Shown: piece by piece, positions 1-54,567 of the stretch
How positions within the stretch are numbered: position 1 is the first letter of the stretch
How the letters are laid out: each line of letters opens with the position of its first letter
Source of the DNA: Candidatus Bathyarchaeota archaeon
GTDB lineage: Archaea > Thermoproteota > Bathyarchaeia > RBG-16-48-13 > GCA-020355125
DNA: 54,567 nt
Reading direction: 5' to 3'
NCBI GenBank assembly: GCA_026015035.1
Contig: JAOZHB010000050.1
Span: 1-54,567 of the forward strand
Translations under genes and position numbers: made by a program
The notes under the pieces: model-generated
Databases searched by the model: none
Told to the model about the DNA's origin: nothing
What the model saw: the letters and a program-made list of their open reading frames with translations, nothing else

Positions 1-906
1 TCCTTAGTTACTGTAATAATTGCAGGTAGGAGAACTAGTGTAGAATCGAAAGTCGTAGGAAATAGGGATATTTCCCAAGGCAAGTAGATAGTCCTGCGGA
101 AAGAAACTCGACTATCCGAAAGGATGTAGAACATCACCGCGGAAACACGTCTCAATACTGAAACGGAAACCCAGGCTAACGCGGAGACGAAAGTCAAAGC
201 AGTAACTGGGGGCGGAAGTAGAAGTAGAGAAGAAGATCAGGGATTGGGACTCCTTGGGACTCTTACCTGCACTTTGTTTTATAGGGTTTTAGGTTTTGTT
301 GGAACTGTTTTAACTGTAGTTAGTCAGATATTCATTTGCTAGTTAGACAAGGTCAATTAGCATAGAGTAATCTTTACCGACTGCGCTCATTATTTTTATA
401 CCGCACGTGCTACTATTACTTCATTATCTCAAGCTAGCTAATAGTATCTAAAAGAACTAACAAACTTGGTATTTTTGATAAAATCATATATACGTCATAT
501 ACTCTTTTCTTTTTATTGGAGTTGATTTTATTTCAATTCTAAAAAAGTTTCTAACTTTATACTTTCTAAATTATTAAATATTTTATAAACTATTTTTCCC
601 CTCTTAATTATAAACTGATAAACTTAGAAACTTCATTGGATTTTTTATAATTTAAGAACAAAGTGAAGGCAAGCAAGATACTTTCAAATGTCATTGTCCC
701 CGTCATCGTCTTCAAGGATAACAGAGTTAGATAATTTCAAGACTGATGGTTTATTGCCAGAATTATTCGAGTAACTTAGCTAACCCGCGCTTCTAACGAT
801 ATCTACAAGCTGGTATGTGAATTTATCTAGCTAGTTAATTAAACAGGCCACATCATACTAGCTAGCTGGTGTATTTCATAAAATTAAATAAAAATGAAAG
901 AGTATT

Positions 907-2196
907 ATGTTTGATGTCAAGATGAGTCAAAAAGGTTCTCTAATTGGAACACAAGACCTCCCTATGATAAAGCCCGAAGAGGTGGGGATGTCCTCTGAAC
1001 GTCTTTCCAGAATCCGTCCTGTCATGCAACGTTATGTGGACTGCAATCTGGTGCCAGGTGTTGTCACTCTGGTCGCTCGTCAGGGCCAGGTAGTCTATCT
1101 GGATGCCGTTGGTTTCCGAGATGTTGAAGCCAAGGCTTCAATGAAGACAGATACCATCTTTCGTATAGCCTCCATGACCAAGCCTATCACTTCTGTTGCC
1201 TTGATGATGTTGTATGAAGAAGGTCACTTTTTACTTTCTGACCCCATCAGTAAATGGATTCCCGAATTCTCCGATCCTAAGGTAGCGATATCTGTACCAC
1301 AGAGGGAATTTGCAGGTACGCCTTGGACATTAGTTCCCGCTGCCAGACCCATTACCATCCGACATCTACTCACACATACGGCAGGCCTACAATCTCGATA
1401 TACGCAACATCGGGGAATAACTCAGGAAGAATTCACTAAGATCTCAGAACGTCAAAAGCCTGATGAAACCGTGGGAGAATTCGTCAAGCGTTTTGCCATG
1501 GTGCCCTTGAATTTTCATCCGGGTGATGCGTGGGACTATTCTAGAGCTACTTGCGTTGTAGGTCATCTGGTTGAAATCATCTCTGACATGACTTTAAATG
1601 AATTCTTCCGTGAAAGGATTTTTAAACCCATAAAAATGCTTGATACATACTTTTATCTTCCCAAGGAAAAACTTGACCGATTTGCATCCTGCTATACTAC
1701 AGACAATAATGAACAGATCAAATTATCCGATCCCGCATCCGTTGAGAGCCGATTTGTTAAGGAACCACATCTTTACTATATGGGTTCTGGCGGACTTATC
1801 TCTACAGCAGCAGACTATTTCCGTTTTGATCAGATGATGCTCAACGGTGGAGAACTGGATGGTGTGCGAATTTTAGGACGTAAAACTGTGGAGTTGATGA
1901 CTAGGAATCATACAGGAGATTATCCCATCTGGTTAAGGGGGCCGGGGACAGGTTTCGGACTGGGTTTTGGAATAATCATGAATACTGATCACGTTAATAC
2001 GCTTAAGAGCGTTCACAAGGGTCCTGAACCCTGGTCGGTGGGAACCTATCTTTGGGGTGGTGCCTTCTGTACTTTAGCTTGGGTTGATCCAATTGAACGA
2101 CTCATTGGCGTTCTAATGACTCAGGTTGGGCCCTACAGACACTTGAATATACGCCATGACGTTGTTGGTCTGGCTTATCAGGCTATCGTGGATTAG
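907..2196 (+). CDS. Serine hydrolase, beta-lactamase class C/esterase family
   Basis: FRIASMTK (SxxK), LLTHTAGL, WDYS and WGG motifs; start may be ATG 922. Confidence 0.9.
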   Translation: MFDVKMSQKGSLIGTQDLPMIKPEEVGMSSERLSRIRPVMQRYVDCNLVPGVVTLVARQGQVVYLDAVGFRDVEAKASMKTDTIFRIASMTKPITSVALMMLYEEGHFLLSDPISKWIPEFSDPKVAISVPQREFAGTPWTLVPAARPITIRHLLTHTAGLQSRYTQHRGITQEEFTKISERQKPDETVGEFVKRFAMVPLNFHPGDAWDYSRATCVVGHLVEIISDMTLNEFFRERIFKPIKMLDTYFYLPKEKLDRFASCYTTDNNEQIKLSDPASVESRFVKEPHLYYMGSGGLISTAADYFRFDQMMLNGGELDGVRILGRKTVELMTRNHTGDYPIWLRGPGTGFGLGFGIIMNTDHVNTLKSVHKGPEPWSVGTYLWGGAFCTLAWVDPIERLIGVLMTQVGPYRHLNIRHDVVGLAYQAIVD

Positions 2197-2339
2197 TGGG
2201 ACTAAGCTAGCGCGTGCGCTAAGAAACGACAACTGTACAATGCTACAGTCAGCAACTAATCTGTTCCTCTTTTTTTTCTCTTTCTTATTTTTCATTGTTT
2301 AGTATTCACTAAAGCGCGCTAATTATTTAGACTGATAGT

Positions 2340-2528
2340 TCATTGTCGTCGTTGTTTACGTAGCTCTTTAGGGCGAGTTCGTTGTGTTCTCAGGTGTATA
2401 GCTAAGATGCCTAAGAAGAGCATTATGAGTGATATGATGAAGAGTTCAACGCTTTGAGTCCTCTCCCATACGCCTAAAATTATGATGAAAGACATTGTGA
2501 TTAAGATGATGTATTGACTCAATTTCAA
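2340..2528 (-). CDS. Small membrane protein (2 TM helices, basic tail)
   Basis: Two hydrophobic stretches; GGAGGG upstream on the minus strand. Confidence 0.55.
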   Translation of the reverse strand: MKLSQYIILITMSFIIILGVWERTQSVELFIISLIMLFLGILAIHLRTQRTRPKELRKQRRQ

Positions 2529-2746
2529 TCATTTATCCCTCCAATTAACATAGAACTCCTCTAATTAGATGTACTTAGATAACTAAAATATTATTTTCCA
2601 CTTTAGCCAAACGTATACTGAAATACATCCTTTAATGACAATAGACAAGGCTCCTAAACAACTAATGGGTACCTAATTAAGTCTTAGAATAAAAATTTGC
2701 TAGCCAGCTACACTCACTATATTCACTAAAAAAGAGAGAAAAAATA

Positions 2747-3090
2747 ATGTCAGTACGTAACCATCGATTGGCGAGAGAGAAAAAACAATTGAAGCCATGA
2801 TAAAAATATATTGTAATGATCATCATAGCACCAGTAATGAGCTTTGTTCAAACTGTCAAGAGCTTTTTGAATATGCAAAGACATGTCTTGAAAAATGCCC
2901 CTTCCAGGAGAATAAACCAACCTGTGCCAAATGTCCAATACATTGTTACAAACCACGTATGAGAATAAAGATAAGGTCTGTCATGAGGTATTCAGGACCT
3001 CGAATGTTATTCAAACACCCAGTTTTAGCATTGCATCACGTTCTTGACGGATTCAAGAAACCTGAAAAAACTCCAAAAAGTCAAGGATAA
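2747..3090 (+). CDS. YgbA-family (nitrous oxide-stimulated promoter) Cys-rich protein, apparently frameshifted near the 5' end
   Basis: MIKIYC..C..C..CP..KPTC..CPIHCYKP..MRYSGPRM pattern in ORF 2797-3090; the upstream RLAREK(K)TIEA segment from ATG 2747 is one base out of frame at an A6 run. Confidence 0.8.
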
Positions 3091-3365
3091 AGCAAAATAA
3101 AGGCTAGAAACGTTTTATTTTACCTAATGAAAAAATGCCTGGATGTTTAATGCAGACAATACTTAATAAAAAAGTTGGTCTGCTCATTTATTAGCAAAGA
3201 ATGAGAGAGAGCTATTATCAGATAATATCACAATAGTCGTCTAGCACTCACAATTTGTGACCATCTTTAATGATGATATTGTGTGAGTGTCGATTGTGCG
3301 CTGATTATATAACTTTCACAACTCAAAAACATTAATGATAAAAAATTAAAGGGGTGAATGAAAAG

Positions 3366-3497
3366 ATGAGAGAATTTACATGTATCTATCATTTGTTTAA
3401 TCAGGACGTACAAAAGAGGAAGAAAGGACTATCAGAACACACAAAAGAATTATATCGTGATATCAAAGAAAGACTTGAGAAATTATTTCTAGAATGA
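3366..3497 (+). CDS. Small hypothetical protein (43 aa, MREFTCIYHL...)
   Basis: Manually translated ORF with GGGGTGA RBS upstream. Confidence 0.4.
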   Translation: MREFTCIYHLFNQDVQKRKKGLSEHTKELYRDIKERLEKLFLE

Positions 3498-3537
3498 AAG
3501 TGTGCATGGGCAATTAAACACACGACATTTTCCTTTT

Positions 3538-4350
3538 TTATTTATTGGATTTCGAACCATTCAGCTGATAGCTAGTTAGTTCTTCCTTGATAACGGACGG
3601 CAACCAATCTCTCTCATGGGGAATATTCTCGTTCATTCGTGCGATAGCGATGGGTAAACGCCAAGCCTTGAGTTCTTTGAGTGAAATGTCTCGGATTTCT
3701 CTGTATCGTTCAAGATAGCGGTCAATGAACGATTGTAAGGTCCCATGCCATTCTGGGGGGACGGCGAATTGAAAGCCTTGCGACATCAACAACGTTCTGG
3801 CAATATCGGCGTGTGGATTGCCTTGGCATGCGGTCATCCAGTCGATGATTACTGGTCCTCGTGGTGACATGATGACATTCATCGGATGTATGTCATAGTG
3901 GCAAAGGCTAGTTCCATCTTTCCTTTGGTTGAGGACGTGAAGTGCCCTCGTTCTCTCTTCATCAGAAAGCGTCTTTGCTTGGCGGATGTTACGCTCTATC
4001 ATGCCGCGCAGAGAAGGTATATCGGGTATCTCGTGTGAATGGATGGCTGTGTGCAGTTCTGCAAGTATCTCAGCATATCGTGGAGCCTCATTGGGTTTTG
4101 TTCCCATCTCCTCTAGCATGGGGTTCCCTTCTACTCGTTCGAAGATTATCCCCTTTCGTCCATCCATGTCAATGATGCCTTCGACGGCTGGGGCTGGCAA
4201 GCCAGACTCGTAGATAACGCGGGATAGCTTCTCCTCTCTTTCGATCCAGCTATGAGGACACCAATCCATAAACAATTTTAGGACTCTGTTATCGCCCCAA
4301 GCAAATACCTCGGCGGTACGACCAGTCCCAATGAGTGGCCCTTTCTTCAT
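3538..4350 (-). CDS. Aminoglycoside phosphotransferase/kinase-like protein
   Basis: IGTGRTAEVF, VLKL, CHYDIHPMN and IIDW kinase motifs. Confidence 0.85.
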   Translation of the reverse strand: MKKGPLIGTGRTAEVFAWGDNRVLKLFMDWCPHSWIEREEKLSRVIYESGLPAPAVEGIIDMDGRKGIIFERVEGNPMLEEMGTKPNEAPRYAEILAELHTAIHSHEIPDIPSLRGMIERNIRQAKTLSDEERTRALHVLNQRKDGTSLCHYDIHPMNVIMSPRGPVIIDWMTACQGNPHADIARTLLMSQGFQFAVPPEWHGTLQSFIDRYLERYREIRDISLKELKAWRLPIAIARMNENIPHERDWLPSVIKEELTSYQLNGSKSNK

Positions 4351-4395
4351 TCTGAATTCCCGATAGCTAGCTAATTTCGTCGTGAGAAGATCTTA

Positions 4396-4704
4396 TTACT
4401 TCTTTGCTTGTTCAAGCCAATCTTTTATGAACTTTAAGTTGCTAACGGATGTTGGTACGAACTCGGAGTAGGCCAGTGCTTGTTGATAAAGCCTTGCAAC
4501 TATTTTCAATGCCTTTTCTCTGTTTTCCTCATTTAAATTGTCAATGAGTTTTTCACATTCCTTTAATGAATTTACTGCTGGAACAGTAAGGTCTTGTGCA
4601 TCATAACTGTAAGACTCGATTTCAGATACACACTCTTTGATTTTCTGCGTAATCTCAGACAAGAAGTCATTCACCTTTATTGCCATTAAGCAATTATACA
4701 CCAC
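4396..4704 (-). CDS. Hypothetical helical protein
   Basis: 102 aa ORF with protein-like composition. Confidence 0.55.
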   Translation of the reverse strand: MVYNCLMAIKVNDFLSEITQKIKECVSEIESYSYDAQDLTVPAVNSLKECEKLIDNLNEENREKALKIVARLYQQALAYSEFVPTSVSNLKFIKDWLEQAKK

Positions 4705-4833
4705 TTCTTATTTATTTACTTCTCAAAGGCATAGTCATTTATACGGTATAGCACCTCATAACTAAGTGATTTGTAATCAAGCTCCGAGGTGGGGAGCTAT
4801 ATAAATACCAAGAAGAAAGGGAGGTAGAGAAAT

Positions 4834-5172
4834 ATGCCGACTCTTTTTGCTGTGTACAACATAAAAGAGAAACAAATGGCTGAGGAATTCGACAAATATC
4901 TCACCAACACGAAAATTCCAGGGATCAGAGGGGCGCCTTGGTGTACAGCATTTAATACTTGGAAGATAGACAAGGTTCTTGCGCCTGCAGTTTCTGAACC
5001 TGAGGGAGAACTGCCTTCAGAGTCTCCTTACATGTATGTTGCCAAGATTGAAGTATCTGATTTAGATGCAATGGTGAGTTTTCTTGGCACTGATGAAGGA
5101 AAAGCATTTGTCAAATCCTGGAGTGTCTACATTGATCCTGGAGCGATCTTCACACTGGGGCATGAAGTATAG
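4834..5172 (+). CDS. Dimeric alpha/beta-barrel (EthD/REDY-like) protein
   Basis: Size and pattern (LFAVYNIK..PYMYVAKIEV.D); GGAGG RBS. Confidence 0.6.
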   Translation: MPTLFAVYNIKEKQMAEEFDKYLTNTKIPGIRGAPWCTAFNTWKIDKVLAPAVSEPEGELPSESPYMYVAKIEVSDLDAMVSFLGTDEGKAFVKSWSVYIDPGAIFTLGHEV

Positions 5173-5313
5173 CAATCAGCTAACTAACGAGCGCACGCAC
5201 TAAATAGGAAATCAACAGGCAACTAAAAGCAAATAAACACATATCACCTCCTTTCTTTTTATTAGCTAGCTAGCTGAGATGCATCGTTCACTGATACAGA
5301 AGTTCATAGACTA

Positions 5314-5940
5314 ATGGAACGGGAATCGAAAGTATTGACTGAAAAAGAAGAGATTGTAAGAAAGGGATATGACCTAATGGCTGGAGACTATCATGATCAA
5401 CGTAATATCTTTAGAAACAAAAAAGAACTAGAAGAATTTACTAGTTTATTACCCAGAAACGCAAATGTCTTAGACCTGGGCTGCGGCGCCGGAGTTCCGG
5501 TAACAAAGGTCTTGGTTGAATCTGGATTATCCGTTACAGGAGTCGATTTCTCAGAAAGCATGCTTAACCTAGCAACTAAAAACGTGCCAGAAGCCAAATT
5601 CATTAAGAAAAATATGACGGAACTGGACTTCAAAGACAACTCCTTTAATGGTCTAACGGCATGCTATTCCATAATCCATGTACCCAGAGAGAAGCATGTT
5701 CCGTTATTTCAAACGTTCCATAGAATACTAAAACCCAACGGTATACTATTGATCAGTATGGGTTCCACTGGTTGGGAAGGAACGGAAGAATTTCATGGTA
5801 CACAAATGTTTTGGAGTCATTATGACCCTGAGAAAACTTTGCAGATATTAACAGATGCCGGGTTTGAGATTCTATTTGATAAGATTATTGCAGATGTTGG
5901 AGAAAAACATTATTGGATATTAGCTAAGAATAGAAAATAA
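5314..5940 (+). CDS. Class I SAM-dependent methyltransferase
   Basis: VLDLGCGAG, GVDFS, YSIIHVP, LKPNG. Confidence 0.92.
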   Translation: MERESKVLTEKEEIVRKGYDLMAGDYHDQRNIFRNKKELEEFTSLLPRNANVLDLGCGAGVPVTKVLVESGLSVTGVDFSESMLNLATKNVPEAKFIKKNMTELDFKDNSFNGLTACYSIIHVPREKHVPLFQTFHRILKPNGILLISMGSTGWEGTEEFHGTQMFWSHYDPEKTLQILTDAGFEILFDKIIADVGEKHYWILAKNRK

Positions 5941-6049
5941 TCTACACGCTTCTTGTAATCAGTATAACAGTCAGTACTATTCGAATACTAACAAACGATA
6001 AATCTAGCTAGCTTCTAATGAGTTGGGTTACGAGCTGTATGGTTCGAAG

Positions 6050-6169
6050 CCGCTGAGGGGGTCGTGGGCTGGGAGCTGGTGATGCCTGCGTCGACTTGTC
6101 CACTCACGAGTATCCCAATTCGACGCATTGGGCCCGCCGATCCTCGGACGCTCCCGGCATTTCAGGCGG
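6050..6169. ncRNA. Candidate structured RNA/DNA element, family unknown
   Basis: GC-rich intergenic patch with complementary segments 6087-6094/6120-6127, 6057-6064/6138-6145, 6068-6076/6150-6158, 6050-6056/6162-6169. Confidence 0.3.
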
Positions 6170-6584
6170 ATTTAACAAGGTATAATGCACGCAATATCCG
6201 TGTCATTTCCCTATGTAACAGGTCATCTTTTAGGCGCCTTAGACGAAATACGCCGCGATTTAATCTCCTTCCCAGAAAAATTTTTTTCAATTTATCGTTT
6301 TTTACATATGGAAAAATGAGAGAGACCCAGTCCACCTGTACATACAGCAGTGGCCTATCTGGCTAGCGATAAATGGTAATGTATCCCAATTATTTCCTAA
6401 AATTTACATTTTAGAGCCCGAGAATTTGCCCTTTTTATGCATTATCTTAAAGAAATCTGTAAATTCAAAACAGCTAGCTAGCTTTGTTCTTTCATACAAA
6501 GAGGCTTGGATGAAGCAATCTCTAACAGCTAGCTAAATTTTTTTATTAGTTTTGCTAAAGGATGTATTAAGCTGGGATTGAACC

Positions 6585-7058
6585 TTGATAAAGGCCATTA
6601 TTTTTGATTTAGGAGGCACCCTGATACAAGTAGAAAAGAAAGTAGGTAAAACTTATGAGACATTACCGTACGCGGTAGGAGTCCTCACTCAATTGAAGAA
6701 GAAATTTAAATTAGCCCTTATTACGAATGTTCGACCTACTGTAACTGTTGAGAGAGTCCATGAAGTTTTACGAGAAGCAGCTTTATTTGATTTTTTTGAT
6801 GAGATAATTGTTTCTAGCGGAGTTGGATACGATAAACCAGCTGAACAGATCTTTCAAATTGTTTTAGAAAAATTGAATGTTAAACCAGAAGAAGCCGTTA
6901 TGGTAGGTAATACCATTTCAACAGACGTTTTTGGGGGTAATAGGATGGGAATGAAAACCGTGTTAATTCAACTTGGTCAAGAGTATCAGAAAAGTGATTG
7001 GGAGAAACCTGATCATATTATTCATTCATTAAAAGAACTAGCTAACCAATGTAAATGA
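6585..7058 (+). CDS. HAD-superfamily hydrolase
   Basis: IIFDLGGTL, ITN, KP and MVGN..TD motifs. Confidence 0.88.
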   Translation: MIKAIIFDLGGTLIQVEKKVGKTYETLPYAVGVLTQLKKKFKLALITNVRPTVTVERVHEVLREAALFDFFDEIIVSSGVGYDKPAEQIFQIVLEKLNVKPEEAVMVGNTISTDVFGGNRMGMKTVLIQLGQEYQKSDWEKPDHIIHSLKELANQCK

Positions 7059-7290
7059 GTCACTCCTTTATAATTTTCACTGTCGTCTTCTTAGGCGTCT
7101 GTGTATGAGACTGCAATAATCTATTCATGACCTAATTGAATTGCTTGCTAGCTTTTTACAGCATCCCACGACGGCTAACAGCAAGGCTTATCCCACGCCA
7201 AGTTACCAGTACCTAAAACAATAAACCTTACAAATCTGTTAACCACGCTAGTCTAATTAACTTGTGTTTATACGTGATTGGGTGGAAAAC

Positions 7291-8151
7291 ATGGGATACA
7301 AGGGTAACGAAGCTGAGTGGATAAGAGACGAAGTGAAAACATTCACTAATTCTCCAGCAAACACTATGAAGAAGTGGGATAATGAACCTGCGTGGGGAGA
7401 ACCCGTTGTCGGATTCAGTAATGGAGCAGATCCGTTATACGCCTTTTACAAAGAAGATATAGGAGCGTTCTATAGATTTCCTTTGGAATTCCTCGAAAAT
7501 AAGTACCCCCATCAAACCTTCGAAGCCAAGAACATCACGGTGATAAGTTGGATCCTACCTCAAACCGAAGCGACAAAACATGATCACCGAAAAGAGACTC
7601 ATTTTCCAAGCGAGCGGTGGGCGCGTTCCAGGATCTTTGGTGAGGAATTCAATAACAAGCTTAGAGCGCACATGGTGGACGTGTTGAACGACAAGGGTAT
7701 AGAAGCCGTGGCTCCCCTGTTATCGCCTCTATGGAAGAGCATGACGTCTCGGAAATATGGATACGCATCAACGTGGTCAGAGCGACATGCAGCCTACGCT
7801 GCGGGCCTGGGCGCCTTCGGGCTGTCCGATGGCTTGATTACCCCCGTTGGGAAAGCAATGAGAACGGGGTCAGTAGTGGCCCACCTCTCTATTACACCGA
7901 CTGAGAGGCCGTACGATAATCATAATGCCTATTGCCTCTTCCACATGAAAGGGACCTGTGGAAAATGCATGGAACGGTGCCCCATAGGCGCTATAACCGA
8001 GGAAGGTCATAACAAATTGATGTGCCGAAACTATGTTAGGATGACAAGAAAATACGTTCCAAGACACTATGGCTTCGAGGGTTATGGCTGCGGGTTCTGT
8101 CAAACCGATGTTCCCTGCGAATCAGGGATCCCAGATGAACTAGCAATCTAG
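7291..8151 (+). CDS. Epoxyqueuosine reductase (QueG)-like 4Fe-4S protein
   Basis: WSERHAAYAAGLG, CGKCMERCP, CGFCQTDVPC. Confidence 0.8.
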   Translation: MGYKGNEAEWIRDEVKTFTNSPANTMKKWDNEPAWGEPVVGFSNGADPLYAFYKEDIGAFYRFPLEFLENKYPHQTFEAKNITVISWILPQTEATKHDHRKETHFPSERWARSRIFGEEFNNKLRAHMVDVLNDKGIEAVAPLLSPLWKSMTSRKYGYASTWSERHAAYAAGLGAFGLSDGLITPVGKAMRTGSVVAHLSITPTERPYDNHNAYCLFHMKGTCGKCMERCPIGAITEEGHNKLMCRNYVRMTRKYVPRHYGFEGYGCGFCQTDVPCESGIPDELAI

Positions 8152-8278
8152 CATCACTCCTTCTTCAGCGTTTAAGGTGCATATGCCTTGCTAGCTAATT
8201 CGCTTCAATCGTGCTGGACTGACGAGCACCAATATTCCTGTTCGGCACTCCAAGTCTTCCCATTTCACGCAGCTTATG

Positions 8279-8575
8279 TTATCCTCCGCCCACCATTGGA
8301 GGTACAGGTATTATTTCTACAACGTCGTTGTTCTTTAGTTTCGTATGTAGACCAGAGAGACTGCGTGAATTCCTACCGTTAATCAAGAAATAGATTGAAG
8401 GGTCGGTTTTCCTAATCTCCCCTTTTTGATAGAGGTAATTTAGTGCTTTTTCATATTTAGATGCTATGACCTCGATGAGGTCAGCGAGGGTTAAATCTTC
8501 TATTATCGTCAGCTCCTCCTCTCGGCTTCCAGCTAATTCTCTCAATGTTGAATAAAACCGTACTTTAACTATCAA
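8279..8575 (-). CDS. MoaD/ThiS/SAMP ubiquitin-like sulfur carrier
   Basis: VKVRFYSTLRELAG..LINGR..C-terminal GG. Confidence 0.88.
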   Translation of the reverse strand: MIVKVRFYSTLRELAGSREEELTIIEDLTLADLIEVIASKYEKALNYLYQKGEIRKTDPSIYFLINGRNSRSLSGLHTKLKNNDVVEIIPVPPMVGGG

Positions 8576-8738
8576 TGCGACGCCAGCTCGCTCTTAAGGG
8601 AAATTTGGAAAGTAATATTACTGTTTTATACCTAATGGTTTATAACAATTTAATGTCCTACCTAGAAGATTTACGCTAGATTTTGACTGCATAACTTATT
8701 TATTCTTTCTATAAATTCGTAGAAATGAGAATTATATC

Positions 8739-9074
8739 ATGGAAGAACTTTTTCTCATATCGATTGTCGCTGTTTTTATAATAGGTTTGATAGGCATCAA
8801 GTCCCGTCATTATCTCATGAAACTCTCCCAACGTGCATGGGAGCAAAGAAAACAACAAACTGCTTACATCAAAGAATCAGAAAAACTAAAGCAGTCATCG
8901 GTATCAAGTACTATGGAACAACAAAATTATGAACGATTAAGAAGAGAATTGGTTGAAAACCATAATGGATGGCATCATACAGAAAAGAGGTATATGAACA
9001 ACGTCTTTAAATGGATCCTAATTGTATCTTTTTTCTGTCTCTTAGCTTGCATATCAACGTTAATTATCTTTTAA
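8739..9074 (+). CDS. Hypothetical membrane protein
   Basis: N- and C-terminal TM segments. Confidence 0.6.
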   Translation: MEELFLISIVAVFIIGLIGIKSRHYLMKLSQRAWEQRKQQTAYIKESEKLKQSSVSSTMEQQNYERLRRELVENHNGWHHTEKRYMNNVFKWILIVSFFCLLACISTLIIF

Positions 9075-9453
9075 GTAAGATTCACTGTAGGAATGAAAAT
9101 AATATGTATAGCTAGCTTTCCTTAATCTATGTTTTGCCTCTTCAAGTCGTAGATGGCTTCATACGCTGATTCTTCTACACGAAGGCCACTGGAGGCGAAT
9201 TCGTCACCAGTGGTCATATAGCTGCTCATGAAGAGAAGTATCGCTCATCAAAATAAAAGCACAAGGCGTATCCATAGCTAGCTACTCTTGGTAACAAGGT
9301 CAACCGGTAATTACGTCGCCTGTTTCATCGTAGCCCGTGATGATGTACCCGTCTGGTACTCACCACTTAAAACCTATGAAATAATTATTTAACGAGATTG
9401 CGTTTAACTTGATAGCTCAGTCGGGTACCAAAAGAGGGGGGTGGGGCGTTTCG

Positions 9454-9942
9454 ATGCGGGGTAAAAGTCATTTGTTGCTGGCGATCCCCCTGTACGTTCT
9501 CAGCGTTAAATACCTCTCCCATGCTCAGGAACTCTTGTTATCTCCGTTTTTCGCCTTGTACTGTCTCACGGCCATGGTGGGCGCCCTCTTCCCCGATGTA
9601 GACTGGGCCATCGACAGAGTTATTCCGGGATTCGGTCATCGAAACCCTCTCACGCACTCGCTGCTGGGGCCCCTGCTCCTCTACATCCCGATATTCATCT
9701 ACAAGGTTTCCCATCCCCTGCTCACCAACTCGTACAACGCTTTCACCTTCGGGATTGCGACTCATCTATTCGGCGACTTAGTGAAAAGAGGCAACTTGAC
9801 ATGGGTCAAGTCGAGAAAACAAGAACACGCGTGGTACATCCTGAACGGAGCCGTATTGGTAGTCCTCTTATCCATGACCGAATTCCTCAAGGCCCTCCCT
9901 CTTGGAACGTCAATCATTAATTTCATCAACACCTTCTCTTGA
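9454..9942 (+). CDS. Membrane-bound metal-dependent hydrolase (YdjM-like)
   Basis: SH, GALFPDVD, HRNPLTHS and THLFGD motifs. Confidence 0.85.
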   Translation: MRGKSHLLLAIPLYVLSVKYLSHAQELLLSPFFALYCLTAMVGALFPDVDWAIDRVIPGFGHRNPLTHSLLGPLLLYIPIFIYKVSHPLLTNSYNAFTFGIATHLFGDLVKRGNLTWVKSRKQEHAWYILNGAVLVVLLSMTEFLKALPLGTSIINFINTFS

Positions 9943-10185
9943 AAACGCTGCGTTAAGCAAGCTAGAGGCTGATGAGTAATTATTGACGCTTCCATACTCT
10001 TGCTTACCCCGTTCCTTCCGACGTTATGCTGTGAGCCGTGTTGGGAGCCCCACGAGGCTTTCAAAGCCGCGTTCGACGCTCTACCGCTTCTGCTTCAGCC
10101 TCCTGTACAACTGCGAGCCCCCTTCGATGACGGGGTGGAGCGCGCGCTAGGCTCGACGTGGGCTGCTGCCTGAAGACGACTGACG

Positions 10186-10773
10186 TTACCTTGCCAGGGT
10201 GAAGCCCACTAAACAGGTGCCGACTGCACCTTCTTCAGAGGGGACATCTAGCATTCGCTTGATCAGGATGTCCCCTTCTGTTGAGGGCGTTCCAAAGACG
10301 CTGCATTTGACGGTGGAGAGGCCTTGAAGCTGAATTGCTTCTCGAGAAGGGTATATGATCCGGAGTTTACGCCTTCCCGCGGGATCTTTCGGAAGCCGCT
10401 TCACGTAGACGACGAAGTTTTCCCAGAGGAAGAAGTTATAAGGGCTTTTTCTCAGTTCCTCCAACGCGTCTTCGTCGTCTATGAGTTCACCTACGACTTG
10501 ATCGCCGCATCTCATGCTTACGTGGGGGTGATGGGGATGCGGAAATATTGACGACTGGATAACCATGGCGACAGTGAACTCCATCTGAAGGGCGGCTCTC
10601 ACGCCCTCATTCAGGGATTTGGACATCCCGAAAACGATTTTCTCCTCTACGTTCTTTTCAAGATCAAGAACTGTCTGCTTCTCCTCCTCTGACAGAAGCC
10701 TTGCGGCGATGACACCGCAGCACCCTCGTAACGTCCTTATCACGTTTTCAAGCTGACCCTTCTTGGTTTCCAT
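10186..10773 (-). CDS. Hypothetical protein
   Basis: 195 aa ORF, RBS-like GGGGAG upstream. Confidence 0.65.
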   Translation of the reverse strand: METKKGQLENVIRTLRGCCGVIAARLLSEEEKQTVLDLEKNVEEKIVFGMSKSLNEGVRAALQMEFTVAMVIQSSIFPHPHHPHVSMRCGDQVVGELIDDEDALEELRKSPYNFFLWENFVVYVKRLPKDPAGRRKLRIIYPSREAIQLQGLSTVKCSVFGTPSTEGDILIKRMLDVPSEEGAVGTCLVGFTLAR

Positions 10774-11051
10774 CGTTCTCCCCGTCCGCGTTCTTTGACG
10801 CTACATTAGGAGGGATTACTCATATAACAGTGATGTGAAGGCCTGCTAGCTCAAGCAACAAAGCTTTTGAAGCGGCGGATGCTACAAAAAACAGGTTGGT
10901 ATGCAGCTTCGTTTAAGGGCGTCGCAAGAGTCTAGTCTGCTGAGTGCCTCAAAATTTATAACGTCTATCACTGTTATAATACTAGTCAGTGTACCTAGAC
11001 GAGGTAAGCAATTATAAGGGTGAAGACAACAGCTTAATAGAGGTGGTATGT

Positions 11052-11273
11052 ATGCCAAAAGGTGGAGATTTACAACTTGCTCCGATGCATCGACTAATTA
11101 AAAGAGGCGGAGCCGAAAGAGTCAGCGAAGGAGCTGCACAGGAACTTAGAAAAGTTTTAGACGAGATAGGGGTAAGGATAGCCAAAGAAGCCCTAGACTT
11201 TACGCGACACGCTCACAGAAAGACGGTTAAAGACGTCGATATTCGCATTGCCGCTACAAAGATTCTCAAATAG
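11052..11273 (+). CDS. Archaeal histone (HMf-like)
   Basis: LAPMHRLIK..AERVS..A..HRKTVK..D histone-fold signature; GAGGTGG RBS. Confidence 0.95.
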   Translation: MPKGGDLQLAPMHRLIKRGGAERVSEGAAQELRKVLDEIGVRIAKEALDFTRHAHRKTVKDVDIRIAATKILK

Positions 11274-11434
11274 AACGTGCCCATCCGTCACGTAGAGTCA
11301 CGATTTTTCTTTGTCCCAATTTCCTCGACTAAGAGTACACTTTTTTTAAGCGTACATAGAGTTGCGAAAAATACTTATATGAGTATGAATTTGTGTTTTT
11401 AACTCAATTACATATTTTAATGGAGGAAAATGAA

Positions 11435-13084
11435 GTGTCTGCTATAGGTAACTTGGGGGGTCAACCCATCCTAATTCTCAGAGAAGGATCCAGCAGAAGA
11501 AAGGGAAAAGAGGCGCAGTACGCCAACATTCAAGCTGCTAAAGTCGTTGCCGAAGTGGTTAAAGCCACGTTAGGCCCTCGAGGAATGGACAAAATGCTCG
11601 TCGACAGCCTAGGAGACCTAACCATAACCAACGATGGACATGAAATCCTTAAGGAGATAGACGTAGAGCACCCCGCTGCCAAGATGATAGTGGAGGTTGC
11701 TGAGACGCAGGACGACGAGGTGGGAGATGGAACCACAACGGCCGTCATCTTAGCTGGAGACCTCCTCAAAAGGGCTCAAGAACTTCTCGACAAAAACATT
11801 CATGCAACAACCCTCGTAGCAGGATACAGAAAGGCTGCTGAAGAAGCCCTTCGGATTCTCAAGTCCGTTGCCGTCGACGTGGACCTCGATGACCGGGAGA
11901 CGCTTGGGAATATAGTTAAAACTTCAATGCGAAGTAAAGTCATCGGCCTCGCCGGAGACCACTTCGCCGACATCGCGATCGATGCAGTGAAGCAGGTGAC
12001 CGAGACGAAGGACGGGGAGATGACCGCTGACAAAGACGACATCCAAGTGATTAAGAAGACAGGAAAAAGCCTTATCGACACCCAGCTCATTCAAGGCATC
12101 GTCGTCGACAAGGAAGTCGTTCACTCGGACATGCCTAAACGCATCGAAGACGCTAAAATCGCCCTCATCGACAGCGCCTTAGAAGTCCAGAAGACGGAAA
12201 TGGACGCGGAAATACGGATAAGGGACCCCGTCCAAATGAAGGCCTTCCTCGACGAAGAATCGCGCATGCTTAAAGAGATGGTTAACAAAATATTGGAATC
12301 TGGAGCCAACGTCGTCCTCTGTCAAAGAGGCATCGACGACGTCGCCCAATACTTCCTCACGAAGGGAGGTGCGTTGGCGGTCAGACGAATAAAGTCGTCG
12401 GACATGGAAAAACTCACCAAGGCCACGGGCGCGAGGTTGATAACAAACCTTGACGACCTCACCGCAAAGGACCTCGGTGAGGCCCGATTGGTCGAAGAAC
12501 GCAAGATCGGGGACGACAAGATGGTCTTCATTGAAGAGTGCAAGAGTCCCAAGGCGGTCTCGATACTGATCCGCGCGGGATTGGAACGGCTGATCGACGA
12601 AGTTGAACGAGCACTCAACGACGCGCTATCCGTGATGGTCGACATCGTGAAACAGAATAAAATTGTCGCCGGAGGCGGCGCCATCGAAGCAGAGCTATCC
12701 AAGCGAATCCGGGACTACGCTGCCACGGTCGGCGGCAGGGAACAACTAGCCATCGAGGCCTTCGCCGACTCCTTAGAGATCATCCCGGTCACCTTGGCCG
12801 AGAACGCGGGATTGGATCCCATAGACATCTTGGTCGCGCTGCGGTCGGCCCACGAAGAAGCCGACGGATTGTGGAAGGGCGTCAACGTCTTCACGGGTAA
12901 AGTGGTTGACATGATGGACGACGCCGTGTTGGACCCCCTCGCCGTCAAGGAACAGGCCATCAAATCGGCTGTCGAAGCCTCCTCAATGATTCTGAGAATC
13001 GACGACGTCATCGCCTCGGCGAAGACTCCACCTCCACCTCCGCAAGGAGGAGGCGGCGGCTACGGTGGAATGCCCCCGTACTAG
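11435..13084 (+). CDS. ths: Thermosome subunit (group II chaperonin)
   Basis: [26 protein letters not shown]; GTG start chosen from GGAGG RBS (ATG 11420 is an alternative). Confidence 0.97.
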
Positions 13085-13107
13085 GGGCACACACCATCCA
13101 TCCACCC

Positions 13108-13117
13108 TTTTTCTTTT
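13108..13117 (+). terminator. Oligo-T archaeal terminator
   Basis: TTTTTCTTTT about 24 nt after the thermosome stop. Confidence 0.5.
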
Positions 13118-13190
13118 AATCGTTTATAGGTAAGGGTCTTCTGTTTATAGACCTCGAGATTTTCCATAGAACCGGTGAATCGAACGACAA

Positions 13191-13205
13191 GAAGATAATT
13201 ATATT
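13191..13205 (+). promoter_or_regulatory. BRE/TATA promoter of tRNA-Glu
   Basis: Purine run followed by TAATTATAT about 25-30 nt upstream of the tRNA 5' end. Confidence 0.5.
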
Positions 13206-13228
13206 TCCTCACAAATTTAATGTTGAAG

Positions 13229-13321
13229 GCTCCGGTAGTGTAGTCCGGCTAAGCATTCGAGCCTCTCGACACCCGTGGGAGAAAGCTCGTGACCCGGGTT
13301 CGAATCCCGGCCGGAGCACCA
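13229..13321 (+). tRNA. trnE: tRNA-Glu(CTC) with a 15-nt canonical 37/38 intron (13269-13283), CCA encoded
   Basis: GCTCCGG/CCGGAGC acceptor stem, CGAGC/GCTCG anticodon stem, GGTTCGAATCC T-arm; CTCT/GGAG central helix with 3-nt bulges forms a BHB. Confidence 0.95.
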
Positions 13322-13516
13322 TTTTACCAGTAACCAGGTAGAAGCCAACGACTCCGAGTGTGCAGATAGCATACCCCGACACAAGCAATCCTGTCAATCA
13401 CTTTATCTATACTATAGATTGATTCGTATTGTTAAGCCCCTTGTATAAGTCCCTCATAGATTTTGACACCTTGACATTAAGAAATAGTGATGGGCCATGG
13501 AGGGGATGATAGTTAA

Positions 13517-14368
13517 TTAATTCGTTTTCTTTATGACGGCGTCGTCTAGGCTCATTCTCTGGGATTTTATGGGGGCTTCGTCTGGCCACCCGATGATGAG
13601 GTGGCAGCGGGTTATGAAGGTCTCTGGGAGGCCGAAGAGTTCTCGGATCCGCTGTTGCGTCTTCTCGCCGTGGGTAAGCCAGCACGCTCCTAGTCCGAGG
13701 GCGTGGGCCATGAGGCACATGTGGTCGGCGGCGGCTGCCGCGTCATAGTAGATGTTCTGGGGGACGAACTGGTCGAATCTCAAGGTCTTGTATACGCGTA
13801 GGTCTTGGCAGATGAGGATCATGACCCCGTTTTCGATGGGTATGTCGCTTCGGACCAGCCTCCACTCCTCGGGGCTGCGGAGGACGATGAACCTTGTTGA
13901 GGCCACGTTGCATCCTTGGGGAGCCATGAGCCCTGCATGCATGATCTCCCGCAGCATCTCGTCGGGAACCGGCCTATCCGTGAACTGTCGAATGGATCGC
14001 CTCCCGTAGAGTAGCTTCCTCACCGCCTTCATCTCCGTGTTGGAGAAGGGTTCAGGCAATGCGGTCTCGAGCGTTACGGGTATGCTGGCGTTCAACTTCT
14101 CAGCGATCTCGATCATCTTTATGCACCACTGGAGGTCTTGGGTGTCGGTTGGCAGCGTCCTCTCCCTCCACACATCGAGGAGGAGCTTGGCTTGACTGCC
14201 GAAGTTCTTGGGTTTCGCCATCTTCCCCTTGAGAATCCGGTAGAGCTGGACCTCGATGGTGTGGTGGGTCCGCTCGTGGAGGACCGCCCTCAGGGAATCG
14301 ACATCCATCACCAACAAGTCGTTTCTTGCGTACCCATGTATCTTTACAGCCATCCTATCCCACTCCAC
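13517..14368 (-). CDS. Nitroreductase-family protein with N-terminal extension
   Basis: RRSIRQF, AP.GCN, AHALGLGACW. Confidence 0.88.
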   Translation of the reverse strand: MEWDRMAVKIHGYARNDLLVMDVDSLRAVLHERTHHTIEVQLYRILKGKMAKPKNFGSQAKLLLDVWRERTLPTDTQDLQWCIKMIEIAEKLNASIPVTLETALPEPFSNTEMKAVRKLLYGRRSIRQFTDRPVPDEMLREIMHAGLMAPQGCNVASTRFIVLRSPEEWRLVRSDIPIENGVMILICQDLRVYKTLRFDQFVPQNIYYDAAAAADHMCLMAHALGLGACWLTHGEKTQQRIRELFGLPETFITRCHLIIGWPDEAPIKSQRMSLDDAVIKKTN

Positions 14369-14467
14369 TTCCCTTTCAATCCCTTATACTACAATCCTTC
14401 AGGTGTATGGTATCTGAACAAGGAACATATATACCCATTACATACTACCTCTTGGAGGGATCTTAGG

Positions 14468-15031
14468 ATGACTCATGGTAAGGAAGAGATGGTTCCCCTC
14501 AGAGAGGCTGAGAACGAAGTCAAGGTGGTTACCCAGAGGCTGACGCTCCTCCACCTGGCGTATGCTAGGACGCTGGTGGACGAGTTTGGATGGAAGGAGG
14601 GAAAACGCCTCGTGTTGAAGGCCATCAAGGAGTACGGGAAGCGGGTGGCAGATCGGACGAGACGCGGCTTCCAGAGCCTACCCACGTATGGGTTCTGGGA
14701 ACGACGGGAGGGGAAGCCCCAGCTCTGCGAGCTAGGGAAGCTGGTGGTGGAGTATGGGGAGGAGGATATCGGTAGCCTCTACTGCCTCATCGACCCCGCC
14801 AAGACCATGTTCACCGACCCCACGCAGAAACTCATACACACCCGGTGCCTCACCGTAGGCGACGACCGCTGTGAATTCGCTACAGTCCCTACAACGGAGA
14901 GGGATAGGGAGGCCTTCTTCGCCGATGACGAGGACTGGTCCCACGTCGACCCTCGACTGAACGAATTCTACAGCGAAAAGGAAACCACCAGCATGAGAGA
15001 CAAGAGTTCTTTACGTATAGAAGACCAGTAA
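14468..15031 (+). CDS. L-2-aminothiazoline-4-carboxylate hydrolase-like/V4R-like protein
   Basis: LVDEFG..G..AIKEYG, C.L, YC.ID, CLTVGDDRCEF pattern; GGAGGG RBS. Confidence 0.65.
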   Translation: MTHGKEEMVPLREAENEVKVVTQRLTLLHLAYARTLVDEFGWKEGKRLVLKAIKEYGKRVADRTRRGFQSLPTYGFWERREGKPQLCELGKLVVEYGEEDIGSLYCLIDPAKTMFTDPTQKLIHTRCLTVGDDRCEFATVPTTERDREAFFADDEDWSHVDPRLNEFYSEKETTSMRDKSSLRIEDQ

Positions 15032-15290
15032 AAATCGACTCAGGGAAGTCCTGTTCAAAGATAGCTAGCCTAAGAATCTTTCTTCTTATTAGTGCTGAGT
15101 GAAGCTAGCCAGACTCGGTTTCAGACAACGAGTCTCGTGTGCAAATCATGGATTAACTGGGTGTTATAACTAACGTAAATAGTATGATTATTTTCCATCG
15201 AATAGCCTCTTTTATAAATAAAGTAAATCATTTGGCGATTTTGTATCTATTATAAGGATGAAAGGGTTAAATGAGTTGATGGTGGACTAA

Positions 15291-15527
15291 ATGAGCATGA
15301 AGATTGTGGAGCACATAAAATGGGAGTCCCCGCAGATCGAATCTCTAACGGTGTCTCCAAAATGTTTCTTTTGTGAACTATTAACTGAACCCACCGTCCT
15401 TTATCGAGATGACGTTGTGGTGATTCGGGGGTGGAAATGCTCTCGTTGCGACTTCACATTGCCCCACTCCCATGATATCCATAAAGCGTTATCCCTAATA
15501 AACAAACAAGTTTATTCTTCTGCTTAA
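15291..15527 (+). CDS. Small zinc-ribbon protein
   Basis: CFFC...CSRC. Confidence 0.6.
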   Translation: MSMKIVEHIKWESPQIESLTVSPKCFFCELLTEPTVLYRDDVVVIRGWKCSRCDFTLPHSHDIHKALSLINKQVYSSA

Positions 15528-15732
15528 TTCCGCTTTTAAAGAAATCAAGCACTGAAGAGACCACCTCATTTTGTTCTTTGTTTCCCCTGAACCTCGTAGT
15601 TAGCACGTCGCTCATGTGGTATTGGGCGTAAATACTATAAGTATTTATATCCGTGTTATACTTATAAATAGGTACGAGAGTGTGATAACTATATACTGCC
15701 ATCAATTAAATCCATTGCTTAGGTGATTTAAC

Positions 15733-16839
15733 TTGGAACCACGAAAAATTCAACGAGTGGGCACATCAACTTTAGCTGTATCCCTACCAAGCGATTGGGT
15801 AAAAAATACGGGATTAAAGAAAGGCGACCTCATATATTTCGAACAAGGCGAGGAAGGCTCATTAAAACTTGTTACGAATACCAGTACTAAACAGGAGAAA
15901 TCTATTGAGGCCATCGAGGTATACGCGGACCTGTGCAATAACCCAATGATGCTTTCAAGAATTTTAGTAGGAAACTACGTTCTGGGTCGTGATGTGATCA
16001 AAGTTGTGTCAAAAAACCGCTTAACAAGGGAGTATGTAGATGCCATCAGATCCACGTTACGAGGCTTGATGGGCATGGCAATCATGGAAGAAGCTCCCAA
16101 CCACGTCGTGCTTCAAAGTTCAATCGATGTCACCCAATTCCCCATTCATACTCTATTACGACGCCTTTACATCATAGCCTCCACGATGTACAACGAAGCC
16201 GTGGGTTCCTTCTTTGATTCCAACCTCATTTTGGCAAGAGATACTATTAGCCGACGAAACGAAGCCGATACCATGTTTTGGGTAATCGTTCGACTGCTAG
16301 ATGCTGCTCAAAGAGATAAAGTAACGGCCACCAAAATTAATATTCAAGACTCAATGAATGTGTTATGGTTCCGGGTTGTGGCGCATTGTTTATGGAGAAT
16401 GGCGAATTGGTCAGAAAAAATCGCAAATAAAGCAATCGCCTTAGAAGACAATCGCAAACTAATAGGCGACCTTTTACTACGCGAGGTTCGCAGAATCAGC
16501 GATGAAGCAGTCAGCATCTCCCACAAAGCTATGAACAGCTTATTCTCAAATGACATCGAACTTGCGACTAAGACAATCCAGGAATATGAAACAATCCAAA
16601 AAGATGAAGAAGCGTTACAAGAGAAGATATGCAGCCACGCGTATTTACGAGGAAAGTCCTTTTCCGTTACCAAGTTTTTTAAAGGTACAATGCCCATTGA
16701 GCCTTGTGTCATAGCTCAACTTAGTTTTATCCTTTGGTCCATTAGACGGATGGCTGAACTGGGATCAGAAATAGCGGACATAGCGATCACAAAAGCCCTA
16801 AGCAAACAAACGAAGATCTGCAACATAACTAGTGAATGA
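15733..16839 (+). CDS. AbrB/SpoVT-PhoU domain transcriptional regulator
   Basis: RKIQRVG.ST..VSLP..W N-terminus followed by PhoU helical repeats. Confidence 0.88.
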   Translation: MEPRKIQRVGTSTLAVSLPSDWVKNTGLKKGDLIYFEQGEEGSLKLVTNTSTKQEKSIEAIEVYADLCNNPMMLSRILVGNYVLGRDVIKVVSKNRLTREYVDAIRSTLRGLMGMAIMEEAPNHVVLQSSIDVTQFPIHTLLRRLYIIASTMYNEAVGSFFDSNLILARDTISRRNEADTMFWVIVRLLDAAQRDKVTATKINIQDSMNVLWFRVVAHCLWRMANWSEKIANKAIALEDNRKLIGDLLLREVRRISDEAVSISHKAMNSLFSNDIELATKTIQEYETIQKDEEALQEKICSHAYLRGKSFSVTKFFKGTMPIEPCVIAQLSFILWSIRRMAELGSEIADIAITKALSKQTKICNITSE

Positions 16840-17107
16840 TATAATTCAAGTATGCTGCTGACAGCAGTATAGAGTTTTAATGGTTTCATTAGCTAACTAG
16901 ATTTGTAAGAAAGCGAAGCCGCACCTTACTTCTCGCCATTCTCATGTGTGGCTAGCGGATTTTTATTAAGGCTACGTATAAAACCACAGTAATTATAATA
17001 TTTACTTTATTAATAATTATATATACAGATATACTATAAGCACTGAATGTTTATATTGTATTTACATACTATGTATTTCTTGAATAAAAATGGAAGGAGG
17101 GAAAAAA

Positions 17108-17626
17108 ATGGGCCTTGAATTAAAGAACACTGCTTTACAGCAAAGGGTAAACTGCATGGGCAAGCAGATCTGCGTGAATACCGATCGATTCTATACACGG
17201 AATCATCTGTGGGTCAAAGTTACGCCTGAAGGAAACTTGAAGATAGGGATAACAGATTATGCTCAACAATTCCTGAAAAAGAAGGCGGCGTTAGTGGAAT
17301 TCATGAAGAACCCCACAGTACGTGACAGCATTGAGGAAGACGAAGTCTTTTGCACAGTCTATGGCGAAATGTATCCGGACCCCGAAACGTTGAAAGCCGA
17401 GTGCATGGCCTTCGATGTGATTTCTCCCATAGCGGGGAGGATACTTGAAGTCAATGAATCCGTCCTAGACAAACCCCACCTCGCAAACACGTGTTGCTAT
17501 GACGAGGGCTGGATTGCCATCATTAAACCTACGGAAGACTGGACGATATCTGACACCCTCGTCCGACCAGAACGATACGTAAAACTGTTAACGAAGGCTG
17601 GGAAGAGCCCGCTAAGGGTTCTCTAA
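17108..17626 (+). CDS. GcvH-fold (lipoyl-domain-like) protein with an atypical lipoylation loop
   Basis: YTRNHLWV, IGITDYAQ, SPIAG.I.EVN, EGWI; canonical ESVK absent. Confidence 0.85.
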   Translation: MGLELKNTALQQRVNCMGKQICVNTDRFYTRNHLWVKVTPEGNLKIGITDYAQQFLKKKAALVEFMKNPTVRDSIEEDEVFCTVYGEMYPDPETLKAECMAFDVISPIAGRILEVNESVLDKPHLANTCCYDEGWIAIIKPTEDWTISDTLVRPERYVKLLTKAGKSPLRVL

Positions 17627-17681
17627 CCCTCAAATTCAGCTAGCTAGCTTGATAAGAACAGCATCAACAAAGGGATGAAAT

Positions 17682-17915
17682 ATGACCCAATTTGAAAATC
17701 CAGTAAACTGCAAGAAATGTGGGAATCCGATGGAATTTATCCACGGCGACATCAACTCGTGTGCACTATACTACTGCGAGACGTGTAACCTTGTCTATCG
17801 GTACTGTGCTGAATACGAATCCCTCGAGCAGGTCTGTCCGTGTCCCCCAAAGCCACAAAAGAGGTTATCGGAACTGAAGACGATAAACGCGAAACCCGCG
17901 CGCGTTAGCTATTAA
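17682..17915 (+). CDS. Small Cys-rich zinc-ribbon protein
   Basis: CKKC, CETC and further Cys. Confidence 0.65.
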   Translation: MTQFENPVNCKKCGNPMEFIHGDINSCALYYCETCNLVYRYCAEYESLEQVCPCPPKPQKRLSELKTINAKPARVSY

Positions 17916-17938
17916 GAGGCTTCTGGGGTCTGAGAGAT

Positions 17939-18397
17939 ATGAAGAATCCGATTAAGGCACTTCAAGACGCACAGAACGCGCATGGCTACCTATCTACAGT
18001 GACCTTGCAATCCATATCAAAGAACCTTAATCTCCCCTTGAGCAAAGTCTATGGGATCGCCACTTTTTACCATCAATTTCGCCTGCAACCTGTCGGCGAA
18101 TACGTGATATACATCTGTAAAGGAACGGCATGCCACACCGAAGGAAAGGAAACCATCATCCAATACTTACGGGAGTTTCTGGGCTTAAAAGAGGGAGAAA
18201 CCACCACGGACGACGGAATATTCACCATTGAATATGCCCGATGCTTTGGGTGCTGCAGCTTAGCACCCGTGATTATGGTTGCTGACAGACGCGGGTTCAG
18301 CAGTCAAATTTTTGGGAATTTAACGCCTGCAACGATAACAACGATCATTAACGACTATAAAACCGAGTATCTCTCCATCCCGGTGGGGGTGCTCTAG
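17939..18397 (+). CDS. NuoE/HydC-like [2Fe-2S] subunit
   Basis: VYGIATFY, C.GTAC, CFGCCSLAP. Confidence 0.92.
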   Translation: MKNPIKALQDAQNAHGYLSTVTLQSISKNLNLPLSKVYGIATFYHQFRLQPVGEYVIYICKGTACHTEGKETIIQYLREFLGLKEGETTTDDGIFTIEYARCFGCCSLAPVIMVADRRGFSSQIFGNLTPATITTIINDYKTEYLSIPVGVL

Positions 18398-20197
18398 TTG
18401 GCTACCAAACATTGGCTTACCGTCAAGGTCCCCTTAGCCAGTTGCACCATCGCATCGGGCGCGGAAGAAATCCTCAACGAAGTGTCAAAGCAAGAGCAAA
18501 TTGACGTGAAGACCGTCGGGTGTATGGGCCTCGACTTCATCGATCCATGGATTGAACTAGAAGCAGACCCGTATCCACCCGCCATCTATGCAAACGTCAA
18601 GGCGGAAAACGTTGAACGCATCATAAACGACTACGTATCGAGAAACCTGTCCTCCGCCTATGCGTTACGGTATCGAACGAAGCAGCCTCAAGGCCAGAAA
18701 AAGATACCCGTGTTAAACGAATTGGATGCATGGAAGCACCAAACGAAGTGGGTCACCCGTAACTGTGGCATCGTCAACCCCGAATCGATAGAAGATTACG
18801 TGGCTCACGGAGGATATCAGGGTCTTCAGCGAAGCCTCAGTATGACGCCGGAGGACGTTATCAAGGAATTGAAGCAGGCGGGTCTCAGAGGTAGAGGTGG
18901 AGCAGGATTCCCAACCTGGTTGAAATGGAACATCTGTCGAGAGCAAGGTGATACACCGAAATACGTCATCGCCAACTGCGACGAAGGCGATCCAGGCGCA
19001 TTCATGAACCGATTGCTCGCTGAGTCCGATCCGCACAGGATCGTGGAAGGCTTGATGATCTCTGGATACACGATAGGCGCAGAGCAGGGCTTCATCTTCG
19101 TGCGAGCAGAGAAGCCGTTAGCCGCGAAAAGGCTGGAAAAGGCTGTTCACGATGCAAGGACAGCAGGGTACCTCGGTGACCACATTGTAGGTAGCAACTT
19201 CAACTTCGACGTCGAAGTGTTCCTGAGTGCAGGGGCATTCGTCTGCGGTGAAGAAACCGCGATGATCGCATCGATGGAGGGGGGGCGAGCACATCCCCGG
19301 CAGCGACCGCCATACCCTGCAACGAAGGGGTTATGGGATAAGCCAACCACGATCAACAACGTGGAGACCTTGGCCCACGTGGCAACGATCTTGACGGAGG
19401 GCAGTGAGAACTTTCCCGACGGAACCGCAAAGACGCCTGGGACCAAAGTGTACTGCGTCACCGGATCCGTGAAACGGACAGGGGCCTTCGAGGTTGCAGT
19501 AGGCACTTCAATCCGAAAACTGGTGTACGAGATCGCGGGCGGCCCTCCAGAAGGCAGGGACGTCAAAGCGTTTCAAATTGGTGGACCCAGTGGCGGCTGC
19601 ATCCCCGCGTCCATGGCCAATCTTTCCCTCGATTATGAGACGCTGCAAGCGGTAGGCGCCATTATGGGGTCCGGTGGAATCGTGGTAATCGACGACACCA
19701 ACTGCATGGTTGACATCGCGCGGTTCTTCGTCTCCTTCACGAAGGCTGAAAGCTGTGGAAAATGTTTGACTGGACGAGTTGGAACGAGGATCATGGCGGA
19801 AACGTTGGACAAGATCGTCCAGGGGAAGGGAGCCCCATCGGATTTAGACAACTTAGCGACCGTGTGTGACAGTATGACGAAGGCCAGTCTCTGTGCGTTA
19901 GGTCGAACCGCGCCCAACCCCGTGTTGACCACCCTCAAATACTTTCGCGACGAATACCAGGCCCACATTCAGGAGATGACATGTCCAAGCCTGGTCTGTA
20001 ATCCACTGATTACGTATCGCATAGAGCCCACCACATGTATTGGCTGTACGTTATGCGCACGAAATTGTCCAGCCCACGCGATCACGGGTGAAGTAAAGGG
20101 CGTCCACGTCATTGACCAGGACAAATGTGTAAAATGCGGGACATGCATTGAGGCTTGCCCGCAAAAAGCCATCAGTAAACATACGGGAGGAGAATAA
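18398..20197 (+). CDS. NuoF/HydB-like FMN/NADH-binding subunit with C-terminal 2x[4Fe-4S] domain
   Basis: GRGGAGFP, NCDEGDPGAFM, AFVCGEETA, GGPSGG, CIGCTLC/CVKCGTC. Confidence 0.95.
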   Translation: MATKHWLTVKVPLASCTIASGAEEILNEVSKQEQIDVKTVGCMGLDFIDPWIELEADPYPPAIYANVKAENVERIINDYVSRNLSSAYALRYRTKQPQGQKKIPVLNELDAWKHQTKWVTRNCGIVNPESIEDYVAHGGYQGLQRSLSMTPEDVIKELKQAGLRGRGGAGFPTWLKWNICREQGDTPKYVIANCDEGDPGAFMNRLLAESDPHRIVEGLMISGYTIGAEQGFIFVRAEKPLAAKRLEKAVHDARTAGYLGDHIVGSNFNFDVEVFLSAGAFVCGEETAMIASMEGGRAHPRQRPPYPATKGLWDKPTTINNVETLAHVATILTEGSENFPDGTAKTPGTKVYCVTGSVKRTGAFEVAVGTSIRKLVYEIAGGPPEGRDVKAFQIGGPSGGCIPASMANLSLDYETLQAVGAIMGSGGIVVIDDTNCMVDIARFFVSFTKAESCGKCLTGRVGTRIMAETLDKIVQGKGAPSDLDNLATVCDSMTKASLCALGRTAPNPVLTTLKYFRDEYQAHIQEMTCPSLVCNPLITYRIEPTTCIGCTLCARNCPAHAITGEVKGVHVIDQDKCVKCGTCIEACPQKAISKHTGGE

Positions 20198-20198
20198 C

Positions 20199-20666
20199 AT
20201 GATGTATTCCAAAATGATACCCTACAAAGAAATTACCACGCAGCTCGATCGAGAGGATACGATTGCGGTGATAAGCTGTAACACCTGTGCCAGGGAATGT
20301 GGTTTGGGAGGCGTATCTAAGGCTGACGAGCTGGTTGAAAGACTGGTGCGAGACGGCTATGATGTCACGGAGGAAATTGTGCTGCAGGACGCCTGCTCAG
20401 AGCCCGTGTATCGAAAAGCACGAATACGGCTAGAAGCGGACGCCGTCATTGTTCTCGCGTGTAGTGCCGGAATCAGCTGCGTAAAACGATTGTATCCGAA
20501 GAAGAAGGTGTTAACCGTGACGGAGGACGTGGGGCTCTTCGTCACCGATACAGAATTAGAAGTATTCAAGGTTGCACTACCGTTTGCAGGCTTCGAAGAA
20601 GGAGCCGAATACGCGATGTCCACGGGAGCCCCACTACATAAACAAAAGATCAGGTTGGTGAATTAA
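20199..20666 (+). CDS. Stand-alone MetV N-terminal-like Cys domain protein
   Basis: SCNTCARECGLGG...AC...VLACSAG matches the N-terminal half of the MetV at 24901-25650; GGAGG RBS. Confidence 0.7.
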   Translation: MMYSKMIPYKEITTQLDREDTIAVISCNTCARECGLGGVSKADELVERLVRDGYDVTEEIVLQDACSEPVYRKARIRLEADAVIVLACSAGISCVKRLYPKKKVLTVTEDVGLFVTDTELEVFKVALPFAGFEEGAEYAMSTGAPLHKQKIRLVN

Positions 20667-20668
20667 CA

Positions 20669-21859
20669 ATGATTATTTCATTGCGTGAACTAAGCTATGA
20701 TGAACTGAAAAACAAGCTGAAAAAAGACGATGAAATCGTCCTATGGAGCTGTGATGAATGTATCAAACATTGCGGACTCGGTGGCATGGAGCAGCTACAA
20801 GTCTTAGAGGACTTGCTGAAGCGTGACGGATACCGCGTCCAGAAGGACCTGATAAGCCGATCATGTTTCCTGAACCTCGTCCGTAACCACGAAACCGCAG
20901 TGTCCCACGCCTCGACCATCATCGTGTTGGCATGCGACCTGGGCTACACATGCGTGAAAACCGTCTTTCAAGACAAACAGGTGGTGAAGACCATGAACAC
21001 CGTGGGGACAGGAAACTACACAGTTTACCGGGGCCCTGTTCTGACGTCACCCTTGCCGTGGACGAAATTAGAGCCTTCCGAAAACGGATACACGTTGAAA
21101 ACAGTGTCCGAGAAATTAGGGCTGTATCCTTCATTCTTTGACGCCGTTGACACGGTGGATCTTGTGAACATCGTGGTTGACGGTAAACCATTCCAAGCGA
21201 AAAACGGGGAGAACCTCCTGGATGCCTTGCAGAAGCTGGGCTTCAGGATTCCCCACTTATGTTATGACCCCAGTCTCGGATTGATTGGGGCATGCCGACT
21301 CTGTATGGTGAAAATCAAGGGACGGTTCTTCCCTTCCTGTTGCACGGAAGTTTCTGAAGGCATGGAGATCGTTGTGAACGACGATGACTTGGATGAGCAT
21401 CGTAGACTGATGCTGGAGTTCATCATCGCGGAAAAGGGGTTGGACGTGACCAAGAGAAGCAGGGAACTGCGTTACTGGACGCGAAAATACAAGCTTGCTG
21501 AAACGCGGTTCAAGCTGAAAATGAAGGACCAGCAGGTGGATGATTCAAGCGAGGTAATGGTTATCGACCCCAGCCTATGCGTCTTATGTGAGCGATGCGT
21601 TGTAGCCTGCAATAATGTGTCGGGGCAGCATGTCATCGATTTTGCCGGTCGAGGAAGCGATACACAGATGATAACGGGGTTAAATGAGCGGTTCAGTGAG
21701 ACAAACTGTGCCTCGTGCATGGCTTGTGCCCATTATTGTCCGACCGAGGCCATAACTCCCAAGCTCCTCATCAAAAAACTGGCGATAAAGCAGAAACCAC
21801 TCCAACCGATTGCACCTCCTTTGGTAGCGTCATCGATAAAATCCAGAGGAAATGGGTGA
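20669..21859 (+). CDS. Fusion of MetV N-terminal-like domain and NuoG/HydA/FdhA-type N-terminal Fe-S relay (no catalytic domain)
   Basis: SCDECIKHCGLGG..VLACDLG, then IPHLC..GACRLC..SC and CVLCERC..C/CASCMAC..CP; ends at 396 aa. Confidence 0.85.
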   Translation: MIISLRELSYDELKNKLKKDDEIVLWSCDECIKHCGLGGMEQLQVLEDLLKRDGYRVQKDLISRSCFLNLVRNHETAVSHASTIIVLACDLGYTCVKTVFQDKQVVKTMNTVGTGNYTVYRGPVLTSPLPWTKLEPSENGYTLKTVSEKLGLYPSFFDAVDTVDLVNIVVDGKPFQAKNGENLLDALQKLGFRIPHLCYDPSLGLIGACRLCMVKIKGRFFPSCCTEVSEGMEIVVNDDDLDEHRRLMLEFIIAEKGLDVTKRSRELRYWTRKYKLAETRFKLKMKDQQVDDSSEVMVIDPSLCVLCERCVVACNNVSGQHVIDFAGRGSDTQMITGLNERFSETNCASCMACAHYCPTEAITPKLLIKKLAIKQKPLQPIAPPLVASSIKSRGNG

Positions 21860-21895
21860 GATGAGAGGCCTAAGTTGGCTAATGAAAATAATTGA

Positions 21896-22141
21896 ATGAC
21901 CAAGAAGACGAAGAGTCTGGTAACAGCTAGGAGGTTTATGAAAATGAAGGTCGGTATTGGTTACCCAAAACCATGTGATGCGTGTTATTGGAAAAAGTGG
22001 CCGTATGCTCGGAAAGCCGAGGTCTGTGGTTTCCATAATAAGCCCAACGTAGATGGTACTTGTACACACTTCGAACATGAGTTTCCAGAAGTAGAATACG
22101 AACACCCTCTGAAAATGGACAGAAGACGAGGTCTAAGATAA
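21896..22141 (+). CDS. Small Cys/His-rich protein
   Basis: CDAC, CGFH, C; stop codon abuts the next start. Confidence 0.6.
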   Translation: MTKKTKSLVTARRFMKMKVGIGYPKPCDACYWKKWPYARKAEVCGFHNKPNVDGTCTHFEHEFPEVEYEHPLKMDRRRGLR

Positions 22142-23536
22142 ATGCGGTATAGAGTCGACCCCGAATTCAAGCATAAGATCATAAACAGGGAAGGCGGGGC
22201 CTCCTTTAAAACATGTTTCCAATGCGGCACATGTACCGCCAAGTGCCCCGTCTCCCAACACGTTGACTTGCTGCGACCCAATAAGATCCTTCACATAGCG
22301 AAGTTAGGCATACAGAACCACCTACACAGCAACGGGTTCTGGCTGTGTGCTGGCTGCAACGCCTGCGTCTCCACATGTCCCCAAGGCGTAGACCTCCCAG
22401 CAATCATGCACGCCATGAAAAGCCTGGCAGCAGAGGAGAACCAAATTCCTCGCTTTCTCTGCGACTATGAAGTGTTGCGAGAGATCCCGTTTCCCCTCAT
22501 ATATACGTGGCTCTGCCTTGACCCCGACAGCTTTCCCAGGTACCATTCTAACGTTAATGAATGGGTACGCCGAAGCATCCAGGGGTACCTTCGAAGGTAT
22601 CAGGAAGCCAAACCCGATATCACACACAAAGAGAAGGTCGCGGTCATTGGAAGCGGCCCCGCTGGACTCTCCTGTGCTTGGGAGCTGATCAGATGCGGCT
22701 TCTCTGTCACGATCCTGGAACGGGAGGAGCAGGCAGGCGGTATGCTACGGACAGGTTTACCCGCCCATAGATTACCGAAAGAGCTGGTGGACTCCGAGAT
22801 CCAACACCTTGAGGCCTTAGGCGTGGTTGTCAAGACCAACGAAGATGTGGACGCTTCGACCTTTAACGAGTTCGCAGGATATGACGCGGTCTTCTTGGCA
22901 ACGGGCTCCCATCGGAAACGGCGTCTACACGTGGAGGGAGAAGAATTGAGCGGGGTCATCCACGCCATCGACTTTCTTAAAACTATGAACACGCGTGGTC
23001 TATCCAGTTTAGACCGCGTCATCGTCATTGGTGGCGGTGGAGTAGCCATCGATGCCGCCCGCACCGCGATTCGATGTGGAGGTGGAGTGCGGATGTTCTG
23101 CCTCGAAGCAAGGAATGAGATTCCAGGTCATGAATGGGAGCTTCAGCAGGCCTTTGCGGAGGGCGTGGAACTGGAGCCCTCGTGGGGTGTCCAGCGAATC
23201 CTTGGTGAGAAGATAGTGGAAGGCCTCATCCTGAAGCGATGCATCCAAGTCTTCGATGGTCAAGGACGGTTTCATCCCGTTTACGACGAAGAGAAGACGA
23301 AGCGAGTGAACGCGGATACGATAATACTCGCGATTGGACAGGGACCCGATGTTTCCTACTTGGACAAGCTAGTGAAAGTGGGACGAGGCATTATCATTGA
23401 TCCCAACACGATGATGACAAGTGAAAACCGCGTCTATGCTGGAGGGGATGCCGTGAGGGGTGTCGCCAGCATCATGGAAGCCATGGATGATGGTAAACAA
23501 GCGGCATCGACGATTATCAAGCGGTTCTCTAGCTAA
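22142..23536 (+). CDS. HdrC-like 2x[4Fe-4S] domain fused to a GltD-like FAD/NAD(P) oxidoreductase
   Basis: CFQCGTC..CP, WLCAGC..C..CPQGVD; VAVIGSGPAGL, VIGGGGVAIDAAR, AIGQ, AGGD. Confidence 0.88.
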   Translation: MRYRVDPEFKHKIINREGGASFKTCFQCGTCTAKCPVSQHVDLLRPNKILHIAKLGIQNHLHSNGFWLCAGCNACVSTCPQGVDLPAIMHAMKSLAAEENQIPRFLCDYEVLREIPFPLIYTWLCLDPDSFPRYHSNVNEWVRRSIQGYLRRYQEAKPDITHKEKVAVIGSGPAGLSCAWELIRCGFSVTILEREEQAGGMLRTGLPAHRLPKELVDSEIQHLEALGVVVKTNEDVDASTFNEFAGYDAVFLATGSHRKRRLHVEGEELSGVIHAIDFLKTMNTRGLSSLDRVIVIGGGGVAIDAARTAIRCGGGVRMFCLEARNEIPGHEWELQQAFAEGVELEPSWGVQRILGEKIVEGLILKRCIQVFDGQGRFHPVYDEEKTKRVNADTIILAIGQGPDVSYLDKLVKVGRGIIIDPNTMMTSENRVYAGGDAVRGVASIMEAMDDGKQAASTIIKRFSS

Positions 23537-23643
23537 ATGGGGATCCCTGGCAAGTCCGCTTGGCTTCTAAGAATGGTGAATAACATGAATGTCACAAGCT
23601 AGATGAGGAACTCTACATCAACCACTATACCTACTATCGCCAG

Positions 23644-24678
23644 CTAGCTGACCTGACTTGGGAAAGAATTAGACTTGCTGATTTCAATGTTTATGGCCAC
23701 TGAAGCCATGGTTCCGCTATTTTCCGCTATCATCGCTAACATAATGGAAATGGCTCGATAGTAGGGGCTAATCGCTTTCCGCATTTGCCCCTCAACTTCT
23801 GTATCTAATTTCATCCGTAAGTTAAGGGCTTCATTTGCGGTGATTACATCCTTGGAAAAAAGGGATTCGACAGCTTTTTTAAATAATTCCTTTGTCAGTT
23901 GATCGATTGATGATAGCTTATTTAACTCACGCAGGTCTATTCCTGCTTTCATTGTGTGAAGGTCAAGAGCAATCTTGGCTAAGCTTTTTGAACAATCTGC
24001 AATCCTTTCCAAGTTTTTTGAAACGAGTCTTACAGAGATGGGACTGAAAGCTTCGTCTAAACCAATATTTTCAGCTAACGTGGGAGACTTCTGGGCAGAG
24101 AGTAATAACCTCGCAATGAGCCAGTAAATGTTATTGGCTTCGTCCTCTCTTTTAATTACGTCGTTAGCTAGCTCGGGGTCTTGTGTCAGTAGGGCTTCCA
24201 TGGCCTCATTCAGCATTGTAGACGTGATGACAGATAGTCGTTGTAATAGGGAATAGATATTCAATTTTGATGCGTTGATAAAGCATTGAAGAATGATTTC
24301 GTTTCGTGATGCTTCCATGATGCTGGCACCAACAAGTCTTTGAACAATGTTCCTCACTTCTTCGACTTGTTTACCTTTAATGCGGTTTGAGGCGTATATC
24401 TTGATTACATCGACACCCGTCATATAGCCGCCAACGATTAGCCGCTCCAATAGGTTGGGCTCTTTGATTTGGTCACAATTTATATAGTATTCATTTGGCT
24501 TCCTCGCTTCTCCAAGATTCTTCTCACTAAAGATTCGCAGGGACTCGTCTTTACCCTGGTCAATGTGGACAGTGTCTCCAGGTTTTAAGCCTACGAGGTT
24601 AACCCAAGCTTTTGGTAACGATACGCTGAGAGTCGAACGCCCAACTTTCTGAATTTTCCTTTGTTCCAAATCAGGCAC
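23644..24678 (-). CDS. AbrB/SpoVT-PhoU domain transcriptional regulator (second paralog)
   Basis: RKIQKVGRST..VSLPK.W; LERIAD PhoU motif. Confidence 0.9.
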   Translation of the reverse strand: MPDLEQRKIQKVGRSTLSVSLPKAWVNLVGLKPGDTVHIDQGKDESLRIFSEKNLGEARKPNEYYINCDQIKEPNLLERLIVGGYMTGVDVIKIYASNRIKGKQVEEVRNIVQRLVGASIMEASRNEIILQCFINASKLNIYSLLQRLSVITSTMLNEAMEALLTQDPELANDVIKREDEANNIYWLIARLLLSAQKSPTLAENIGLDEAFSPISVRLVSKNLERIADCSKSLAKIALDLHTMKAGIDLRELNKLSSIDQLTKELFKKAVESLFSKDVITANEALNLRMKLDTEVEGQMRKAISPYYRAISIMLAMIAENSGTMASVAINIEISKSNSFPSQVS

Positions 24679-24736
24679 TTCGCAACATAAAAAATTGGAA
24701 TTACAGATATTATTCCGCTTGTCATATGTATATGTT

Positions 24737-24886
24737 TCATATTCCGCTAATTACATACCCGTTAAGCGCGTGAGCCTCGTTTAACACCTCAGAGAGATCC
24801 GCGGTTTGTACAGGCGCCCCCTCTCCGGTGAAGACGAAGTCCTCCCTCTGCAGCTTCGTCATAAAGGTTAAACGGTCCTTTGTCAA
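24737..24886 (-). pseudogene. metF: 5' remnant of methylenetetrahydrofolate reductase
   Basis: Translates (M)TKDRLTFMTKLQREDFVFTGEGAPVQTADLSEVLNEAHALNGYV, resembling MetF N-termini; directly downstream of metV with GGAGG RBS; stops after 49 aa. Confidence 0.7.
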
Positions 24887-24900
24887 CGCCGTTTCCTCCG

Positions 24901-25650
24901 TTATTTCGTGGATTTGCCGTGGTTTCGAGCGTCTCGCAGGGCCTTCACGATGATCTCAGGTGTTTCGCTGGGCCCGAGAAGGGGACTGCTCTTAATCTTC
25001 ATATGGCTGGGAATGGCGTCGATTCCCCGGGGGTAGGCTTGTAATCCGAACTGTTTCGGGGACCGTATCTTCCGGAATAATTCCATCCGCCCCTGTTTTT
25101 TCAACCGCTCCCAAATTAAGACCCATGCGCAATCCCGGACGTATCCCCCCACCTCGCATTTTCCATCCATCATTCCGCCGCAGGGACCATTCATTAACCC
25201 CTTGGCACACCGTGTCACGGGGCAAATTCCCGCGGTCTCGCCTAAGTAGCATTCGCCACACGCCTTGCAGCGTTCATAGTACAGCCCTATTCGCTCAACC
25301 TTTCCCAAGAAGTGGGTATCTAATCCGGGAAAGCACGGAAGATCCACCACGTCAGACAGGGTTTGAACCCCCGCTCCACATGCCAAAACAAGTAATGCGT
25401 CAACGTCCTTTCCCAACCTCTTAATATGTCTCCAGTTCTTTCGGGCAAGTCGTTCGTCACAGGGGGCTTCTATCATCATGGTCTCTACAAACCATCGTCC
25501 GCGGAGTCTGTCAGCCATTTCCTCAACCTGCTTCTCCCCACCGGTTTGGACTTCCGTGGCACACGTGCCGCATCCAACGATCAACACGTTAGTGTAGGGT
25601 TCAAGATACCTCATGATTTCTTTAAGCGGTTTTTGGGTAGTGACGATCAT
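24901..25650 (-). CDS. metV: MetV (MTHFR C-terminal-domain Fe-S/Zn protein)
   Basis: MIVT.QKP, GCGTC, LACGAGVQ, CKACGEC, GICPVTRCAKGL.NGPCGG, CAW. Confidence 0.9.
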   Translation of the reverse strand: MIVTTQKPLKEIMRYLEPYTNVLIVGCGTCATEVQTGGEKQVEEMADRLRGRWFVETMMIEAPCDERLARKNWRHIKRLGKDVDALLVLACGAGVQTLSDVVDLPCFPGLDTHFLGKVERIGLYYERCKACGECYLGETAGICPVTRCAKGLMNGPCGGMMDGKCEVGGYVRDCAWVLIWERLKKQGRMELFRKIRSPKQFGLQAYPRGIDAIPSHMKIKSSPLLGPSETPEIIVKALRDARNHGKSTK

Positions 25651-25745
25651 CTTTCAGCATACCCTTTAACTATTCTCTTATTCCACGACGAATCAGTCAT
25701 CTTCTATGTGAGTCGTTATGTTAACTCACGGATGGACATACGACA

Positions 25746-25865
25746 CTAACTACTGGCTAGAAGCTTCAGCTTTCGGATTTCTTGATAACAGTCCTCGCAA
25801 TAAAACTTTCCACCACTATATACTAACAACTCTGTTTCTTTTCCACATTTATTGCATGTTTTCAT
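25746..25865 (-). CDS. 39-aa zinc-finger microprotein (MKTCNKCG...YCEDC)
   Basis: Manually translated; two CxxC; strong GGAGGTGA RBS. Confidence 0.7.
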   Translation of the reverse strand: MKTCNKCGKETELLVYSGGKFYCEDCYQEIRKLKLLASS

Positions 25866-25947
25866 CTATTTCACCTCCCCTCTAATGCGTCTTATTCTTT
25901 GAAGATACTATCGAAGTGCTCTTCGTGGATAGGTTGCCGTTATTGAG

Positions 25948-26091
25948 TTAGCTATGATGAACGGAGTTCTGTTGATTCATTACGACAAGTGGTGTTATCG
26001 CCTTGGTTTCTTCACAATTTGGACACTGCGGTTCAACACTGGCACTTAGAACTTCAAATATGACGCCACATTTTTTACATTTGTAATTCAT
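25948..26091 (-). CDS. Small rubredoxin/FmdB-like zinc-ribbon protein
   Basis: YKCKKCG..FE..CPNC. Confidence 0.65.
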   Translation of the reverse strand: MNYKCKKCGVIFEVLSASVEPQCPNCEETKAITPLVVMNQQNSVHHS

Positions 26092-26156
26092 CACATTTAC
26101 CTTAACGAAGGGGTTTAAGGAAAGACGTTGGTCCACGCTTCTAACGTTCTTATACT

Positions 26157-26489
26157 TTAACCTTGATGGGGGGCACTCAACGCCCTAATTTCTTCTGTGA
26201 TGACTTGAGCATTGGTTTCTCCTAACGACGTGAAGTTGTACTTTTCGGCTTCAACTTCGATATCTAGTGCATGGCTCGCTGTAGTGGTAACCGTATTGAT
26301 TTTCTCATAGGGGATATCCAGAGTCATGCGGTAACTAGGTCGGAAGAAACCTCCTTGCTCCCAGAACGTGAGCCTGTTATTTGTCAGTACTATGAACCCT
26401 TCTTTGCGATTATACAGTGCACGGTACTGGTGTTTAACTTGGTCAGCCGGGTCAAGTTCTTTTTTAACCAAATCTACTATGTTGGCCAT
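26157..26489 (-). CDS. PH-like domain protein
   Basis: G.IVLTNNRL.F...G.F....IPYEKI pattern. Confidence 0.7.
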   Translation of the reverse strand: MANIVDLVKKELDPADQVKHQYRALYNRKEGFIVLTNNRLTFWEQGGFFRPSYRMTLDIPYEKINTVTTTASHALDIEVEAEKYNFTSLGETNAQVITEEIRALSAPHQG

Positions 26490-26896
26490 TTTTTCCTCAC
26501 AAACACGGATACAATAAAAGCATATAAGTATTATCTTTAAAGTGTATATACAAGTAAATACTTGTTTGTGGCTAGCTAAAGTGAATCAACGGCATAGTTA
26601 CAATTGCTTGCTCGCCGAGGCATTCGATGCCCTTCATCTCGATGATTAAAGCTAGCAAGCGCTAGCTGAAGCCCCCTTCTTCGCGTTCACAGGTCAGCGT
26701 AAAGGGGAGAAGACCACCCCCAACGTTTCTACCGCGCCCGTCCTCTGCGGGGGAGAATGACGCCACATAACATGAAGCCCGTTCGTAAACACTCTTTTCC
26801 ATCCTCCTCGCTGGCAAATGAAGGATGCAATAATATTTTAGTAAACAGATTAATATTTGAAGAAAGGAATGTCTGCATTATAGAGGTTGAACAATA

Positions 26897-28048
26897 ATGA
26901 AAATAACGGACATTAAGGTCGTGAGAAACCGTAAACCAGTTATTCTGCCAGAAGCGTGGCAACCTGCATGGCAGATGCCAGATGTTGAACCGAGAAAGAC
27001 GATGGGATTCTCAATTATAACGATTCACACCGATGAAGGCATAACCGGCGTGGGCCCGGGACGACTTTCAGAGACGAACCTCGAACGGCTGAAGGGAGTC
27101 CTCGTGGGGTTTGACCCACTGTATGTGGAGGCGTTCTGGCAGAATTACATCTGTCAAAGCGGTGGACGAGGGATTACGGGGCGTGAATCGCTGGGCGGCG
27201 TGGACACTGCGCTGTGGGACATCGTCGGAAAGACCGTGGGCAAGCCCGTCTACAAGTTATTGGGTGCATATCGTGACCGAGTCCCAGTATACATTGCGAC
27301 GGCGCAACTGCACTCGCCCGAAGAGCATGCGAAGGAAGCGGTTGCGTTCAGGGAGCAAGGGGCGCGGGCCATCAAGCTACGCCTCCACCGACCCAACTAC
27401 AAGGACGACCTGGCCGTCGTCCAGGCGGTGCGGGACGCAGTCGGACCCGACATGAACATCATGGTGGACGGCAACCAAAACAACTGGTCACCCAGCTACA
27501 AACACTGGCCCCGTCGAATCGCCATGTGGATGGCGAAGAAACTGGACGCGTTGGACGTCTACTACTTTGAAGACCCCCTCCCCCTCCGAGATCTAGAGGG
27601 CCTCAAACAGCTGGCCAACGCCGTCGACATGTACATCTCGGGTGGCGAACACGCCCAAGACATCTTCCAATTCGCGTCGCTCCTGGTGAGCGGCGCGTTA
27701 GACATCGTTGAAACCGACATAACGATCGGCTCCCGCATCGGCATGACCGGCGCGAAGAAGGTGGCCCACATCGCCGAGGCGCTTGGAAAACGGGTGGTTC
27801 CGCACGTTACTACGGGGCCCAATAAAGGCCTTCATCTCGCTGCGTCTTTGCAGGTGGCGGCAACCGTGCCGGAGTGGGTGTGCCCCTACGTGGAGTACAT
27901 TCGAGAGCCGCCAGCGCTCACAGTGGAAACCCAACAATTCCTCATCAAAGAGCCCATACTCTTCGGAAAGGATGGGTGCGTGCCCGTGCCGCAGAAGCCG
28001 GGAATCGGCGTCGAAATCAACGAAGAAACGCTCAAAAAGTACTTGTAA
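26897..28048 (+). CDS. Mandelate racemase/muconate lactonizing enzyme family protein
   Basis: DTALWDI.GK..GKPVY.LLG, D-E-E metal ligands, PGIGVE. Confidence 0.93.
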   Translation: MKITDIKVVRNRKPVILPEAWQPAWQMPDVEPRKTMGFSIITIHTDEGITGVGPGRLSETNLERLKGVLVGFDPLYVEAFWQNYICQSGGRGITGRESLGGVDTALWDIVGKTVGKPVYKLLGAYRDRVPVYIATAQLHSPEEHAKEAVAFREQGARAIKLRLHRPNYKDDLAVVQAVRDAVGPDMNIMVDGNQNNWSPSYKHWPRRIAMWMAKKLDALDVYYFEDPLPLRDLEGLKQLANAVDMYISGGEHAQDIFQFASLLVSGALDIVETDITIGSRIGMTGAKKVAHIAEALGKRVVPHVTTGPNKGLHLAASLQVAATVPEWVCPYVEYIREPPALTVETQQFLIKEPILFGKDGCVPVPQKPGIGVEINEETLKKYL

Positions 28049-28178
28049 GCACAACTTGGCTGGATTGCAGAGAAACCAGCTGTGTTCAGCAGGGGAACAG
28101 CCGTTAGCGAGCGACTGTTACGTAGCTAGCTATTGGACTTGAGGATATCCGTAAAGGAATGCTCCGGGCATATGGAAA

Positions 28179-29300
28179 TTATGGAATGATTTCACAGCCG
28201 TTGTACTTCATGAAGTCAAAATCGTTTAAGCATATGTTCCCACATTGAATCAGCCTTCGAATCCGCGGCAGTTCTCTCGCGATTGCGTCAACGAGATTTC
28301 GCACGGTACCACATACTAGCCTGTAGGATTCGGCGCTCCAGCGTTTCGTAAGGTTGGCGTAGAGGCAGCGACCGCCGCAAACAGGGTACGTGTCACACGT
28401 TGTGCAGGGCTCATTTACGAGAACTTTCTTTAACTTGGAGGGGTCTGCGTGGCGGATGTGCCCGACGTAGTAGTCTCTCATGCCCCACATGGTGGGGCAG
28501 GGGATCAGGTGTCCATCTGTCTGTATGGCGTAATTTATCCAACCCCCGCCACACCGCAGTAACGCCTCGTCCTCACCGAACAGCAAGGAGTGGGTGATTC
28601 CGAGAAAGGGGTAAAGCCGTAACACCGTCCCCGTCGTCTCCATACACTGCACCCAAAAGTTCACAAGCCGTCGTATTCCCGGATTATAGCCGTCTTCACT
28701 CCACGTCGTGAAGGCTCTTCGCGGAAAATCGTCCCAAAACCCCGCGTTCAACTGCCAATGCACAGAGGAAAACGGGAAGTCGTCGTTTTCAACGAGCCAC
28801 GTGACCTGCTTGTGGATGTCAGTCTGCTCCATCACCGTCATCCGGGCAATGATCTCCCCTTGAAAGCCGTTTTGAGTGATCAACTTCAGGTTGTCAATGG
28901 TTTTCCTGAAGGTGCCGGTTCCTCGGTAATAATCGGTGACGGCTTCATCGCCGTCGATCGACACGAGGATCGTGTGGAAACGATTGACGTACTCTGGCTC
29001 CAAAGTATGTAACAGTACACCGTTCGTTTGCAGGATGAAGTGCTTGACCGTGACCCGATCCAGAATTTGCTTAACGACATCACCGCAGAGCAAGGGCTCG
29101 CCCCCATACAAAATGAGCACACACTCGTCATCCCGTCTACAAAACCGATCCAACACGTCCAGGTCATAATCGATCCTTTCGGGCAGAGAGTAGTCAAGGT
29201 CAAACCCGCGAAACCCCGTCTCCGTGTCCTTCAAGGCTTCACCAAAACAGTACCTGCATTGGAGAGGACACTCCGTCGTCACGATCACATGAAAAAACAT
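28179..29300 (-). CDS. Radical SAM/SPASM protein, AF_0577 (TIGR04084)-like
   Basis: CPLQCRYC, YGGEPL, CGGG, CP, C..C....CGGRC; family assignment from recognition only. Confidence 0.85.
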   Translation of the reverse strand: MFFHVIVTTECPLQCRYCFGEALKDTETGFRGFDLDYSLPERIDYDLDVLDRFCRRDDECVLILYGGEPLLCGDVVKQILDRVTVKHFILQTNGVLLHTLEPEYVNRFHTILVSIDGDEAVTDYYRGTGTFRKTIDNLKLITQNGFQGEIIARMTVMEQTDIHKQVTWLVENDDFPFSSVHWQLNAGFWDDFPRRAFTTWSEDGYNPGIRRLVNFWVQCMETTGTVLRLYPFLGITHSLLFGEDEALLRCGGGWINYAIQTDGHLIPCPTMWGMRDYYVGHIRHADPSKLKKVLVNEPCTTCDTYPVCGGRCLYANLTKRWSAESYRLVCGTVRNLVDAIARELPRIRRLIQCGNICLNDFDFMKYNGCEIIP

Positions 29301-29744
29301 CGTTCCTCACGACAACACCATGCCACACATTTTTAAACGGTACGCTTCCATCGCCGCCTTTCCACCGACCGTCCTTACGCCTCGTCCTACAGCACCCCAG
29401 GCAAAGTCTCAGAAACGTCAAATGAGACGGCAGCACAGACCCACCAACCACATAACCCGAGAACCACATGAGGAACCGATGTAAAGTCAGACTCTCCTCA
29501 CAATCATTCCTGTTCCTCCCTCTCAGTCCACTATCTAGATCCCTGTTCAAGCCGTTTTCACCCTCTTTACGCCCATTTACGCCCTTGAAACAGCCAAATA
29601 TCAAGCCTAAACATAATAGGAACCCCAAAAATAGGCGTTCCACAAAACGATAACATGATCAGCGCATACAACACGTGGGTGCGGAGGTGTGCCGGTGAAA
29701 TCTGCGAACATCGCCCACGTGTTTGAGGTGGAAGAGAAGGGGTA

Positions 29745-31727
29745 CTAGAGATAAGTCTTGAACCAGCGGATGATGTGGTTGAGGCGCTCCTCTCGATGCT
29801 TTAGTTTGCCTTCGCGCGACAGCCCGTGATGCTCGCCGGGAAATCGTACCAGCTCTGTGGGCACGCCAAGGAACTTTAAGGCGGTGTAGAATTGCTCGGC
29901 TTGCTCCATGGGGCACCGATAGTCCTCCTCGGAGTGGATGATGAGGGTGGGCGTTTTAACGTTTTCAACGTAGCGGATGGGGGACTTCGCTAGGTACGCC
30001 TCCACGTCGCTCCAGGGGACACTCCCACCCATCTCCCACTTGCCGAAGGTCCAGCCGATGTCGCTGCACCCAAACATGCTTATCCAGTTGGAGATGCTTC
30101 GCATCGTCACCGCTGCCTTAAAACGGTCCGTGTGGGTCACGATCCAGTTGGTCATAAATCCACCGTAACTCCCGCCTAGAACGCCTAGCCGTTGGGCGTC
30201 GATGAAATCGTAGTGTTGTAAGACGTAGTCAACCGCCTCCATGAGGTCCCCGTAGTCCTGTTCACCATAGTGGCCTGGTAGACCGGCTTGAAAGGCCTCT
30301 TCGTAGCCCCCACTCCCATAGGGATTCGTGTAAAGGATGACCCACCCTTGGGCGGCAAGGACCTGGAACTCGTGCATGAAGCTGAAGCCATAGACGCCCC
30401 TGGGCCCTCCATGGATCTCCAACAGCAGAGGATACTTTGCACCCTCCTCGAATTTCGGTGGCTTCATCAACCACCCCTCGACGGTGTGCCCCGCCGACGA
30501 CGTGAAGGAGAATCGTTCGCTTCCACAGACTTCGAGGCGTCGAATCCAGCGTCTGTTGAAGGCGGTAAGCGCGCGCTTCGCACCGGCCGTCTTCACCCAC
30601 AGCTCGATGGGAGTGGTGGTCTGGAGCACCGTATACGCTATCGACTCGTCACGGGAGAGACTCCAGGCTTCCACGCTGTGGTCGATGTCCCCCAAGACCT
30701 TTTCGACGTCTCCACCTCTTCGAGGAACCCGGTACAGGCTCACGATCCCTCCGTAGGCCGAGGTGAAGTAGAGGGCTTCGCCATCTGGTGACCACTGGGG
30801 ATTCTGATTGGGGGTTGTCACGCGCACATCGCAGGACAAGGAGGTCCCGATGGATTGGTCGAATCCTCGGGTGAGGTTCTCCGATGCTCCCCCCGTGGCT
30901 GGGACGATCCAGAGGTCCTGATTTGTGGCGAGTCCCCGGCGATAGTCATGTCCGATGTAGGCTAACTCATCCCTCTGGGGGGATGGTTTGAGGGACGTGA
31001 TGGTTCGGCGCCCCTCCGTCAGCGGCTCCGGTGCATCCCCGTTCACGGAGACGACGTAGATGTACTTGTCCCTAGTCAGGTCGGCGTCTGCGTTAAGGTT
31101 GCTGATGAAGGCGATCCGCTGATCATGGCCAAGCCATTCCGCGGCGTCGATGTCATAGGCCCCTCGCGTCACCTGCTTCGGCCTGCCCCCCTTCGCGGAG
31201 ATGGTGAAAAGGTGGTTTCGCCGTCCATTAAAAAAGCCCTTGGCGTTGAATCGGTACATCAGACGCGTAACCACTTTCACATCTGCCTTCGGCTTCTTTC
31301 TCTCTGGGACGAGGGACGTGAAGATAAAGCGCCTACCGCGGGGGGACCACCGGGGGTTCTGAACGCCCCCCTCGATGTCAGTTAGCTGCTCCGCCTCACC
31401 GCCTGCGAGCCTGATGACGAAGAGCTGCGCCTTCTTCTCGTCGTCAGCCCCCTTGTTTGGAGGTGTGGAGGTGAAGAGAAGGCATACTCCATCGGGAGAC
31501 CACCGTGGATATCGATCTTTTCCCCGTCCTGACGTGAATTGAATTAACTCACCTGATTTGCAGTCAGCGAGCCACAGGTTACTCACATAGTCGTTTGCCT
31601 TGTGGTCGACGGTGGTGTGGACGAAGGCGATGCGCCTACCGTCCGGCGAGATCTGGGGATCGGAGACCATGCGAAAACGTCTGAGGCTCGTGACGTCCAT
31701 CCGTTTACTAGACATAGAAACACCCAT
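29745..31727 (-). CDS. S9 family acylaminoacyl/prolyl oligopeptidase
   Basis: PD40-like repeats, IHGGP, GGSYGG, DYRC, EHH. Confidence 0.95.
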   Translation of the reverse strand: MGVSMSSKRMDVTSLRRFRMVSDPQISPDGRRIAFVHTTVDHKANDYVSNLWLADCKSGELIQFTSGRGKDRYPRWSPDGVCLLFTSTPPNKGADDEKKAQLFVIRLAGGEAEQLTDIEGGVQNPRWSPRGRRFIFTSLVPERKKPKADVKVVTRLMYRFNAKGFFNGRRNHLFTISAKGGRPKQVTRGAYDIDAAEWLGHDQRIAFISNLNADADLTRDKYIYVVSVNGDAPEPLTEGRRTITSLKPSPQRDELAYIGHDYRRGLATNQDLWIVPATGGASENLTRGFDQSIGTSLSCDVRVTTPNQNPQWSPDGEALYFTSAYGGIVSLYRVPRRGGDVEKVLGDIDHSVEAWSLSRDESIAYTVLQTTTPIELWVKTAGAKRALTAFNRRWIRRLEVCGSERFSFTSSAGHTVEGWLMKPPKFEEGAKYPLLLEIHGGPRGVYGFSFMHEFQVLAAQGWVILYTNPYGSGGYEEAFQAGLPGHYGEQDYGDLMEAVDYVLQHYDFIDAQRLGVLGGSYGGFMTNWIVTHTDRFKAAVTMRSISNWISMFGCSDIGWTFGKWEMGGSVPWSDVEAYLAKSPIRYVENVKTPTLIIHSEEDYRCPMEQAEQFYTALKFLGVPTELVRFPGEHHGLSREGKLKHREERLNHIIRWFKTYL

Positions 31728-31826
31728 AGATCGAAGGGCATGTCAAGCATATAAATTCGTGGGGGAAGCGTGCCACGGATGAACCGTTTTCCCCCTAAAA
31801 GCCTCAAACCTCGTTCCCTCGAAAGG

Positions 31827-32537
31827 TCAGTCCATCCGATAGTTGAGTGTAACGCAGTCGAAGGTTCTATCAAGGACGGTCACCAGATCCGCGATGCTGT
31901 CCACCACCACATCGGGGTTCTCTAGTACAATCGTTTCCACCGGGTAGGGGCCGGTTAGTACGGCTGCTGTTTTTGCTCCCGCAGTCTTCCCCGCTTTGAC
32001 GTCGTTAGGGCTGTCGCCAACCATCAGACACTGTTCAATCGGAACCTCCAATCTTTCAGCCGCCAAAGTTAGGGCGTTGGGTGCAGGCTTCACCTGAGCG
32101 ACGTCCTCACGACCCACGACGGTGTCGATGTACGGGTGTAGCTTGAACTTGTCCAGCTCTTCGTTAATGACTCGTCGGCGTCTTCGACTGACAATCGCCG
32201 TTAAAAGCTTCATCGTTCTCAAGGCCTGGAGCGTCTTGACTGCTCCGGGTAGCAGGGTGGAGTGCTTCAAGTGGATCTTAAAAAACTTCTCAAAGTACTC
32301 TCTCCCGATCTCAGTCATTAGCCTGTCTACATCCGTGTTAGCAGGAGCAATGTTCGTAACCACCACTCGCCAGCTGGTATCCCAGTTCGCCAGCATCTCG
32401 CGGTAACTTACGGGACGAAGGCCGTGTCGTGTCAGGGTGTCGTTGAAAGCGAGGTGAGACGCCCGCTTCATGTTGATGAGGGTGTCATCAAGATCCAAGA
32501 AAATTGCTCGAACCTGATGACGCGAAACAGTCCCCAT
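31827..32537 (-). CDS. HAD hydrolase (phosphoglycolate phosphatase-like)
   Basis: DLDDTL, KPAP, VGDS..D. Confidence 0.9.
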   Translation of the reverse strand: MGTVSRHQVRAIFLDLDDTLINMKRASHLAFNDTLTRHGLRPVSYREMLANWDTSWRVVVTNIAPANTDVDRLMTEIGREYFEKFFKIHLKHSTLLPGAVKTLQALRTMKLLTAIVSRRRRRVINEELDKFKLHPYIDTVVGREDVAQVKPAPNALTLAAERLEVPIEQCLMVGDSPNDVKAGKTAGAKTAAVLTGPYPVETIVLENPDVVVDSIADLVTVLDRTFDCVTLNYRMD

Positions 32538-32750
32538 TATCGGTCACCTGAAGGCTAGGAGGCGATCATCCATCGAGATCGCCGCGTCGACTGGCTAACC
32601 TCCCTGTCCTGTAAAACCACGCTCAACCGCTACCCTCGCAATAGACTTCTGCAGAAGCCAGCGTGTCGGCGTTCCATATCCTCAGCGGAGTACCCTCCAA
32701 ACAAGGCACCTTCATCTTCGGAAGGGCGGTTGTCGCAGTGGCTCCCCCGC

Positions 32751-33722
32751 TCATAGACGGGACATCACCGTTTCAGCTATCAGCTCCAACTCCGGCTCCT
32801 GGAGTAGACTGAACCCAGTGATGGTGAAGTAGGTTACGCCCATGTCCACGTATTCCTCTACCTTCCGCAGACACACCTCAGGTGTCCCCACAATATTTGC
32901 CTGCACGTAGTCCTCCATAGCCATTCGCTTTGGCTTGATCCTCTGTGTCTTCTTCGCGAGAGCGTCTTTGGACGCAGCTATAATGAAGTCGCCTGTCCAG
33001 GAGAGTTCAATCTCGTCGAAGCTTCGTCCAACTCGCTTACAGTGCTGCCTGAGAATATCCCGTTTACGGGCGTACGCTGCTGGAGAGCCCCCGAAGTTAC
33101 AGATGTCCGCGCACTCTGCGACCACCCGCAGCGTCAACTGTTCGCCGCCGCCACCGACCATTATGGGGGGATGCGGCTTCTGGACGGGCTTTGGCTCGCA
33201 GATCGCGTCTCGGATAGTGTAATACGTTCCTTGGAAGCTCGCGCGGTCAAGCGTCCACATCCGCTTGATGACGTCGAGGGCTTCTCTGAGTTGGGCGATT
33301 CGGACAGCGGGCTTAGGGAAGGGGATGTCATACTGGGTGAATTCGTCTGCCAGCCACCCCGAGCCGATGCCTAACTCAAATCGACCGCCAGAAATCACGT
33401 CGAGGGTGGAGGACATCTTGGCCAGGAGTTGAGGATACCGAAAGGCGTTACACAGAACTAGGTTACCAAGCCGAATCCGCGTTGTGATGGCCGCCAGGGC
33501 CGAAAGAACGGTCCAGCCTTCCAAGATGTATCCCCCTTCACCCCGTACGAGGTGGTCGTTTGAGAAGACCGAGTGATAGCCTAATCGCTCAGCGGTTAAA
33601 GCCAAGTTCTTCACGACTTCATAAGCCACAGGTCGACCGCCCTCGATGTTGGAGCCCCGAGGGCTCGTACGCCAATCCCACGTGGGGAGGACAAAACTAA
33701 ATTTAATCAGTTGCATACTCAA
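32751..33722 (-). CDS. LLM-class (F420-dependent) oxidoreductase
   Basis: AERLGYHS...DH, LDVISGGRFELGIGSGW, PVQKPHPPIMVGG. Confidence 0.93.
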   Translation of the reverse strand: MSMQLIKFSFVLPTWDWRTSPRGSNIEGGRPVAYEVVKNLALTAERLGYHSVFSNDHLVRGEGGYILEGWTVLSALAAITTRIRLGNLVLCNAFRYPQLLAKMSSTLDVISGGRFELGIGSGWLADEFTQYDIPFPKPAVRIAQLREALDVIKRMWTLDRASFQGTYYTIRDAICEPKPVQKPHPPIMVGGGGEQLTLRVVAECADICNFGGSPAAYARKRDILRQHCKRVGRSFDEIELSWTGDFIIAASKDALAKKTQRIKPKRMAMEDYVQANIVGTPEVCLRKVEEYVDMGVTYFTITGFSLLQEPELELIAETVMSRL

Positions 33723-33811
33723 ACCAGCCTCTTATCGCGCATTATGTTATGAGGGGGAGAGTATCATGCAGCTCTCTATAAGGTCTTTTCGATACCTCGT
33801 CACCCATCCAG

Positions 33812-35089
33812 CTAGCTAGTTGGTTCTAGATTGACTCCTTGATTAACGAGTACGTCCTGTAGAAGAGAGACGTTCTCAAGGAGACTCCTCGGTGTAAGTC
33901 CTTTTTTGACCGATAGAGCCGCTGCTGAACCCGCTGCCTGACCCATCGCCATACACGGACCGATCTCCCTCGTAACGACTTGAGATTCCGCGTCTGTTGA
34001 GATACATCTCCCAGCGACGAGGAGGTTATCGATTCCCTTGGGAATAAGGCATCGGTAAGGGATCTGGTAGACGTCGGTAGTACTATTCGATACCGGGCAC
34101 GTCGCGATGTTGTCCATGAATCGTGTTTGATGTTTCAGATCGTCTATTGTAAGGACGTATTCGCCCGTGATTAACCTGCTCCGCCTCGTCCCTATCTGGG
34201 GACAGACATCAAGAAGATACGCTTTCTCGAATCCGGGTACATTTTTCGTGAAGAAGTCTAACGCTTTCATGATTTTCTTCCTGCCCTCGATCTCACAGTA
34301 GGTCAGGTCTTCTGCCTTGATGGCGTCGCATCCTATGAAGGATGCCCAGTGACAGTAGATCACGTTCTCCCTGCCGGTGGGTCTCCAGTTACTTCCAATA
34401 CGCCACTTCCTCGTGACACTGGGCGGAATTAACACGTTCATCTTGTACAGTTGTTCAAGGAAGCGAGTATACGTCTCAGGATTCTCTGTTCGGAAGCGGT
34501 TAACTCTATCAATGTCAACACCGCCCACCCGATTCATGACGGTAATCGGCAATACCTCCTCGGTGTACTCAGCTCCAGAAAACGCGGCGATGTCTCCATC
34601 TCCCGTGGCATCAACAACCGTCTTAGCCAATATGGCTTGTCTGCCGGACTTGCTCTCCGTGATCACGCCTTTAACTGTGTCATCCTCGACGATGGAGTTG
34701 ACAGCCCAGGTGTGCAGAAGCATCTTTACCCCTGAACGCTCTACCATCTCGTTAGCGACAAACTTATGAATCTCGGCATCGATGTTTGGGTTTATTGTTC
34801 CTTTGCGCCAGGTGACGCCACCCAACAAAATCGACCGCTCAATAACCTCCTGAGGAATGCCAAAGATGATCTGCTTCTCTGAATCGGCCATTAAGTCGAT
34901 ATAGATCACCTGGGTTCCAGTGGCCATTCCTCCCAAGTATCCGTAGCGCTCGACAAGGAGGGTTTCAGCTCCGTTTCGAGCAGCAGCCACAGCAGCAACA
35001 TAGCCTGCCGGGCCTCCACCAACGACGACGACATCTGGCTCAGCAATCACTGGTAATTCCTTACTTGGTTCAAAGATTGTTTTCACCAT
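33812..35089 (-). CDS. FAD-dependent oxidoreductase
   Basis: VVGGGPAG, DATGDGD, IPYRCLIP, AGRCIS. Confidence 0.9.
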   Translation of the reverse strand: MVKTIFEPSKELPVIAEPDVVVVGGGPAGYVAAVAAARNGAETLLVERYGYLGGMATGTQVIYIDLMADSEKQIIFGIPQEVIERSILLGGVTWRKGTINPNIDAEIHKFVANEMVERSGVKMLLHTWAVNSIVEDDTVKGVITESKSGRQAILAKTVVDATGDGDIAAFSGAEYTEEVLPITVMNRVGGVDIDRVNRFRTENPETYTRFLEQLYKMNVLIPPSVTRKWRIGSNWRPTGRENVIYCHWASFIGCDAIKAEDLTYCEIEGRKKIMKALDFFTKNVPGFEKAYLLDVCPQIGTRRSRLITGEYVLTIDDLKHQTRFMDNIATCPVSNSTTDVYQIPYRCLIPKGIDNLLVAGRCISTDAESQVVTREIGPCMAMGQAAGSAAALSVKKGLTPRSLLENVSLLQDVLVNQGVNLEPTS

Positions 35090-35566
35090 AATTCCCTCTA
35101 CCTACGCGTTTCCTTGCGTCATATGGAGAAAAGTAATGCGTATTAGGTATTTTGATTTTTTCCTTGTATTTTAGCGAGCTGGTCAGCATGAGCCAGTTCC
35201 GCCGTGGGTCTCATTAGTGTTGTTCAGGCATTCGTTCGATCAGCTAGCTAGCAACAACCCACCAACGAGTTAGCACCTAAACAACACTTTTCTTGTATGT
35301 CTACTATCTAACAGGTTTATTTGGTCAGCCTCTATCAACTGGCTGAAGAATTTAGTTTAGACAGAACTCACGTTCTGTAGAGCCAGTTCAGGCGCACCTC
35401 CATTTCCCAGTAAAGTGAGAACCGTAAACTACTTGTTAGGATAAGCTAGCTAGCTTCTTCCGTTTTATGAGACGGGGCTTGGAGTGTTGTTTAGCTAGCT
35501 ATTTTAAAACGATCACATTACTCATGCCACGTCGTCTCCTCTCTAAAATATTCCTCGCGCGCGCGC

Positions 35567-35666
35567 AACTCGTCAAAGTGAAGTCAGGCGAATACGAAAA
35601 TGTGGTTGTGGGATTCATAGGCAAAATCACAAAGATCACCAGCAAAGGTGTAAGAGAGCTGGAAGA
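35567..35666 (+). pseudogene. Short protein-like fragment (possibly a winged-helix C-terminus) between two (CG)n palindromes
   Basis: LVKVKSGEYENVVVGFIGKITKITSKGVRELEE bounded by CGCGCGCGCGC (35556) and GGCGCGCGCGCC (35667). Confidence 0.35.
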
Positions 35667-35864
35667 GGCGCGCGCGCCCTTTTCTTTTTGAGAAATCATT
35701 TTACAACTAAGTCCTGAATTGTATCTTTCACAGATGTTGATGGTAAATTGCATCGTTGAGAGATTTCACCTATCGAGAGTGTATCCTTGCCAGCGCGTGC
35801 GCTAGTAATCTTAATATATCGAACTCAATTTCTTCCCTCTACTCGTTGAGGGTGTCTGTTTCAG

Positions 35865-37112
35865 TTGAGGTTTATCGATGAATTCAAAGACTTCTGGCGT
35901 AGACAGTCAAGGAACTATAAAGTATTTCTTGCTAGAGACACTATGGCTCGTCTCTTCGGTGCGGGAGGGGGGCCTTTTGTCGGTGGCGAATACTGGTCTG
36001 TATTTATCAGACGTTTAGGCGCGACTACAGTTGAGATGGGATTAATCAGCAGCATTAGCAGTGCCATAAACATGTTGCTCGCAATTCCTTCTGGTTGGCT
36101 GACGGATCGCACAAGTAACTTGAAAAGGCTTTATATTTTTGGAAGGTTATTATCCTTACCTACTGGTTTGCTTCGCTTTCTCGCAAAGACTTGGCCCTTT
36201 TGTATCCTGATAAGTGGTTGGGAAGCTATATCGGGAAGAATTATGAGTCCGTCTTCAGAGATTATTTTGATAAGATCTCTTAGCAATATGGATCGTATCA
36301 AAGGTTTATCATTACGTGATACTATTACTTCCATTATCGGAATTGCTGGTCCTTTGATCTCGGCCCTCGTTATCACTTATTTTGGTGGTTTGGAGTCAGC
36401 CGACAGCATCAGACCACTCTTCCTAATTCAATTTGTAGTCGGTATCTTCATCTTTGCATTTGAAGCTACTCAATTACAAGAAGTTAAATTAACTCGTGTA
36501 AAGCGTAGTGCTGGGATTGTAAGCCACCTCTTTAGCATGTTTAGAGAAGCGCCCATTCTTAGTCTACATTTACTCAGAGAGTGTGTAATGACTTTTACGT
36601 GGCAGCTTACGATGCCCTTTATGGGAATATACTTGGTTGACGTGAAAGGGGCTGACCAATTTATATTGGGTTGGAGGGGAACCATCGCTACAGCTGTCCC
36701 GGTGTTCTTTTCAATACCAGCTGGTTACTTAGCTGAAAGGGTTGGTAGAAGAAGGCTTGCCTATTATACTCGTTTCACTGGGTGGATGGGAACTTTAATC
36801 ACTATTTTCACTCCTCGAACACACCCAGAGTTCCTCATAGTTGCTAGCGCATTACAAAGTATGTTAATAACGATGTTTATAGGTTGGACGGCTTTCAGGC
36901 AAGAATCAATCCCTTTACAGGCAAGAGGACGGTGGTCTGGCATAAATATATTAATGAATGGACTGGTCGGCATCATCACCCCGATTGTAGGTGGTATAAT
37001 CTGGAACCTCAACCCTGATTACCTGTGGTGGATAGGTTTATTCTGTGATGCTTTCATCGTTCTACCAGTAATGATCGTTATAGGACACAAAGTCTCAAAA
37101 ACTGAGATATAG
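35865..37112 (+). CDS. MFS transporter
   Basis: Multiple TM helices, GWLTDR and GYLAERVGRR motif A. Confidence 0.9.
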   Translation: MRFIDEFKDFWRRQSRNYKVFLARDTMARLFGAGGGPFVGGEYWSVFIRRLGATTVEMGLISSISSAINMLLAIPSGWLTDRTSNLKRLYIFGRLLSLPTGLLRFLAKTWPFCILISGWEAISGRIMSPSSEIILIRSLSNMDRIKGLSLRDTITSIIGIAGPLISALVITYFGGLESADSIRPLFLIQFVVGIFIFAFEATQLQEVKLTRVKRSAGIVSHLFSMFREAPILSLHLLRECVMTFTWQLTMPFMGIYLVDVKGADQFILGWRGTIATAVPVFFSIPAGYLAERVGRRRLAYYTRFTGWMGTLITIFTPRTHPEFLIVASALQSMLITMFIGWTAFRQESIPLQARGRWSGINILMNGLVGIITPIVGGIIWNLNPDYLWWIGLFCDAFIVLPVMIVIGHKVSKTEI

Positions 37113-37436
37113 CGCGCGCAGTCTCTAACTTGAAAAAGTGGAAACGATGGATCATTCCCATCACTGAGGCTACTGAGTAGCGCGCGCAATTTTCGTCTTC
37201 TAATTGTCATTCATTTCCCCTATCTTTTGAGTGATATTGTACCATACTAACATGAAGCAGCGTTTAGTTCTTTGTTTAAAACTAGTTTAAAATAGCTAGC
37301 ATGCACTCGAAGCATCAGTGAACATATACCTGTTTATGCTGAAATTGGTAGTTAACTACTAAACCCCGTCTAGATTGTAAATTCATAAACTCCAAAAATA
37401 CATTAACTCAAACAACAACTCAGGGATACGCCTATT

Positions 37437-37580
37437 ATGCTTGAATATGTTCGCGGTGAAGCTTGCGAAGAATGTGAAGGGCTTCTTGCCAAAGACTCAG
37501 AGACAGGAGAAGTCGTTTGCATTAAATGTGGACTGGTTCAAAGCATCGAGAAAAAACAGTTTATCGAATCCATCATCTAA
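37437..37580 (+). CDS. TFIIB-type zinc-ribbon microprotein (47 aa)
   Basis: Manually translated: CEEC...D.ETGEVVCIKCGLV. Confidence 0.7.
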   Translation: MLEYVRGEACEECEGLLAKDSETGEVVCIKCGLVQSIEKKQFIESII

Positions 37581-37736
37581 TTAGCCAGCCATTAGCGCGC
37601 GCTAGTTTCAATCTCTCCAAGCTAACTTCTATTTTGAAGTCTTAACTCCCAGAACCGCCTATTGCTCTTCGAATTGCGCGCGCGATGCTATTTAAATAGA
37701 TGACCCGTAGCTATTCTAGCTCAGAGGAGGAATATC

Positions 37737-38600
37737 ATGAAGTTTGTATTCTATAACGACTTTCAGCCGGGACTACTCAAAGGCAGCCAAGTCATAGACA
37801 TTAAGGATTTGTTGAAGGACATTGACGCCCCTACTCCCCAGCTCCTCTTGGAAGACGTCATCACAACGTTTGAAGAACTCAAACCCAGTCTGGAGAAGGC
37901 TCTTGATGAGAGCGAGGGGATACCGCTTCAAAGTGTCCGACTTAGACCTCCCGTACCCAAGCCAGGTCTATTGCTGTGCTGTATCGGCGGTTATAAGGAA
38001 GGAGAAGGAAAAATGAATCCTCTGGATTTCTTCCTAAAAGGTTGGACGTCCATCATTGGCCCAGGAGACACGATAGTGCTTCCGCCAGCTCAGGCTAAAA
38101 TATTCAACCATGAAGCGGAACTAGGTGTTATCATCGGCAAGAAAACAAAGAACGTTTCACGCGATGAAGCCATGGATAGCGTCTTTGGATACACCACCTT
38201 TAACGATATCTCCGCTCGTGGTGTCCCTGATACGAGAGGTTTCTGGCCGCAGAAGTCGTTTGATACGTTTGGGCCTATGGGGCCAGTGTTGGTAACGAAA
38301 GATGAAATCCCTGATCCACACAGCCTGGACATCAAGCTCCGGGTAAACGGTATGATCCGTCAGAACTACAACACAGATGACATGAGCTACGACATACCGG
38401 AGAAGATCAGTTTCCTGTCCGATATCTGCACCCTCAGCCCGGGGGACTTCATTGCCTGTGGGACGAACCATCACGGGTTAGGACCCCTTCAGGATGGGGA
38501 TGTCGTGATTATCGAGATAGAGAGAATCGGTCGGATGACCGTCAACATCAAGGACCCCTTGAAGCGAACGTGGAATGTGGAAGAGAACATTCGACCCTAA
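37737..38600 (+). CDS. Fumarylacetoacetate hydrolase-family protein
   Basis: HEAELGVIIGK, NDISAR, KSFDTFGPMGP, PGDFIACGT. Confidence 0.93.
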   Translation: MKFVFYNDFQPGLLKGSQVIDIKDLLKDIDAPTPQLLLEDVITTFEELKPSLEKALDESEGIPLQSVRLRPPVPKPGLLLCCIGGYKEGEGKMNPLDFFLKGWTSIIGPGDTIVLPPAQAKIFNHEAELGVIIGKKTKNVSRDEAMDSVFGYTTFNDISARGVPDTRGFWPQKSFDTFGPMGPVLVTKDEIPDPHSLDIKLRVNGMIRQNYNTDDMSYDIPEKISFLSDICTLSPGDFIACGTNHHGLGPLQDGDVVIIEIERIGRMTVNIKDPLKRTWNVEENIRP

Positions 38601-38786
38601 ACCCCTTTTTAACGCTGGCGCTAAGACGCGCGTGCTATCCTGTTAACGTGTTCTAGCTAGCTGTTTACGGTCTCATTAAATGGTGATGAATAGAGCTATA
38701 CGACTACTTCAACAGACGATTCTTGGTTCCTCTGCTTAGCTAGCTAGATGAGGCATACTACCTTTTAGAACAGCGTACGCTAACCC

Positions 38787-39944
38787 TCATGCTGTTGCTG
38801 TAATTACAGAGCCGTCCGCTCTCAGATCGGTAAGCCGGACGTCGATTCCTCTGCTGCGACGGGGATACCTGTCGATGTACTTGTCAATAAGTTCGACCCC
38901 GATCCCCGGCACGTCCGGAACGATCAAGTATCCCTTCTCGAACTTGACTGAAGACTTCACCGCATCAGGGTATCGGTTAAAGCCTCCTGCTTCTTGGATG
39001 CTGAAGTTGGAGATACAGGCGTCGATTTGGACGCCAGCCGCGGTGCTGACGGCGGAGAGCGGGTTGTGTGGCGCGTAGCCTACATAGTGCGCTTCAGCCA
39101 TCCCCGCGATCTTCTTGGCGACGGAGATTCCCCCTGCGATGCACAGATCGACTCGAGCAAACTGACAGGCGTTTTTCGTGAAGAGCTGTTGGAACTCGTA
39201 GATCGTCATCAACCGTTCGCCGGTAGCGATGGGGATGTTGATCTTCGAGGCTACGTAGGCCATGGCGTCAAAGTTGTCGGGTGGTATCGGGTCCTCATAG
39301 AAGTACGGTCGATACTTCTCGATTTCCACGCCTAGGGAGATGGCGTCTGCGGGTTCGAGTTGCCGATGGATCTCAATACATAAATCCACATCATCGCCAA
39401 CCGCCTCCCGGTAAATACCGACGCGGTTAGCCGCTTCCTTTAACATTCGTGCTCGATTCATCTCCGTCAACTCGATCGTGCGCCTTGTCCCTTTCTCCAG
39501 AAGAAATGGTGAGAGATGCCCCATGGCCGTAAAGCCCTGTCTCACCCTCTCCTTCAGGTTTTTCACATATTCCTCGGTCGTTGCCCCTGACACGCCTACG
39601 TATACGCGACACTTGTCTCGGGTCTTGCCTCCAAGCAGCTGGTAGACAGGCGCGTCGAAGTGCTTGCCGGCTATGTCCCAGAGCGCGATGTCGAGAGCGC
39701 TTATGGCTCCCATGACAGCAGAGCCTCGAAAGTGGCTGTTCCGGTACATGTACTGCCAATGATGTTCGATTCGCAGGGGGTCCTTCCCGATCAGGTACTT
39801 GCCCAACAGCTTCACTGTGGCTTCCACGGCTTCCTGGTAGGCCCAGGTCCCCGATTCACCTAATCCCGTGATCCCTTCGTCGGTCGTGATCCTCACATAA
39901 AGCGCGGATCCGACCCAGATCGTCTCGATATTCGTTATTTTCAT
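38787..39944 (-). CDS. Galactonate dehydratase-like enolase-superfamily protein
   Basis: MKITNIET start, DIALWDIAGK, EIH, EDP, TGER, PHNP. Confidence 0.9.
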   Translation of the reverse strand: MKITNIETIWVGSALYVRITTDEGITGLGESGTWAYQEAVEATVKLLGKYLIGKDPLRIEHHWQYMYRNSHFRGSAVMGAISALDIALWDIAGKHFDAPVYQLLGGKTRDKCRVYVGVSGATTEEYVKNLKERVRQGFTAMGHLSPFLLEKGTRRTIELTEMNRARMLKEAANRVGIYREAVGDDVDLCIEIHRQLEPADAISLGVEIEKYRPYFYEDPIPPDNFDAMAYVASKINIPIATGERLMTIYEFQQLFTKNACQFARVDLCIAGGISVAKKIAGMAEAHYVGYAPHNPLSAVSTAAGVQIDACISNFSIQEAGGFNRYPDAVKSSVKFEKGYLIVPDVPGIGVELIDKYIDRYPRRSRGIDVRLTDLRADGSVITATA

Positions 39945-40261
39945 ATCAAGCCTTCCTTCCATTCGATGGGAAAAAATACTAAAAAATGAGCATTTAAAGC
40001 TAGCTACATCGATAGCAGGCGCTAAGAGAGGTAAAAAAATATGACAGAAAAAATGCCTGATAATATGAAGCGCTGGCGCTAAAGAACGCTGCTTGGCAAT
40101 TTTGGCAGATCGGTTTTCCCCCAGATATCCTCGATAGGATTGCTCAGAAATTTGTTGAAGAAGCACAAAAAGCGTTAACCGATAAGGGCTTTAAAAGTCC
40201 TCAGGAAATGATTGCTGCTTACGGTACCAAACCATCATAATTTTTTTGTTAGCTAGCTAGA

Positions 40262-40501
40262 TTATTTTAGCACGCGTGCATACGCTTCAGCTTGTGCACG
40301 CAAGTATAATGCTTTAAGCCGCGTAGACTTCTGTCGTGAATGAGGATAGACGTTGTGACAAAGGGGGATAGCTACGTGCACTTGTTCCACATCGCCACGT
40401 GTAGGCATCTCAGCCTTTCGCCATTGCTCCAGTAGCCGACGCATGAATCCTGCTAACAGATCCTTGGTTGATAGTTTCCTTGCTTTCATGACCTTTATCA
40501 C
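40262..40501 (-). CDS. Small hypothetical protein divergent from the HTH-10 regulator
   Basis: ORF with GGTGA RBS before ATG; 3' end runs into a palindrome. Confidence 0.35.
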   Translation of the reverse strand: MIKVMKARKLSTKDLLAGFMRRLLEQWRKAEMPTRGDVEQVHVAIPLCHNVYPHSRQKSTRLKALYLRAQAEAYARVLK

Positions 40502-40525
40502 CTACTTTACTGGTAGACTGCGGAC

Positions 40526-40581
40526 GCACATGACATTTGCGCCAGCACATGACGGGTTTACGCTCCCAGCACGTGACGGGT
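40526..40581 (+). promoter_or_regulatory. Direct-repeat operator candidate
   Basis: CCAGCACATGACGGGT (40542-40557), CCAGCACGTGACGGGT (40566-40581), partial GCACATGAC (40526-40534), followed by TATATATA. Confidence 0.55.
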
Positions 40582-40615
40582 CAACATATATATATGTAGA
40601 CGATGATGTCATCTC

Positions 40616-41335
40616 ATGCCATTATTTGACGCATTGATACGCCTCACCCATGACTCGCAGTTCATTGACTTTTCCCGCAAGTTTCCTTCTGCGAAACTGT
40701 TTTTTTGGTGTAATGGTGAGAATGACGTGCTCGAAATCGTGCTAAGCAATCCTGACGAATATGCACAAGCGAAAGAGCACCTCCCAAAAGTTGAGGGACT
40801 CATTGAAGAATCCACGGATCACACCAAGATCCATCTCATCACCCGTAAATGCGCGTGTACGATTCATACTTCATTGGACTGCTGTATCGGCGACCTCAAC
40901 CTGCTTCAGGTCTACCCAGAGATCATTCAAAATGGGTGGGAATTCCACCGCATCATCGCGTTTCAACATGACCATTTAGCAGAACTATTGCATCGCTTAG
41001 AGTCTGCGGGGTGGCTTGTGGAAATTCTCAGGAAAGTGCCCTGTGAAGGATTGATCGCTAGTTCATTGATGCTCACGGCGGACGCTGTATTTGCTACTTT
41101 GACGCAGAAACAGATTGACGCAGTGTTGACTGCACATGGTAAAGGGTATTATCAAATTCCACGCAAAGCAGATCTTCAAACCATCGCAGCTACAACACAG
41201 GTGGCACGAACCACCTTTCAAGAACACCTGAAAAAAGCGGAAAATAAACTCGTTACCGCCCTCGTGCCCTACATGAAACTCTTTGCTTACACGCCTGTCA
41301 ATCGACGAGCCCCCCTCAAGATGCCCGTTGGCTAG
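40616..41335 (+). CDS. HTH-10 (Bat-like) transcriptional regulator
   Basis: LTQKQ...A..KGYY..PRK..L..IA......T..EHLKKAE.KL. Confidence 0.9.
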   Translation: MPLFDALIRLTHDSQFIDFSRKFPSAKLFFWCNGENDVLEIVLSNPDEYAQAKEHLPKVEGLIEESTDHTKIHLITRKCACTIHTSLDCCIGDLNLLQVYPEIIQNGWEFHRIIAFQHDHLAELLHRLESAGWLVEILRKVPCEGLIASSLMLTADAVFATLTQKQIDAVLTAHGKGYYQIPRKADLQTIAATTQVARTTFQEHLKKAENKLVTALVPYMKLFAYTPVNRRAPLKMPVG

Positions 41336-41470
41336 TAGCTAGCTATACTCCCCGTAGCGGGCGCTAATTGATGAAGCAACGAGTCCAACAATCCACCACA
41401 AGCTGCAAATACTCTTTTATTTTCCACTCACAGGCATAGCTAGCTAGTTGGTGGGATAGGAGGTGAAATT

Positions 41471-41665
41471 ATGACAGAAAAAATGCCTGATAATATGAAG
41501 CTCCATTGCATGATGGTTACTGAAGACGGTGGAAAGACTTGGACAGTAGCGACTATTTTCTATCTCGCTCCCACTTTTTATGGTGAATCTAGAGGCTTTC
41601 TTGAATCCAGTTCTTTTCAGAACATGAAGTTGGTGAAAATAGATGAGTGGACTAGCACTAGCTAG
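41471..41665 (+). CDS. Small hypothetical protein (64 aa)
   Basis: GGAGGTGA RBS; its 5' end is duplicated at 40040. Confidence 0.55.
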   Translation: MTEKMPDNMKLHCMMVTEDGGKTWTVATIFYLAPTFYGESRGFLESSSFQNMKLVKIDEWTSTS

Positions 41666-41683
41666 AACGTTTAGCGCGCGCGC

Positions 41684-42754
41684 TTATCGTTGTTTTTGAA
41701 GTGCCCAGTAAGCTGCTATACCTATGACACAAACTAATGCAATTGCTGTGACTATTGCTACTTCTGTTGAGATTAGGGAAGTTTGTGTATTAGGTTCTTC
41801 AGGTTGTGTTGTCGTAAAAAGATCAGCAATTCTGGTTTCTTTGTAAAGAAGCCCATTTTCTTCAATAACTCCCTCCGCTCCCTGAATGACTGAATTTAAT
41901 ACCGTTTCTAAATTGAGCTTTACTGTTCTATCAAAATGATGATTTTGGTAAACATATATTTCCTTGTTGACTGAGTCAAAGATGTTACTATATTTTGTTC
42001 CATATTCACCCTCTTCATGAATAGCATCAAGAATACCTCGAACTGCCTCAACTGTCAGATCCTGTTCAGAAGTTATTGCTTCAAGCATCGAAGTGGCTGT
42101 ATCATACCGCTGACAAGGATACTGTCCCACATTGGTATTCGCCAGATTAAAGTTTGTTGAAATAATATATCTTAAAGACCCTTTTCGCGTAAAAACAAAT
42201 TCTCCATCTTCTCCTACACTAACAACTACAGCATCGCCAGAGGCATCTGCAAAATGTAGTTGGTTACTCCATTGGGTTCCAAGATTATGAGATTGAAACC
42301 ATTCAATAACTTCATCTACATTGCTGCATTCCATCAGAATCTGGTCTAATGGATACGTGAAAGTGCTTTCTCTCTCTGGGTGAGGATTAAGATTCAATAA
42401 TGGAAGCGCATTACCGTCAGCACAGAGTCCCGGATCATTCATGCCTCCTTGAGCGTATCCATCCGCTTGATCGTCATTGTATTTATAGCCAAAAGCAACC
42501 ACACCATGAATATCTATAGTACCTGATGGAGTATCCAACTCTTGAGGTGGCACTGTCCACATATAGGTACCTGTAAGGCTATAATCTTCATTACTCCCAA
42601 AAAACACAATATCACCAATAGAAACTGTAAAAATGGAACATGATGTTGGATTGTCAGCAGAGTAAGCAAATACATTTGCAGCCACCATCGAAATTCCAAT
42701 GGACAAGAAAATAAATACAACACATTTCCTGATATATTGATTATTCATAAGCAA
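41684..42754 (-). CDS. Secreted, membrane-anchored Ntn-hydrolase (C45/choloylglycine hydrolase-like)
   Basis: Signal peptide, SCSIF..GSNED nucleophile region, GGMN..GL, STNF, C-terminal TM. Confidence 0.8.
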   Translation of the reverse strand: MLMNNQYIRKCVVFIFLSIGISMVAANVFAYSADNPTSCSIFTVSIGDIVFFGSNEDYSLTGTYMWTVPPQELDTPSGTIDIHGVVAFGYKYNDDQADGYAQGGMNDPGLCADGNALPLLNLNPHPERESTFTYPLDQILMECSNVDEVIEWFQSHNLGTQWSNQLHFADASGDAVVVSVGEDGEFVFTRKGSLRYIISTNFNLANTNVGQYPCQRYDTATSMLEAITSEQDLTVEAVRGILDAIHEEGEYGTKYSNIFDSVNKEIYVYQNHHFDRTVKLNLETVLNSVIQGAEGVIEENGLLYKETRIADLFTTTQPEEPNTQTSLISTEVAIVTAIALVCVIGIAAYWALQKQR

Positions 42755-42772
42755 AACCTTGTTTCTACAAAA

Positions 42773-43459
42773 TCATCGTCGTCTCAAGTATAATACAGGT
42801 ACAATAGCAGCAATTGCTATTGCGACTATTAATACATAAAATAAGGTTGGTTCCAATCCAAATATTTGAGATTGCCACATATTTGTTTTATCAACAATAA
42901 ATTTCTGAGTGAAATCATCCGCAGATTGGTCTGATTGAAGAAGAATCCCAGTAGTTTTATCCCATCTGAATACGATCTGATTAATGGTTGCGTAATTAAC
43001 AAGTCTATTTGCATCTGCATATGTATGCTCTTCTGTACCACCAATTGCGATGTTCCCGAAGTCTTCGTGATAGAATTCATCGCCAATATCAAGGTTTACT
43101 GGTACTAGTAGGAGGTTAGGAACTCCTGTTTCAAGGTTGAAGGTACCGCTATTTGTGTCCGATGTTCCGTCTAATCTCTCAACCGTCAAATCAGCGGTTA
43201 TACTCGTTCCTTGAATACTTGTGACCTCGATTCTCACCCGTTTTGGGTAATTATTTGGAGGAGAACCAGTGTAACTAACGTTATACTCGATCCAATCCCC
43301 TTCTTTAACACCTACAGAAACATCAGCTAATACTGACACTGGCGATAAAATAACAAGCGATATTAAACTTAAACAAAACAATTCAGAGGAAAGTTTCTGG
43401 GTCATAAAACTTCCTTCCAATCTTTCATGTTTTTCCATTAAAACTTTATGGTCAAACAC
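42773..43459 (-). CDS. Secreted/surface protein with C-terminal membrane anchor
   Basis: Signal peptide, VGVKEGDWIEY, WDKTTGIL, TM followed by RRR; true start possibly 43405. Confidence 0.75.
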   Translation of the reverse strand: MFDHKVLMEKHERLEGSFMTQKLSSELFCLSLISLVILSPVSVLADVSVGVKEGDWIEYNVSYTGSPPNNYPKRVRIEVTSIQGTSITADLTVERLDGTSDTNSGTFNLETGVPNLLLVPVNLDIGDEFYHEDFGNIAIGGTEEHTYADANRLVNYATINQIVFRWDKTTGILLQSDQSADDFTQKFIVDKTNMWQSQIFGLEPTLFYVLIVAIAIAAIVPVLYLRRR

Positions 43460-43676
43460 AAGTTATTCGAGGTCGCCATGTTTCTCTTTCATTTCTTAGA
43501 AACTTAGCTAGAAATATGTTTCCCATCCCTCAACACTCATCAGGCGTCAGGTAGGAACAGCACTAGCTGCTCATCGTCGCTGTCCAATGGGCTCTCATAA
43601 AGTCGATCGAGCTGGGACTAGCGCGTGCTCAGAAGTTCCATAAACATCACTTCGTCGACGACAATCAGTCGAGACA

Positions 43677-44066
43677 TTATTCTTCATGGCTCGCAGGCGT
43701 TAACCCTTCGTTATCATCAACGTATGTACGTCCTCGCGCCAAGTTGATCCTCCACTTCCGATCAAACGCCTCATCAACGTCGAGGGTGGGGTCAAGGCAG
43801 TAGAGGCCATTGAGGCAGTAAAAGATGGCGTCGATGAATTCTTCTGCGACGTGCGCCGTGAGCTCCTCGTCTGTGGAGACATTTAATTCTCGTTTAAGCC
43901 ATTCCCTGTCTCCGCGGTGCTTCCACGCGTCGCCTGCTTCCCCCAACTCAATAATGGCGTAAAAGACCTTGGTCCCCACGTGCTCTCGACTTATGCCCCA
44001 GCCAAACCTCTTGGCTAACTCAATTACCTTGTCTTTAGCTATGTTTAACGTAGGCATATCATCCAC
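43677..44066 (-). CDS. MazG-like NTP pyrophosphohydrolase
   Basis: ELGE...EE..D..FY...K. Confidence 0.75.
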   Translation of the reverse strand: MDDMPTLNIAKDKVIELAKRFGWGISREHVGTKVFYAIIELGEAGDAWKHRGDREWLKRELNVSTDEELTAHVAEEFIDAIFYCLNGLYCLDPTLDVDEAFDRKWRINLARGRTYVDDNEGLTPASHEE

Positions 44067-44429
44067 CCCACTTATTTAGAAGGTCATTATAACAGGCAAA
44101 CAGACCTTTAAGGCGAATAGCAGGCTCTTCCTTTTATCCCTTATGACGAAAACCCAGTGAGGAACCATTCTACTCAGAAATCATCAACAGGAATACGTAT
44201 CCCTAGGGAGCGTATAGTCCACCCCTGTGTGAAACGCCAAACAAAGACTGCCCAGCTCCGAACAGCTGTTATGGGTGTTTGAGACACCGTCAATCTATAC
44301 GATTGGGCGATGAAGCCGTCGAACCCGTGTGTATAATGGTAGATGCCGTAAACATAGACCGTCGATGTTTTTAGTATGCAGAACCATTTATGTTCCGTGA
44401 ACTCAATTAAAGATGAGAGGAATAGTGTT

Positions 44430-45206
44430 ATGCAGTGGAAGAAGAACAAGTTAAAACGTATCTTGGAAGAGGAAAAAATCGCGGTGGGCACGGCTTTTTA
44501 CTCCTTCAGTCCTGCCCTCGTGGAGACCGCTGGTTACTGCGGATTAGACTTCTGTCGTATCGATAATGAGCACGCGTGGCGACAGGATGAAACCCTCGAG
44601 CACATGTTACGGGCGGCCACAATTTCCGATATTGTGGCGTTGCCGAGAGTCGATGGAAATCCGGAACTCATTCGAAAGGTGTTGGAAGCGGGAGCCTGGG
44701 GCTTCGTGGCACCCCACGTGTTGACGAAAGCAGACGTCACGAAGATTGTGCGAGCCGCGAAGTTTCCCCCGCAGGGAGAACGAGGATACGGCAGCATGTG
44801 TTTCTCCGGTCGATGGGGAACGGGCTCCGGTAAGGAATGGATCGAGTGGAGTAACGAGGAGACCATGGTGGGCGTCATGATCGAGGATTACCGGGCGGTG
44901 AAGAGGATCGAGGAGATCATGGCCGTTGATGGCTTAGACTTCATCCTCTTTGGACCGTCAGATTACTCAGTCTCCCTCGGACTCCCGACGCAGACCACGC
45001 ACCCGAAGGTCATGGAAGGCCTGCAAAAGACCATCGACGCCGCGAATCGACATGGAAAGTACGTGATGAAGGGGGTCGGGTATCCTTGGCGGGAAAACGC
45101 CGAGAAGTATATTGAGATGGGCTGCCACCTCATCGAGTTGGGCCACGACGTTTCAATCCTCAGCGCCATGTGGAAACGACTCGGCAGTGAGGTGAGAACC
45201 CTCTAA
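44430..45206 (+). CDS. HpcH/HpaI aldolase family protein
   Basis: IDNEH, FPPQGERG, MIED, FGPSDYS. Confidence 0.92.
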   Translation: MQWKKNKLKRILEEEKIAVGTAFYSFSPALVETAGYCGLDFCRIDNEHAWRQDETLEHMLRAATISDIVALPRVDGNPELIRKVLEAGAWGFVAPHVLTKADVTKIVRAAKFPPQGERGYGSMCFSGRWGTGSGKEWIEWSNEETMVGVMIEDYRAVKRIEEIMAVDGLDFILFGPSDYSVSLGLPTQTTHPKVMEGLQKTIDAANRHGKYVMKGVGYPWRENAEKYIEMGCHLIELGHDVSILSAMWKRLGSEVRTL

Positions 45207-45272
45207 GCTGGCGGCGAAGAGACCGCTCAGCTAGCTCCCTCAGCCAATACATTTAGCGTGCGCGTGTAGTGC

Positions 45273-46208
45273 TTATGCTTTGAAAACTCCCGTATCAATC
45301 CACTCAGTTTTGATGAGGGACCACCAGTCGATAGCAAGTGATTTCTGTACATAATCATACGGCAGCCAACCGTACCCACTATCGCCCCAACTAGTACCCC
45401 AAGAGTTACGTATAAGAAGTGCCCCCGTTGTCTTTACCCCACAAAGCGTGTTTTCAATCTCCACGTCGTCATCAAATCCTACGGCAACTACCGCATGACC
45501 CCCAAGACGTTTGTCTCTGGAACACGGAAAGGGGATCTTTCCAGTTGTGCTGGCTTGACGAATCGAATTGAAGACCGTAAATCCAAACATGGAGGGGAGA
45601 CCAGCGGTCAGAAAGGCCTTTATCCGTTCTACAAGCACATCCTTGGCGGTGCCAGGAGGGTCGAGACGATAGTACATAATCGACTTGTAGTCTTGTGCAA
45701 AGGCGTAACAGAAGGCAGGAGGCTCCTTCTCGAAGTCACCAATCGTGTAAACCCAATATTCCTCTGGGCAGACACCAAAAAGGACCATGGCCCCCATCGT
45801 TGTACGAATAAATGCTCCAGTATCCCCAGTCCAGTGAAGAAGGTTTCGAGTTGCCTTATACAGAAACAGCCTTGACGCATCAACATGCTTACCGAAAGCC
45901 CTTCGCTCATAGTATTCCATGAGGCCTACCCCTGCATTGGCTGTACATGAACCCAGAGAACCTTGGTTCTCTATAGGCGGGCACCATCCCTTTAGGTTGA
46001 ACGAACTAGGAATACTCACTTTGGTGGGTTCTAACACGCCCACTTTCCCTAACAACACGCTTACCGAGTCTTCTTCTTTCTTCAGTCCAATTTCCTGATG
46101 TCGTGGACGAAGGTCCTTCATGTCAATCGTGAAGTCGCGAAAGTCGGGATAATCTGGCAACCACCCCAATCCTAATTCGACGCCAACTCGTTCTTCTTTT
46201 TCAGTCAT
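45273..46208 (-). CDS. C1 (papain-like) cysteine protease
   Basis: NQGSLGSCTANA, GGHAV, RNSWG. Confidence 0.93.
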   Translation of the reverse strand: MTEKEERVGVELGLGWLPDYPDFRDFTIDMKDLRPRHQEIGLKKEEDSVSVLLGKVGVLEPTKVSIPSSFNLKGWCPPIENQGSLGSCTANAGVGLMEYYERRAFGKHVDASRLFLYKATRNLLHWTGDTGAFIRTTMGAMVLFGVCPEEYWVYTIGDFEKEPPAFCYAFAQDYKSIMYYRLDPPGTAKDVLVERIKAFLTAGLPSMFGFTVFNSIRQASTTGKIPFPCSRDKRLGGHAVVAVGFDDDVEIENTLCGVKTTGALLIRNSWGTSWGDSGYGWLPYDYVQKSLAIDWWSLIKTEWIDTGVFKA

Positions 46209-46454
46209 TGTCTCTCAAATACGTAGAATGTATGTATAGATATAAAAACGTTTGACGCACGCGTTTAGAGAGGATAGTAACGTGAAAAACACAACAATTG
46301 ACACGTGAAACGCTCTTCGGATAGAAAGCTATGGGCACCTAGTCGCTAGCTAGCGAGCTTAAAACCTTGAAACCATTGAGTGCTAAGAAACTTGCCATGA
46401 GCTAGCTAGTTAAAAAGGTGGGGCGAGTACGCTATCGTACTCTTCGTGACGATG

Positions 46455-46932
46455 CTAGTATGCTTTAGCGAGACCATTGCCTAGTAATGTTAAGTGATTT
46501 CTGTCATGAAGCATTACGGACGCAGCGACAGTGTCGATCGGTACTAGTTCCAAATATTTTTCCGTGTATTTGGCATATCCAATTGCGTATGCTTGTTGGA
46601 ATGTTTTTCCTTCTAAGAGGGCATAATTTGCGGCGTTAGAGGCTTCAGTAAACCTGTTCAGATGCCATAAATGCGCCCAATGAAGGTCGTTATAGCCTAA
46701 ATAAGCTTTGGCCGTGCTCGCGATGGCGAGAGGGCCCAGTCCTGCCGCGGATTGGCATGATACGGTACTCGCAGCACGTCCTGAGAGAAGGCCTACATTG
46801 CCAGCGTCTAAGGCGGCTTCGAGAACCCCTGACTCCTGACCCCAGAGCGTGAATGTGCTACCATGATCATAATGTATCACGAAGTCAGGATCTTCTTCGG
46901 AGATGTTGGTGGTGACTTTTTCCCGACTCGCA
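46455..46932 (-). pseudogene. N-terminally truncated caspase/gingipain(C25)-fold-like protein
   Basis: YDHGS..SCQS..YLGY..LLGN pattern; the protein-like part begins right after TAGCGCGCGCTA (46933-46944) and upstream in-frame sequence looks non-coding. Confidence 0.5.
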
Positions 46933-47068
46933 TAGCGCGCGCTAATGTAACAAGGAAGGGAGATCCGACGAATTTTAAAAGAAAAAAAAGATCGGCTATT
47001 TAGATAAAAGAAAAAATGGGGGAACATTGCGGGAGATCTCTCCCACAACATACTGGTTCAGACCTGAT

Positions 47069-49216
47069 CTAGTCTTCCTCGAGTAGACAGAACCCTTTAT
47101 CGTCAACATTGCGGTTGTGGCGACGCTCACTATTACGGATAGTTCGATCCCATACTCGGACTCGGACCACGTAGCCACACGCCACCATAGTTTTAGTATC
47201 CAGTTTCCAAGCATTACCTGCTAACGCCGTCTGTGATTCACCCGATGATACTGGAAATATAGTGCCTGTTGTCGGACTTGGCGGCGACATGCTGGCGGGA
47301 AGGGTATCCAGTCTGAAGTGTCCGAAGTGGAGATCACGAGCCACAAACTTACCGGTGATCACAGCTCCAGGCGCGTACTTGTCACACGCGCCACCGTCAA
47401 TGGTGATTTCGGCAGTGGGCACAGTGTTGTCTAGGCGGATGCGATACCAGGGTGTATTATCTAGATTGAGCGTGCCTGCATTGTTGTACAGTCGCAAGCG
47501 TATCTCCCACAGGCCGTCGCCGCTTGTGGACCACTCAACTAGCTTGTTCAAGACGTTTTGCGTTACATCCAAGTAGTCAAAGAGACCCGTGACAGGGTCA
47601 GCGTTGTGATAGGATCCATTCCCGTACATGTCCACGACCCAGATCTTGTTTGTGATGGTGAGTACGTTAGAGCTGCCGAACTCCCTTACCTCGATGCAGT
47701 ACTTGAAACCAACGTTGGGTGGCGCATGAGCGATTACAAGACCGCCAAAGGGGCACTCCCGCAGGTGAGTCCCCCAGGGATCAGCAGGGGTGCTCCACAC
47801 CGCAAATTTGGCATTCGGCTTCGTCATGCCATTACTCGCCGTATTGATATCGCCAATTCCGATACCGCCCAGGATGCTGATCTGCGCCATAAGTTCCCAA
47901 GGTTTCCCTGGCTTGATCTGCACGTGGGTGTCCAGACGGTTACCCCAATAGGGGACGTCATTCGGGTCAGTGGTGGAGGGCGGCGTATTCCACGATAGAA
48001 CCGCACGCACACGGGCAATCTTCGGCTTGTTGCACGGTTGACGGTGCGAGCGTAGATCGACGGGGAGGATGGCCGTATAGTGAAGCCCATCGGCTGGCAT
48101 GCTTGCTATGTCGTAAACACTCACTTCCACCGTGTCGAGATAGGTCCACTCACAGGTGTCATCCCAGTCCGCCCAGAACGCTATGTACTCCTTGCTACCC
48201 TTCTTGCACAGGTCGCCCGAATACCCGGACGGTTTCTTGATGTGGAACGCAGCCAACAACCACTCAAGGTTATAATCCAGGCCCAAGCAATCTAACTCCT
48301 CGTAGGAAACGTTGCCGCTGGTCGCTTGCAGTGCCTCAACCGCAGCTGACCAGTCTAGGCCCACCGCATCCCATTTAGCAATCATCTTTGAAACTATCTG
48401 CGGGTTGACCGCCCCGACAGCTAGGTGCGCCTGGATATCGTTGAAACCGAACCGGTGTGGCTCCACAGCGATCTTCCCCACTTGCATCTTTGTGCCTGCG
48501 GGCGTGGTATACAGTTTCACTAAGTCAGGTAACTCTAGAGGGGGTGGTTCGGGCTGGGGAATTGGACAAGGCTCGACTTCCTCGAAGATCGGTGGCAGCT
48601 TAACCTCTTGCTTCAGAGCGATCCCGATGACCTTTACCACATCAGCAAGTAACCACAGTCGTGGTTTAATCTGGATGTGCCGCTCAAGCGTATTTCCCCA
48701 CACCATTGGCCAATCCGGGTCATCGTCAGGTGGCTCTGCCTCCCAAGACAGGATGGCCCGCACATTGGGGAGGACGGGGTTGCCACAATAGTCCCGATGT
48801 GGCTCGATGGGAAGCGTCACCACATAGGTGAGAGGTTTGTTGGGCTTGCCAGCGCAGTCGTTAGCGTTGGGGATATCATGAGCATTGAAGGCGACGAGGC
48901 CTGCGTTCTCCCAGCCGTCCCCATAATCTATGAAGAATCGCACGTATTCTGTGGTTCCAGGCTGGCACAGGTTTCCCCCATAACCGTGTGGTAGTTTAAC
49001 TTGTACGGTGGCTTCCAGCATATTCAGGTTGGGATTGAACCCGACGCAGGTCAGTTCTTCGTACGTGGTGTTGCCCACGATCTTCTTCACTGTCTTGAAG
49101 GGGCTTTTAGGCAGAGTACCAAAGTAATTCGGATTTTGAAGCATCAGCTTCTTAAACTCAATCCTTTCCTTTTCCACCTTCACTTCCATATTTCTTCCTC
49201 TTGTTTCCTTTTTCAT
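47069..49216 (-). CDS. Large hypothetical protein with an internally duplicated domain
   Basis: GNTTYEELTC..GYGGNLC..EYVRF..RAILSW..WGN..HIQIKP repeated as GNVSYEELDC..GYSGDLC..EYIAF..RAVLSW..WGN..HVQIKP; GGAGGTGA RBS. Confidence 0.85.
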   Translation of the reverse strand: MKKETRGRNMEVKVEKERIEFKKLMLQNPNYFGTLPKSPFKTVKKIVGNTTYEELTCVGFNPNLNMLEATVQVKLPHGYGGNLCQPGTTEYVRFFIDYGDGWENAGLVAFNAHDIPNANDCAGKPNKPLTYVVTLPIEPHRDYCGNPVLPNVRAILSWEAEPPDDDPDWPMVWGNTLERHIQIKPRLWLLADVVKVIGIALKQEVKLPPIFEEVEPCPIPQPEPPPLELPDLVKLYTTPAGTKMQVGKIAVEPHRFGFNDIQAHLAVGAVNPQIVSKMIAKWDAVGLDWSAAVEALQATSGNVSYEELDCLGLDYNLEWLLAAFHIKKPSGYSGDLCKKGSKEYIAFWADWDDTCEWTYLDTVEVSVYDIASMPADGLHYTAILPVDLRSHRQPCNKPKIARVRAVLSWNTPPSTTDPNDVPYWGNRLDTHVQIKPGKPWELMAQISILGGIGIGDINTASNGMTKPNAKFAVWSTPADPWGTHLRECPFGGLVIAHAPPNVGFKYCIEVREFGSSNVLTITNKIWVVDMYGNGSYHNADPVTGLFDYLDVTQNVLNKLVEWSTSGDGLWEIRLRLYNNAGTLNLDNTPWYRIRLDNTVPTAEITIDGGACDKYAPGAVITGKFVARDLHFGHFRLDTLPASMSPPSPTTGTIFPVSSGESQTALAGNAWKLDTKTMVACGYVVRVRVWDRTIRNSERRHNRNVDDKGFCLLEED

Positions 49217-49841
49217 GATGTTGTCACCTCCTTTTTATTCACTTGAAAAAGTTCTACCGATTAACATATGTGGCACACTATATTTGAAGTAATATGTTTT
49301 GCAGAACTTTATCCTAAAAATCTATTAGAAATATAAGCTTTTTAATGAGTAGAATTGCTGTCGTTGATGTTACTGGCTAGAAGAGCCTCTATAACAAAGC
49401 TGGAGTAAAGGATCTTTCGCAATACTCTTTTTCGAAATAACTCGTTGGCAGGTATTAACTAGGGGGTGTATTGATCATCTGGGTTTCTTATGATTCTTGT
49501 GCTGGTTTACAAGCTGGTGGATTCGTCGCCTGAGGGCGTCCCTGATGACGTCATCTAGTTAGCTAGTTCTCCTAGATCAGAATCAGGGAACAACATACTA
49601 TATAGTTTAAAACTGGGAAGCCAATTAATAACATGCATACGAAGTGGGAGTGGATCATCGAAGCAAGCGAAAACGGGGAGAGTGTCAGTATTACGGTCAA
49701 GAGCCCCGAAAGCAGGCATACCTCAAATGGGGTCGTCGAGAAATCCATTAGAGCGCCGTAGGCACCTATCGCATGATCCACTGCATCATTGACTCCGCGA
49801 ACCTCGTTCACACTCGGAACGCGTTGGAGAGAGGAAAATAA

Positions 49842-50984
49842 ATGAAGATAACGAAGGTAAAGACGTTCATCGTCCACCCGGGAGTGGGTAAGAACTGGCT
49901 CTTTGTGAAAGTAGAAACGGATGAAGGCATTCATGGGTGGGGGGAAGCCTACACGCAAGCTGACCGAGACACAGCCATCGAGGCCCATATCCACAAACTG
50001 GAACGGTACTTGGTGGGGTGGAACCCCTTCGAAATCAAGCGATTCACCCACATGGCCTACGAGGACTGGGCTACCAAGCGGGGTGGGATCGACTTTTTCT
50101 GCGCCGTCAGCGGAGTGGAACAGGCCCTCTGGGACATCGTTGGTAAGACCCTTGATCAACCCGTGTACAACCTGCTCGGGGGGCCCTGCCGGGATCGGAT
50201 CAGGGTCTACGCCAATGGCTGGTCGACGCGGGCAGCGACTCCCCAAGAGTTGGGTGAGCGGGCGCGAGAGGTGGTGAAGAAGGGCTTCACCGCCCTCAAG
50301 TTTGACCCCTTTCCGGGGCCTTGGCGGCTGTATATCACCCGTGAGGAGGAGCTGCAGGCCATCGGGAAGGTAAAAGCCGTGAGGGAAGCGGTGGGTCCGA
50401 CGGTGGACATTCTTGTGGAAGTGCACCGCCGCTTGGCGCCCATGCACGCCATTCGCGTAGCCCACGCTATGGAAGTGTACCGACCTTTCTGGTATGAGGA
50501 GCCGGTTCCTCGAGAGAATTTGGAAGCCTTAGCCGAGGTGCGGCGGGGCATCAGCATTCCAGTGGTGACCGGTGAGTGCATCTACACGAAAGCGGGATTT
50601 CGCAGGGTGTTTGAGACGAGGGCTGCGGACATCATCAACCCCGATATCTGTAACACGGGCGGCATCCTCGAGCTGAAAGAAATCGCCGCCATGGCCGAGC
50701 CCCACTACGTAGCGGTTTCCCCCCACAACTACAACAGTATGACGATCGGCCTGGCCGCGAGTGTGCACACTTCAGCAGTAATGACTAACTTCCTCATTCT
50801 GGAGTACTTCCTCAACTTTGAGGCCATGAGCGGTGAAATAGCCGTCGAGCCGTTACGGGCCAAGCAAGGCTTCATACGGCTTCCGAAGACCCCGGGCTTA
50901 GGAGTGGAACTGAAGGAAGAGGCCTTGGCCCGGTATCATTACCAGGAGTTTCCCAAGCGGTCGATAGCACGCTACTTGGTATAG
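49842..50984 (+). CDS. Galactonate/gluconate dehydratase-like enolase-superfamily protein
   Basis: EQALWDI.GK, YANGW, KFDPF, EVH, EEP, TGE, PHN. Confidence 0.93.
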   Translation: MKITKVKTFIVHPGVGKNWLFVKVETDEGIHGWGEAYTQADRDTAIEAHIHKLERYLVGWNPFEIKRFTHMAYEDWATKRGGIDFFCAVSGVEQALWDIVGKTLDQPVYNLLGGPCRDRIRVYANGWSTRAATPQELGERAREVVKKGFTALKFDPFPGPWRLYITREEELQAIGKVKAVREAVGPTVDILVEVHRRLAPMHAIRVAHAMEVYRPFWYEEPVPRENLEALAEVRRGISIPVVTGECIYTKAGFRRVFETRAADIINPDICNTGGILELKEIAAMAEPHYVAVSPHNYNSMTIGLAASVHTSAVMTNFLILEYFLNFEAMSGEIAVEPLRAKQGFIRLPKTPGLGVELKEEALARYHYQEFPKRSIARYLV

Positions 50985-51087
50985 AGAGTCTTGCTAGCGC
51001 GCGCTAGAGAAGATCATAACAAAATTGCTTTAGAAGAATTCAAGGAAATAGGAAAAAAGCGCTCGCGCTTTTACGGAGGCTTACAGT

Positions 51088-51609
51088 TTGGTCAAGTTTG
51101 TTCCCTATGATGATAACAGACATCGAATCCCATTCTTTGAGTTGAATGTAGAGTTAATTACTTGGATATCTGAAGAAATGCGTGCACGCCATAATGTTGA
51201 TGTCGAATCAATGATGGGACAAACCGTCCAAGAATACGTTGAGACCGTCTTTGATACCTTCACAGCCCTCAAACCGCCTAAAGGCATACTCTACATACTT
51301 GAAATTGATGATGAAGTAGCCGGTATGGGCGCTGTAAAACCCTTGGAGGATGGCGTAGGAGAAATTAAACGCATGTACATTCGTCCGAAATATCGGGGAA
51401 AAGGGTTCGGAAAAGCGATGTTACAAAGGCTAATCCAGAAAGCGAAAACGTTGGGATACACAACCCTTCGTCTTGAAACTGGAGATTATTCAACTACAGC
51501 TCATCATATTTACAGATCAGCGGGATTTAAGGACATAGATGAATATACTCATACGGAAACCCCAGAATGGTATCGACAATACTGTTTGTTCATGGAAAAG
51601 AAGCTGTGA
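51088..51609 (+). CDS. GNAT acetyltransferase
   Basis: EIKRMYIRPKYRGKGFG, IY...GF. Confidence 0.9.
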   Translation: MVKFVPYDDNRHRIPFFELNVELITWISEEMRARHNVDVESMMGQTVQEYVETVFDTFTALKPPKGILYILEIDDEVAGMGAVKPLEDGVGEIKRMYIRPKYRGKGFGKAMLQRLIQKAKTLGYTTLRLETGDYSTTAHHIYRSAGFKDIDEYTHTETPEWYRQYCLFMEKKL

Positions 51610-51725
51610 TAGCTAGTAATTGGGTTTGGGGGTTTAGGGGGTTAAATTTTTATTCTGAATTTTCCTGATGGTCTTAGTTATGCATATACGTTATCACGTT
51701 GTAGTTAGACTGCTCTGGAGCTGTT

Positions 51726-51890
51726 TTATTTATGTAAAAAGAGACCACCTGTCACTATGATGAGTAAGCTGCCTATTGCGACCGCTGCCCCGATTCCTCC
51801 TTCTGTAGCGTTCGGATATTCATATGATATCACAAACGTGGTTATAGCGAGTATGAGCCCAATTAGAATTAGCTTATATCCAACACTCAT
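51726..51890 (-). CDS. Small 2-TM membrane protein (54 aa)
   Basis: Manually translated MSVGYKLILIGLILAITTF...GGLFLHK. Confidence 0.55.
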   Translation of the reverse strand: MSVGYKLILIGLILAITTFVISYEYPNATEGGIGAAVAIGSLLIIVTGGLFLHK

Positions 51891-51978
51891 TTTAACACGA
51901 CCTAGAAGTAGGGGTATTCAAGGCTATAAAAGAACCGTCTAATTTATTGGCAGCTAGCTAGCTTAGCGCGCGCGCTAT

Positions 51979-52215
51979 ATGGATGAGGATGATGTTCCTC
52001 CGCCATTACGAAAACGATTGGATTGGGAAAAGGTGTTTCGTGCTATTCCTGTTGGGAAGGCGAGACTGATTCGTTCTGAGGATGCGTATTATACGACGGT
52101 GAGGCAGGCGTTGAAACGGTTTCAAGAGAAGGGAATATTTACAAATTATGGCATTAGAACGCGTAAGATCGGCGATGCTCGAAAGTGCTATATCATCAAT
52201 TCACGGAAGAGTTAG
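51979..52215 (+). CDS. Small basic protein, possibly 5'-truncated
   Basis: ORF bounded on both sides by TAGCGCGCGC-type palindromes; no RBS. Confidence 0.5.
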   Translation: MDEDDVPPPLRKRLDWEKVFRAIPVGKARLIRSEDAYYTTVRQALKRFQEKGIFTNYGIRTRKIGDARKCYIINSRKS

Positions 52216-52298
52216 CTAATTAGCGCGCGCACCTGAGAATACAATAGCTTATATTCAACATGAAGAGTGATATTCTTTTTATAAAGGGAGTGACGAAC

Positions 52299-53057
52299 AT
52301 GGCTTCAGATGGCAAAGTAGCAATCATCACAGGTGCGGGGAGCGGCATCGGTAAGGCAACGGCGCTTGCCTTTCTAAACGATGGCTATAGCGTTGGATTC
52401 GCCGGCCGTCGCCGGGACCCACTTGAAAACGCGATTAAGGAAGCGGGTGAAAAAGCTTCTCGTGCCATCGCAGTACCTACTGACATAAGCAACCCAGGTG
52501 CGGTTAAGAACCTATTTTCTAAAACCCGCGACAAATTTGGTCGCATCGATGTTGTTTTCAATAATGCTGGGTTCGGTGCACCGCCTGTTGCACTAGAAGA
52601 TCTCACCATTGAACAATGGAAGGCTGTCGTTGACACCAACCTGACAGGCACGTTCCTGTGCATACAGGAAGCATTTCGTGTCATGAAGAGTCAGAATCCA
52701 CGAGGTGGACGCATTATTAACAATGGATCAGTTTCAGCCCACGTGCCACGACCCAACTCCGCACCCTACGTCGCAACTAAGCATGGCATTACGGGGCTGA
52801 CCAAATCCGCATCGCTCGACGGTCGTAAGTATGATATCGCGTGCTGTCAAATTGATATCGGTAACGCAATGACCGAACGCGCCTCTAGAATTTCTCGGGG
52901 AGTCCTACAAGCTGACGGCTCAATCAAACCGGAACCGATGATGAATGTGCGCGAAGTAGCGAACGCCGTTCTGTACATGGCCAGTCTGCCACTTGATGCC
53001 AACGTCCAGTTCATGACGATTATAGCGACCAAAATGCCGTATATCGGCCGTGGTTGA
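52299..53057 (+). CDS. SDR-family oxidoreductase
   Basis: [17 protein letters not shown]. Confidence 0.95.
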
Positions 53058-53120
53058 TTTGTCGTAAATCTTAACGGGCAACTCAGATTCCAATCATAGT
53101 CGCCGCTGCCCCGCGCGCGC

Positions 53121-54169
53121 AGAAGTTTGTGGCTTTCGCTGGTAGGATTCCGGATGAACTTGTTGAATTGGGTAAAGCGAGCCCTGAGAATGCTCATGAC
53201 CTCCTCAAGATGTTTTACAATAGTTTGGACCTAGCCAGCACTACTAAGATGAGGATTTACCAAACTGTCCGTAGTTTCTATAAGGCTAACGGCGTGGTTT
53301 TAGGTAAGAAGCCTAGAACTTTTAGGGCTGTTGTGGAGTATGAGCCTCGAATATTGTATTCGCAGGATGAGGTTGCTTGGTTAGTTGATACGGCCAACAA
53401 CACTCGAGACAAGGCTTTGATCACTTTTTTGGCTTAGAGCGGTCAAAGAGTGAGTATTCTGGTGAGCCTTAGAATCAGACATGTACCACTCAATCAGCCC
53501 AGCCCTGTAGTCGTGGATGTTCCTGCCATTTTGCGAAACAAACATGGAGTAAACGTTAACAAGGCGCAAACTCCTTATCAATTCGCCCTCGGAGATGATA
53601 CTAAGACCTATCTTGAATTGATGCTTCGGGAGAGGACTGAGCGTGGGGAGCCGTTGAATCCTGATAGTTGGCTTTTCAGAAGTTACTCAAAACGCTTTGC
53701 TGAGAAAAAAATCCGAAAGGTCAAATTGTCTAATCCGGGAAAACCGCTTTCAACATCCCAGGTAGGCGAAATAATTAAAAGAGCAGCTAGAAAAAGAGGC
53801 ATCCAACAGAAATTTGGTAAGAGGTATCTCTTCCACCCACATGGTTTTCGGAGATACTGGAAGCACCAGCTTCGAATGGGCAGAGCTGATCCAGATCTCC
53901 TAGACTACATGATGGGGCATGTCCTTCCCTACGGAGGAGCATATGATAGATGGACAGCAGAGGACATCAAAAAACAGTACAAGCAAGCAGAAAATTATGT
54001 GAGCCTAAGACCGATAGTGACTGTCAGTAAGGAAGATGTTCAAGCAGAGGTTTTAAAGGTACTACTCGGAAAGATGAAGCAAGAAGACATGAATAGAATT
54101 TCAGAAAATCTCGGCACCCCCTCAACACAGATCAAAAGTCTAATCAAATTAATCACGAAAACTAAATAA
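53121..54169 (+). pseudogene. Tyrosine recombinase/integrase with in-frame TAG (53435-53437) and missing N-terminus
   Basis: RDKALITFLA*SGQR continues in frame into ORF 53450; HPHGFRRY, MGH and AY catalytic motifs. Confidence 0.85.
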
Positions 54170-54283
54170 GAATAGGTTTGAATGCGGAGGTGTGTGCTCA
54201 GTACAGCGGGCGGACACTAACTTCTTGACAATTTTCATTTTTCAAAAATTTTATTTTCGGACTTTTATTAATTAGTATGTATC

Positions 54284-54332
54284 TGGGGCTTTGGATCCCA
54301 CGACAGGAGTTCGAATCGCCTCCGGGCTACCA
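54284..54332 (+). mobile_element. att-like site: 3' half of tRNA-Gln(TTG)
   Basis: TGGGG-CTTTGGA-TCCCA anticodon arm, AGGAG-TTCGAAT T-arm, CCGGGCTACCA end; no 5' half upstream; about 115 nt after the integrase. Confidence 0.8.
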
Positions 54333-54567
54333 ATACACATGTATCAATATACCTCTTTGTCATTGTCGGAGCTCCTTGAATGTGGCTTCTGTTGGGGCTT
54401 GATTGATGGAGAATAACTATCACAATTATTACTTGATGCTTATCTTTGGGTTACAACTGAAACTACATGCTAAATAAAAGAAGTAACCGAGATTATTGTG
54501 CAGAAGAAGAAAGGTGTACGTCACTAGGTAGCCATTCGATATTTTTAATAGTAATTTTACATACGCA

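Follow-up and report, generated by a model that had tools for sequence, protein, structure and literature searches.

Short (AGCT)n runs at structural junctions of a Bathyarchaeia genome

Described systems and their likeness to the AGCT runs

The cyanobacterial palindrome HIP1 (GCGATCGC) has a fixed length and is found within genes too. Interstitial telomeric repeats are the product of telomerase, which copies an RNA template; in vertebrates, a few nucleotides of homology reportedly exist between the break site and the repeat. Integron attC sites are imperfect palindromes of 57-141 nt that stand in one array and serve an adjacent IntI integrase, and REP/BIME elements and MITEs are 20-400 nt long with a conserved sequence. 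We know of no telomeres in an archaeal host and, to our knowledge, polymerase theta is missing in archaea. HIP1 is described as embedding a methylated CGATCG motif (PMC6604393). Vertebrate interstitial telomeric repeats that are present in one genome, with the orthologous locus empty in relatives, were read in the studies cited as break-repair filler (PMC7215372, PMC2246262, PMC8537989). De novo duplications of 2-4 bp are attributed to trapped type II topoisomerase and end joining (10.1101/2020.05.03.075358), and templated insertions in microhomology-mediated end joining of the polymerase theta type are described from eukaryotes (PMC9962433).

The window analysed here is a whole stretch of 54,567 nucleotides from a Candidatus Bathyarchaeota archaeon that carries numerous AGCT-periodic runs. 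Like HIP1, these runs are short palindromes, by far the commonest oligomers of their genome and restricted in lineage. They share the over-representation of HIP1 but not its fixed octamer, since they vary from 7 to 16 nt as periodic tracts and occur in each of the four phases. They also differ from it in being 85% intergenic rather than spread over coding and non-coding DNA, in lying at indel junctions and in the lack of a cognate methyltransferase in the two families searched: N4/N6 methylase (PF01555) gave a weak partial match in the host genome (G000) and none in G002 or G004, and C5 methylase (PF00145) gave none in five genomes. As with interstitial telomeric repeats, a short tandem repeat marks a place where sequence has been lost and where relatives carry no repeat at the orthologous locus (five deletions, three of them polarised). 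However, the AGCT unit is palindromic, the host is archaeal and no reverse transcriptase (RVT_1) was found in G000, G002, G004, G121 or G148, the only match among 12 genomes being in the run-poor G001.

A 4-nt staggered cut that is filled and ligated would also give a doubled 4-nt palindrome. By contrast, type IIA topoisomerase (PF00521, GyrA/ParC-type) was found in none of 41 genomes and Ku in only one of the 41 (G007), with none in G000, G002 or G004; the fillers measured 7-19 nt and the accompanying deletions spanned hundreds of nucleotides. Polymerase theta end joining primes on 2-4 nt and copies a few bases from elsewhere before joining, a step that is conjectural here; its insertions copy nearby, varied sequence, whereas here one palindrome recurs genome-wide. 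Prim-Pol was found in G121 only. As in integron cassettes, single genes or small gene sets lie between palindromic sites and are gained or lost as units, but unlike attC the sites are 7-16 nt long, scattered genome-wide and able to arise at joints without a prior site, the ancestral allele of three polarised deletions having no run at either end. The hundreds of intergenic palindromic copies recall REP/BIME elements and MITEs; unlike in these, nothing was conserved past the run itself, flank PWMs being flat and 1350 of 1471 run flanks having no relative.

Abundance, form and position of the runs

The window held 31 copies of AGCTAGCT against 0.52 ± 0.67 expected (maximum 3) in 100 dinucleotide-preserving shuffles, and 9 copies of TAGCTAGCTA against 0.03 expected, bearing out an earlier note that had counted more than 25 copies, far over chance. 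Maximal runs numbered 45 at a length of at least 7 nt and 33 at a length of at least 8 nt. By our own crude gene model 28 of these 33 were intergenic, 2 lay across a gene end and 3 within ORFs, in line with the claim that nearly all were intergenic with one clear coding copy at about 24164. That copy is TAGCTAGCT at 24165-24173, inside a PhoU-type gene (23644-24678, minus strand) whose stop is overlapped by another run (AGCTAGCT, 23642-23649). The other two ORF-internal runs lie in a weak 74-aa ORF (TAGCTAGCTA, 35492-35501) and in a doubtful N-terminal extension (AGCTAGCTA, 39998-40006).

The host genome is a 2.06-Mb Bathyarchaeia MAG with an estimated contamination of 7.4%. The four rotations of AGCTAGCT were its four commonest 8-mers (591, 510, 487 and 404 copies). 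Altogether 738 runs of 8-16 nt were present: 624 intergenic (85%), 67 at gene edges and 47 in ORFs, by the same gene model, in a genome that is 80% coding. Control palindromic units (TCGA, ACGT, CATG) gave 3-8 intergenic 8-nt runs versus 160 for AGCT. When the 16 doubled palindromic tetranucleotides were compared, AGCT and CTAG (499 and 350 intergenic) and GCGC and CGCG, i.e. (GC)n (248 and 131), stood far above the rest; doubled AATT and TTAA were slightly raised (47 and 41) and the remainder reached at most 21. The over-representation of AGCT runs is a confirmed observation. In coding DNA, CTAG and GCGC stood at 0.38 and 0.51 of their expected frequency, an avoidance that would fit restriction pressure in the past.

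Run lengths took every value from 7 to 16 nt. Tracts of 4-5 nt were not in excess, and the counts formed a plateau between 7 and 10 nt in place of a geometric tail; the longest perfect array was 16 nt, or about 23 nt when mismatches were allowed. In the window, intergenic runs were AGCTAGCTA at 432-440 and 6527-6535, CTAGCTAG at 827-834, TAGCTAGCTAGCT at 5263-5275, TAGCTAGCT at 9109-9117, TAGCTAGCTA at 9275-9284, TAGCTAGC at 15062-15069 and 37293-37300, GCTAGCTA at 26571-26578, AGCTAGCTAGC at 35242-35252, GCTAGCTAGC at 46345-46354 and AGCTAGCTAG at 46400-46409. Convergent spacers held TAGCTAGCTA (28123-28132), CTAGCTAGCT (38653-38662) and TAGCTAGCTAG (38737-38747). A further CTAGCTAGCT (858-867) lies upstream of a beta-lactamase-like gene, and AGCTAGCTAGCT occurs between the GCV_H gene and the following operon (17638-17649), next to a TAGCGCGCGCGCTA palindrome (51952-51963) and at 35444-35455, where its flanks complete the perfect 14-mer AAGCTAGCTAGCTT (35443-35456) reported earlier. 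One run follows the TAG stop of an HTH_10 regulator gene immediately on its 3' side (TAGCTAGCTA, 41336-41345). Two more accompany a 64-aa ORF: TAGCTAGCTAG (41437-41447) lies 25 nt upstream of its ATG and CTAGCTAG (41658-41665) contains its stop, and a run after this ORF is also found in the congeners G001 and G002. The range of 827 to 51963 given earlier holds except for the run at 432-440. The histone-thermosome-tRNA block and the 17.7-23.5 kb operon, described as free of copies, indeed lack runs of at least 8 nt (none in 9285-15061 or 17650-23641), but 7-mers are present: GCTAGCT at 10845, upstream of the histone gene, and CTAGCTA at 23529, which closes the last gene of the operon.

The trait is patchy, with 6 run-rich genomes among 401 Bathyarchaeia. 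The single-contig genome G004 is run-rich, G001 is run-poor, and runs were seen in contigs of several studies. Another lineage, G722, carries 86 copies of (TCGA)3 and zero of (AGCT)3.

Runs at homology ends, insertions and deletions

G000 was compared with its congener G002 over 60 of the 220 G002 contigs (281 kb); 110 of 293 HSPs passed the filter and gave 136 internal HSP ends. Within 3 nt of these ends a G000 run was found at 24, a G002 run at 17 and a run of either genome at 37, so a run was present in both genomes at only about 4 ends. The 24 ends near a G000 run compare with 5.2 ± 2.1 (maximum 13) for random positions in the same spacer and 3.4 ± 1.7 (maximum 8) for positions matched in offset and in type of gene end, each in 500 draws; homology thus stops at runs far more often than chance would allow, in a comparison that includes the synteny-breakpoint test proposed in the earlier note. 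By our count, 12 of 32 colinear adjacent HSP pairs had a run at the junction. Neither genome had a run at the other 99 of the 136 ends, and for most of the 738 runs the data at hand allowed no assignment to an event.

Runs formed the boundaries of G000 insertions of 9.7, 5.4, 5.3, 4.0 and 0.5 kb relative to congeners. In the window, the 9.7-kb segment missing from G001 and G002 has AGCTAGCTAG (33810-33819) as its exact left edge and the 7-nt run TAGCTAG (43505-43511) as its exact right edge; the left run contains the TAG stop of a gene on the minus strand (33812-35089), and the ATG of the next gene lies 4 nt downstream of the run. The 5.4-kb segment (44160-49564), also missing from both congeners, ends exactly at TAGCTAG (49560-49566). 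A homology block with contig C88 of G002 stops at TAGCTAG (3569-3575), at the 3' end of an APH-like ORF where G002 has AGCTAGCTAGCT, and its opposite end falls at TAGCTAGCTA (4364-4373), where G002 has no run. At 8190-8197 the window reads GCTAGCTA and G002 reads GCTAGCTAGCTA, directly followed by an indel of about 170 nt. A 1.4-kb presence/absence variant (40259 to 41676) shared by contigs of three studies has the run TAGCTAGCTAG at 40250-40260 as its left edge. Other runs lie close to, rather than at, an edge: twin 7-nt runs (AGCTAGC aagc GCTAGCT, 26650-26667) precede the restart of homology with contig C1 of G001 (26699) by about 30 nt, and AGCTAGCT at 45229-45236 is 11 nt off the left edge of a 4.6-kb joint in one run. 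A non-coding repeat of about 480 nt, with about 35 hits in G000 and short TTGAAT/ATTCAA terminal inverted repeats, sits between two runs, in the window CTAGCTAGCT (6004-6013) on the left and AGCTAGCTAGCT (6472-6483) on the right; this family explains few of the runs.

Five deletions of 166-380 nt were each replaced by a run filler of 8-19 nt (about 7-19 nt at the polarised ones), one of them inside a PyrI ORF. A second congener, G001, carries the long, run-less allele in three of the five, which by this sequence comparison is shown to be the ancestral one; the remaining two were left unpolarised because G001 gave no match. Ancestral sites at the polarised deletions held merely 2-4 nt of the repeat unit, and three-way alignments of two deletions revealed microhomology (AG and TAGC) at the left joint, while at some joints (C38) it was missing. 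The clearest property of the runs is that they mark structural junctions.

Runs coincide precisely with the junctions of indels and synteny blocks, arise newly where deletions were joined, and bound inserted segments. On these grounds we tentatively read them as the joint sequences that illegitimate recombination creates, a filler deposited during break repair or recombination (probability about 0.45). The repair or recombination scar suggested in the earlier note is upheld as far as the runs are tied to homology ends, insertions and deletions. Its simple route, a 4-nt palindrome duplicated in tandem by fill-in or target-site duplication, disagrees with the filler lengths, the 166-380 nt lost, the 2-4 nt of unit at ancestral sites and the occurrence of all lengths and phases. 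Nor did the proposed cognate methylase, end-joining system or IS emerge: methylases of the two families, Ku, type IIA topoisomerase and IS630/IS5 transposases gave no partner of the runs in the run-rich genomes, and no tested candidate enzyme family tracked the trait. A restriction-modification scar (cut, fill-in, religation) was likewise rejected, given the methylase result and fillers of 7-19 nt with large deletions.

Other origins and a possible joining mechanism

A dedicated site-specific recombinase may instead use the runs as minimal crossover sites, att-like as in integrons but without the long attC, with run-to-run segments excised as circles and reinserted so that cassettes are shuffled. 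Insertions bounded by runs on both sides would be expected, as would the empty sites of G002, which in three clean cases were a run or near-run (TATCTAG, TAGCTAGC and GCTAGCTA); the 480-nt repeat and the 64-aa ORF resemble run-bounded cassettes in their behaviour, and G000 has 8 tyrosine-recombinase matches versus 1-3 in four relatives. However, the ancestral alleles of the three polarised deletions were run-less at both ends, the recombinases of G000 are diverse (22-36% identity) and not consistently beside runs (some have runs nearby, some none within 1.5 kb), and tracts of 7-16 nt in all phases are unlike a defined core site. We consider this origin doubtful.

A selected function, as the site of a dimeric DNA-binding or chromatin protein or as a six-frame translation-stop boundary between genes, appears unlikely. 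Palindromic and mostly intergenic, the runs measure about one helical turn at their 7-10 nt plateau, and they terminate 103 of 1896 ORFs, in 90 cases with TAG. From 11 nt upwards a run offers TAG in every one of the six frames and closes any ORF that enters it, which we take as a consequence and not a cause. Against function, no distance to gene starts or stops was preferred, all phases and lengths are present, non-palindromic three-frame stop repeats showed no enrichment, the (TCGA)n runs of G722 hold no stop codon, and the exact coincidence with indel junctions is left unexplained. Some runs are conserved in place between congeners: about 5-6 of 17 G000 runs within aligned spacers were conserved in G002, by our count, versus about 3-4 expected from flank identity, and this slight excess could reflect function. 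Conserved positions at syntenic, non-rearranged sites had been named in the earlier note as evidence against a scar; they do occur for some runs, but fit inherited scars equally well. One-mismatch variants at inner positions numbered 253 versus 209 perfect TAGCTAGCTA and were chiefly G>A and C>T, a spectrum resembling neutral decay, by which perfect runs seem to degrade afterwards. Variation at T and A positions was about half that at G and C positions, which mutation bias would explain, as would selection on TAG/CTA.

Footprints or target-site duplications of a transposon family with CTAG, AGCT or TA as its target (IS630/Tc1-like or IS5-like), or of its MITEs, lengthened by repeated insertion and excision, are improbable. 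The 480-nt repeat does have terminal inverted repeats and lies between two runs, and its copy at C122 was inserted in a run that is single in G002. However, DDE_3 (IS630-type) was found in G025 only among 41 genomes, DDE_Tnp_1 (IS5-type) was present in one copy each in G000 and G002 but absent from the run-rich G004, the G000 copy having other ends and being unrelated to runs, and searches for a TnpB domain in G000, G001, G002 and G004 gave no match. The 1350 unique flanks also argue against a mobile family, and excision does not leave deletions replaced by runs.

We judge an ordinary microsatellite origin very unlikely; on this view replication slippage would expand a palindromic unit prone to hairpins, and copies would be tolerated outside genes only. 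The unit is repeated head to tail, orthologous positions in G000 and G002 carried degenerate versions or length differences of 4 or 8 nt, and (GC)n is expanded too. By contrast, lengths are not open-ended and there is no sign of growth from short proto-repeats (no 4-5 nt excess, plateau at 7-10 nt, perfect arrays of at most 16 nt, or about 23 nt with mismatches), other palindromic units are unexpanded, and slippage would not put runs at deletion and insertion joints, so the junction data argue against it as the sole cause. An artefact, either ligation junctions (linkers, proximity-ligation libraries) or assembly chimeras, is already contradicted and carries almost no weight: fill-in and blunt ligation of 4-nt overhangs do yield doubled palindromes, and the runs sit at apparent breakpoints, but they avoid coding DNA in a largely coding genome, some recur, flanks included, at orthologous loci of separate MAGs, they occur in the single contig of G004 and in contigs from several studies, and at 8-16 nt they are shorter than assembly k-mers.

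If the runs are filler of illegitimate recombination, DNA that is broken, deleted or newly inserted would be joined via a short palindromic (AGCT)n tract. We infer that a resected 3' end whose last 2-4 nt match the unit (AG, GCT or TAGC) could prime on any other run in the cell and copy a few units; since the tract is self-complementary, two ends so tailed could anneal together and then be sealed. Existing runs may serve as preferred insertion points, and runs would later drift as point mutations accumulate and as 4 nt are gained or lost. Selection would remove runs from genes, so that the remaining ones are intergenic. Because every event adds a run, the process would feed itself and the seeding unit, set by chance as AGCT here and as TCGA in G722, would take over the lineage. 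The runs point to an unusual way of joining DNA ends.

Abundance, placement and form of the AGCT runs

The palindrome that the earlier note had described as highly iterated was present in this window far above chance. AGCTAGCT occurred 31 times against 0.52 expected, with a maximum of 3 in 100 dinucleotide-preserving shuffles, and TAGCTAGCTA 9 times against 0.03 expected. When counted as runs (maximal AGCT-periodic tracts), there were 45 of at least 7 nt and 33 of at least 8 nt; under a rough gene model, 28 of the latter were intergenic, 2 lay over a gene end and 3 were within ORFs. Only one of these three, at 24165-24173, was clearly coding, in agreement with the single clear coding copy that had been claimed. 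The window is one entire contig of the genome G000, a MAG of 2.06 Mb (146 contigs, 48.9% G+C, contamination estimated at 7.4%) placed in the Bathyarchaeia from the thermosome in the window. The four most frequent 8-mers of G000 were the four motif rotations (591, 510, 487 and 404 copies). Its gene model was crude (hexamer-scored ORFs; 1983 genes, 80% coding); of 738 runs of at least 8 nt, it placed 624 between genes, 67 at the edges of genes and 47 within ORFs. Run lengths of 8 to 16 nt were represented by 198, 187, 164, 77, 68, 33, 8, 1 and 2 runs, respectively. In intergenic DNA, tracts of 4-5 nt were not in excess, a plateau was observed at 7-10 nt with a steep drop beyond 10 nt, and each length was found in all four phases. 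Decayed long microsatellites were rejected as a source, since arrays remained short (maximum 23 nt) when mismatches were allowed.

The control palindromic units TCGA, ACGT and CATG gave 3-8 intergenic runs of 8 nt versus 160 for AGCT. Of the 16 tetranucleotide palindromes, strong doubling or tripling was confined to AGCT/CTAG and GCGC/CGCG, i.e., (GC)n, and AATT/TTAA showed a mild rise. There were 29 intergenic (AATT/TTAA)n runs of 8 nt, the longest tract being 16 nt; this was above the other control units, but the spacers holding them were A+T-rich. Coding DNA avoided CTAG (0.38 of expectation) and GCGC (0.51 of expectation).

Runs were located in tandem (284), convergent (145) and divergent (140) spacers of G000; our division of these counts gave 1.43, 1.96 and 1.35 runs per kb, respectively. 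Distances from gene starts and stops were broad without a sharp peak, and no conservation extended outside the run, with 1350 of 1471 flanks having no relative in G000. Accordingly, we rejected both a fixed-position promoter or terminator element and the ends of one large repeat family. A run formed the end of 103 of 1896 ORFs, 90 of them with a TAG stop. Overall stop use was TAA 768, TAG 595 and TGA 533, showing that TAG is an ordinary stop in G000 and that reading frames are often closed by runs. An ORF of 64 aa at 41472-41665, preceded by the Shine-Dalgarno-like GGAGGTGA, was 82-85% conserved in the congeners G001 and G002. One run preceded its ATG by 25 nt and another contained its stop codon; in G001 a run directly followed the stop, and in G002 the 5' end was truncated exactly by a run.

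By our count, 5-6 of 17 G000 runs were kept in place in aligned G000/G002 spacers. Others differed in length by 4 or 8 nt or were matched by a degraded copy such as TAACTAGTTA. Over the whole genome, 253 sequences with one change among the six inner positions of TAGCTAGCTA stood against 209 perfect copies; the changes were mostly G>A and C>T, a pattern that looks like neutral decay of tracts perfect at birth.

Runs at junctions between congeners

Runs coincided with indel junctions and bounded inserted DNA. We compared 60 of the 220 G002 contigs (281,322 bases) with the whole of G000, retained 110 of 293 HSPs (at least 78% identity and at least 300 nt) and took BLAST ends as junction positions. 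Among 136 HSP ends away from contig ends, 24 were no more than 3 nt away from a G000 run of at least 7 nt, 17 from a G002 run and 37 from a run in either genome, so both genomes carried a run at only about four ends. Random positions in the same spacer gave 5.2 ± 2.1 (largest 13), and positions at randomly chosen genes, with offset and type of gene end preserved, gave 3.4 ± 1.7 (largest 8), each in 500 trials. The coincidence with synteny breakpoints that the earlier note had proposed to look for was therefore found, at 24 of 136 ends against 3.4-5.2 expected. In our own tally, a junction run was present in 12 of 32 colinear neighbouring HSP pairs; 99 of the 136 ends and 20 of the 32 pairs had none.

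In this sample, three insertions in G000 were bounded by runs. At the 5.3-kb insertion in contig C9, the empty site in G002 was TATCTAG and the filled site TAGCTAG...CTAGCTAG; at the 4.0-kb insertion in C19, the empty site was TAGCTAGC. The insertion in C122 was a repeat of ~480 nt that had entered a run, with GCTAGCTA as the empty site in G002. A 1.4-kb insertion in C108 had a run at one side only. Runs serve as insertion points and later decay.

Runs also arise de novo at deletion joints. In five cases, 166-380 nt of G002 were swapped in G000 for 8-19 nt of run, and the ends of the long G002 alleles carried no run. The long allele was colinear in G001 for three of the five, and no G001 match was found for the other two. 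In three-way alignments of two cases, neither long allele had a run, indicating that the runs were created together with the deletion; the left joint shared AG or TAGC with the run. One deletion affected a PyrI-PRTase ORF (G000:C45:3787-3805), where ~380 nt were replaced by AGCTAGGCTAGCTAGCTAG and most of the PyrI domain was lost. The ORF was intact in G001 and G002, so pyrI looks disrupted in G000.

Within the window, a 29.6-kb contig of G001 (C1) was colinear with 9426-13323, then 26699-33810, 43514-44159 and 49565-50992, the last three joints being common to G002. The 9.7-kb segment 33811-43513 was missing in both congeners, which had a 142-nt spacer without a run at this site. It started exactly at AGCTAGCTAG (33810-33819) and ended exactly at TAGCTAG (43505-43511); one gene had its TAG stop within the run at 33810-33819, which itself lay 4 nt upstream of the next gene's ATG. 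For the 5.4-kb segment 44160-49564, the right end likewise fell exactly at TAGCTAG (49560-49566). Homology to contig C88 of G002 halted at runs at both ends (3569 and 4365), and at 8190 both G000 and G002 had a run, one unit apart, followed immediately by an indel of ~170 nt. Contigs (not reads) from the coded studies X1, X6 and X8 shared a variant in which 40260-41675 was replaced by 24-25 nt; its left edge was the run at 40250-40260 and its right edge was inside a (GC)5 tract. Joints from 45218 to 49803 and from 46933 to 49487 had only one edge at or near a motif. Contig joints with short sides (e.g., 37741 to 48032, side 20) and uncovered parts were left out.

Two further features were noted in the window. 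The tRNA gene at 13229-13321 (93 nt; Rfam 49.4 bits) probably contains an intron; ARAGORN assigned it a four-letter anticodon but no amino acid. Homology to C1 of G001 stopped at the 3' end of this gene. Upstream of the gene at 4834, ~125 nt of intergenic DNA (4711-4836) matched G001, G002 and G004, a Bathyarchaeia genome of another genus, at 82-88% over 45-126 nt and could be a conserved leader or small RNA.

A second intergenic palindrome, TA(GC)4-5TA, was located at 2210-2219, 35793-35802, 37112-37119, 37595-37602, 41674-41683, 46935-46942, 50997-51004, 51966-51975 and other positions of the window. The genome had 300 copies of GCGCGCGC and 228 (GC) runs of at least 8 nt. A link with AGCT runs was rejected, as the two co-occurred no more than expected from sharing spacers. 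TA(GC)4-5TA gave no breakpoint signal in the G002 sample (2 of 136 homology ends; null 1.0), and two population joints had an edge in it (41676 and 46933). The ~480-nt repeat, at 6000-6484 in the window, is non-coding and gave about 35 hits in G000 (~75% identity), with many others in G001 and G002. The repeat had AGCT runs at its borders, a third at an inner homologous position and short TTGAAT/ATTCAA terminal inverted repeats; no conserved ORF or Rfam match was found in it.

Distribution of the runs among genomes

We counted the 12-mer AGCTAGCTAGCT across 401 genomes of Bathyarchaeia; 370 lacked it and six had at least 7 copies: G000 (70), G002 (40), G004 (33), G121 (25), G001 (9) and G148 (7). 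G004, a single contig, belongs to a different genus from G000, and G121 and G148 to other families. The first nine listed of the 33 copies in G004 formed two clusters, one at 176-193 kb and one at 363-391 kb, which hints at concentration in variable regions. G459, with 142 copies, was set aside: three 20-kb stretches had 9% long ORF and 36% G+C, abounded in several other palindromic runs, and may not be comparable archaeal DNA.

Among 401 genomes sampled from the phylum, G722 (1.7 Mb) had (TCGA)3 in 86 copies and lacked (AGCT)3 altogether, showing that the unit is lineage-specific. Its TCGA runs were 8-16 nt long and dense on C5 and other contigs (ten within 6.3 kb inspected). A function as a six-frame stop is excluded as the common cause, since stop codons are absent from (TCGA)n. 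(TCGA)3 was also found in G021, G229, G363 and G397, at 4-8 copies each.

Origin of the runs

The best explanation, to which we give a probability of roughly 45%, is that the runs are filler left at junctions by break repair or illegitimate recombination. A DNA end with 2-4 nt of the AGCT unit would anneal to another run and be extended by a few units copied from it; two run-tailed ends, being self-complementary, could then anneal and be sealed. Such run-primed tailing would be self-reinforcing and would account for a single unit prevailing in each lineage. In a wider and more doubtful reading, offered tentatively, some archaeal lineages would join DNA ends through a self-propagating, lineage-specific palindromic linker. 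Ends from breaks or from incoming DNA would each receive a tail, (AGCT)n here and (TCGA)n in G722, templated by any one of the hundreds of tracts in the genome, leaving all ends mutually cohesive. Universal junction points would result genome-wide, at which genes could be gained, lost or moved as cassettes and every interrupted reading frame closed, with no site-specific recombinase or transposase needed.

Crossover at runs by a dedicated recombinase is unlikely, as the ancestral alleles were run-less. G000 had 8 tyrosine recombinases versus 1-3 in relatives; these were diverse and not consistently beside runs, and in profile searches the family (PF00589) was no correlate of the run trait. The window held ordinary metabolic genes and one interrupted integrase; a tyrosine-recombinase gene at its contig end (53129-54169) was read as two ORFs split by one in-frame TAG. 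A selected binding or boundary site is quite improbable, as it would leave the junctions unexplained. Neither N4/N6 (PF01555) nor C5 (PF00145) methylases tracked the trait in profile searches. Transposon footprints are very unlikely, and a matching transposase was not found: IS630-type (PF13358) and IS4/IS5-type (PF01609) transposases did not correlate with the trait, the TnpB zinc ribbon (PF07282) did not track it, and none of 20 multi-copy families scanned was a transposase. The multi-copy families of G000 were metabolic paralogues and included MtmB-like methyltransferases, B12-binding proteins, aldehyde:ferredoxin oxidoreductases, MR/MLE enolase-superfamily enzymes and four Alba paralogues. 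The sole DDE_Tnp_1 match in G000 was a G+C-rich IS4/IS5-type insertion sequence (G000:C84:1041-2067) with 24-nt inverted ends in lower-G+C surroundings. Slippage alone is highly improbable as the origin of the runs. An artefact is scarcely credible: the runs were largely restricted to intergenic DNA, separate assemblies shared orthologous positions, and the tract is shorter than assembly k-mers. Ku (PF02735), type IIA topoisomerase (PF00521), reverse transcriptase (PF00078) and Prim-Pol (PF09250) did not track the trait either.

The nearest analogues are HIP1 of cyanobacteria and the interstitial telomeric repeats inserted where breaks are repaired (PMC7215372, PMC2246262, PMC8537989). The 4-bp duplications that arise at staggered breaks (10.1101/2020.05.03.075358) and the templated insertions of microhomology-mediated joining (PMC9962433) are also close. 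AGCT runs lack defining features of each of these families. Literature searches, supplements aside, listed no paper on this motif in Bathyarchaeia; matches to its letters were primers and test oligonucleotides only.

Break repair and uptake of new genes are poorly known in archaea without Ku. In the congeners compared here, a large fraction of the joints left by insertion and deletion is marked by one short sequence (12 of 32 colinear pairs in the sample), and its patchy spread, with a unit switch in another lineage, allows comparative genomics to test the question. Should a recombinase use the runs, they would be the smallest cassette sites known. If they are filler, they would preserve in legible form the history of illegitimate recombination in uncultured archaea and offer a way to find the enzymes responsible.

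Follow-up and report, generated by a model that had tools for sequence, protein, structure and literature searches.

We found that two short self-complementary words, TA(GC)nTA (the GC word) and (CTAG)n (the CTAG word), are real, genome-wide, intergenic and lineage-limited in Bathyarchaeia, are poorly conserved in place, and show enrichment at rearrangement joints on four independent levels. Rather than docking sites for the broken integrase that lies nearby, they seem to be marks of breakage and re-joining. Our tentative reading, held at a little under even confidence, is that the words are laid down or kept at break-and-rejoin junctions and later aid deletions. The window, i.e. the whole 54,567-nt stretch analysed, is a contig of a Bathyarchaeia MAG (genome G000). 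The data throughout were MAGs and assembled contigs with crude gene calls, and words and blocks are given without strand.

Copies of the words in the window

Every palindrome copy named by an earlier note on this DNA was found at its given place. TAGCGCGCGCTA lies between the MFS and FAH genes (37593-37604) and again at 46933-46944, inside a listed minus-strand ORF (46455-47051). Homology with a strain contig stops exactly at the latter copy, so the start of this ORF has probably been called too far upstream. CTAGCGCGCGCTAG (50994-51007), which contains TAGCGCGCGCTA from 50995, is located 10 nt past the dehydratase stop. The variants TAGCGCGTGCGCTA (2208-2221) and CAGCGCGTGCGCTA (35791-35804) are found 12 nt past a beta-lactamase-fold gene and upstream of the MFS gene, respectively, while TAGCGGGCGCTA and TAGCAGGCGCTA start at 41355 and 40013. 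(TAGC)n repeats adjoin GC runs, as had been described, in a composite of (AGCT)3 and TAGCGCGCGCGCTA (51952-51977, with TAGCGCGCGCGCTA at 51964) and at 41658-41684, where CTAGCTAG plus AGCGCGCGCGCT abut the stop of a minus-strand gene (41684-42754). In a second composite (52210-52231; read from the printed context, start approximate), GTTAGCTAATTA is followed by a GC run at 52223-52230.

GC-run copies absent from the earlier note were detected at 35556, 35668, 37112, 37180, 37676, 52223 and 53112. Among the remaining words, the TAG of TAGCGCGCGCAG (37110-37121) is the MFS stop codon, TAGCGCGCGCAA occupies 37178-37189, GAGCGCGCGCTA (10138-10149) directly precedes the start of homology with the same-genus genome G002, and AGCTAGCTAG (33810-33819) overlaps the FAD oxidoreductase stop. 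The bracketing of single genes was borne out, with words abutting or overlapping gene ends at 33810, 37112, 41336, 41674 and 50997. Allowing at most one mismatch, the 12-mer had six matches against 0.07 expected, a number reached by none of 100 shuffles. TAGC-N(0-8)-GCTA gave 23 matches against 4.6 expected, nine of them plain TAGCTAGCTA.

The proposed concentration at 35-53 kb was also confirmed: 12 of the 15 GC-run loci in the window (run of at least 7) fall in 35001-53200, where ~2.7-2.9 were expected (Poisson p ~3-5e-5). This corresponds to 2.8 per intergenic kb compared with 0.74 genome-wide, with intergenic lengths taken from a crude ORF caller made for this analysis. The density would be high because the stretch is a much-rearranged accessory block; it is largely missing from same-genus relatives.

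Distribution across the genome and lineage

No words are more over-represented genome-wide than TA(GC)nTA, with 311 loci, and (CTAG)n, with 738, and the top 8-mers, AGCTAGCT and GCGCGCGC, exceed composition expectation 19-fold and 11.5-fold. Intergenic positions account for 103 of 110 A(GC)4+T copies and 533 of 591 AGCTAGCT copies, where crude ORF calls leave ~20% of the genome intergenic. The exact GC 12-mer is present in 23 copies in G000, 39 in G004, 36 in G005 and 14 in G007, compared with 0-4 in each of 27 other relatives (reversed control, 0-1). In G004, a single contig, the copies are scattered across the full 2 Mb. High abundance is confined to some genera of one family. The words occur across genome and lineage and are not tied to the 35-53 kb region. 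The two types vary independently among genomes (GC versus CTAG copies: 36 versus 1 in G005, 4 versus 73 in G002). Because the families are separable, the single TAGC-N-GCTA site model of the earlier note is unlikely.

Of 309 GC runs, 221 have an A at -1, 146 a T at -2, 210 a T at +1 and 124 an A at +2; conservation covers TA plus a run of 6-13 and does not extend into the flanks. Tyrosine recombinase sites, as had been envisaged, would have conserved inverted arms around a fixed spacer, which these words lack.

Neutral simple-sequence growth, by slippage or biased repair from GCG or TAGC seeds and with no causal link to rearrangement, would account for the 4-nt periodic length differences between orthologous CTAG words and for the placing of GC words where the consensus or paralogue has a short GCG or GC seed. 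We nevertheless consider it improbable. Just two of many possible self-complementary units are enriched, with (GATC)n, (ACGT)n, (TGCA)n and (AT)n showing no enrichment. Lengths stop at ~8-14 nt, the two-unit form TAGCGCTA (5 copies) is rarer than the four-unit form (23 copies), and the enrichment at joints is strong. A simple slippage repeat was rejected on the unit types and the two-unit deficit. The C5 and N4/N6 methylase families searched do not explain the words either: none of 13 genomes had a C5 methylase (PF00145), and the N4/N6 methylases are distributed differently from the words, since word-rich G004 lacks PF01555 and word-poor G003 has it. For these families, a link to a cognate methyltransferase was rejected on the same evidence.

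Compared with G002 (65 of its 220 contigs covered), none of five intergenic GC words was exactly conserved, with a column identity of 0.34 against 0.76 for the flanks. For CTAG words, 4 of 21 were exactly conserved (0.59 against 0.77). This bears on the view that the words are functional intergenic signals under selection, which at joints would be the last surviving part of a spacer; they might bind proteins or act as insulators or 3'-end hairpins, and (CTAG)3 might serve by placing a stop codon in each of the six frames. In its favour are the ~90% intergenic share, the frequent abutment on stop codons, several shrunken spacers reduced to the word alone, and the retention of TAG or TAA with a 4-nt period in (CTAG)n variants. 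Convergent spacers are also slightly favoured, with 29 of the 88 A(GC)4+T copies that were placed, compared with 20% of intergenic bases. However, the copies are less conserved than their flanks, divergent spacers contain 19 of the 88, and the placed copies showed no favoured distance to starts or stops. Furthermore, words arise inside non-coding repeat copies and in one copy only of duplicated segments (see below), and abundance differs widely among sister genera. We therefore regard selection for a signal as quite unlikely. An intrinsic terminator or 3'-end hairpin was rejected on the divergent copies and on the tandem spacers, in which 20 copies are nearer the stop and 20 nearer the start.

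Joints among strains and related genomes

Strain contigs were drawn from 4 of 20 listed runs. For seven better-supported strain joints in the window, 7 of 14 ends lay within 8 nt of a word, compared with 11.5% of intergenic positions (p = 4e-4). Some joints remove single genes, such as GNAT and HTH_10. The plus-strand module carrying the HTH_10 regulator gene (module 40260-41675, gene 40616-41335) is replaced by 24-25 nt in contigs of runs X7 and X10, which come from different studies; its joints fall at 40259, at TAGCTAGCTAG (40250-40260), and at 41676, in the composite 41658-41684. The plus-strand module with the GNAT gene (module 50999-51636, gene 51088-51609) is skipped in a contig of run X10. 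Two strain joints begin inside CTAGCGCGCGCTAG (50996 to 51061 and 50998 to 51637). An X10 contig has 107 nt in place of 46934-49486, with the left end at the 46933 word, and an X7 contig lacks a 283-nt segment (51955-52237) whose left end is in the composite 51952-51977 and whose right joint end, 52238, is 8 nt past the composite 52210-52231. Presence or absence of word-bounded segments among strains was thus observed for 40260-41675, 46934-49486, 50999-51636, 50997-51060 and 51955-52237. The earlier note had held that stable, syntenic word-bounded genes would speak against its idea; instead, these segments vary among strains and same-genus genomes.

We found similar joints at the species level. 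In 17 precise indels against a same-genus genome, 7 of 34 breakpoints lay within 5 nt of a word (p = 3e-4), compared with 3.9% of intergenic positions taken at random and 3.3% for gene ends; the other 27 had no word. At these and the other joints, alignment ends may be pulled towards a shared word. At small intergenic replacements, 9 of 28 ends were within 5 nt of a word, one genome having little more than a (TAGC)n word and the other 100-250 nt of unique non-coding DNA. All four sites tested placed G001 with G002, apart from G000. At the three aligned species-level sites, insertion beside a pre-existing word fits as well.

The 9.7-kb block 33811-43513, with AGCTAGCTAG at its left edge, and the block 44160-49564 are absent from G001 and G002; for the latter, both relatives have a TAGC-type word at their own junction. 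The block 13324-26698, absent from G001, starts just past the 3' end of an intron-bearing tRNA (ARAGORN 13229-13321) and has CTAGCAAGCGCTAGC ~32 nt before its right edge. Homology with G001 stops at 50992, next to the CTAGCGCGCGCTAG word. Elsewhere in the genome, GC-word hot spots match the G000-specific blocks C46:9927-18324 and C9:13987-19341, which carry ordinary metabolic genes and in which no recombinase gene was found. The 5.4-kb C9 block is flanked on both sides by a TCTAGCTA direct repeat, and the empty site in G002 has one similar copy. In G004, from another genus, a GNAT homologue is truncated at its 5' end; a GC word lies ~10 nt from where it is cut short, and a composite word follows directly on its stop.

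That the words are an assembly or sequencing artefact is extremely improbable. The data are MAG contigs and 39 of 292 contig ends have a word within 200 nt, a slight excess over 8.4% of random windows, but independent MAGs of different projects share the words, as do a single-contig genome and the contigs of separate runs, and 8-14 nt is too short for assembly-graph mis-joins.

Repeats and duplicated segments

We next considered, as polarised evidence, a dispersed non-coding repeat of ~480 nt, with 39 loci in the genome and one plus-strand copy in the window (6003-6483). It has (AGCT)3 at both ends and short inverted ends, and its consensus contains no GC word. Seven copies nevertheless carry one, at ~7 different consensus positions: as in-place patches, at truncation joints and, as (GC)5, at the joint of one ~80-nt internal deletion. 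Truncation ends lay within 5 nt of a word in 12 of 44 cases (p = 9e-8), or 9 of 41 when three ends at the consensus's own internal word were omitted; 32 of the 44 had no word. One copy (C122:24359-24826) is missing in G002, where the empty site retains one TAGCTAGC.

Outside this repeat we examined 338 end pairs of duplicated segments, of which 54 had a word and 284 did not. The GC word, present in 29 pairs, was in one copy only in 25, in both copies in one, and paired with a CTAG word in three. There are clear chimeras, such as one on C133 in which segment A is followed by (GC)5 and segment B, and the paralogue of each segment continues differently. At C27:6850-8400, five segments, each matching a different locus elsewhere, form a patchwork, and GC words join or bound most of them. 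One-sided GC words and words arising in repeat copies appear to be the behaviour of a joining mark and not of a pre-existing site. In 8 of the 54 word-carrying pairs, the word was at the same boundary in both copies; this and the (AGCT)3 repeat ends are what one would predict for genuine element termini or target sites.

Candidate enzymes

The last observations suit a reading in which an unrecognised site-specific recombinase or transposase moves modules of gene size or smaller and has the words as its ends or targets, in effect the cassette idea with a different enzyme. Word-bounded modules present or absent among strains, the 39-locus repeat and its G002 empty site with one TAGCTAGC, the C9 block between TCTAGCTA repeats with one similar copy in G002, and the eight same-boundary pairs all agree with it, and the A at -1 (221/309) and T at +1 (210/309) could be a duplicated TA target. 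Set against this, the GC word is one-sided in 25 of 29 pairs, repeat copies contain in-place patches and an internal deletion joint, the core varies in length without conserved arms, and the variable blocks hold no recombinase. Searches for enzymes were likewise negative: the Y1 transposase (PF01797) was not detected in any of 9 family genomes, G000 and single-contig G004 among them (controls positive in 6 of 14 genomes), nor was DDE_3 (PF13358), the Tc1/IS630-type transposase, in any of 5 genomes searched. There was no multi-copy transposase family among the ORFs called here and no autonomous partner of the ~480-nt repeat was found; MAGs often lose transposase-type elements. A single IS5-type element has ends unrelated to the words. 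We consider it unlikely that the words are sites of such an enzyme.

The nearby integrase is not supported as the agent. The plus-strand tyrosine recombinase gene (53129-54169) has one in-frame stop after residue 102, and its halves reach 19.4 and 18.1 bits on the XerA/integron-integrase model (NF040815), for which the cut-off is 220. Beside it, on the plus strand, lies the 3' part of a tRNA-Gln-like sequence (54281-54332; T arm, acceptor end, CCA), likely the classical attachment-site remnant of the integrase's own element. Ku was absent from 12 of the 13 genomes searched, G000 and G004 included.

Discussion

In the reading that we favour, the lineage would lay down or preferentially keep TA(GC)nTA or (CTAG)n where non-coding DNA broke and re-joined, at deletions, insertions of foreign or duplicated segments, and truncations. 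The word would be written at the joint, as filler or footprint, and not merely targeted. Hundreds of intergenic copies could then offer microhomology and promote later deletions between neighbouring words, so that genes and short non-coding modules between two words would be gained and lost among strains. The idea of cassette-like acquisition or shuffling is partly supported, because word-bounded segments come and go; its tyrosine-recombinase part is not.

Several known systems share features with these words. HIP1 of cyanobacteria is likewise a short perfect palindrome, lineage-limited, with hundreds to thousands of copies and no agreed function. HIP1 is reported from genes and intergenic DNA alike, with a link to cognate DNA methylation, whereas the archaeal words are ~90% intergenic, are not tracked by N4/N6 methylases and occur in genomes where no C5 methylase was found. 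To our knowledge, marking of rearrangement joints has not been described for HIP1. REP/BIME elements are also GC-rich, clustered, high-copy intergenic palindromes, but REPs form imperfect hairpins of greater length and owe their spread to a Y1 (HUH) enzyme, RAYT, in contrast to words of 8-14 nt in genomes without detected Y1_Tnp (0/9).

Integron attC arrays resemble the gene-word-gene-word order, the presence or absence of single genes among strains and the short non-coding 'cassettes'. In integrons, attC is much longer and structured, cassettes share one orientation, and an IntI gene and attI head the array. Here the words are 12-14 nt, both strands carry genes at 35-53 kb, the arrays occur throughout the genome, and the sole integrase is broken and far below the model cut-off. 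An integron array was therefore rejected, since an IntI-type integrase, a long structured attC and a single cassette orientation are all lacking.

End-joining filler DNA, palindromic additions and transposon excision footprints, known mainly from eukaryotes, are similarly short, often palindromic extra bases at novel joints, one-sided and sometimes with a duplicated TA. Known fillers vary in sequence and copy nearby DNA, unlike two fixed words recurring hundreds of times in genomes where Ku was not found (G000 and G004), and no Tc1/IS630-type transposase was detected in the five genomes searched. The ~480-nt repeat is MITE-like in its inverted ends and insertion polymorphism, but among the 738 CTAG-type loci it accounts for no more than ~80, and it supplies no GC-type locus. 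We know of no process that adds these two particular sequences at joints.

It is conceivable, though rather unlikely, that dedicated break-joining or module-moving machinery of this archaeal family writes a fixed self-complementary word at each new joint. If true, intergenic DNA would turn into a patchwork that captures, shuffles and loses single genes and short modules, and gene-cassette traffic would take place without integron-type sites or a recognisable recombinase.

Two short words recur throughout the genome

We refer to TA(GC)nTA as the GC word, to (CTAG)n as the CTAG word and to either type as a word. All palindrome copies named in an earlier note on this DNA were found at the coordinates given, and the bracketing of genes that it described is real, because word copies frequently adjoin gene ends. 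With up to one mismatch, the GC 12-mer occurs six times in the window against 0.07 expected. The proposed concentration at 35-53 kb was also borne out: 12 of the 15 GC-run loci (alternating runs ≥7) lie inside 35001-53200, where about 2.7-2.9 would be expected from the genome density.

The signature is genome-wide and not local to the window, which is the whole of contig C96 in an assembly (G000) of 2.06 Mb, 146 contigs and 48.9% GC; the thermosome protein of this genome is 93% and 88% identical to counterparts from Bathyarchaeia MAGs. AGCTAGCT and GCGCGCGC are its most over-represented 8-mers, with 738 CTAG-type runs (≥8 nt) and 311 GC runs (≥7 nt) in total. By our rough ORF calls (coding fraction 0.80), 22/23 exact 12-mers, 103/110 copies of A(GC)4+T and 533/591 copies of AGCTAGCT are intergenic. 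Word copies were found in convergent, divergent and tandem spacers, and their distance to start or stop codons showed no preference. GC runs prefer TA on each side and show no conservation further out, indicating that the run is a word and not a piece of a longer element. Other self-complementary repeats checked in the genome were not enriched. Run lengths of the words end at about 14 nt; neutral growth of simple sequence was a poorer fit to the data and seems very unlikely as the origin of the words. A literature search, which did not extend to supplements, found no description of them.

Among 31 genomes, the GC 12-mer was abundant only in G000 (23 copies) and three relatives, G004 (39), G005 (36) and G007 (14). 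The 39 copies of G004, which belongs to another genus, are distributed across a single 2-Mb contig. Words show only weak enrichment at contig ends; an artefact fits the data poorly and is hardly credible. GCTAGCTAGC was counted 151 times in G000, 77 in G004, 73 in G002 and 31 in G001 (the last two being same-genus genomes), but only once in G005. The two word families therefore vary independently between genomes, which argues against the single TAGC-N(0-6)-GCTA site that the earlier note had proposed for both.

Strain-level joints that remove genes often lie at words

Contigs from four public runs, belonging to four different studies, were placed on 33001-53000 at ≥90% identity. We counted seven joints, each with a shorter side of ≥30 nt or with its bridging letters listed; weaker joints (<30 nt) were excluded. 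Seven of the 14 joint ends were ≤8 nt from a word, compared with an intergenic background of 11.5%. Runs X7 and X10 share the joint 40259->41676, which takes out an HTH_10 gene: it reaches from where TAGCTAGCTA ends to where GCGCGCGC begins and has 24-25 nt in between. In X10 a GNAT gene is lost (50998->51637), two GC words are joined (50996->51061), and a further joint (46933->49487) begins at TAGCGCGCGCTA. In X7 the DNA between two composite words is lost (51954->52238), and a joint within the GNAT gene (51332->51555) has GCGCGCTAT separating its two sides. Stable synteny of the motif-bounded genes would have spoken against a cassette-like system; since strain joints remove genes at words, that objection fails. 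Circular forms joined at words did not emerge: the sole backward joint (run X5, 48109->37214, depth 2.3) is off-word, though contigs cannot reveal rare forms.

Words are enriched at breakpoints between same-genus genomes but are not conserved in place

Compared with contig C1 of G001, the window carries extra blocks at 13324-26698, 33811-43513 and 44160-49564, and homology to G001 stops at 50992, 2 bases ahead of CTAGCGCGCGCTAG. The same two right-hand junctions were found in G002. The first block (13.4 kb) begins directly past the 3' end of a 93-nt tRNA (13229-13321), probably intron-bearing, for which ARAGORN gave no anticodon name; its genes are ordinary, some of them NADH-dehydrogenase-like, and its first 870 nt or more also occur in G002. 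Rfam detected this tRNA and nothing else in the window.

We then compared 65 of the 220 G002 contigs (307 kb) with G000, dropping HSPs that were <150 nt, <72% identical, or lower-scoring and overlapping better ones (136/393 kept), and excluding pairs that bridged different G000 contigs. In 17 precise indels, 7/34 breakpoints were ≤5 nt from a word, a distance met at 3.9% of random intergenic positions and 3.3% of gene ends. Apparently 'ordinary' spacers gave 9/28 alignment ends ≤5 nt from a word; these proved to be small replacements, in which one genome has a (TAGC)n word and little else opposite 100-250 nt of unique non-coding sequence in the other. At each of the four informative small-indel sites G001 matched G002 (three long form, one short form) and so did not polarise the change; of two further queries, one reached a contig end and the other aligned in its left part alone, stopping inside a variable spacer.

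Individual words are not positionally conserved. In the G000-G002 alignments, 0/5 intergenic GC words and 4/21 CTAG words were kept exactly, and identity was lower in word columns than in their flanks. Many of the changes replace a patch by another of similar length or are steps of 4 nt. Selected signals were likewise a poorer fit, and we consider it quite unlikely that the words are such signals.

The variable blocks carry ordinary metabolic genes

The variable region of the window encodes sugar-acid catabolism (MFS, FAH, two enolase-superfamily dehydratases, HpcH aldolase and SDR) together with the GNAT gene. Among the 10-kb windows richest in GC words are C46:10001-20000 and C9:10001-20000, which are G000-specific blocks relative to G002 and contain peptidase, Mo-oxidoreductase, MFS, GNAT and similar genes; no recombinase was found in them. 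The C46 block (9927-18324, 8.4 kb) is absent in G002, is flanked by the 10-nt direct repeat TATTTGACAA, and contains eight GC words and genes for peptidase M20, Mo-oxidoreductase, MFS, GNAT and a LarA-like protein, with no integrase.

Only two of 80 metagenome loci at the dehydratase gene were close relatives (L099 and L100), and both are nearly word-free. In L099 (81-84% identity to the window) the aldolase and dehydratase genes are 46 nt apart; in the window, aldolase (44376-45206) and dehydratase (49842-50984) are separated by 4.6 kb with three minus-strand genes, and the aldolase gene is missing from G001 and G002. This one catabolic cluster thus occurs in three gene orders.

Words at joints in dispersed repeats and duplicates

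A dispersed non-coding repeat of ~480 nt (window 6003-6483; also C138:16546-17006, C49:1196-1680 and C9:4081-4536) has 39 loci in G000 and 15 or more in G002. Its copies are 70-80% alike, with (AGCT)3 at each end and short inverted ends, and one copy is absent from G002; the repeat behaves in a MITE-like manner. No autonomous partner was found, and a loose pattern for longer elements with the same ends was non-discriminating (731 matches). Window 4711-4836, which matches several places in G001, G002 and G004 at 70-88% and also lies inside a G000-specific block of C50, is probably another small dispersed repeat.

The repeats and duplicates supply polarised evidence. The consensus of the ~480-nt repeat lacks a GC word. 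Seven of 18 aligned copies nevertheless bear one, at about seven different consensus positions: four as in-place patches, two at truncation joints and one at an internal deletion of ~80 nt, where (GC)5 sits precisely at the joint. Truncation ends were ≤5 nt from a word in 12/44 cases (9/41 without three at the consensus's own internal word), ends ≤40 nt from a contig end being excluded. Five copies are cut at a common consensus position, 321-323.

Duplicated segments gave 338 end pairs after exclusion of HSPs <80 nt, repeat overlaps and ends near contig ends. At their boundaries a GC word was present in one copy only in 25 cases, in both copies in one, and facing a CTAG word in three; CTAG words were one-sided in 21 and two-sided in four. 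On C133, (GC)5 joins two segments, each of which continues differently in its paralogue. Non-coding or small-ORF DNA at C27:6850-8400 is pieced together from five segments, which match five other loci (80-98% identity; on C89, C51, C18, C58/C23 and C18) and are mostly joined or bounded by GC words. The GNAT homologue of G004 is 5'-truncated, with a GC word ~10 nt from the truncation point. At C89:4916-5226, five GC words occur within ~300 nt at 10-100 nt spacing with unrelated DNA between, resembling a run of short word-bounded modules.

The most economical account, which we put forward tentatively, is that words are deposited or retained where non-coding DNA has been broken and rejoined, and that they then provide microhomology for later deletions. 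HIP1, REP/RAYT, integrons, filler DNA and excision footprints were the systems used for comparison. Alternatively, the words may be true enzyme sites, which is unlikely but retains some weight because the termini of the ~480-nt repeat and the eight two-sided boundaries resemble element ends.

Candidate enzymes do not track the words

The earlier note had suggested a tyrosine recombinase acting on the words. The tyrosine recombinase gene of the window (53129-54169) argues otherwise, as it has one in-frame stop, scored far under the model cut-off as a XerA/integron-integrase, and has its own likely tRNA-type site: a 3' fragment of a tRNA-Gln-like sequence follows at 54281-54332 and is likely a classical attachment site. 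Integrase and fragment probably represent an end of some integrated element. The matching stretch of G005 lies within a full tRNA-Gln gene; the window has no intact one.

None of the other candidates (C5 methylase, N4/N6 methylases, DDE_3, DDE_Tnp_1, Y1_Tnp and Ku) tracks the words. C5 methylase was not found in 13 genomes, Y1_Tnp in nine family genomes or DDE_3 in five, and Ku was found in G007 alone of 13 genomes searched; to our knowledge, Ku is missing from most archaea. Clustering of our ORFs yielded no multi-copy transposase. The single IS4/IS5-type element found (C84:1051-2066, locus L276; 1016 nt, perfect 24-nt inverted ends, 290-aa DDE transposase) has a copy of TAGCGCGCGCTA ~170 nt to its left; its ends are unrelated to the words.

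Implications for gene turnover in Bathyarchaeia

Bathyarchaeia are abundant uncultured sediment archaea with highly variable gene content, and we know of no established mode by which they gain and lose genes. Here the boundaries of differences in gene content are legible directly from sequence, because they bear one of two short words. Since the two types vary independently between sister genera, they also give a handle for phylogenetic profiling. If words are written at joints, they form a natural record of past rearrangements and would indicate an unknown archaeal end-joining or transposition activity; if they are enzyme sites instead, they would constitute a minimal cassette system. Under either reading, the words could be used to flag variable regions when MAGs of the family are examined.

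Follow-up and report, generated by a model that had tools for sequence, protein, structure and literature searches.

Several described systems share parts with the locus examined here. Bifurcating complexes of the HydABC type (the Bfu family; Schut et al, 2022, PMC9304861; NfnABC structure, PMC11829005) combine a NuoE-like [2Fe-2S] subunit, a NuoF-like FMN subunit that begins with a thioredoxin-like domain and ends in 2x[4Fe-4S], and a BfuA-like [2Fe-2S]/[4Fe-4S] relay; the B1 [4Fe-4S] cluster, liganded by an ESCGxCxxC...C motif, is part of the B1–FMN–C1 flavobicluster (PMC11829005). In the Nfn-Bfu/Stn group (StnABC of Sporomusa ovata, PMC7483475; NfnABC, PDB 9n5u), a single operon encodes NuoE-, NuoF- and GltD-like modules, with the GltD and NuoG-like portions joined in one polypeptide. 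Passages of PMC8760232 describe MetV, which contains Fe-S and Zn, as the subunit supplying MetF; in the type III MTHFR of Acetobacterium woodii (RnfC2-MetV-MetF) they place a MetV domain at the N-terminus of RnfC2, an NADH-binding flavoprotein module that works together with a further MetV-type protein.

The locus lies in a 54,567-nucleotide stretch of a Candidatus Bathyarchaeota contig (JAOZHB010000050.1, referred to hereafter as the window), in which eight genes, from that of a GcvH-fold protein through an HdrC::GltD fusion, follow one another on one strand with intergenic gaps of 0 to 55 bp (Table 1). The first-pass annotation had proposed that a HydBC-like module is here combined with MetV-type domains, a GcvH-fold carrier and a fusion of HdrC with GltD, and the domain matches agree. 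Nine of its ten gene assignments were borne out; the exception, a supposed metF' converging on the operon together with metV, was rejected, as it carries PhoU (PF01895) and MazE/AbrB-type (PF04014) domains and is a second regulator gene, whereas the metV beside it is real. A Pfam scan of the operon and of 20 other large ORFs in the window found no [FeFe] H-cluster, NiFe or Mo-bisPGD domain, in keeping with the annotation. The operon differs from Bfu complexes in that it encodes none of the catalytic domains or subunits listed in the classification section of the family survey (PMC9304861), the whole main text of which contains none of the terms “MetV”, “lipo”, “glycine cleavage” and “methylene”. 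A literature search turned up no description of this system, which the annotation had presented as a candidate undescribed complex.

Table 1. Genes of the operon and its flanks (positions in the window).
Feature	Position	Strand	Evidence and remarks
PhoU + MazE/AbrB-domain regulator gene	15733..16839	+	Pfam PF01895, PF04014
GcvH-fold protein gene	17108..17626	+	PF01597, 4e-19; ORF start possibly 17090
77-aa Cys-rich (Zn-ribbon-like) protein gene	17682..17915	+	8 Cys including two CxxC; without family match
NuoE/HydC/BfuC-type thioredoxin-like [2Fe-2S] subunit gene	17939..18397	+	PF01257, 4e-41
NuoF/HydB-type gene	18398..20197	+	Pfam; GAFM motif; two C-terminal CxxCxxCxxxC
MVN155, free-standing MetV-N-type domain, 155 aa	20199..20666	+	without Pfam match; hhalign to MetV
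MVN::HoxU fusion gene	20669..21859	+	Pfam and NCBIfam
81-aa protein gene, four Cys	21896..22141	+	without family match
HdrC::GltD fusion gene	22142..23536	+	Pfam, NCBIfam and PDB matches
Second PhoU + MazE/AbrB regulator gene	23644..24678	-	PF01895 at 8e-20, PF04014 at 5e-7
Orphan full-length metV (N-domain + DUF5981)	24901..25650	-	PF12225, 4e-33

Comparison with 54 related bathyarchaeial and bacterial loci delineates a four-gene core comprising NuoE, NuoF, a free MetV-N-type (MVN) protein and an MVN::HoxU-like fusion, whose order is kept in every testable locus. The three core junctions are intact wherever testable (46/46, with the free MVN gene directly upstream of the fusion gene; 39/39; and 31/31, with NuoE upstream of NuoF), and the gene set is conserved. 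The core is common to Bathyarchaeia and several bacterial phyla, archaeal and bacterial groups separating in the tree at 100/100 support. Accessory genes differ around it from clade to clade, and in the related loci it stands without a MetF, hydrogenase, formate dehydrogenase or Mo/W subunit.

The NuoE subunit has Cys at 60, 65, 102 and 105, as in BfuC with its C1 [2Fe-2S] cluster. NuoF is, judged by sequence, full-length BfuB-like and close to the B chains in Bfu-type complexes of known structure: residues 8–592 match PDB 9bov_B, 8oh5_B and NfnB (9n5u_B, 2e-186) over their full length at 3e-190 to 2e-186, with GAFM at 200 and CxxCxxCxxxC motifs at 547 and 577 as in Bfu-type BfuB. Relative to the Bfu family, however, Gly takes the place of the third Cys in the B1/N3 cluster motif, both in the window (G459) and in 28/34 orthologues overall (Cys in the other 6), and no compensating Cys is common to all Gly forms (the best candidate column has Cys in 57% of these, but Ser in the window protein). 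The B1 cluster may still form on three Cys; given this substitution, the core may depart in mechanism from a canonical Bfu complex. Firmicute relatives also differ from Bfu in that their NuoF has no ferredoxin-type C-terminal dicluster domain.

The third arm of the putative complex also differs from Bfu in domain content, the BfuA-like subunit here bearing an N-terminal MetV-N domain and having a free paralogue. MVN aligns with the MetV N-domain at 99.8% probability (hhalign, A2 against A5; E 8.5e-30, 122 columns, Cys aligned), and the free protein, MVN155 (a family of 149 representatives; AF2 model pLDDT 96.7), keeps Cys 27, 30, 66 and 88 without exception across 46 orthologues; the domain is followed by a beta-rich C-terminal extension. 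From these four invariant Cys, each MVN domain is predicted to bind one Fe-S cluster. In the fusion protein, residues 1–165 form the MetV-N-type domain and residues 166–365 a [2Fe-2S] + 2x[4Fe-4S] relay like that of HoxU or the N-terminus of HydA or NuoG, PDB matches being limited to residues 162–372; archaeal forms have deleted the segment for the His-ligated cluster. The RnfC2 MetV domain (as given in passages of PMC8760232) is a precedent for a MetV-domain pair linking an NADH module to an acceptor, but the operon differs from type III MTHFR in having neither MetF nor DUF5981, and in using NuoEF with a HoxU-like relay as its NADH module instead of RnfC. MVN likewise shares the four-Cys N-domain of the MetV found in MetVF MTHFRs but not its DUF5981 domain (PF12225 is absent from both MVN proteins by Pfam) or its neighbouring metF. 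No solved structure of an MVN-pair third arm was found.

A small barrel-sandwich carrier gene recurs beside the core in place of the usual catalytic subunits. In mycobacteria, Lpd, a lipoyl protein and the AhpD peroxidase form a relay. Lipoate-binding LbpA proteins serve sHdr sulfur oxidation (PMC6067878). With these two systems the operons share a small lipoyl or GcvH-like carrier and a dedicated lipoate ligase beside an Fe-S or flavin oxidoreductase, together with, in Firmicute operons, the AhpD-type CxxC protein of the mycobacterial relay; they differ in that the role of reductase would fall to a NuoEF/MVN Fe-S complex and not to the flavoprotein Lpd, in that the operon encodes no CCG-domain (HdrB-type) protein (Pfam), and in that the archaeal carrier has Cys for the lipoyl-Lys.

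In archaeal-type loci the carrier gene is GcvH-like and lies directly upstream of NuoE in 16/16 testable cases. The window protein has the GcvH fold by profile (PF01597, 69 bits with the cut-off at 22.2; PDB 1onl_A at 2.5e-13) and scores under both NCBIfam GcvH cut-offs (equivalog 58.4 against 115.85); its hairpin carries a 14-residue insertion, and an N-terminal Cys and a C-terminal tail are conserved. In a MAFFT alignment the canonical lipoyl-Lys column is Cys in the window clade, and GcvH-like proteins of a 53%-identity clade have a Cys two residues upstream of that column; phmmer instead pairs the lipoyl-Lys with a nearby Lys of the window protein, a position occupied by E, T, Q or R in relatives. 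With Lys unconserved and Cys in its place in the alignments, the protein is probably not lipoylated, and a reading of it as a lipoyl carrier is not supported; the four other GcvH genes of the same genome retain the lipoyl-Lys. Five of the 13 loci of non-archaeal type carry genes for an AhpD-type protein (CxxCxxxH), a Lys-bearing lipoyl-domain protein and its own LplA ligase, with gene ends overlapping or tight.

We tentatively favor, at somewhat less than even confidence, a variant of the Bfu family in which electrons from NAD(P)H and ferredoxin would reach a protein-thiol carrier by way of the MVN pair. The operon products would assemble into a single soluble Fe-S flavoprotein complex, built like Bfu on a HydBC/NuoEF core, with a predicted coupled NAD(H)/ferredoxin/third-substrate activity: NuoF (FMN) would exchange hydride with NAD(H), NuoE and the NuoF C-terminal dicluster domain would form the ferredoxin branch, and mid-potential electrons would run along the HoxU-like relay to a heterodimer of the two MetV-N-type domains, one fused and one free. 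The MVN pair would then reduce thiols at the hairpin tip of the carrier, which would be the Cys-for-Lys GcvH-fold protein (first gene of the operon) in the window and, in Firmicutes, a lipoylated single-domain protein in turn serving the AhpD-type CxxC protein; in the window lineage HdrC::GltD would supply an NADP(H) site. The company kept by core and carrier genes, in an operon with no other catalytic subunit, speaks for the thiol carrier as the third substrate. Several observations count against it: no carrier gene was found nearby in 8 of the 13 non-archaeal-type loci; canonical Lpd scores above the TIGR01350 cut-off in 4/5 operon-carrying genomes, so that there is no missing lipoyl reductase to explain; and lipoyl/thiol couples lie near NADH in potential, such that a bifurcating core would be unnecessary for reducing a carrier. 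Furthermore, in a genome of the same family (G089) the PhoU/GcvH-like pair stands ahead of genes for NuoE, NuoF and a true [FeFe] HydA, and MVN genes are absent, indicating that the GcvH-like protein goes with the BfuBC core and not with the MVN pair; it may be an accessory instead of a substrate. In favor of the thiol reading, further neighbors related to thiols or sulfur occur in individual loci: L006 encodes a true Lpd, L130 a CoADR-rhodanese fusion, and L010 an ArsR-rhodanese protein and a CMD protein.

The main rival is a split Nfn-Bfu/Stn-like transhydrogenase coupling NADH, ferredoxin and NADPH in the window lineage, which we consider possible though rather doubtful. The function of NfnA would here be divided between MVN::HoxU (relay) and HdrC::GltD (FAD/NADPH), MVN and the GcvH-like protein being structural or regulatory accessories, a role consistent with the presence of a GcvH-like gene in the HydABC operon of G089. 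By its domains HdrC::GltD is an accessory NADPH module: residues 163–457 form a GltD/NfnA-like FAD and NAD(P)H domain (PF07992 at 1e-26) closest to NfnA (9n5u_A, 1.1e-55), and with this NADP(H) site added the complex has every module of an Nfn-Bfu transhydrogenase, from the NuoE-like and NuoF-like subunits (the latter near NfnB and with C-terminal diclusters) to the HoxU/NuoG-like relay and GltD. The transhydrogenase-like reading already offered by the annotation therefore fits the window lineage, and in a sister clade (L006, L118–L120, L126) GltD is fused directly to NuoF. Unlike the known Nfn-Bfu/Stn proteins, however, the GltD and relay parts here are two genes with the 81-aa gene between them, and an HdrC-like N-domain (residues 19–102, 2e-15 to HdrC 9sfi_E; HdrC chains match at 2e-15 to 1e-12, with both CxxCxxCxxxC motifs present) replaces the Fer4_20-type N-domain of NfnA. 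HdrC::GltD also cannot be counted in the conserved core, as had been supposed: it is present in L097/L098, shrunk to an HdrC-like remnant in L099, and missing from most relatives, including the ~53%-identity clade (whose operon ends at a convergent feoB) and the Firmicutes, so that an NADP(H) link cannot belong to the conserved function. A transhydrogenase would also give no account of the invariant MVN pair, nor of the genes for the lipoyl-domain protein, LplA and AhpD. The two small proteins, neither of which has a Pfam or NCBIfam match, are similarly restricted: the 81-aa protein is limited to the window's clade (with a homologue in the same place in L097/L098, 54–55% identical), and the 77-aa protein is specific to the window lineage, the 51-bp gap between GcvH-like and NuoE genes in L097/L098 leaving no room for it.

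It is unlikely that the carrier genes neighbor the core merely for regulatory or historical reasons, although the variation of accessory genes between clades and the patchiness of the operon (the full-length fusion occurs in G000 alone of 301 sampled genomes of the class) would suit such an explanation, as would the GcvH-like gene always traveling with a PhoU/AbrB regulator. A homologue of the upstream regulator adjoins the GcvH-like gene in related archaeal loci (L005, L097–L099, L102, L104, L106–L108, L110, L112, L116, L122, L129, L147) and also in G067 and G089, mostly divergently but co-directionally in the window and L097/L098. Against this explanation stand the tight spacing and shared strand of the window genes, the independent acquisition of a hairpin-tip thiol-carrier theme in two domains of life, and the GltD–NuoF fusion of one clade.

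Less tenable still is the methylene-H4F link raised by the first-pass annotation, in which the MVN pair of an NADH/ferredoxin module would dock in trans, either to a MetV/MetF whose genes lie elsewhere or to the orphan MetV, as in RnfC2-MetV-MetF: the homology of MVN to the MetV N-domain, the occurrence of such a domain on RnfC2 (in passages of PMC8760232), the two metVF pairs of the genome and the orphan metV 1.4 kb downstream speak for it, but the supposed metF' is a regulator, neither MetF nor the MetV C-domain (DUF5981) occurs in any of the 54 related loci, the MVN proteins themselves lack DUF5981, and the orphan metV is convergent, is separated from the operon by a regulator gene and does not appear downstream of GltD in L097. 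That gene, the third metV of a genome in which two others adjoin metF on other contigs, has no metF beside it and is only a candidate partner. MetF occurs in 4/5 other operon-carrying genomes, and none was found in G301, from which L005 comes (completeness not given); MetF is too widespread for its presence to serve as evidence.

A broader proposal, which we regard as a long shot, is that MetV-N-type four-Cys domains dock and reduce swinging-arm thiol carriers (lipoyl or H-protein-like), making the complex an Fe-S-dependent lipoyl/protein-disulfide reductase on a HydBC/NuoEF core; by extension, the physiological redox partner of the MetVF-type methylene-H4F reductases, long sought in acetogens, would be a lipoyl/H-protein carrier. 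Passages of PMC8760232 note that lpdA and gcvH adjoin metVF, and there a lipoyl/H-protein redox partner was raised and set aside.

The operon points to an undescribed enzyme type. Bfu-type complexes are classed by the role of their third arm, and the conserved third arm here is a pair of MetV-N domains, an arm not described in the classification section of the family survey. The steady company of thiol carriers offers a concrete candidate substrate: in some operons a lipoyl domain, encoded along with its ligase and an AhpD-type protein, and in others a Cys-for-Lys H-protein. The recurrent loss of a B1-cluster Cys could help to dissect the flavobicluster mechanism, and the operon bears on a question of acetogen bioenergetics, namely the partner of MetV.

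Eight co-directional genes make up the operon (see table), their identities resting on Pfam, NCBIfam and PDB sequence searches. Central to it is a NuoE/NuoF pair followed by two proteins with MetV-N-type (MVN) domains, one free (MVN155) and one fused to a HoxU-like electron relay (MVN::HoxU); downstream lie a small cysteine protein (Cys81) and HdrC::GltD, in which an HdrC-like dicluster domain is joined to a GltD-like FAD domain. In line with the first-pass annotation, hydrogenase, formate dehydrogenase and Mo/W catalytic domains are missing from the operon, and they were likewise missing from the 20 other large ORFs of the window that were scanned. The converging metV named by that annotation is genuine; the adjacent "metF'" is instead a PhoU plus MazE/AbrB regulator, one of two paralogous regulators that flank the operon. 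The genome assembly (G000) spans 2.06 Mb and is 88% complete with 7.4% contamination. Contigs from one run labelled metatranscriptomic, marked as probably DNA, cover 27 of 30 operon bins and are not counted as expression evidence.

Elsewhere in the window, a tRNA upstream of the operon may be an intron-containing archaeal tRNA, and the three enolase-superfamily (MR_MLE) paralogues lie near aldolase, FAA-hydrolase and short-chain dehydrogenase genes. The same genome encodes a second HoxU-like relay (L002) within a 927-aa open frame, presumably a larger catalytic subunit of another complex.

Features of the window and of related loci
Feature	Location	Strand	Description
tRNA	13229-13321	+	93 nt; four-base undetermined anticodon (ARAGORN)
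PhoU + MazE/AbrB-domain regulator	15733-16839	+	
Operon	17090-23536	+	eight genes; intergenic gaps 0 to 55 bp
Gene 1, GcvH-fold protein		+	PF01597, 4e-19
Gene 2, Cys-rich protein		+	77 aa; no family match
Gene 3, NuoE/HydC-type [2Fe-2S] protein		+	PF01257, 4e-41
Gene 4, NuoF/HydB-type		+	599 aa; GAFM motif, two C-terminal CxxCxxCxxxC motifs
NuoF G459 codon	19772-19774	+	
Gene 5, MVN155	20199-20666	+	155 aa; start ATG one base past NuoF stop; no Pfam match
Gene 6, MVN::HoxU	20669-21859	+	396 aa; residues 1-165 without Pfam match; 166-365 HoxU/HydA-N/NuoG-N-like [2Fe-2S] plus 2x[4Fe-4S] relay
Gene 7, Cys81	21896-22141	+	81 aa; four Cys
Gene 8, HdrC::GltD	22142-23536	+	464 aa; HdrC chains 2e-15 to 1e-12; NfnA 9n5u_A 1e-55
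PhoU + MazE/AbrB-domain regulator	23644-24678	-	
metV	24901-25650		PF12225, 4e-33
MR_MLE paralogue	26897-28048	+	
MR_MLE paralogue	38787-40166	-	
ORF	47069-49216	-	715 aa; no Pfam match at E <= 1e-5
MR_MLE paralogue	49842-50984	+	
L002, second HoxU-like relay	G000:C121:2286-5915		34% identity over residues 165-366
J-domain protein	L123:8979-9626		
CoA-disulfide-reductase-like gene	L123:9723-11045		
J-domain protein	L130:10706-11314		
CoADR-rhodanese fusion	L130:11350-13134		
L181, tandem GcvH-like genes	G067:C38:1-2432		two Cys-type copies
L186 genes	G089:C61:1-6831	-	551-2296, 2303-4282, 4279-4776, 4760-5440, 5452-5979

A word-based search returned 93 relatives of the fusion, 71 of them covering at least 82% of it. 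Scanning genome contigs with the single sequence found no relatives, whereas an alignment-based scan gave 80 loci in species genomes (8 matching from residue 1) and 80 in metagenomes. We analysed 54 loci (L004-L011, L097-L140, L147, L148); the 106 left out (L012-L083, L141-L146, L149-L176) match the HoxU-like half only and belong to hydrogenase, formate dehydrogenase or complex I-type genes. Wherever the flank is present, the order of the core genes is kept without exception: MVN lies directly upstream of the fusion (46/46), NuoF upstream of MVN (39/39) and NuoE upstream of NuoF (31/31), many archaeal loci being close kin such that these counts do not represent independent events. A maximum-likelihood tree of the fusion splits, at 100/100 support, a bacterial-type group (12 rows; Bacillota, Spirochaetota, Thermodesulfobacteriota and one record labelled archaeon) from an archaeal group of 26 rows. 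Of 301 genomes sampled from the class, G000 alone carries the fusion at full length, and the operon is therefore patchy; four other matches cover the relay half alone.

The two MVN domains are paralogues (32% identity) of a small family: when 1.84 billion representatives were scanned in full with HMMER, only 149 proteins reached E <= 1e-3, of which 38 reached <= 1e-10 and 3 reached <= 1e-30. Eighteen of these were checked against Pfam. Seven are MetV with PF12225 (one fused to MetF, one to a histidine kinase); three long repeat proteins (Ank, LRR, TPR/kinase) were judged spurious; and the other eight comprise two MVN::HoxU-type relay fusions, one HycI-type protease-domain fusion and five short proteins without a Pfam match. 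Profile-profile comparison relates the family to MetV (probability 99.8%, E 8.5e-30, 122 columns), the four invariant MVN cysteines aligning with invariant cysteines of MetV. We place the MVN proteins in the MetV N-domain family but do not regard them as MetV, because they have neither DUF5981 nor MetF. A search for longer fused MVN forms found none, which is weak evidence, and the Atlas returned solely "hypothetical protein" clusters.

The AlphaFold model of MVN is confident (pLDDT 96.7): a Rossmann-like alpha/beta domain leads into a tail rich in beta structure, and the four cysteines sit at strand ends. Neither Foldseek (0 matches at E <= 0.001; top E 9e-3) nor the VIA wide fold search identified a solved relative specific to MVN; the top VIA match (3eaf_A, Z 9.3, rmsd 5.5, 122 residues aligned) is a generic lobe of the Rossmann or periplasmic-binding-protein kind and scores no higher than the background stated for the tool. 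MetV itself (MetV249), searched by sequence against the PDB, gave nothing below E 0.46, and hence no solved homologue by sequence. Given the four cysteines, together with the Fe-S prediction and iron content published for MetVF (PMC8760232), we infer that each MVN domain may bind an Fe-S cluster.

At the opposite end of the core, NuoF departs from the canonical pattern at the B1/N3 motif (ESCGxCxxC), which belongs to the [4Fe-4S] cluster next to FMN. The window has glycine (G459) in place of its third cysteine, as do 28 of 34 full-length orthologues, archaeal and bacterial alike; six retain the cysteine, which is seen in the GltD-fused forms and in L125, L134 and L137, the last 82% identical to the window's NuoF. 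No compensating cysteine is common to all Gly-form NuoFs, the top candidate column being Cys in 57% and Ser in the window. B1 belongs to the B1-FMN-C1 flavobicluster, the proposed site of bifurcation (PMC11829005), and for this reason the core may or may not bifurcate. The relays also vary: Firmicute and spirochaete NuoF (570-581 aa) have no C-terminal dicluster domain, and archaeal MVN::HoxU lacks a 9-residue His-ligated [4Fe-4S] segment (PF10588; columns 271-279 of fusion alignment A1, window against L007-L011) that bacterial homologues retain. The 77-aa Zn-ribbon gene is absent in L097/L098.

Genes related to thiol carriers accompany this core. Sixteen archaeal-type loci extend 600 bp or more upstream of NuoE, and in every one of them a GcvH-like homologue immediately precedes that gene (gap 16 to 132 bp), and a PhoU/AbrB regulator of the type at 15733-16839 adjoins the GcvH-like gene in all archaeal loci examined. 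A 78%-identical GcvH-like protein carries the source name Miscellaneous Crenarchaeota Group archaeon, and those 51-55% relatives that have a source name (P0017, P0018, P0051) are from Bathyarchaeota, which places the window in Bathyarchaeia. The proposal that it is a GcvH-fold carrier holds for the H-protein fold but fails the lipoyl-lysine test: the protein falls short of the NCBIfam cut-offs for GcvH, its hairpin contains an insertion of 14 residues, and in the window's clade it carries Cys at the lipoyl-lysine column, a nearby Lys of the window being E, T, Q or R in relatives. The idea that this protein is lipoylated was dropped on these grounds. In the clade at 53% identity the cysteine sits two residues before that column, and L116 has both; there is conservation also of an N-terminal Cys and of the C-terminal tail, and the four other GcvH genes of the genome keep the lipoyl Lys.

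Five of 13 loci of the other clades (L007, L008, L011, L124, L131) carry three extra genes, for an AhpD-family protein (119-134 aa, CxxCxxxH; TIGR00778, 54 bits against a cut-off of 27.8), a single biotin/lipoyl domain (75-93 aa, hairpin Lys present; PF00364, 1e-10) and the lipoate-protein ligase LplA (TIGR00545, 370 bits against 280). These flank the operon in L124; the other four share the order AhpD, lipoyl domain, LplA, NuoE, with gene ends overlapping or tight. A true dihydrolipoyl dehydrogenase (Lpd; 481 bits against 408.8) is convergent in L006, an ArsR-rhodanese and a CMD protein lie in L010, and in the Thermodesulfobacteriota-type loci L123 and L130 a J-domain protein and then a CoADR-like gene follow the operon. 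Five operon-carrying genomes were compared: four have canonical Lpd, leaving no Lpd gap to fill, and the idea of the operon as a substitute for a missing Lpd was dropped; two have E2 genes and all five GcvH-family matches.

A profile search of the class sample recovered the specific GcvH-like family (E < 1e-50) from three genomes, G000, G067 and G089; a further 20 matches (about 1e-26 to 1e-29) are presumed ordinary GcvH. G067 has its tandem copies next to a PhoU gene at a contig end (L181). In G089, of the same family as the window's genome, a short 6.8-kb contig (genome contamination 4%) encodes PhoU, a divergent Cys-type GcvH-like protein, a 226-aa membrane protein, NuoE, a 659-aa NuoF whose canonical B1 motif keeps the third Cys, and HydA (581 aa), in which Fe_hyd_lg_C (2e-97) and each of the three H-cluster motifs are present; MVN genes are absent from this contig. 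This hydABC operon (L186) is group-A3-like; PMC11216029, in the part available, gives A3 HydABC for DPANN, Thermoplasmatota and Lokiarchaeia and names Bathyarchaeia for group F hybrids only. Since the PhoU/GcvH-like pair here accompanies HydA, it goes along with the NuoEF core regardless of the third arm, which lowers the likelihood that the GcvH-like protein is a specific substrate of the MVN pair; it could instead be a thiol partner or accessory of the core.

The picture with the best support is a single soluble complex, in which NAD(H) would react at the NuoF FMN, with a ferredoxin branch via NuoE and the C-terminal diclusters; the HoxU-like relay would lead to the MVN pair and, in the window's lineage, HdrC-like clusters to the GltD FAD/NADP(H) site. 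We tentatively suggest, as a possibility short of probable, that the MVN pair passes electrons to hairpin-tip thiols of a carrier. In Firmicutes this carrier would be a lipoyl domain that supplies an AhpD-type protein; in Bathyarchaeia it would be an H-protein of the Cys type.

For the window itself the main rival, which we consider somewhat unlikely, is a split Nfn-Bfu-like transhydrogenase, a reading compatible with the thiol carrier rather than exclusive of it. The GltD part varies between clades. HdrC::GltD with Cys81 follows the fusion in the window's clade only (L097, L098; 80% identity), and L099 keeps an HdrC-like remnant alone. In the ~53% clade the operon ends at a convergent feoB, but L106 and L133 have a GltD homologue several kb beyond that point. 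NuoF of L006, L118-L120 and L126 bears at its C-terminus a fused GltD domain together with the Fer4_20 part usual for it. It is unlikely that the substrate lies outside these proposals and the neighbours are unrelated. A complex prediction that paired MVN155 and MVN::HoxU with the GcvH-like protein scored 0.03, the mark being 0.32 and controls absent, and counts for neither side. A MetF link in trans is unlikely: MetF and the MetV C-domain are absent from all 54 loci, contrary to the methylene-H4F coupling first envisaged. Both metF genes of the genome lie on other contigs, each with its own metV, making the window's metV an orphan third copy.

Returning to the single soluble complex, it shares its B and C subunits with the HydABC-type bifurcating (Bfu) enzymes and would work like one; we do not count it among the established bifurcating members, given its deviant B1 motif and the lack of a ferredoxin domain in many relatives. 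Nor is it NfnABC/Stn, as the NfnA fusion was not found. The MVN pair resembles type III MTHFR, in which RnfC2, itself bearing a MetV domain, acts together with MetV (PMC8760232). According to that paper, lpdA and gcvH adjoin metVF in acetogens, and GcvH was considered as a redox partner and judged unlikely. In the Bfu survey (PMC9304861), which distinguishes 57 BfuB clades, the words "MetV", "lipo", "glycine cleavage", "methylene" and "Bathyarchae" occur nowhere in the whole main text; its supplementary clade tables may list the cluster among unassigned clades. The arrangement had seemed undescribed at first pass, and a full-text literature search (combinations of MetV, NuoF, GcvH, lipoyl, AhpD, Bathyarchaeia and HydABC) returned no description of the operon. 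The complex, whose substrate is put forward only as a proposal, is a genuine variant of HydBC/NuoEF-core complexes, as yet undescribed and conserved across archaea and bacteria; it has a pair of MetV-N domains as its third arm, and thiol-carrier genes keep it steady company.

What the first reader, a model, noticed from the sequence alone, without database searches (positions are those of the whole stretch)
46900..46990. Perfect TAGCGCGCGCTA sits at an apparent gene truncation point
Seen: on the minus strand, low-complexity T-rich non-coding-like sequence switches to protein-like ASREKVTTNISEEDPDFVIHYDHGS immediately after the palindrome (46933-46944), with no proper start. Inference: the clearest local evidence that the motif marks a rearrangement junction rather than a promoter or terminator.
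Basis: partly seen in the sequence, partly recalled or inferred. Interest (0 to 1): 0.7.

Follow-up and report, generated by a model that had tools for sequence, protein, structure and literature searches.

The report
Palindrome written into a deletion joint
In this uncultured sediment archaeon a 12-letter palindrome sits exactly where about 760 letters, including the front of a protease-like gene, were lost, and the same kind of short palindrome marks other places in the genome where DNA was lost, gained or swapped, which points to an undescribed way of rejoining broken DNA.

Summary
TAGCGCGCGCTA lies at 46933-46944, and homology of the minus-strand gene to 22 of 22 full-length relatives, and to an 87%-identical contig, stops at 46932/46933. 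The remnant is the last 158 codons of a ~235-aa caspase/CHAT-fold protein.

A contig from an independent sediment run carries 760 letters where the window has 14 (AGCGCGCGCTAATG). So this is a deletion joint, and the palindrome was not matched on either side of the relative's contig, whose 760 letters I could not read.

It is not a one-off:
- The genome holds 46 TA(GC)3-5TA copies, 43 of them outside ORFs of at least 80 aa. They are equally dense between convergent, divergent and tandem genes, so they do not behave as promoters or terminators.
- On contig C74 the 14-mer replaces 967 letters inside an amidohydrolase gene that is intact in two same-genus genomes.
- On C130 a (GC)5 tract joins two unrelated fragments and is absent from both donor copies.
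- A second self-complementary family, (TAGC)n, behaves the same way. In total 8 of 9 size-changing indels against same-genus genomes have such a motif within 20 nt of a joint, against a 7.4% background.

My best reading (about 0.5) is a repair-associated self-complementary linker. Its rivals are a tiny mobile palindrome or a fragile site.

This scan noted similar (CG)n "scars" in another archaeal genome (e1-6510013). I found nothing in print.

The parts
46933..46944 (.). Perfect 12-nt palindrome TAGCGCGCGCTA, TA(GC)4TA. It lies at the deletion joint.
   Evidence: It is one of 23 exact copies in the genome.
46934..46947 (.). The 14 letters (AGCGCGCGCTAATG) that the window has where the relative's contig has 760 letters. 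This is filler at the joint. The T at 46933 is shared with the gene side.
   Evidence: table 5 (46933 to 46948 skips 14, 760 letters between) and table 8 (record 26).
46455..46932 (-). 3' remnant (158 codons plus stop) of a ~235-aa caspase/CHAT-fold gene. It lacks the first ~76 codons, which encode beta1, helix A and beta2 of the core. It is a likely pseudogene.
   Evidence: AlphaFold model of the full-length homolog: pLDDT 88. Foldseek hits: SAVED-CHAT 8tl0 at E 1.6e-5, gingipain R, caspases, separase.
46945..47051 (-). T-rich spacer read through by a spurious 5' extension of the ORF, from the in-frame ATG at 47051. It has no homology to the protein family.
46948..47068 (.). Spacer downstream of the 715-aa gene. 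It is shared with the relative's contig and forms the other parental side of the joint.
   Evidence: table 8: record 26 lies on 46948-47359 with 45 other letters and 11 gaps.
47069..49216 (-). Upstream 715-aa gene with no Pfam match. It is an accessory gene, found in 1 of 23 genomes of the order (G000 only).
46412..46454 (-). Conserved 3' flank of the gene remnant: an inverted repeat followed by a T run, terminator-like. It is shared with L004.
46345..46354 (.). GCTAGCTAGC motif. The relative's contig diverges inside it: 46226 to 46347 is replaced by 118 other letters.
   Evidence: table 5.
44155..49585 (.). About 5.4-kb island holding an HpcH/HpaI aldolase, a papain-like peptidase, the gene remnant and the 715-aa gene. 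It is absent from same-genus genomes G001 and G002. Its right joint carries CTAGTTAGCTAG at 49555-49566.
50995..51006 (.). Second exact palindrome. Homology to G001 ends at 50992. The X9 contig joins 50999 to 51064, so the relative lacks 64 nt that lie between two GC motifs.
   Evidence: table 5.

Best explanation
The palindrome is the scar of a deletion.

The ancestral locus, still present in a close relative, read: 715-aa gene, spacer, small 83-aa ORF, full 235-aa caspase/CHAT-like gene, papain-like peptidase. About 760 nt were lost. I infer that this covered the distal spacer, the small ORF and the first ~76 codons.

The two ends were rejoined through a short self-complementary insert, A(GC)4TA plus ATG, which together with a native T reads TAGCGCGCGCTA.

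Shown:
- The deletion, its exact ends, and that the contig's alignment to the window does not cover the palindrome on either side.
- The same TA(GC)4-5TA sequence fills other joints whose two parental sides are known.
- The outer T, TA or TAGC letters are often native to the flank.

Inferred:
- In this Bathyarchaeia family, broken DNA ends are joined through a self-complementary linker. The linker is either synthesised at the ends or copied by microhomology-primed template switching from the many existing copies.
- Because (GC)n and (TAGC)n pair with themselves, any two ends carrying them can anneal, which leaves a palindrome at the joint.
- The remnant gene is a by-product and probably dead.
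For: This site:
- The X9 contig has 760 letters where the window has 14.
- Source-sample contig X1 record 7 (2722 nt, 0 differences) spans 46477-49198, so the joint is not a binning chimera.
- 22 of 22 full-length homologs extend about 75 residues further.
- An 83-aa ORF sits directly upstream of the gene in 28 of 37 related loci and is not found in this genome.

Same filler elsewhere:
- C74:13541. G000 has 11 nt, A(GC)5, where G001 has 967 nt and G002 about 968 nt that complete an Amidohydro_3 gene. The flanks match paralog residues 2-46 and 422-562. Neither relative has a GC tract at either boundary.
- C130:8732. A (GC) filler joins a fragment 90.7% identical to C130:1397-1578 to one 90.2% identical to window 6194-6052. 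It is absent from both donors.
- C72:2156. Homology to G001 and G002 ends inside the palindrome, where a native TAGC is shared, and about 300 nt are replaced by 4.4 kb.
- C18:23246. A 5'-truncated TBP-like fragment starts 3 nt after TAGCGCGCTA, while G002 is continuous there.
- C18:24450. A 20-nt filler holding (TAGC)3 stands where G001 has 537 nt.

Statistics:
- 8 of 9 size-changing indels have a motif within 20 nt of a joint, against 7.4% for random non-ORF positions.
- Truncated paralog alignments end within 25 nt of 7 of 209 (GC) tracts of at least 8 nt and 26 of 934 (TAGC)n sites, against 10 of 1000 control positions.
- Copy number varies sharply among family genomes: 23, 4, 4, 39, 36, 14, 1, 0, 0, 0.
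Against: - No enzyme is identified. Ku was found in 1 of 10 family genomes and not in G000. RVT_1 was found in 1 of 10 and not in G000.
- The filler is a defined sequence with a GC core of mostly 8 or 10 nt. That is odd for untemplated tailing and fits copying or a fixed unit better.
- Long open frames abutting the palindromes are not enriched: 15 of 92 flank sides reach 60 aa, against 27% of controls. Most copies therefore show no recognisable gene stump.
- The X9 contig is only about 89% identical in the spacer, and its 760 letters could not be read. A palindrome pre-existing in the direct ancestor's spacer is not excluded for this one site.
- Polarity (deletion versus insertion) is proven only where a gene is completed by the longer form: 46933 and C74.
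- The stretches compared with relatives were chosen because they hold palindromes. The TAGC joints in them were not chosen for.
- Two same-size spacer replacements and one in-gene indel have no motif under the strict rule.
Confidence: 0.5

Rival explanations
1. The palindrome is a tiny non-autonomous mobile element, in the manner of the palindromic GC clusters of yeast mitochondria. It inserted, at TA or A/T sites, and later caused adjacent deletions or recombination between copies, with one copy surviving at the joint.
For: - The sequence is defined and repeated, with consensus T(59%) A(85%) (GC)4-5 T(81%) A(52%).
- Copy number is patchy among related genomes.
- One case looks like an insertion: C18:20040 has about 24 extra nt, including the palindrome, relative to G001.
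- Segments flanked by a copy at each end exist: C18 20040 to 23255, and window 50995 to about 51068.
- Yeast GC42 clusters are mobile palindromes with AG target nucleotides (PMC4478555, passages read).
Against: - The element is only 12-14 nt, and no conserved flanks were found.
- No simple presence/absence site was seen. Of 8 palindromes in G001 and G002, 0 have both flanks matched in G000. The C18:20040 insert carries about 13 extra non-motif letters.
- The C74 and 46933 deletions would each need an insertion into a gene or spacer plus a second event.
- The left C74 boundary is not a TA site.
- Y1 transposases (PF01797) were found in 0 of 10 family genomes and DDE_3 (PF13358) in 0 of 10.
Confidence: 0.22
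2. The palindrome pre-existed in the spacer behind the 715-aa gene as an ordinary intergenic motif. As a cruciform- or Z-DNA-forming fragile site it provoked a break, and resection on one side ate into the neighbouring genes. The motif marks the joint because it caused the break.
For: - 43 of 46 copies lie outside ORFs.
- Alternating CG is the classic Z-DNA former (recalled).
- At 46933 the spacer side resumes only 3 nt from the palindrome, and the relative is only about 89% identical there.
- At 50995 the indel lies between two GC motifs that share 6 letters.
Against: - At C74 both flanks are coding sequence of one gene, and neither G001 nor G002 has any GC tract at either boundary.
- At C130 neither donor copy has the tract.
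- The X9 contig does not align to the palindrome on either side at 46933.
Confidence: 0.15
3. The palindrome is a protein-binding site, such as an operator or a bidirectional terminator or insulator carrying TAG stops on both strands. It lies next to the truncation by chance, or was selected afterwards.
For: - It is a perfect dyad of the size bound by dimeric regulators.
- It is strongly intergenic.
- TAG opens the motif on both strands, and in two cases this TAG is the stop codon of the upstream gene: C72:2156 and C89:4914.
Against: - Density is equal in convergent, divergent and tandem spacers.
- There is no preferred distance to starts or stops.
- None of the 14 copies compared is spanned by an alignment to the same-genus genomes.
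- Chance adjacency to a joint is about 3e-4 per joint (my estimate from 46 copies in 2.06 Mb), yet it recurs.
Confidence: 0.06
4. The joint is an assembly or binning artefact.
For: The genome is a fragmented metagenome bin: 146 contigs and 7.4% contamination.
Against: - Logan's separate assembly of run X1 gives a 2722-nt contig with 0 differences across the joint, at depth 22.6. This run may be the source sample.
- The motif is shorter than assembly k-mers (my own knowledge of assemblers; no call).
- The same motif family occurs in other assemblies, including the single-contig genome G004 with 39 copies.
Confidence: 0.02

Closest known systems
Filler DNA or templated insertions at end-joining junctions (Ku/LigD NHEJ; microhomology-mediated and polymerase-theta-type joining). 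Recalled knowledge.
   Same: - Extra letters lie exactly at the joint of two formerly distant sequences.
- 1-4 nt of overlap with the native flanks.
- Accompanied by deletions of hundreds of nucleotides.
   Different: - Here the insert is the same defined self-complementary sequence at many joints. Known filler is random or copied from nearby DNA.
- Ku was not found in this genome.
Palindromic GC clusters of yeast mitochondrial DNA, e.g. GC42 (PMC4478555, passages read)
   Same: - Short GC-rich palindromes confined to spacers.
- Sporadic between close relatives.
- Linked to indels and recombination.
   Different: - Those are about 42-nt hairpins with loops and AG target nucleotides, and they behave as insertions.
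- Here the units are 12-14 nt with no loop, and they are seen replacing lost DNA inside genes.
Excision footprints of TA-targeting cut-and-paste transposons (Tc1/mariner/IS630). Recalled.
   Same: The form TA + a few terminal letters + their inverse + TA gives a short palindrome.
   Different: - No parent element and no DDE_3 transposase were found (0 of 10 genomes).
- Footprints do not remove 760-967 nt of host DNA.
REP/REPIN elements with RAYT transposases, and cyanobacterial HIP1. Recalled; search listings only.
   Same: Highly iterated short palindromes that are specific to a lineage.
   Different: - REPs are longer imperfect hairpins with a GTAG head and a RAYT gene. Y1_Tnp was found in 0 of 10 genomes, and there is no G preference before TAG.
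- HIP1 is frequent inside genes, whereas these motifs avoid them.
De novo synthesis of alternating or palindromic repeats by DNA polymerases in vitro: poly d(G-C), and the Ogata and Miura repeats made by archaeal polymerases. Recalled, not checked.
   Same: Self-complementary short-unit repeats arise without a template and extend by hairpin or slippage.
   Different: This is known only in the test tube. No link to repair joints in a genome is known.

Membership tests
End-joining filler DNA (NHEJ/MMEJ) | Lies exactly between two sequences that are contiguous or distant in the parental form | tested here: met
   46933; C74:13541; C130:8732; C18:24450.
End-joining filler DNA (NHEJ/MMEJ) | Absent from both parental flanks | tested here: met
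   Met at C74 (G001 and G002), C130 (both donors) and C18:24450 (G001). At 46933 it is met on the gene side; on the spacer side it is judged only by the alignment of an 89%-identical contig.
End-joining filler DNA (NHEJ/MMEJ) | Filler sequence is heterogeneous, either untemplated or copied from nearby DNA | tested here: not met
   The same TA(GC)4-5TA recurs 42 times exactly. GC cores are mostly 8 or 10 nt.
End-joining filler DNA (NHEJ/MMEJ) | Ku-type end-binding protein encoded | tested here: not met
   PF02735 was found in 1 of 10 family genomes (G007) and not in G000, which is 88% complete.
Mobile palindromic GC cluster / MITE-like element | Presence/absence polymorphism with an otherwise unchanged empty site | tested here: inconclusive
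   Of 8 palindromes in G001 and G002, 0 have both flanks matched in G000. C18:20040 is a ~24-nt insert that is not the motif alone. Relatives at about 85% identity are too distant for a firm test.
Mobile palindromic GC cluster / MITE-like element | A transposase family able to move it | tested here: not met
   Y1_Tnp found in 0 of 10 genomes and DDE_3 in 0 of 10. Other families were not tested.
Promoter, terminator or operator motif | Fixed orientation or distance relative to gene starts or ends | tested here: not met
   Densities are 0.114, 0.103 and 0.102 per kb in convergent, divergent and tandem spacers. Distances to starts and stops are broad (crude ORF map).
Promoter, terminator or operator motif | Conserved in orthologous spacers of close relatives | tested here: not met
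   None of the 14 copies is spanned by an alignment to G001 or G002.
Clan CD caspase/CHAT-like peptidase (the truncated gene's family) | Caspase-hemoglobinase fold | tested here: met
   AlphaFold2 model of P0001 with 23-row alignment: pLDDT 88.1, pTM 0.82. Foldseek PDB: 8tl0 SAVED-CHAT at E 1.6e-5, 1cvr gingipain R at 2.1e-4, then caspases and separase.
Clan CD caspase/CHAT-like peptidase (the truncated gene's family) | Conserved His and Cys catalytic pair after strands of the core | tested here: met
   H99-G100 and S134-C135 are invariant in 23 rows. That these two residues are the catalytic pair is inferred from the fold, not assayed.
Clan CD caspase/CHAT-like peptidase (the truncated gene's family) | Match to a curated sequence family | tested here: not met
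   No Pfam family at E up to 0.1 for P0001. The PDB profile search gave a best E of 0.31.

The most novel reading that the evidence does not exclude
One family of Bathyarchaeia has an undescribed DNA-joining process that writes a defined self-complementary linker into joints where DNA is lost, captured or swapped. The linker is TA(GC)4-5TA in some lineages and (TAGC)2-3 in others. If so, the roughly 1,000 such motifs in a 2-Mb genome are a readable ledger of past breaks. Each one also places TAG stops on both strands at the seam.
Probability: 0.4. Interest if true: 0.9.

Novelty: categorically new. Interest (0 to 1): 0.8.

Why it matters
If broken DNA in these widespread sediment archaea is rejoined through a fixed self-pairing linker, three things follow.
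- It would be a repair chemistry with no described counterpart, in organisms in which Ku was found in only 1 of 10 family genomes.
- It would give a direct sequence marker for dating and mapping deletions, gene captures and island borders in uncultured genomes.
- It would point to an enzyme that adds or copies a defined short sequence at DNA ends.

There is also a practical consequence for annotation. Gene callers will report chimeric ORFs such as the 198-aa frame here. Dead gene stumps next to these motifs should be flagged as pseudogenes.

Tried and rejected
- **Larger repeat or MITE around the palindrome.** blastn-short of 46900-47100 against the genome found only the 12-15-nt core. An 11-nt flank, TGTTACATTAG, is shared with C18:20057 but occurs only twice, and TGTTACAT is not enriched at 56 copies. 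I treat it as chance.
- **Missing 5' part moved elsewhere (inversion or translocation).** Not found by tblastn.
- **Gene stumps as a general feature.** Long open frames touching the palindromes are not enriched.
- **Synteny of the 715-aa gene or the papain-like peptidase with the gene family.** No homolog in any of 37 related loci. The 715-aa gene was found in no other of 23 genomes of the order.
- **Candidate enzymes by Pfam across 10 family genomes.** Ku, RVT_1, Y1_Tnp and DDE_3 show no pattern that follows the motif counts.
- **Sequence-only annotation of the gene family and the small ORF.** No significant Pfam or PDB sequence match.
- **C29 palindromes (9219, 10282).** They lie in at least 5.8 kb with no match in G001 or G002, so their joints could not be resolved. 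At C89:2949 the flanks map to different G001 contigs.
- **Locus L064 (C46).** Fetched but not searched.
- **Run X5.** Its contigs are short, and I could not tell whether one crosses the joint.
- **Minor X1 contig joining 45218 to 49803** with 12 other letters. It rests on a 40-letter side, which I consider too weak to use.
- **Earlier notes of this scan for this genome.** None exist.

Full report
**1. The object**

The window is contig C96 of a 2.06-Mb, 146-contig metagenome bin. The bin is 88% complete with 7.4% contamination. The named homologs of its genes are hypothetical proteins of Bathyarchaeota/Bathyarchaeia.

TAGCGCGCGCTA lies at 46933-46944. With up to one mismatch it occurs 6 times in the window, 3 of them exact. 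The expectation is 0.07, and 0 of 100 shuffles reached 6.

**2. The gene**

On the minus strand an ORF runs from an ATG at 47051 to the stop at 46455 (198 aa). It has no Pfam match.

The large protein search gave 144 hits at E up to 0.001 among 354 candidates. Nearly all are 235-260 aa long and each covers only about 80% of the query.
- The best hit, P0001 (234 aa), aligns with 156 of 163 identities from its residue 72 to its end.
- In an alignment with 22 full-length homologs, all 22 have a conserved N-terminal stretch of about 75 residues that the window lacks.
- At DNA level the closest public contig, L004 (91% protein identity), matches window 46412-46933 at 87.2% and nothing else nearby.
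- tblastn of six full-length homologs against the whole bin finds only 46458-46946.

A structure model of the full-length homolog has pLDDT 88.1. It matches SAVED-CHAT (8tl0, E 1.6e-5), gingipain R, caspases and separase. H99-G100 and S134-C135 are invariant. The family is therefore a small stand-alone caspase/CHAT-fold protein, although no curated sequence family claims it. The lost part covers strand 33-38, helix 45-64 and strand 68-73 of the core, so I infer that the remnant is dead.

**3. What happened here**

In 28 of 37 related loci an 83-aa ORF sits directly upstream of the gene. It is not found in this bin.

The decisive result comes from public runs. A 2895-nt contig from a marine-sediment run of another study (X9, record 26) lies on window 45209-46226, 46347-46933 and 46948-47359, with "760 letters between" 46933 and 46948. 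The relative thus keeps the order: 715-aa gene, spacer, 760 nt, gene, peptidase. The window has instead the 14 letters AGCGCGCGCTAATG.

By L004's layout, 482 of those 760 nt would be the small ORF plus the lost codons. This is an inference, because the tool does not print the 760 letters.

Logan's own 2722-nt contig of run X1 crosses the joint with 0 differences, so the joint is real in the reads. X1 may be the source sample.

**4. The motif genome-wide**

- There are 46 copies of TA(GC)nTA, with n=3, 4 and 5 giving 4, 23 and 19 copies.
- 43 of the 46 lie outside ORFs of at least 80 aa. The three "inside" copies sit in pseudo-ORFs or doubtful short ORFs.
- Only the core recurs. Flanks are not conserved beyond T-A...T-A.
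- Density is the same in convergent, divergent and tandem spacers, at 0.114, 0.103 and 0.102 per kb. This argues against a promoter or terminator role.
- The exact 12-mer is found in 6 of 9 other genomes of the family, with counts of 4, 4, 39, 36, 14 and 1. It is rare in the order and was not found in most other families of the class that were searched.

**5. Other joints**

I compared six stretches of the bin with the two same-genus genomes G001 and G002. None of the 14 palindromes in them is spanned by an alignment, and 5 of the 14 have an alignment end within 4 nt of their edge.

- **C74:13541.** The 14-mer sits inside a broken amidohydrolase gene. The flanks match paralog residues 2-46 and 422-562, and Pfam sees only profile positions 406-471 of 472. 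G001 and G002 have 967 and about 968 nt between the same flanks, with no GC tract at either boundary. The filler is 11 nt, A(GC)5. The outer T on one side and TA on the other are native.
- **C130:8732.** A (GC) tract joins a fragment 90.7% identical to C130:1397-1578 to a fragment 90.2% identical to window 6194-6052. Neither donor has the tract.
- **C72:2156.** Homology to both relatives ends after the native TAGC (a stop codon plus C) and resumes 4.4 kb later. The relatives have about 300 nt there.
- **C18.** A 3.2-kb stretch without a match in G001 or G002 is bounded by TAGCGCGCGCTA and TAGCGCGCTA. Three nucleotides after the latter starts a 5'-cut TBP-like fragment that is continuous coding sequence in G002.
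- **Window 50995.** Homology to G001 ends at 50992, and the X9 contig lacks 64 nt lying between two GC motifs.

**6. A second motif family**

The commonest 8-mers of non-ORF DNA are GCTAGCTA, AGCTAGCT and CTAGCTAG. GCTAGCTA is 66-fold enriched, with 862 copies in non-ORF DNA against 47 in ORFs. There are 934 (TAGC)n sites. These are also self-complementary, and with three units they put TAG in every frame of both strands.

They behave the same way:
- At C18:24450 a 20-nt filler holding (TAGC)3 stands where G001 has 537 nt.
- A 500-nt stretch at C18:11007-11508, absent from G001 and G002, has such motifs at both ends.
- The right border of the window's 5.4-kb island is CTAGTTAGCTAG.
- The X9 contig diverges inside GCTAGCTAGC at 46345-46354.

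The two families have partly independent distributions among family genomes. For example, G005 has 36 GC copies and 1 TAGC copy, while G002 has 4 and 73.

**7. Tests that start from the indels, and controls**

I listed every collinear pair of matches at 78% identity or more with a size change of at least 50 nt. I used a strict rule: at least 11 of 12 matches to (TAGC)3, or at least 8 alternating GC.
- 8 of 9 events have a motif within 20 nt of a joint, against 7.4% for random non-ORF positions.
- The miss is an in-gene variable stretch.
- Two same-size spacer replacements have no motif under this rule.
- Two of the nine events were in stretches chosen for their palindromes. Without them the count is 6 of 7.

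A paralog-fragment test gave truncated alignments ending within 25 nt of 7 of 209 GC tracts and 26 of 934 TAGC sites, against 10 of 1000 control positions.

Against a general "gene stump" picture, open frames of at least 60 aa touch 15 of 92 palindrome sides, against 27% of control positions.

**8. Mechanism**

The joints show three things:
- deletions of hundreds of nucleotides, or captured segments;
- a defined self-complementary insert;
- one to four letters of overlap between the outer part of the palindrome and the native flank (T, TA, TAGC, AG).

The simplest account is end joining through a self-pairing linker. Either both 3' ends acquire GC or TAGC units and anneal, or an end primes by microhomology on one of the many existing copies, copies a few units and then pairs with the other end. 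The narrow size of the GC core, mostly 8 or 10 nt, favours copying or a fixed unit over free tailing.

No enzyme is identified.

Rivals:
- **A tiny mobile palindrome.** No clean empty site was seen in 8 tests, but the relatives are distant.
- **A fragile pre-existing palindrome.** This fails at C74 and C130.
- **A regulatory site.**
- **An artefact.**

**9. Known or new**

Five full-text searches found no description of such motifs in archaea. The library lacks most subscription journals.

The nearest things are:
- end-joining filler (recalled);
- yeast mitochondrial GC clusters (PMC4478555, passages read);
- TA-transposon footprints, REP/RAYT elements and HIP1 (recalled).

Each fails a defining feature tested here.

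I saw only its summary. I reached the same reading here from independent comparisons.

**10. Verdict**

The wider pattern, if it holds at strain level, is a new kind of genomic punctuation.

Noticed in passing
whole genome; e.g. window 46345-46354, 46401-46409, 49555-49566: (TAGC)n self-complementary motifs number 934 sites and are the most enriched words of non-ORF DNA (GCTAGCTA is 66-fold enriched). They sit at indel joints like the GC palindromes. With three units they give TAG stops in all six frames.
   Followed up: partly
window 44155-49585: A 5.4-kb island holds an HpcH/HpaI aldolase, a papain-like peptidase, the gene remnant and a 715-aa gene with no family. It is absent from both same-genus genomes, which have about 110-150 nt there, starting with a TAGC-type motif.
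   Followed up: partly
L004:677-928 and 27 other related loci: A conserved 83-aa acidic ORF lies directly upstream of the caspase/CHAT-like gene in 28 of 37 loci. This suggests a two-gene unit of unknown function. No significant Pfam match was found.
   Followed up: partly
G000:C74:13009-13700: An amidohydrolase (Amidohydro_3) gene has about 967 nt of its middle replaced by the 14-nt palindrome. It is intact in G001 and G002.
   Followed up: yes
G000:C18:23246-23357: A TBP-like gene fragment begins 3 nt after TAGCGCGCTA. The same sequence is continuous coding DNA in G002:C140.
   Followed up: partly
G000:C130:8554-8882 and window 6052-6194: A chimeric joint links two duplicated fragments through a (GC)5 tract. 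The right-hand fragment belongs to a multi-copy family of about 100 aa with a member in the window at 6064-6366.
   Followed up: partly
window 37110-37604: A cluster of three GC tracts (about 37110, 37178 and 37593) lies just after an ORF. The paralog alignment of that ORF (36624-37169) stops with 207 residues of the paralog unmatched.
   Followed up: no
window 45218 / 49803: A minor contig of run X1 joins these two places, with the 12 letters TAGGTTAACTTT between them. This may be a strain lacking 4.6 kb of the island. It rests on only 40 letters on one side.
   Followed up: no
window 46418-46443 (minus strand): A 7-bp inverted repeat followed by a T run lies just after the stop of the gene remnant. 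It is conserved in L004 and looks like an archaeal terminator.
   Followed up: no
G000:C72:2153-2158 and C89:4911-4916: In two cases the TAG that opens the palindrome is the stop codon of the upstream gene: an FtsJ/RlmE-like methyltransferase and a zinc-ribbon membrane protein.
   Followed up: partly
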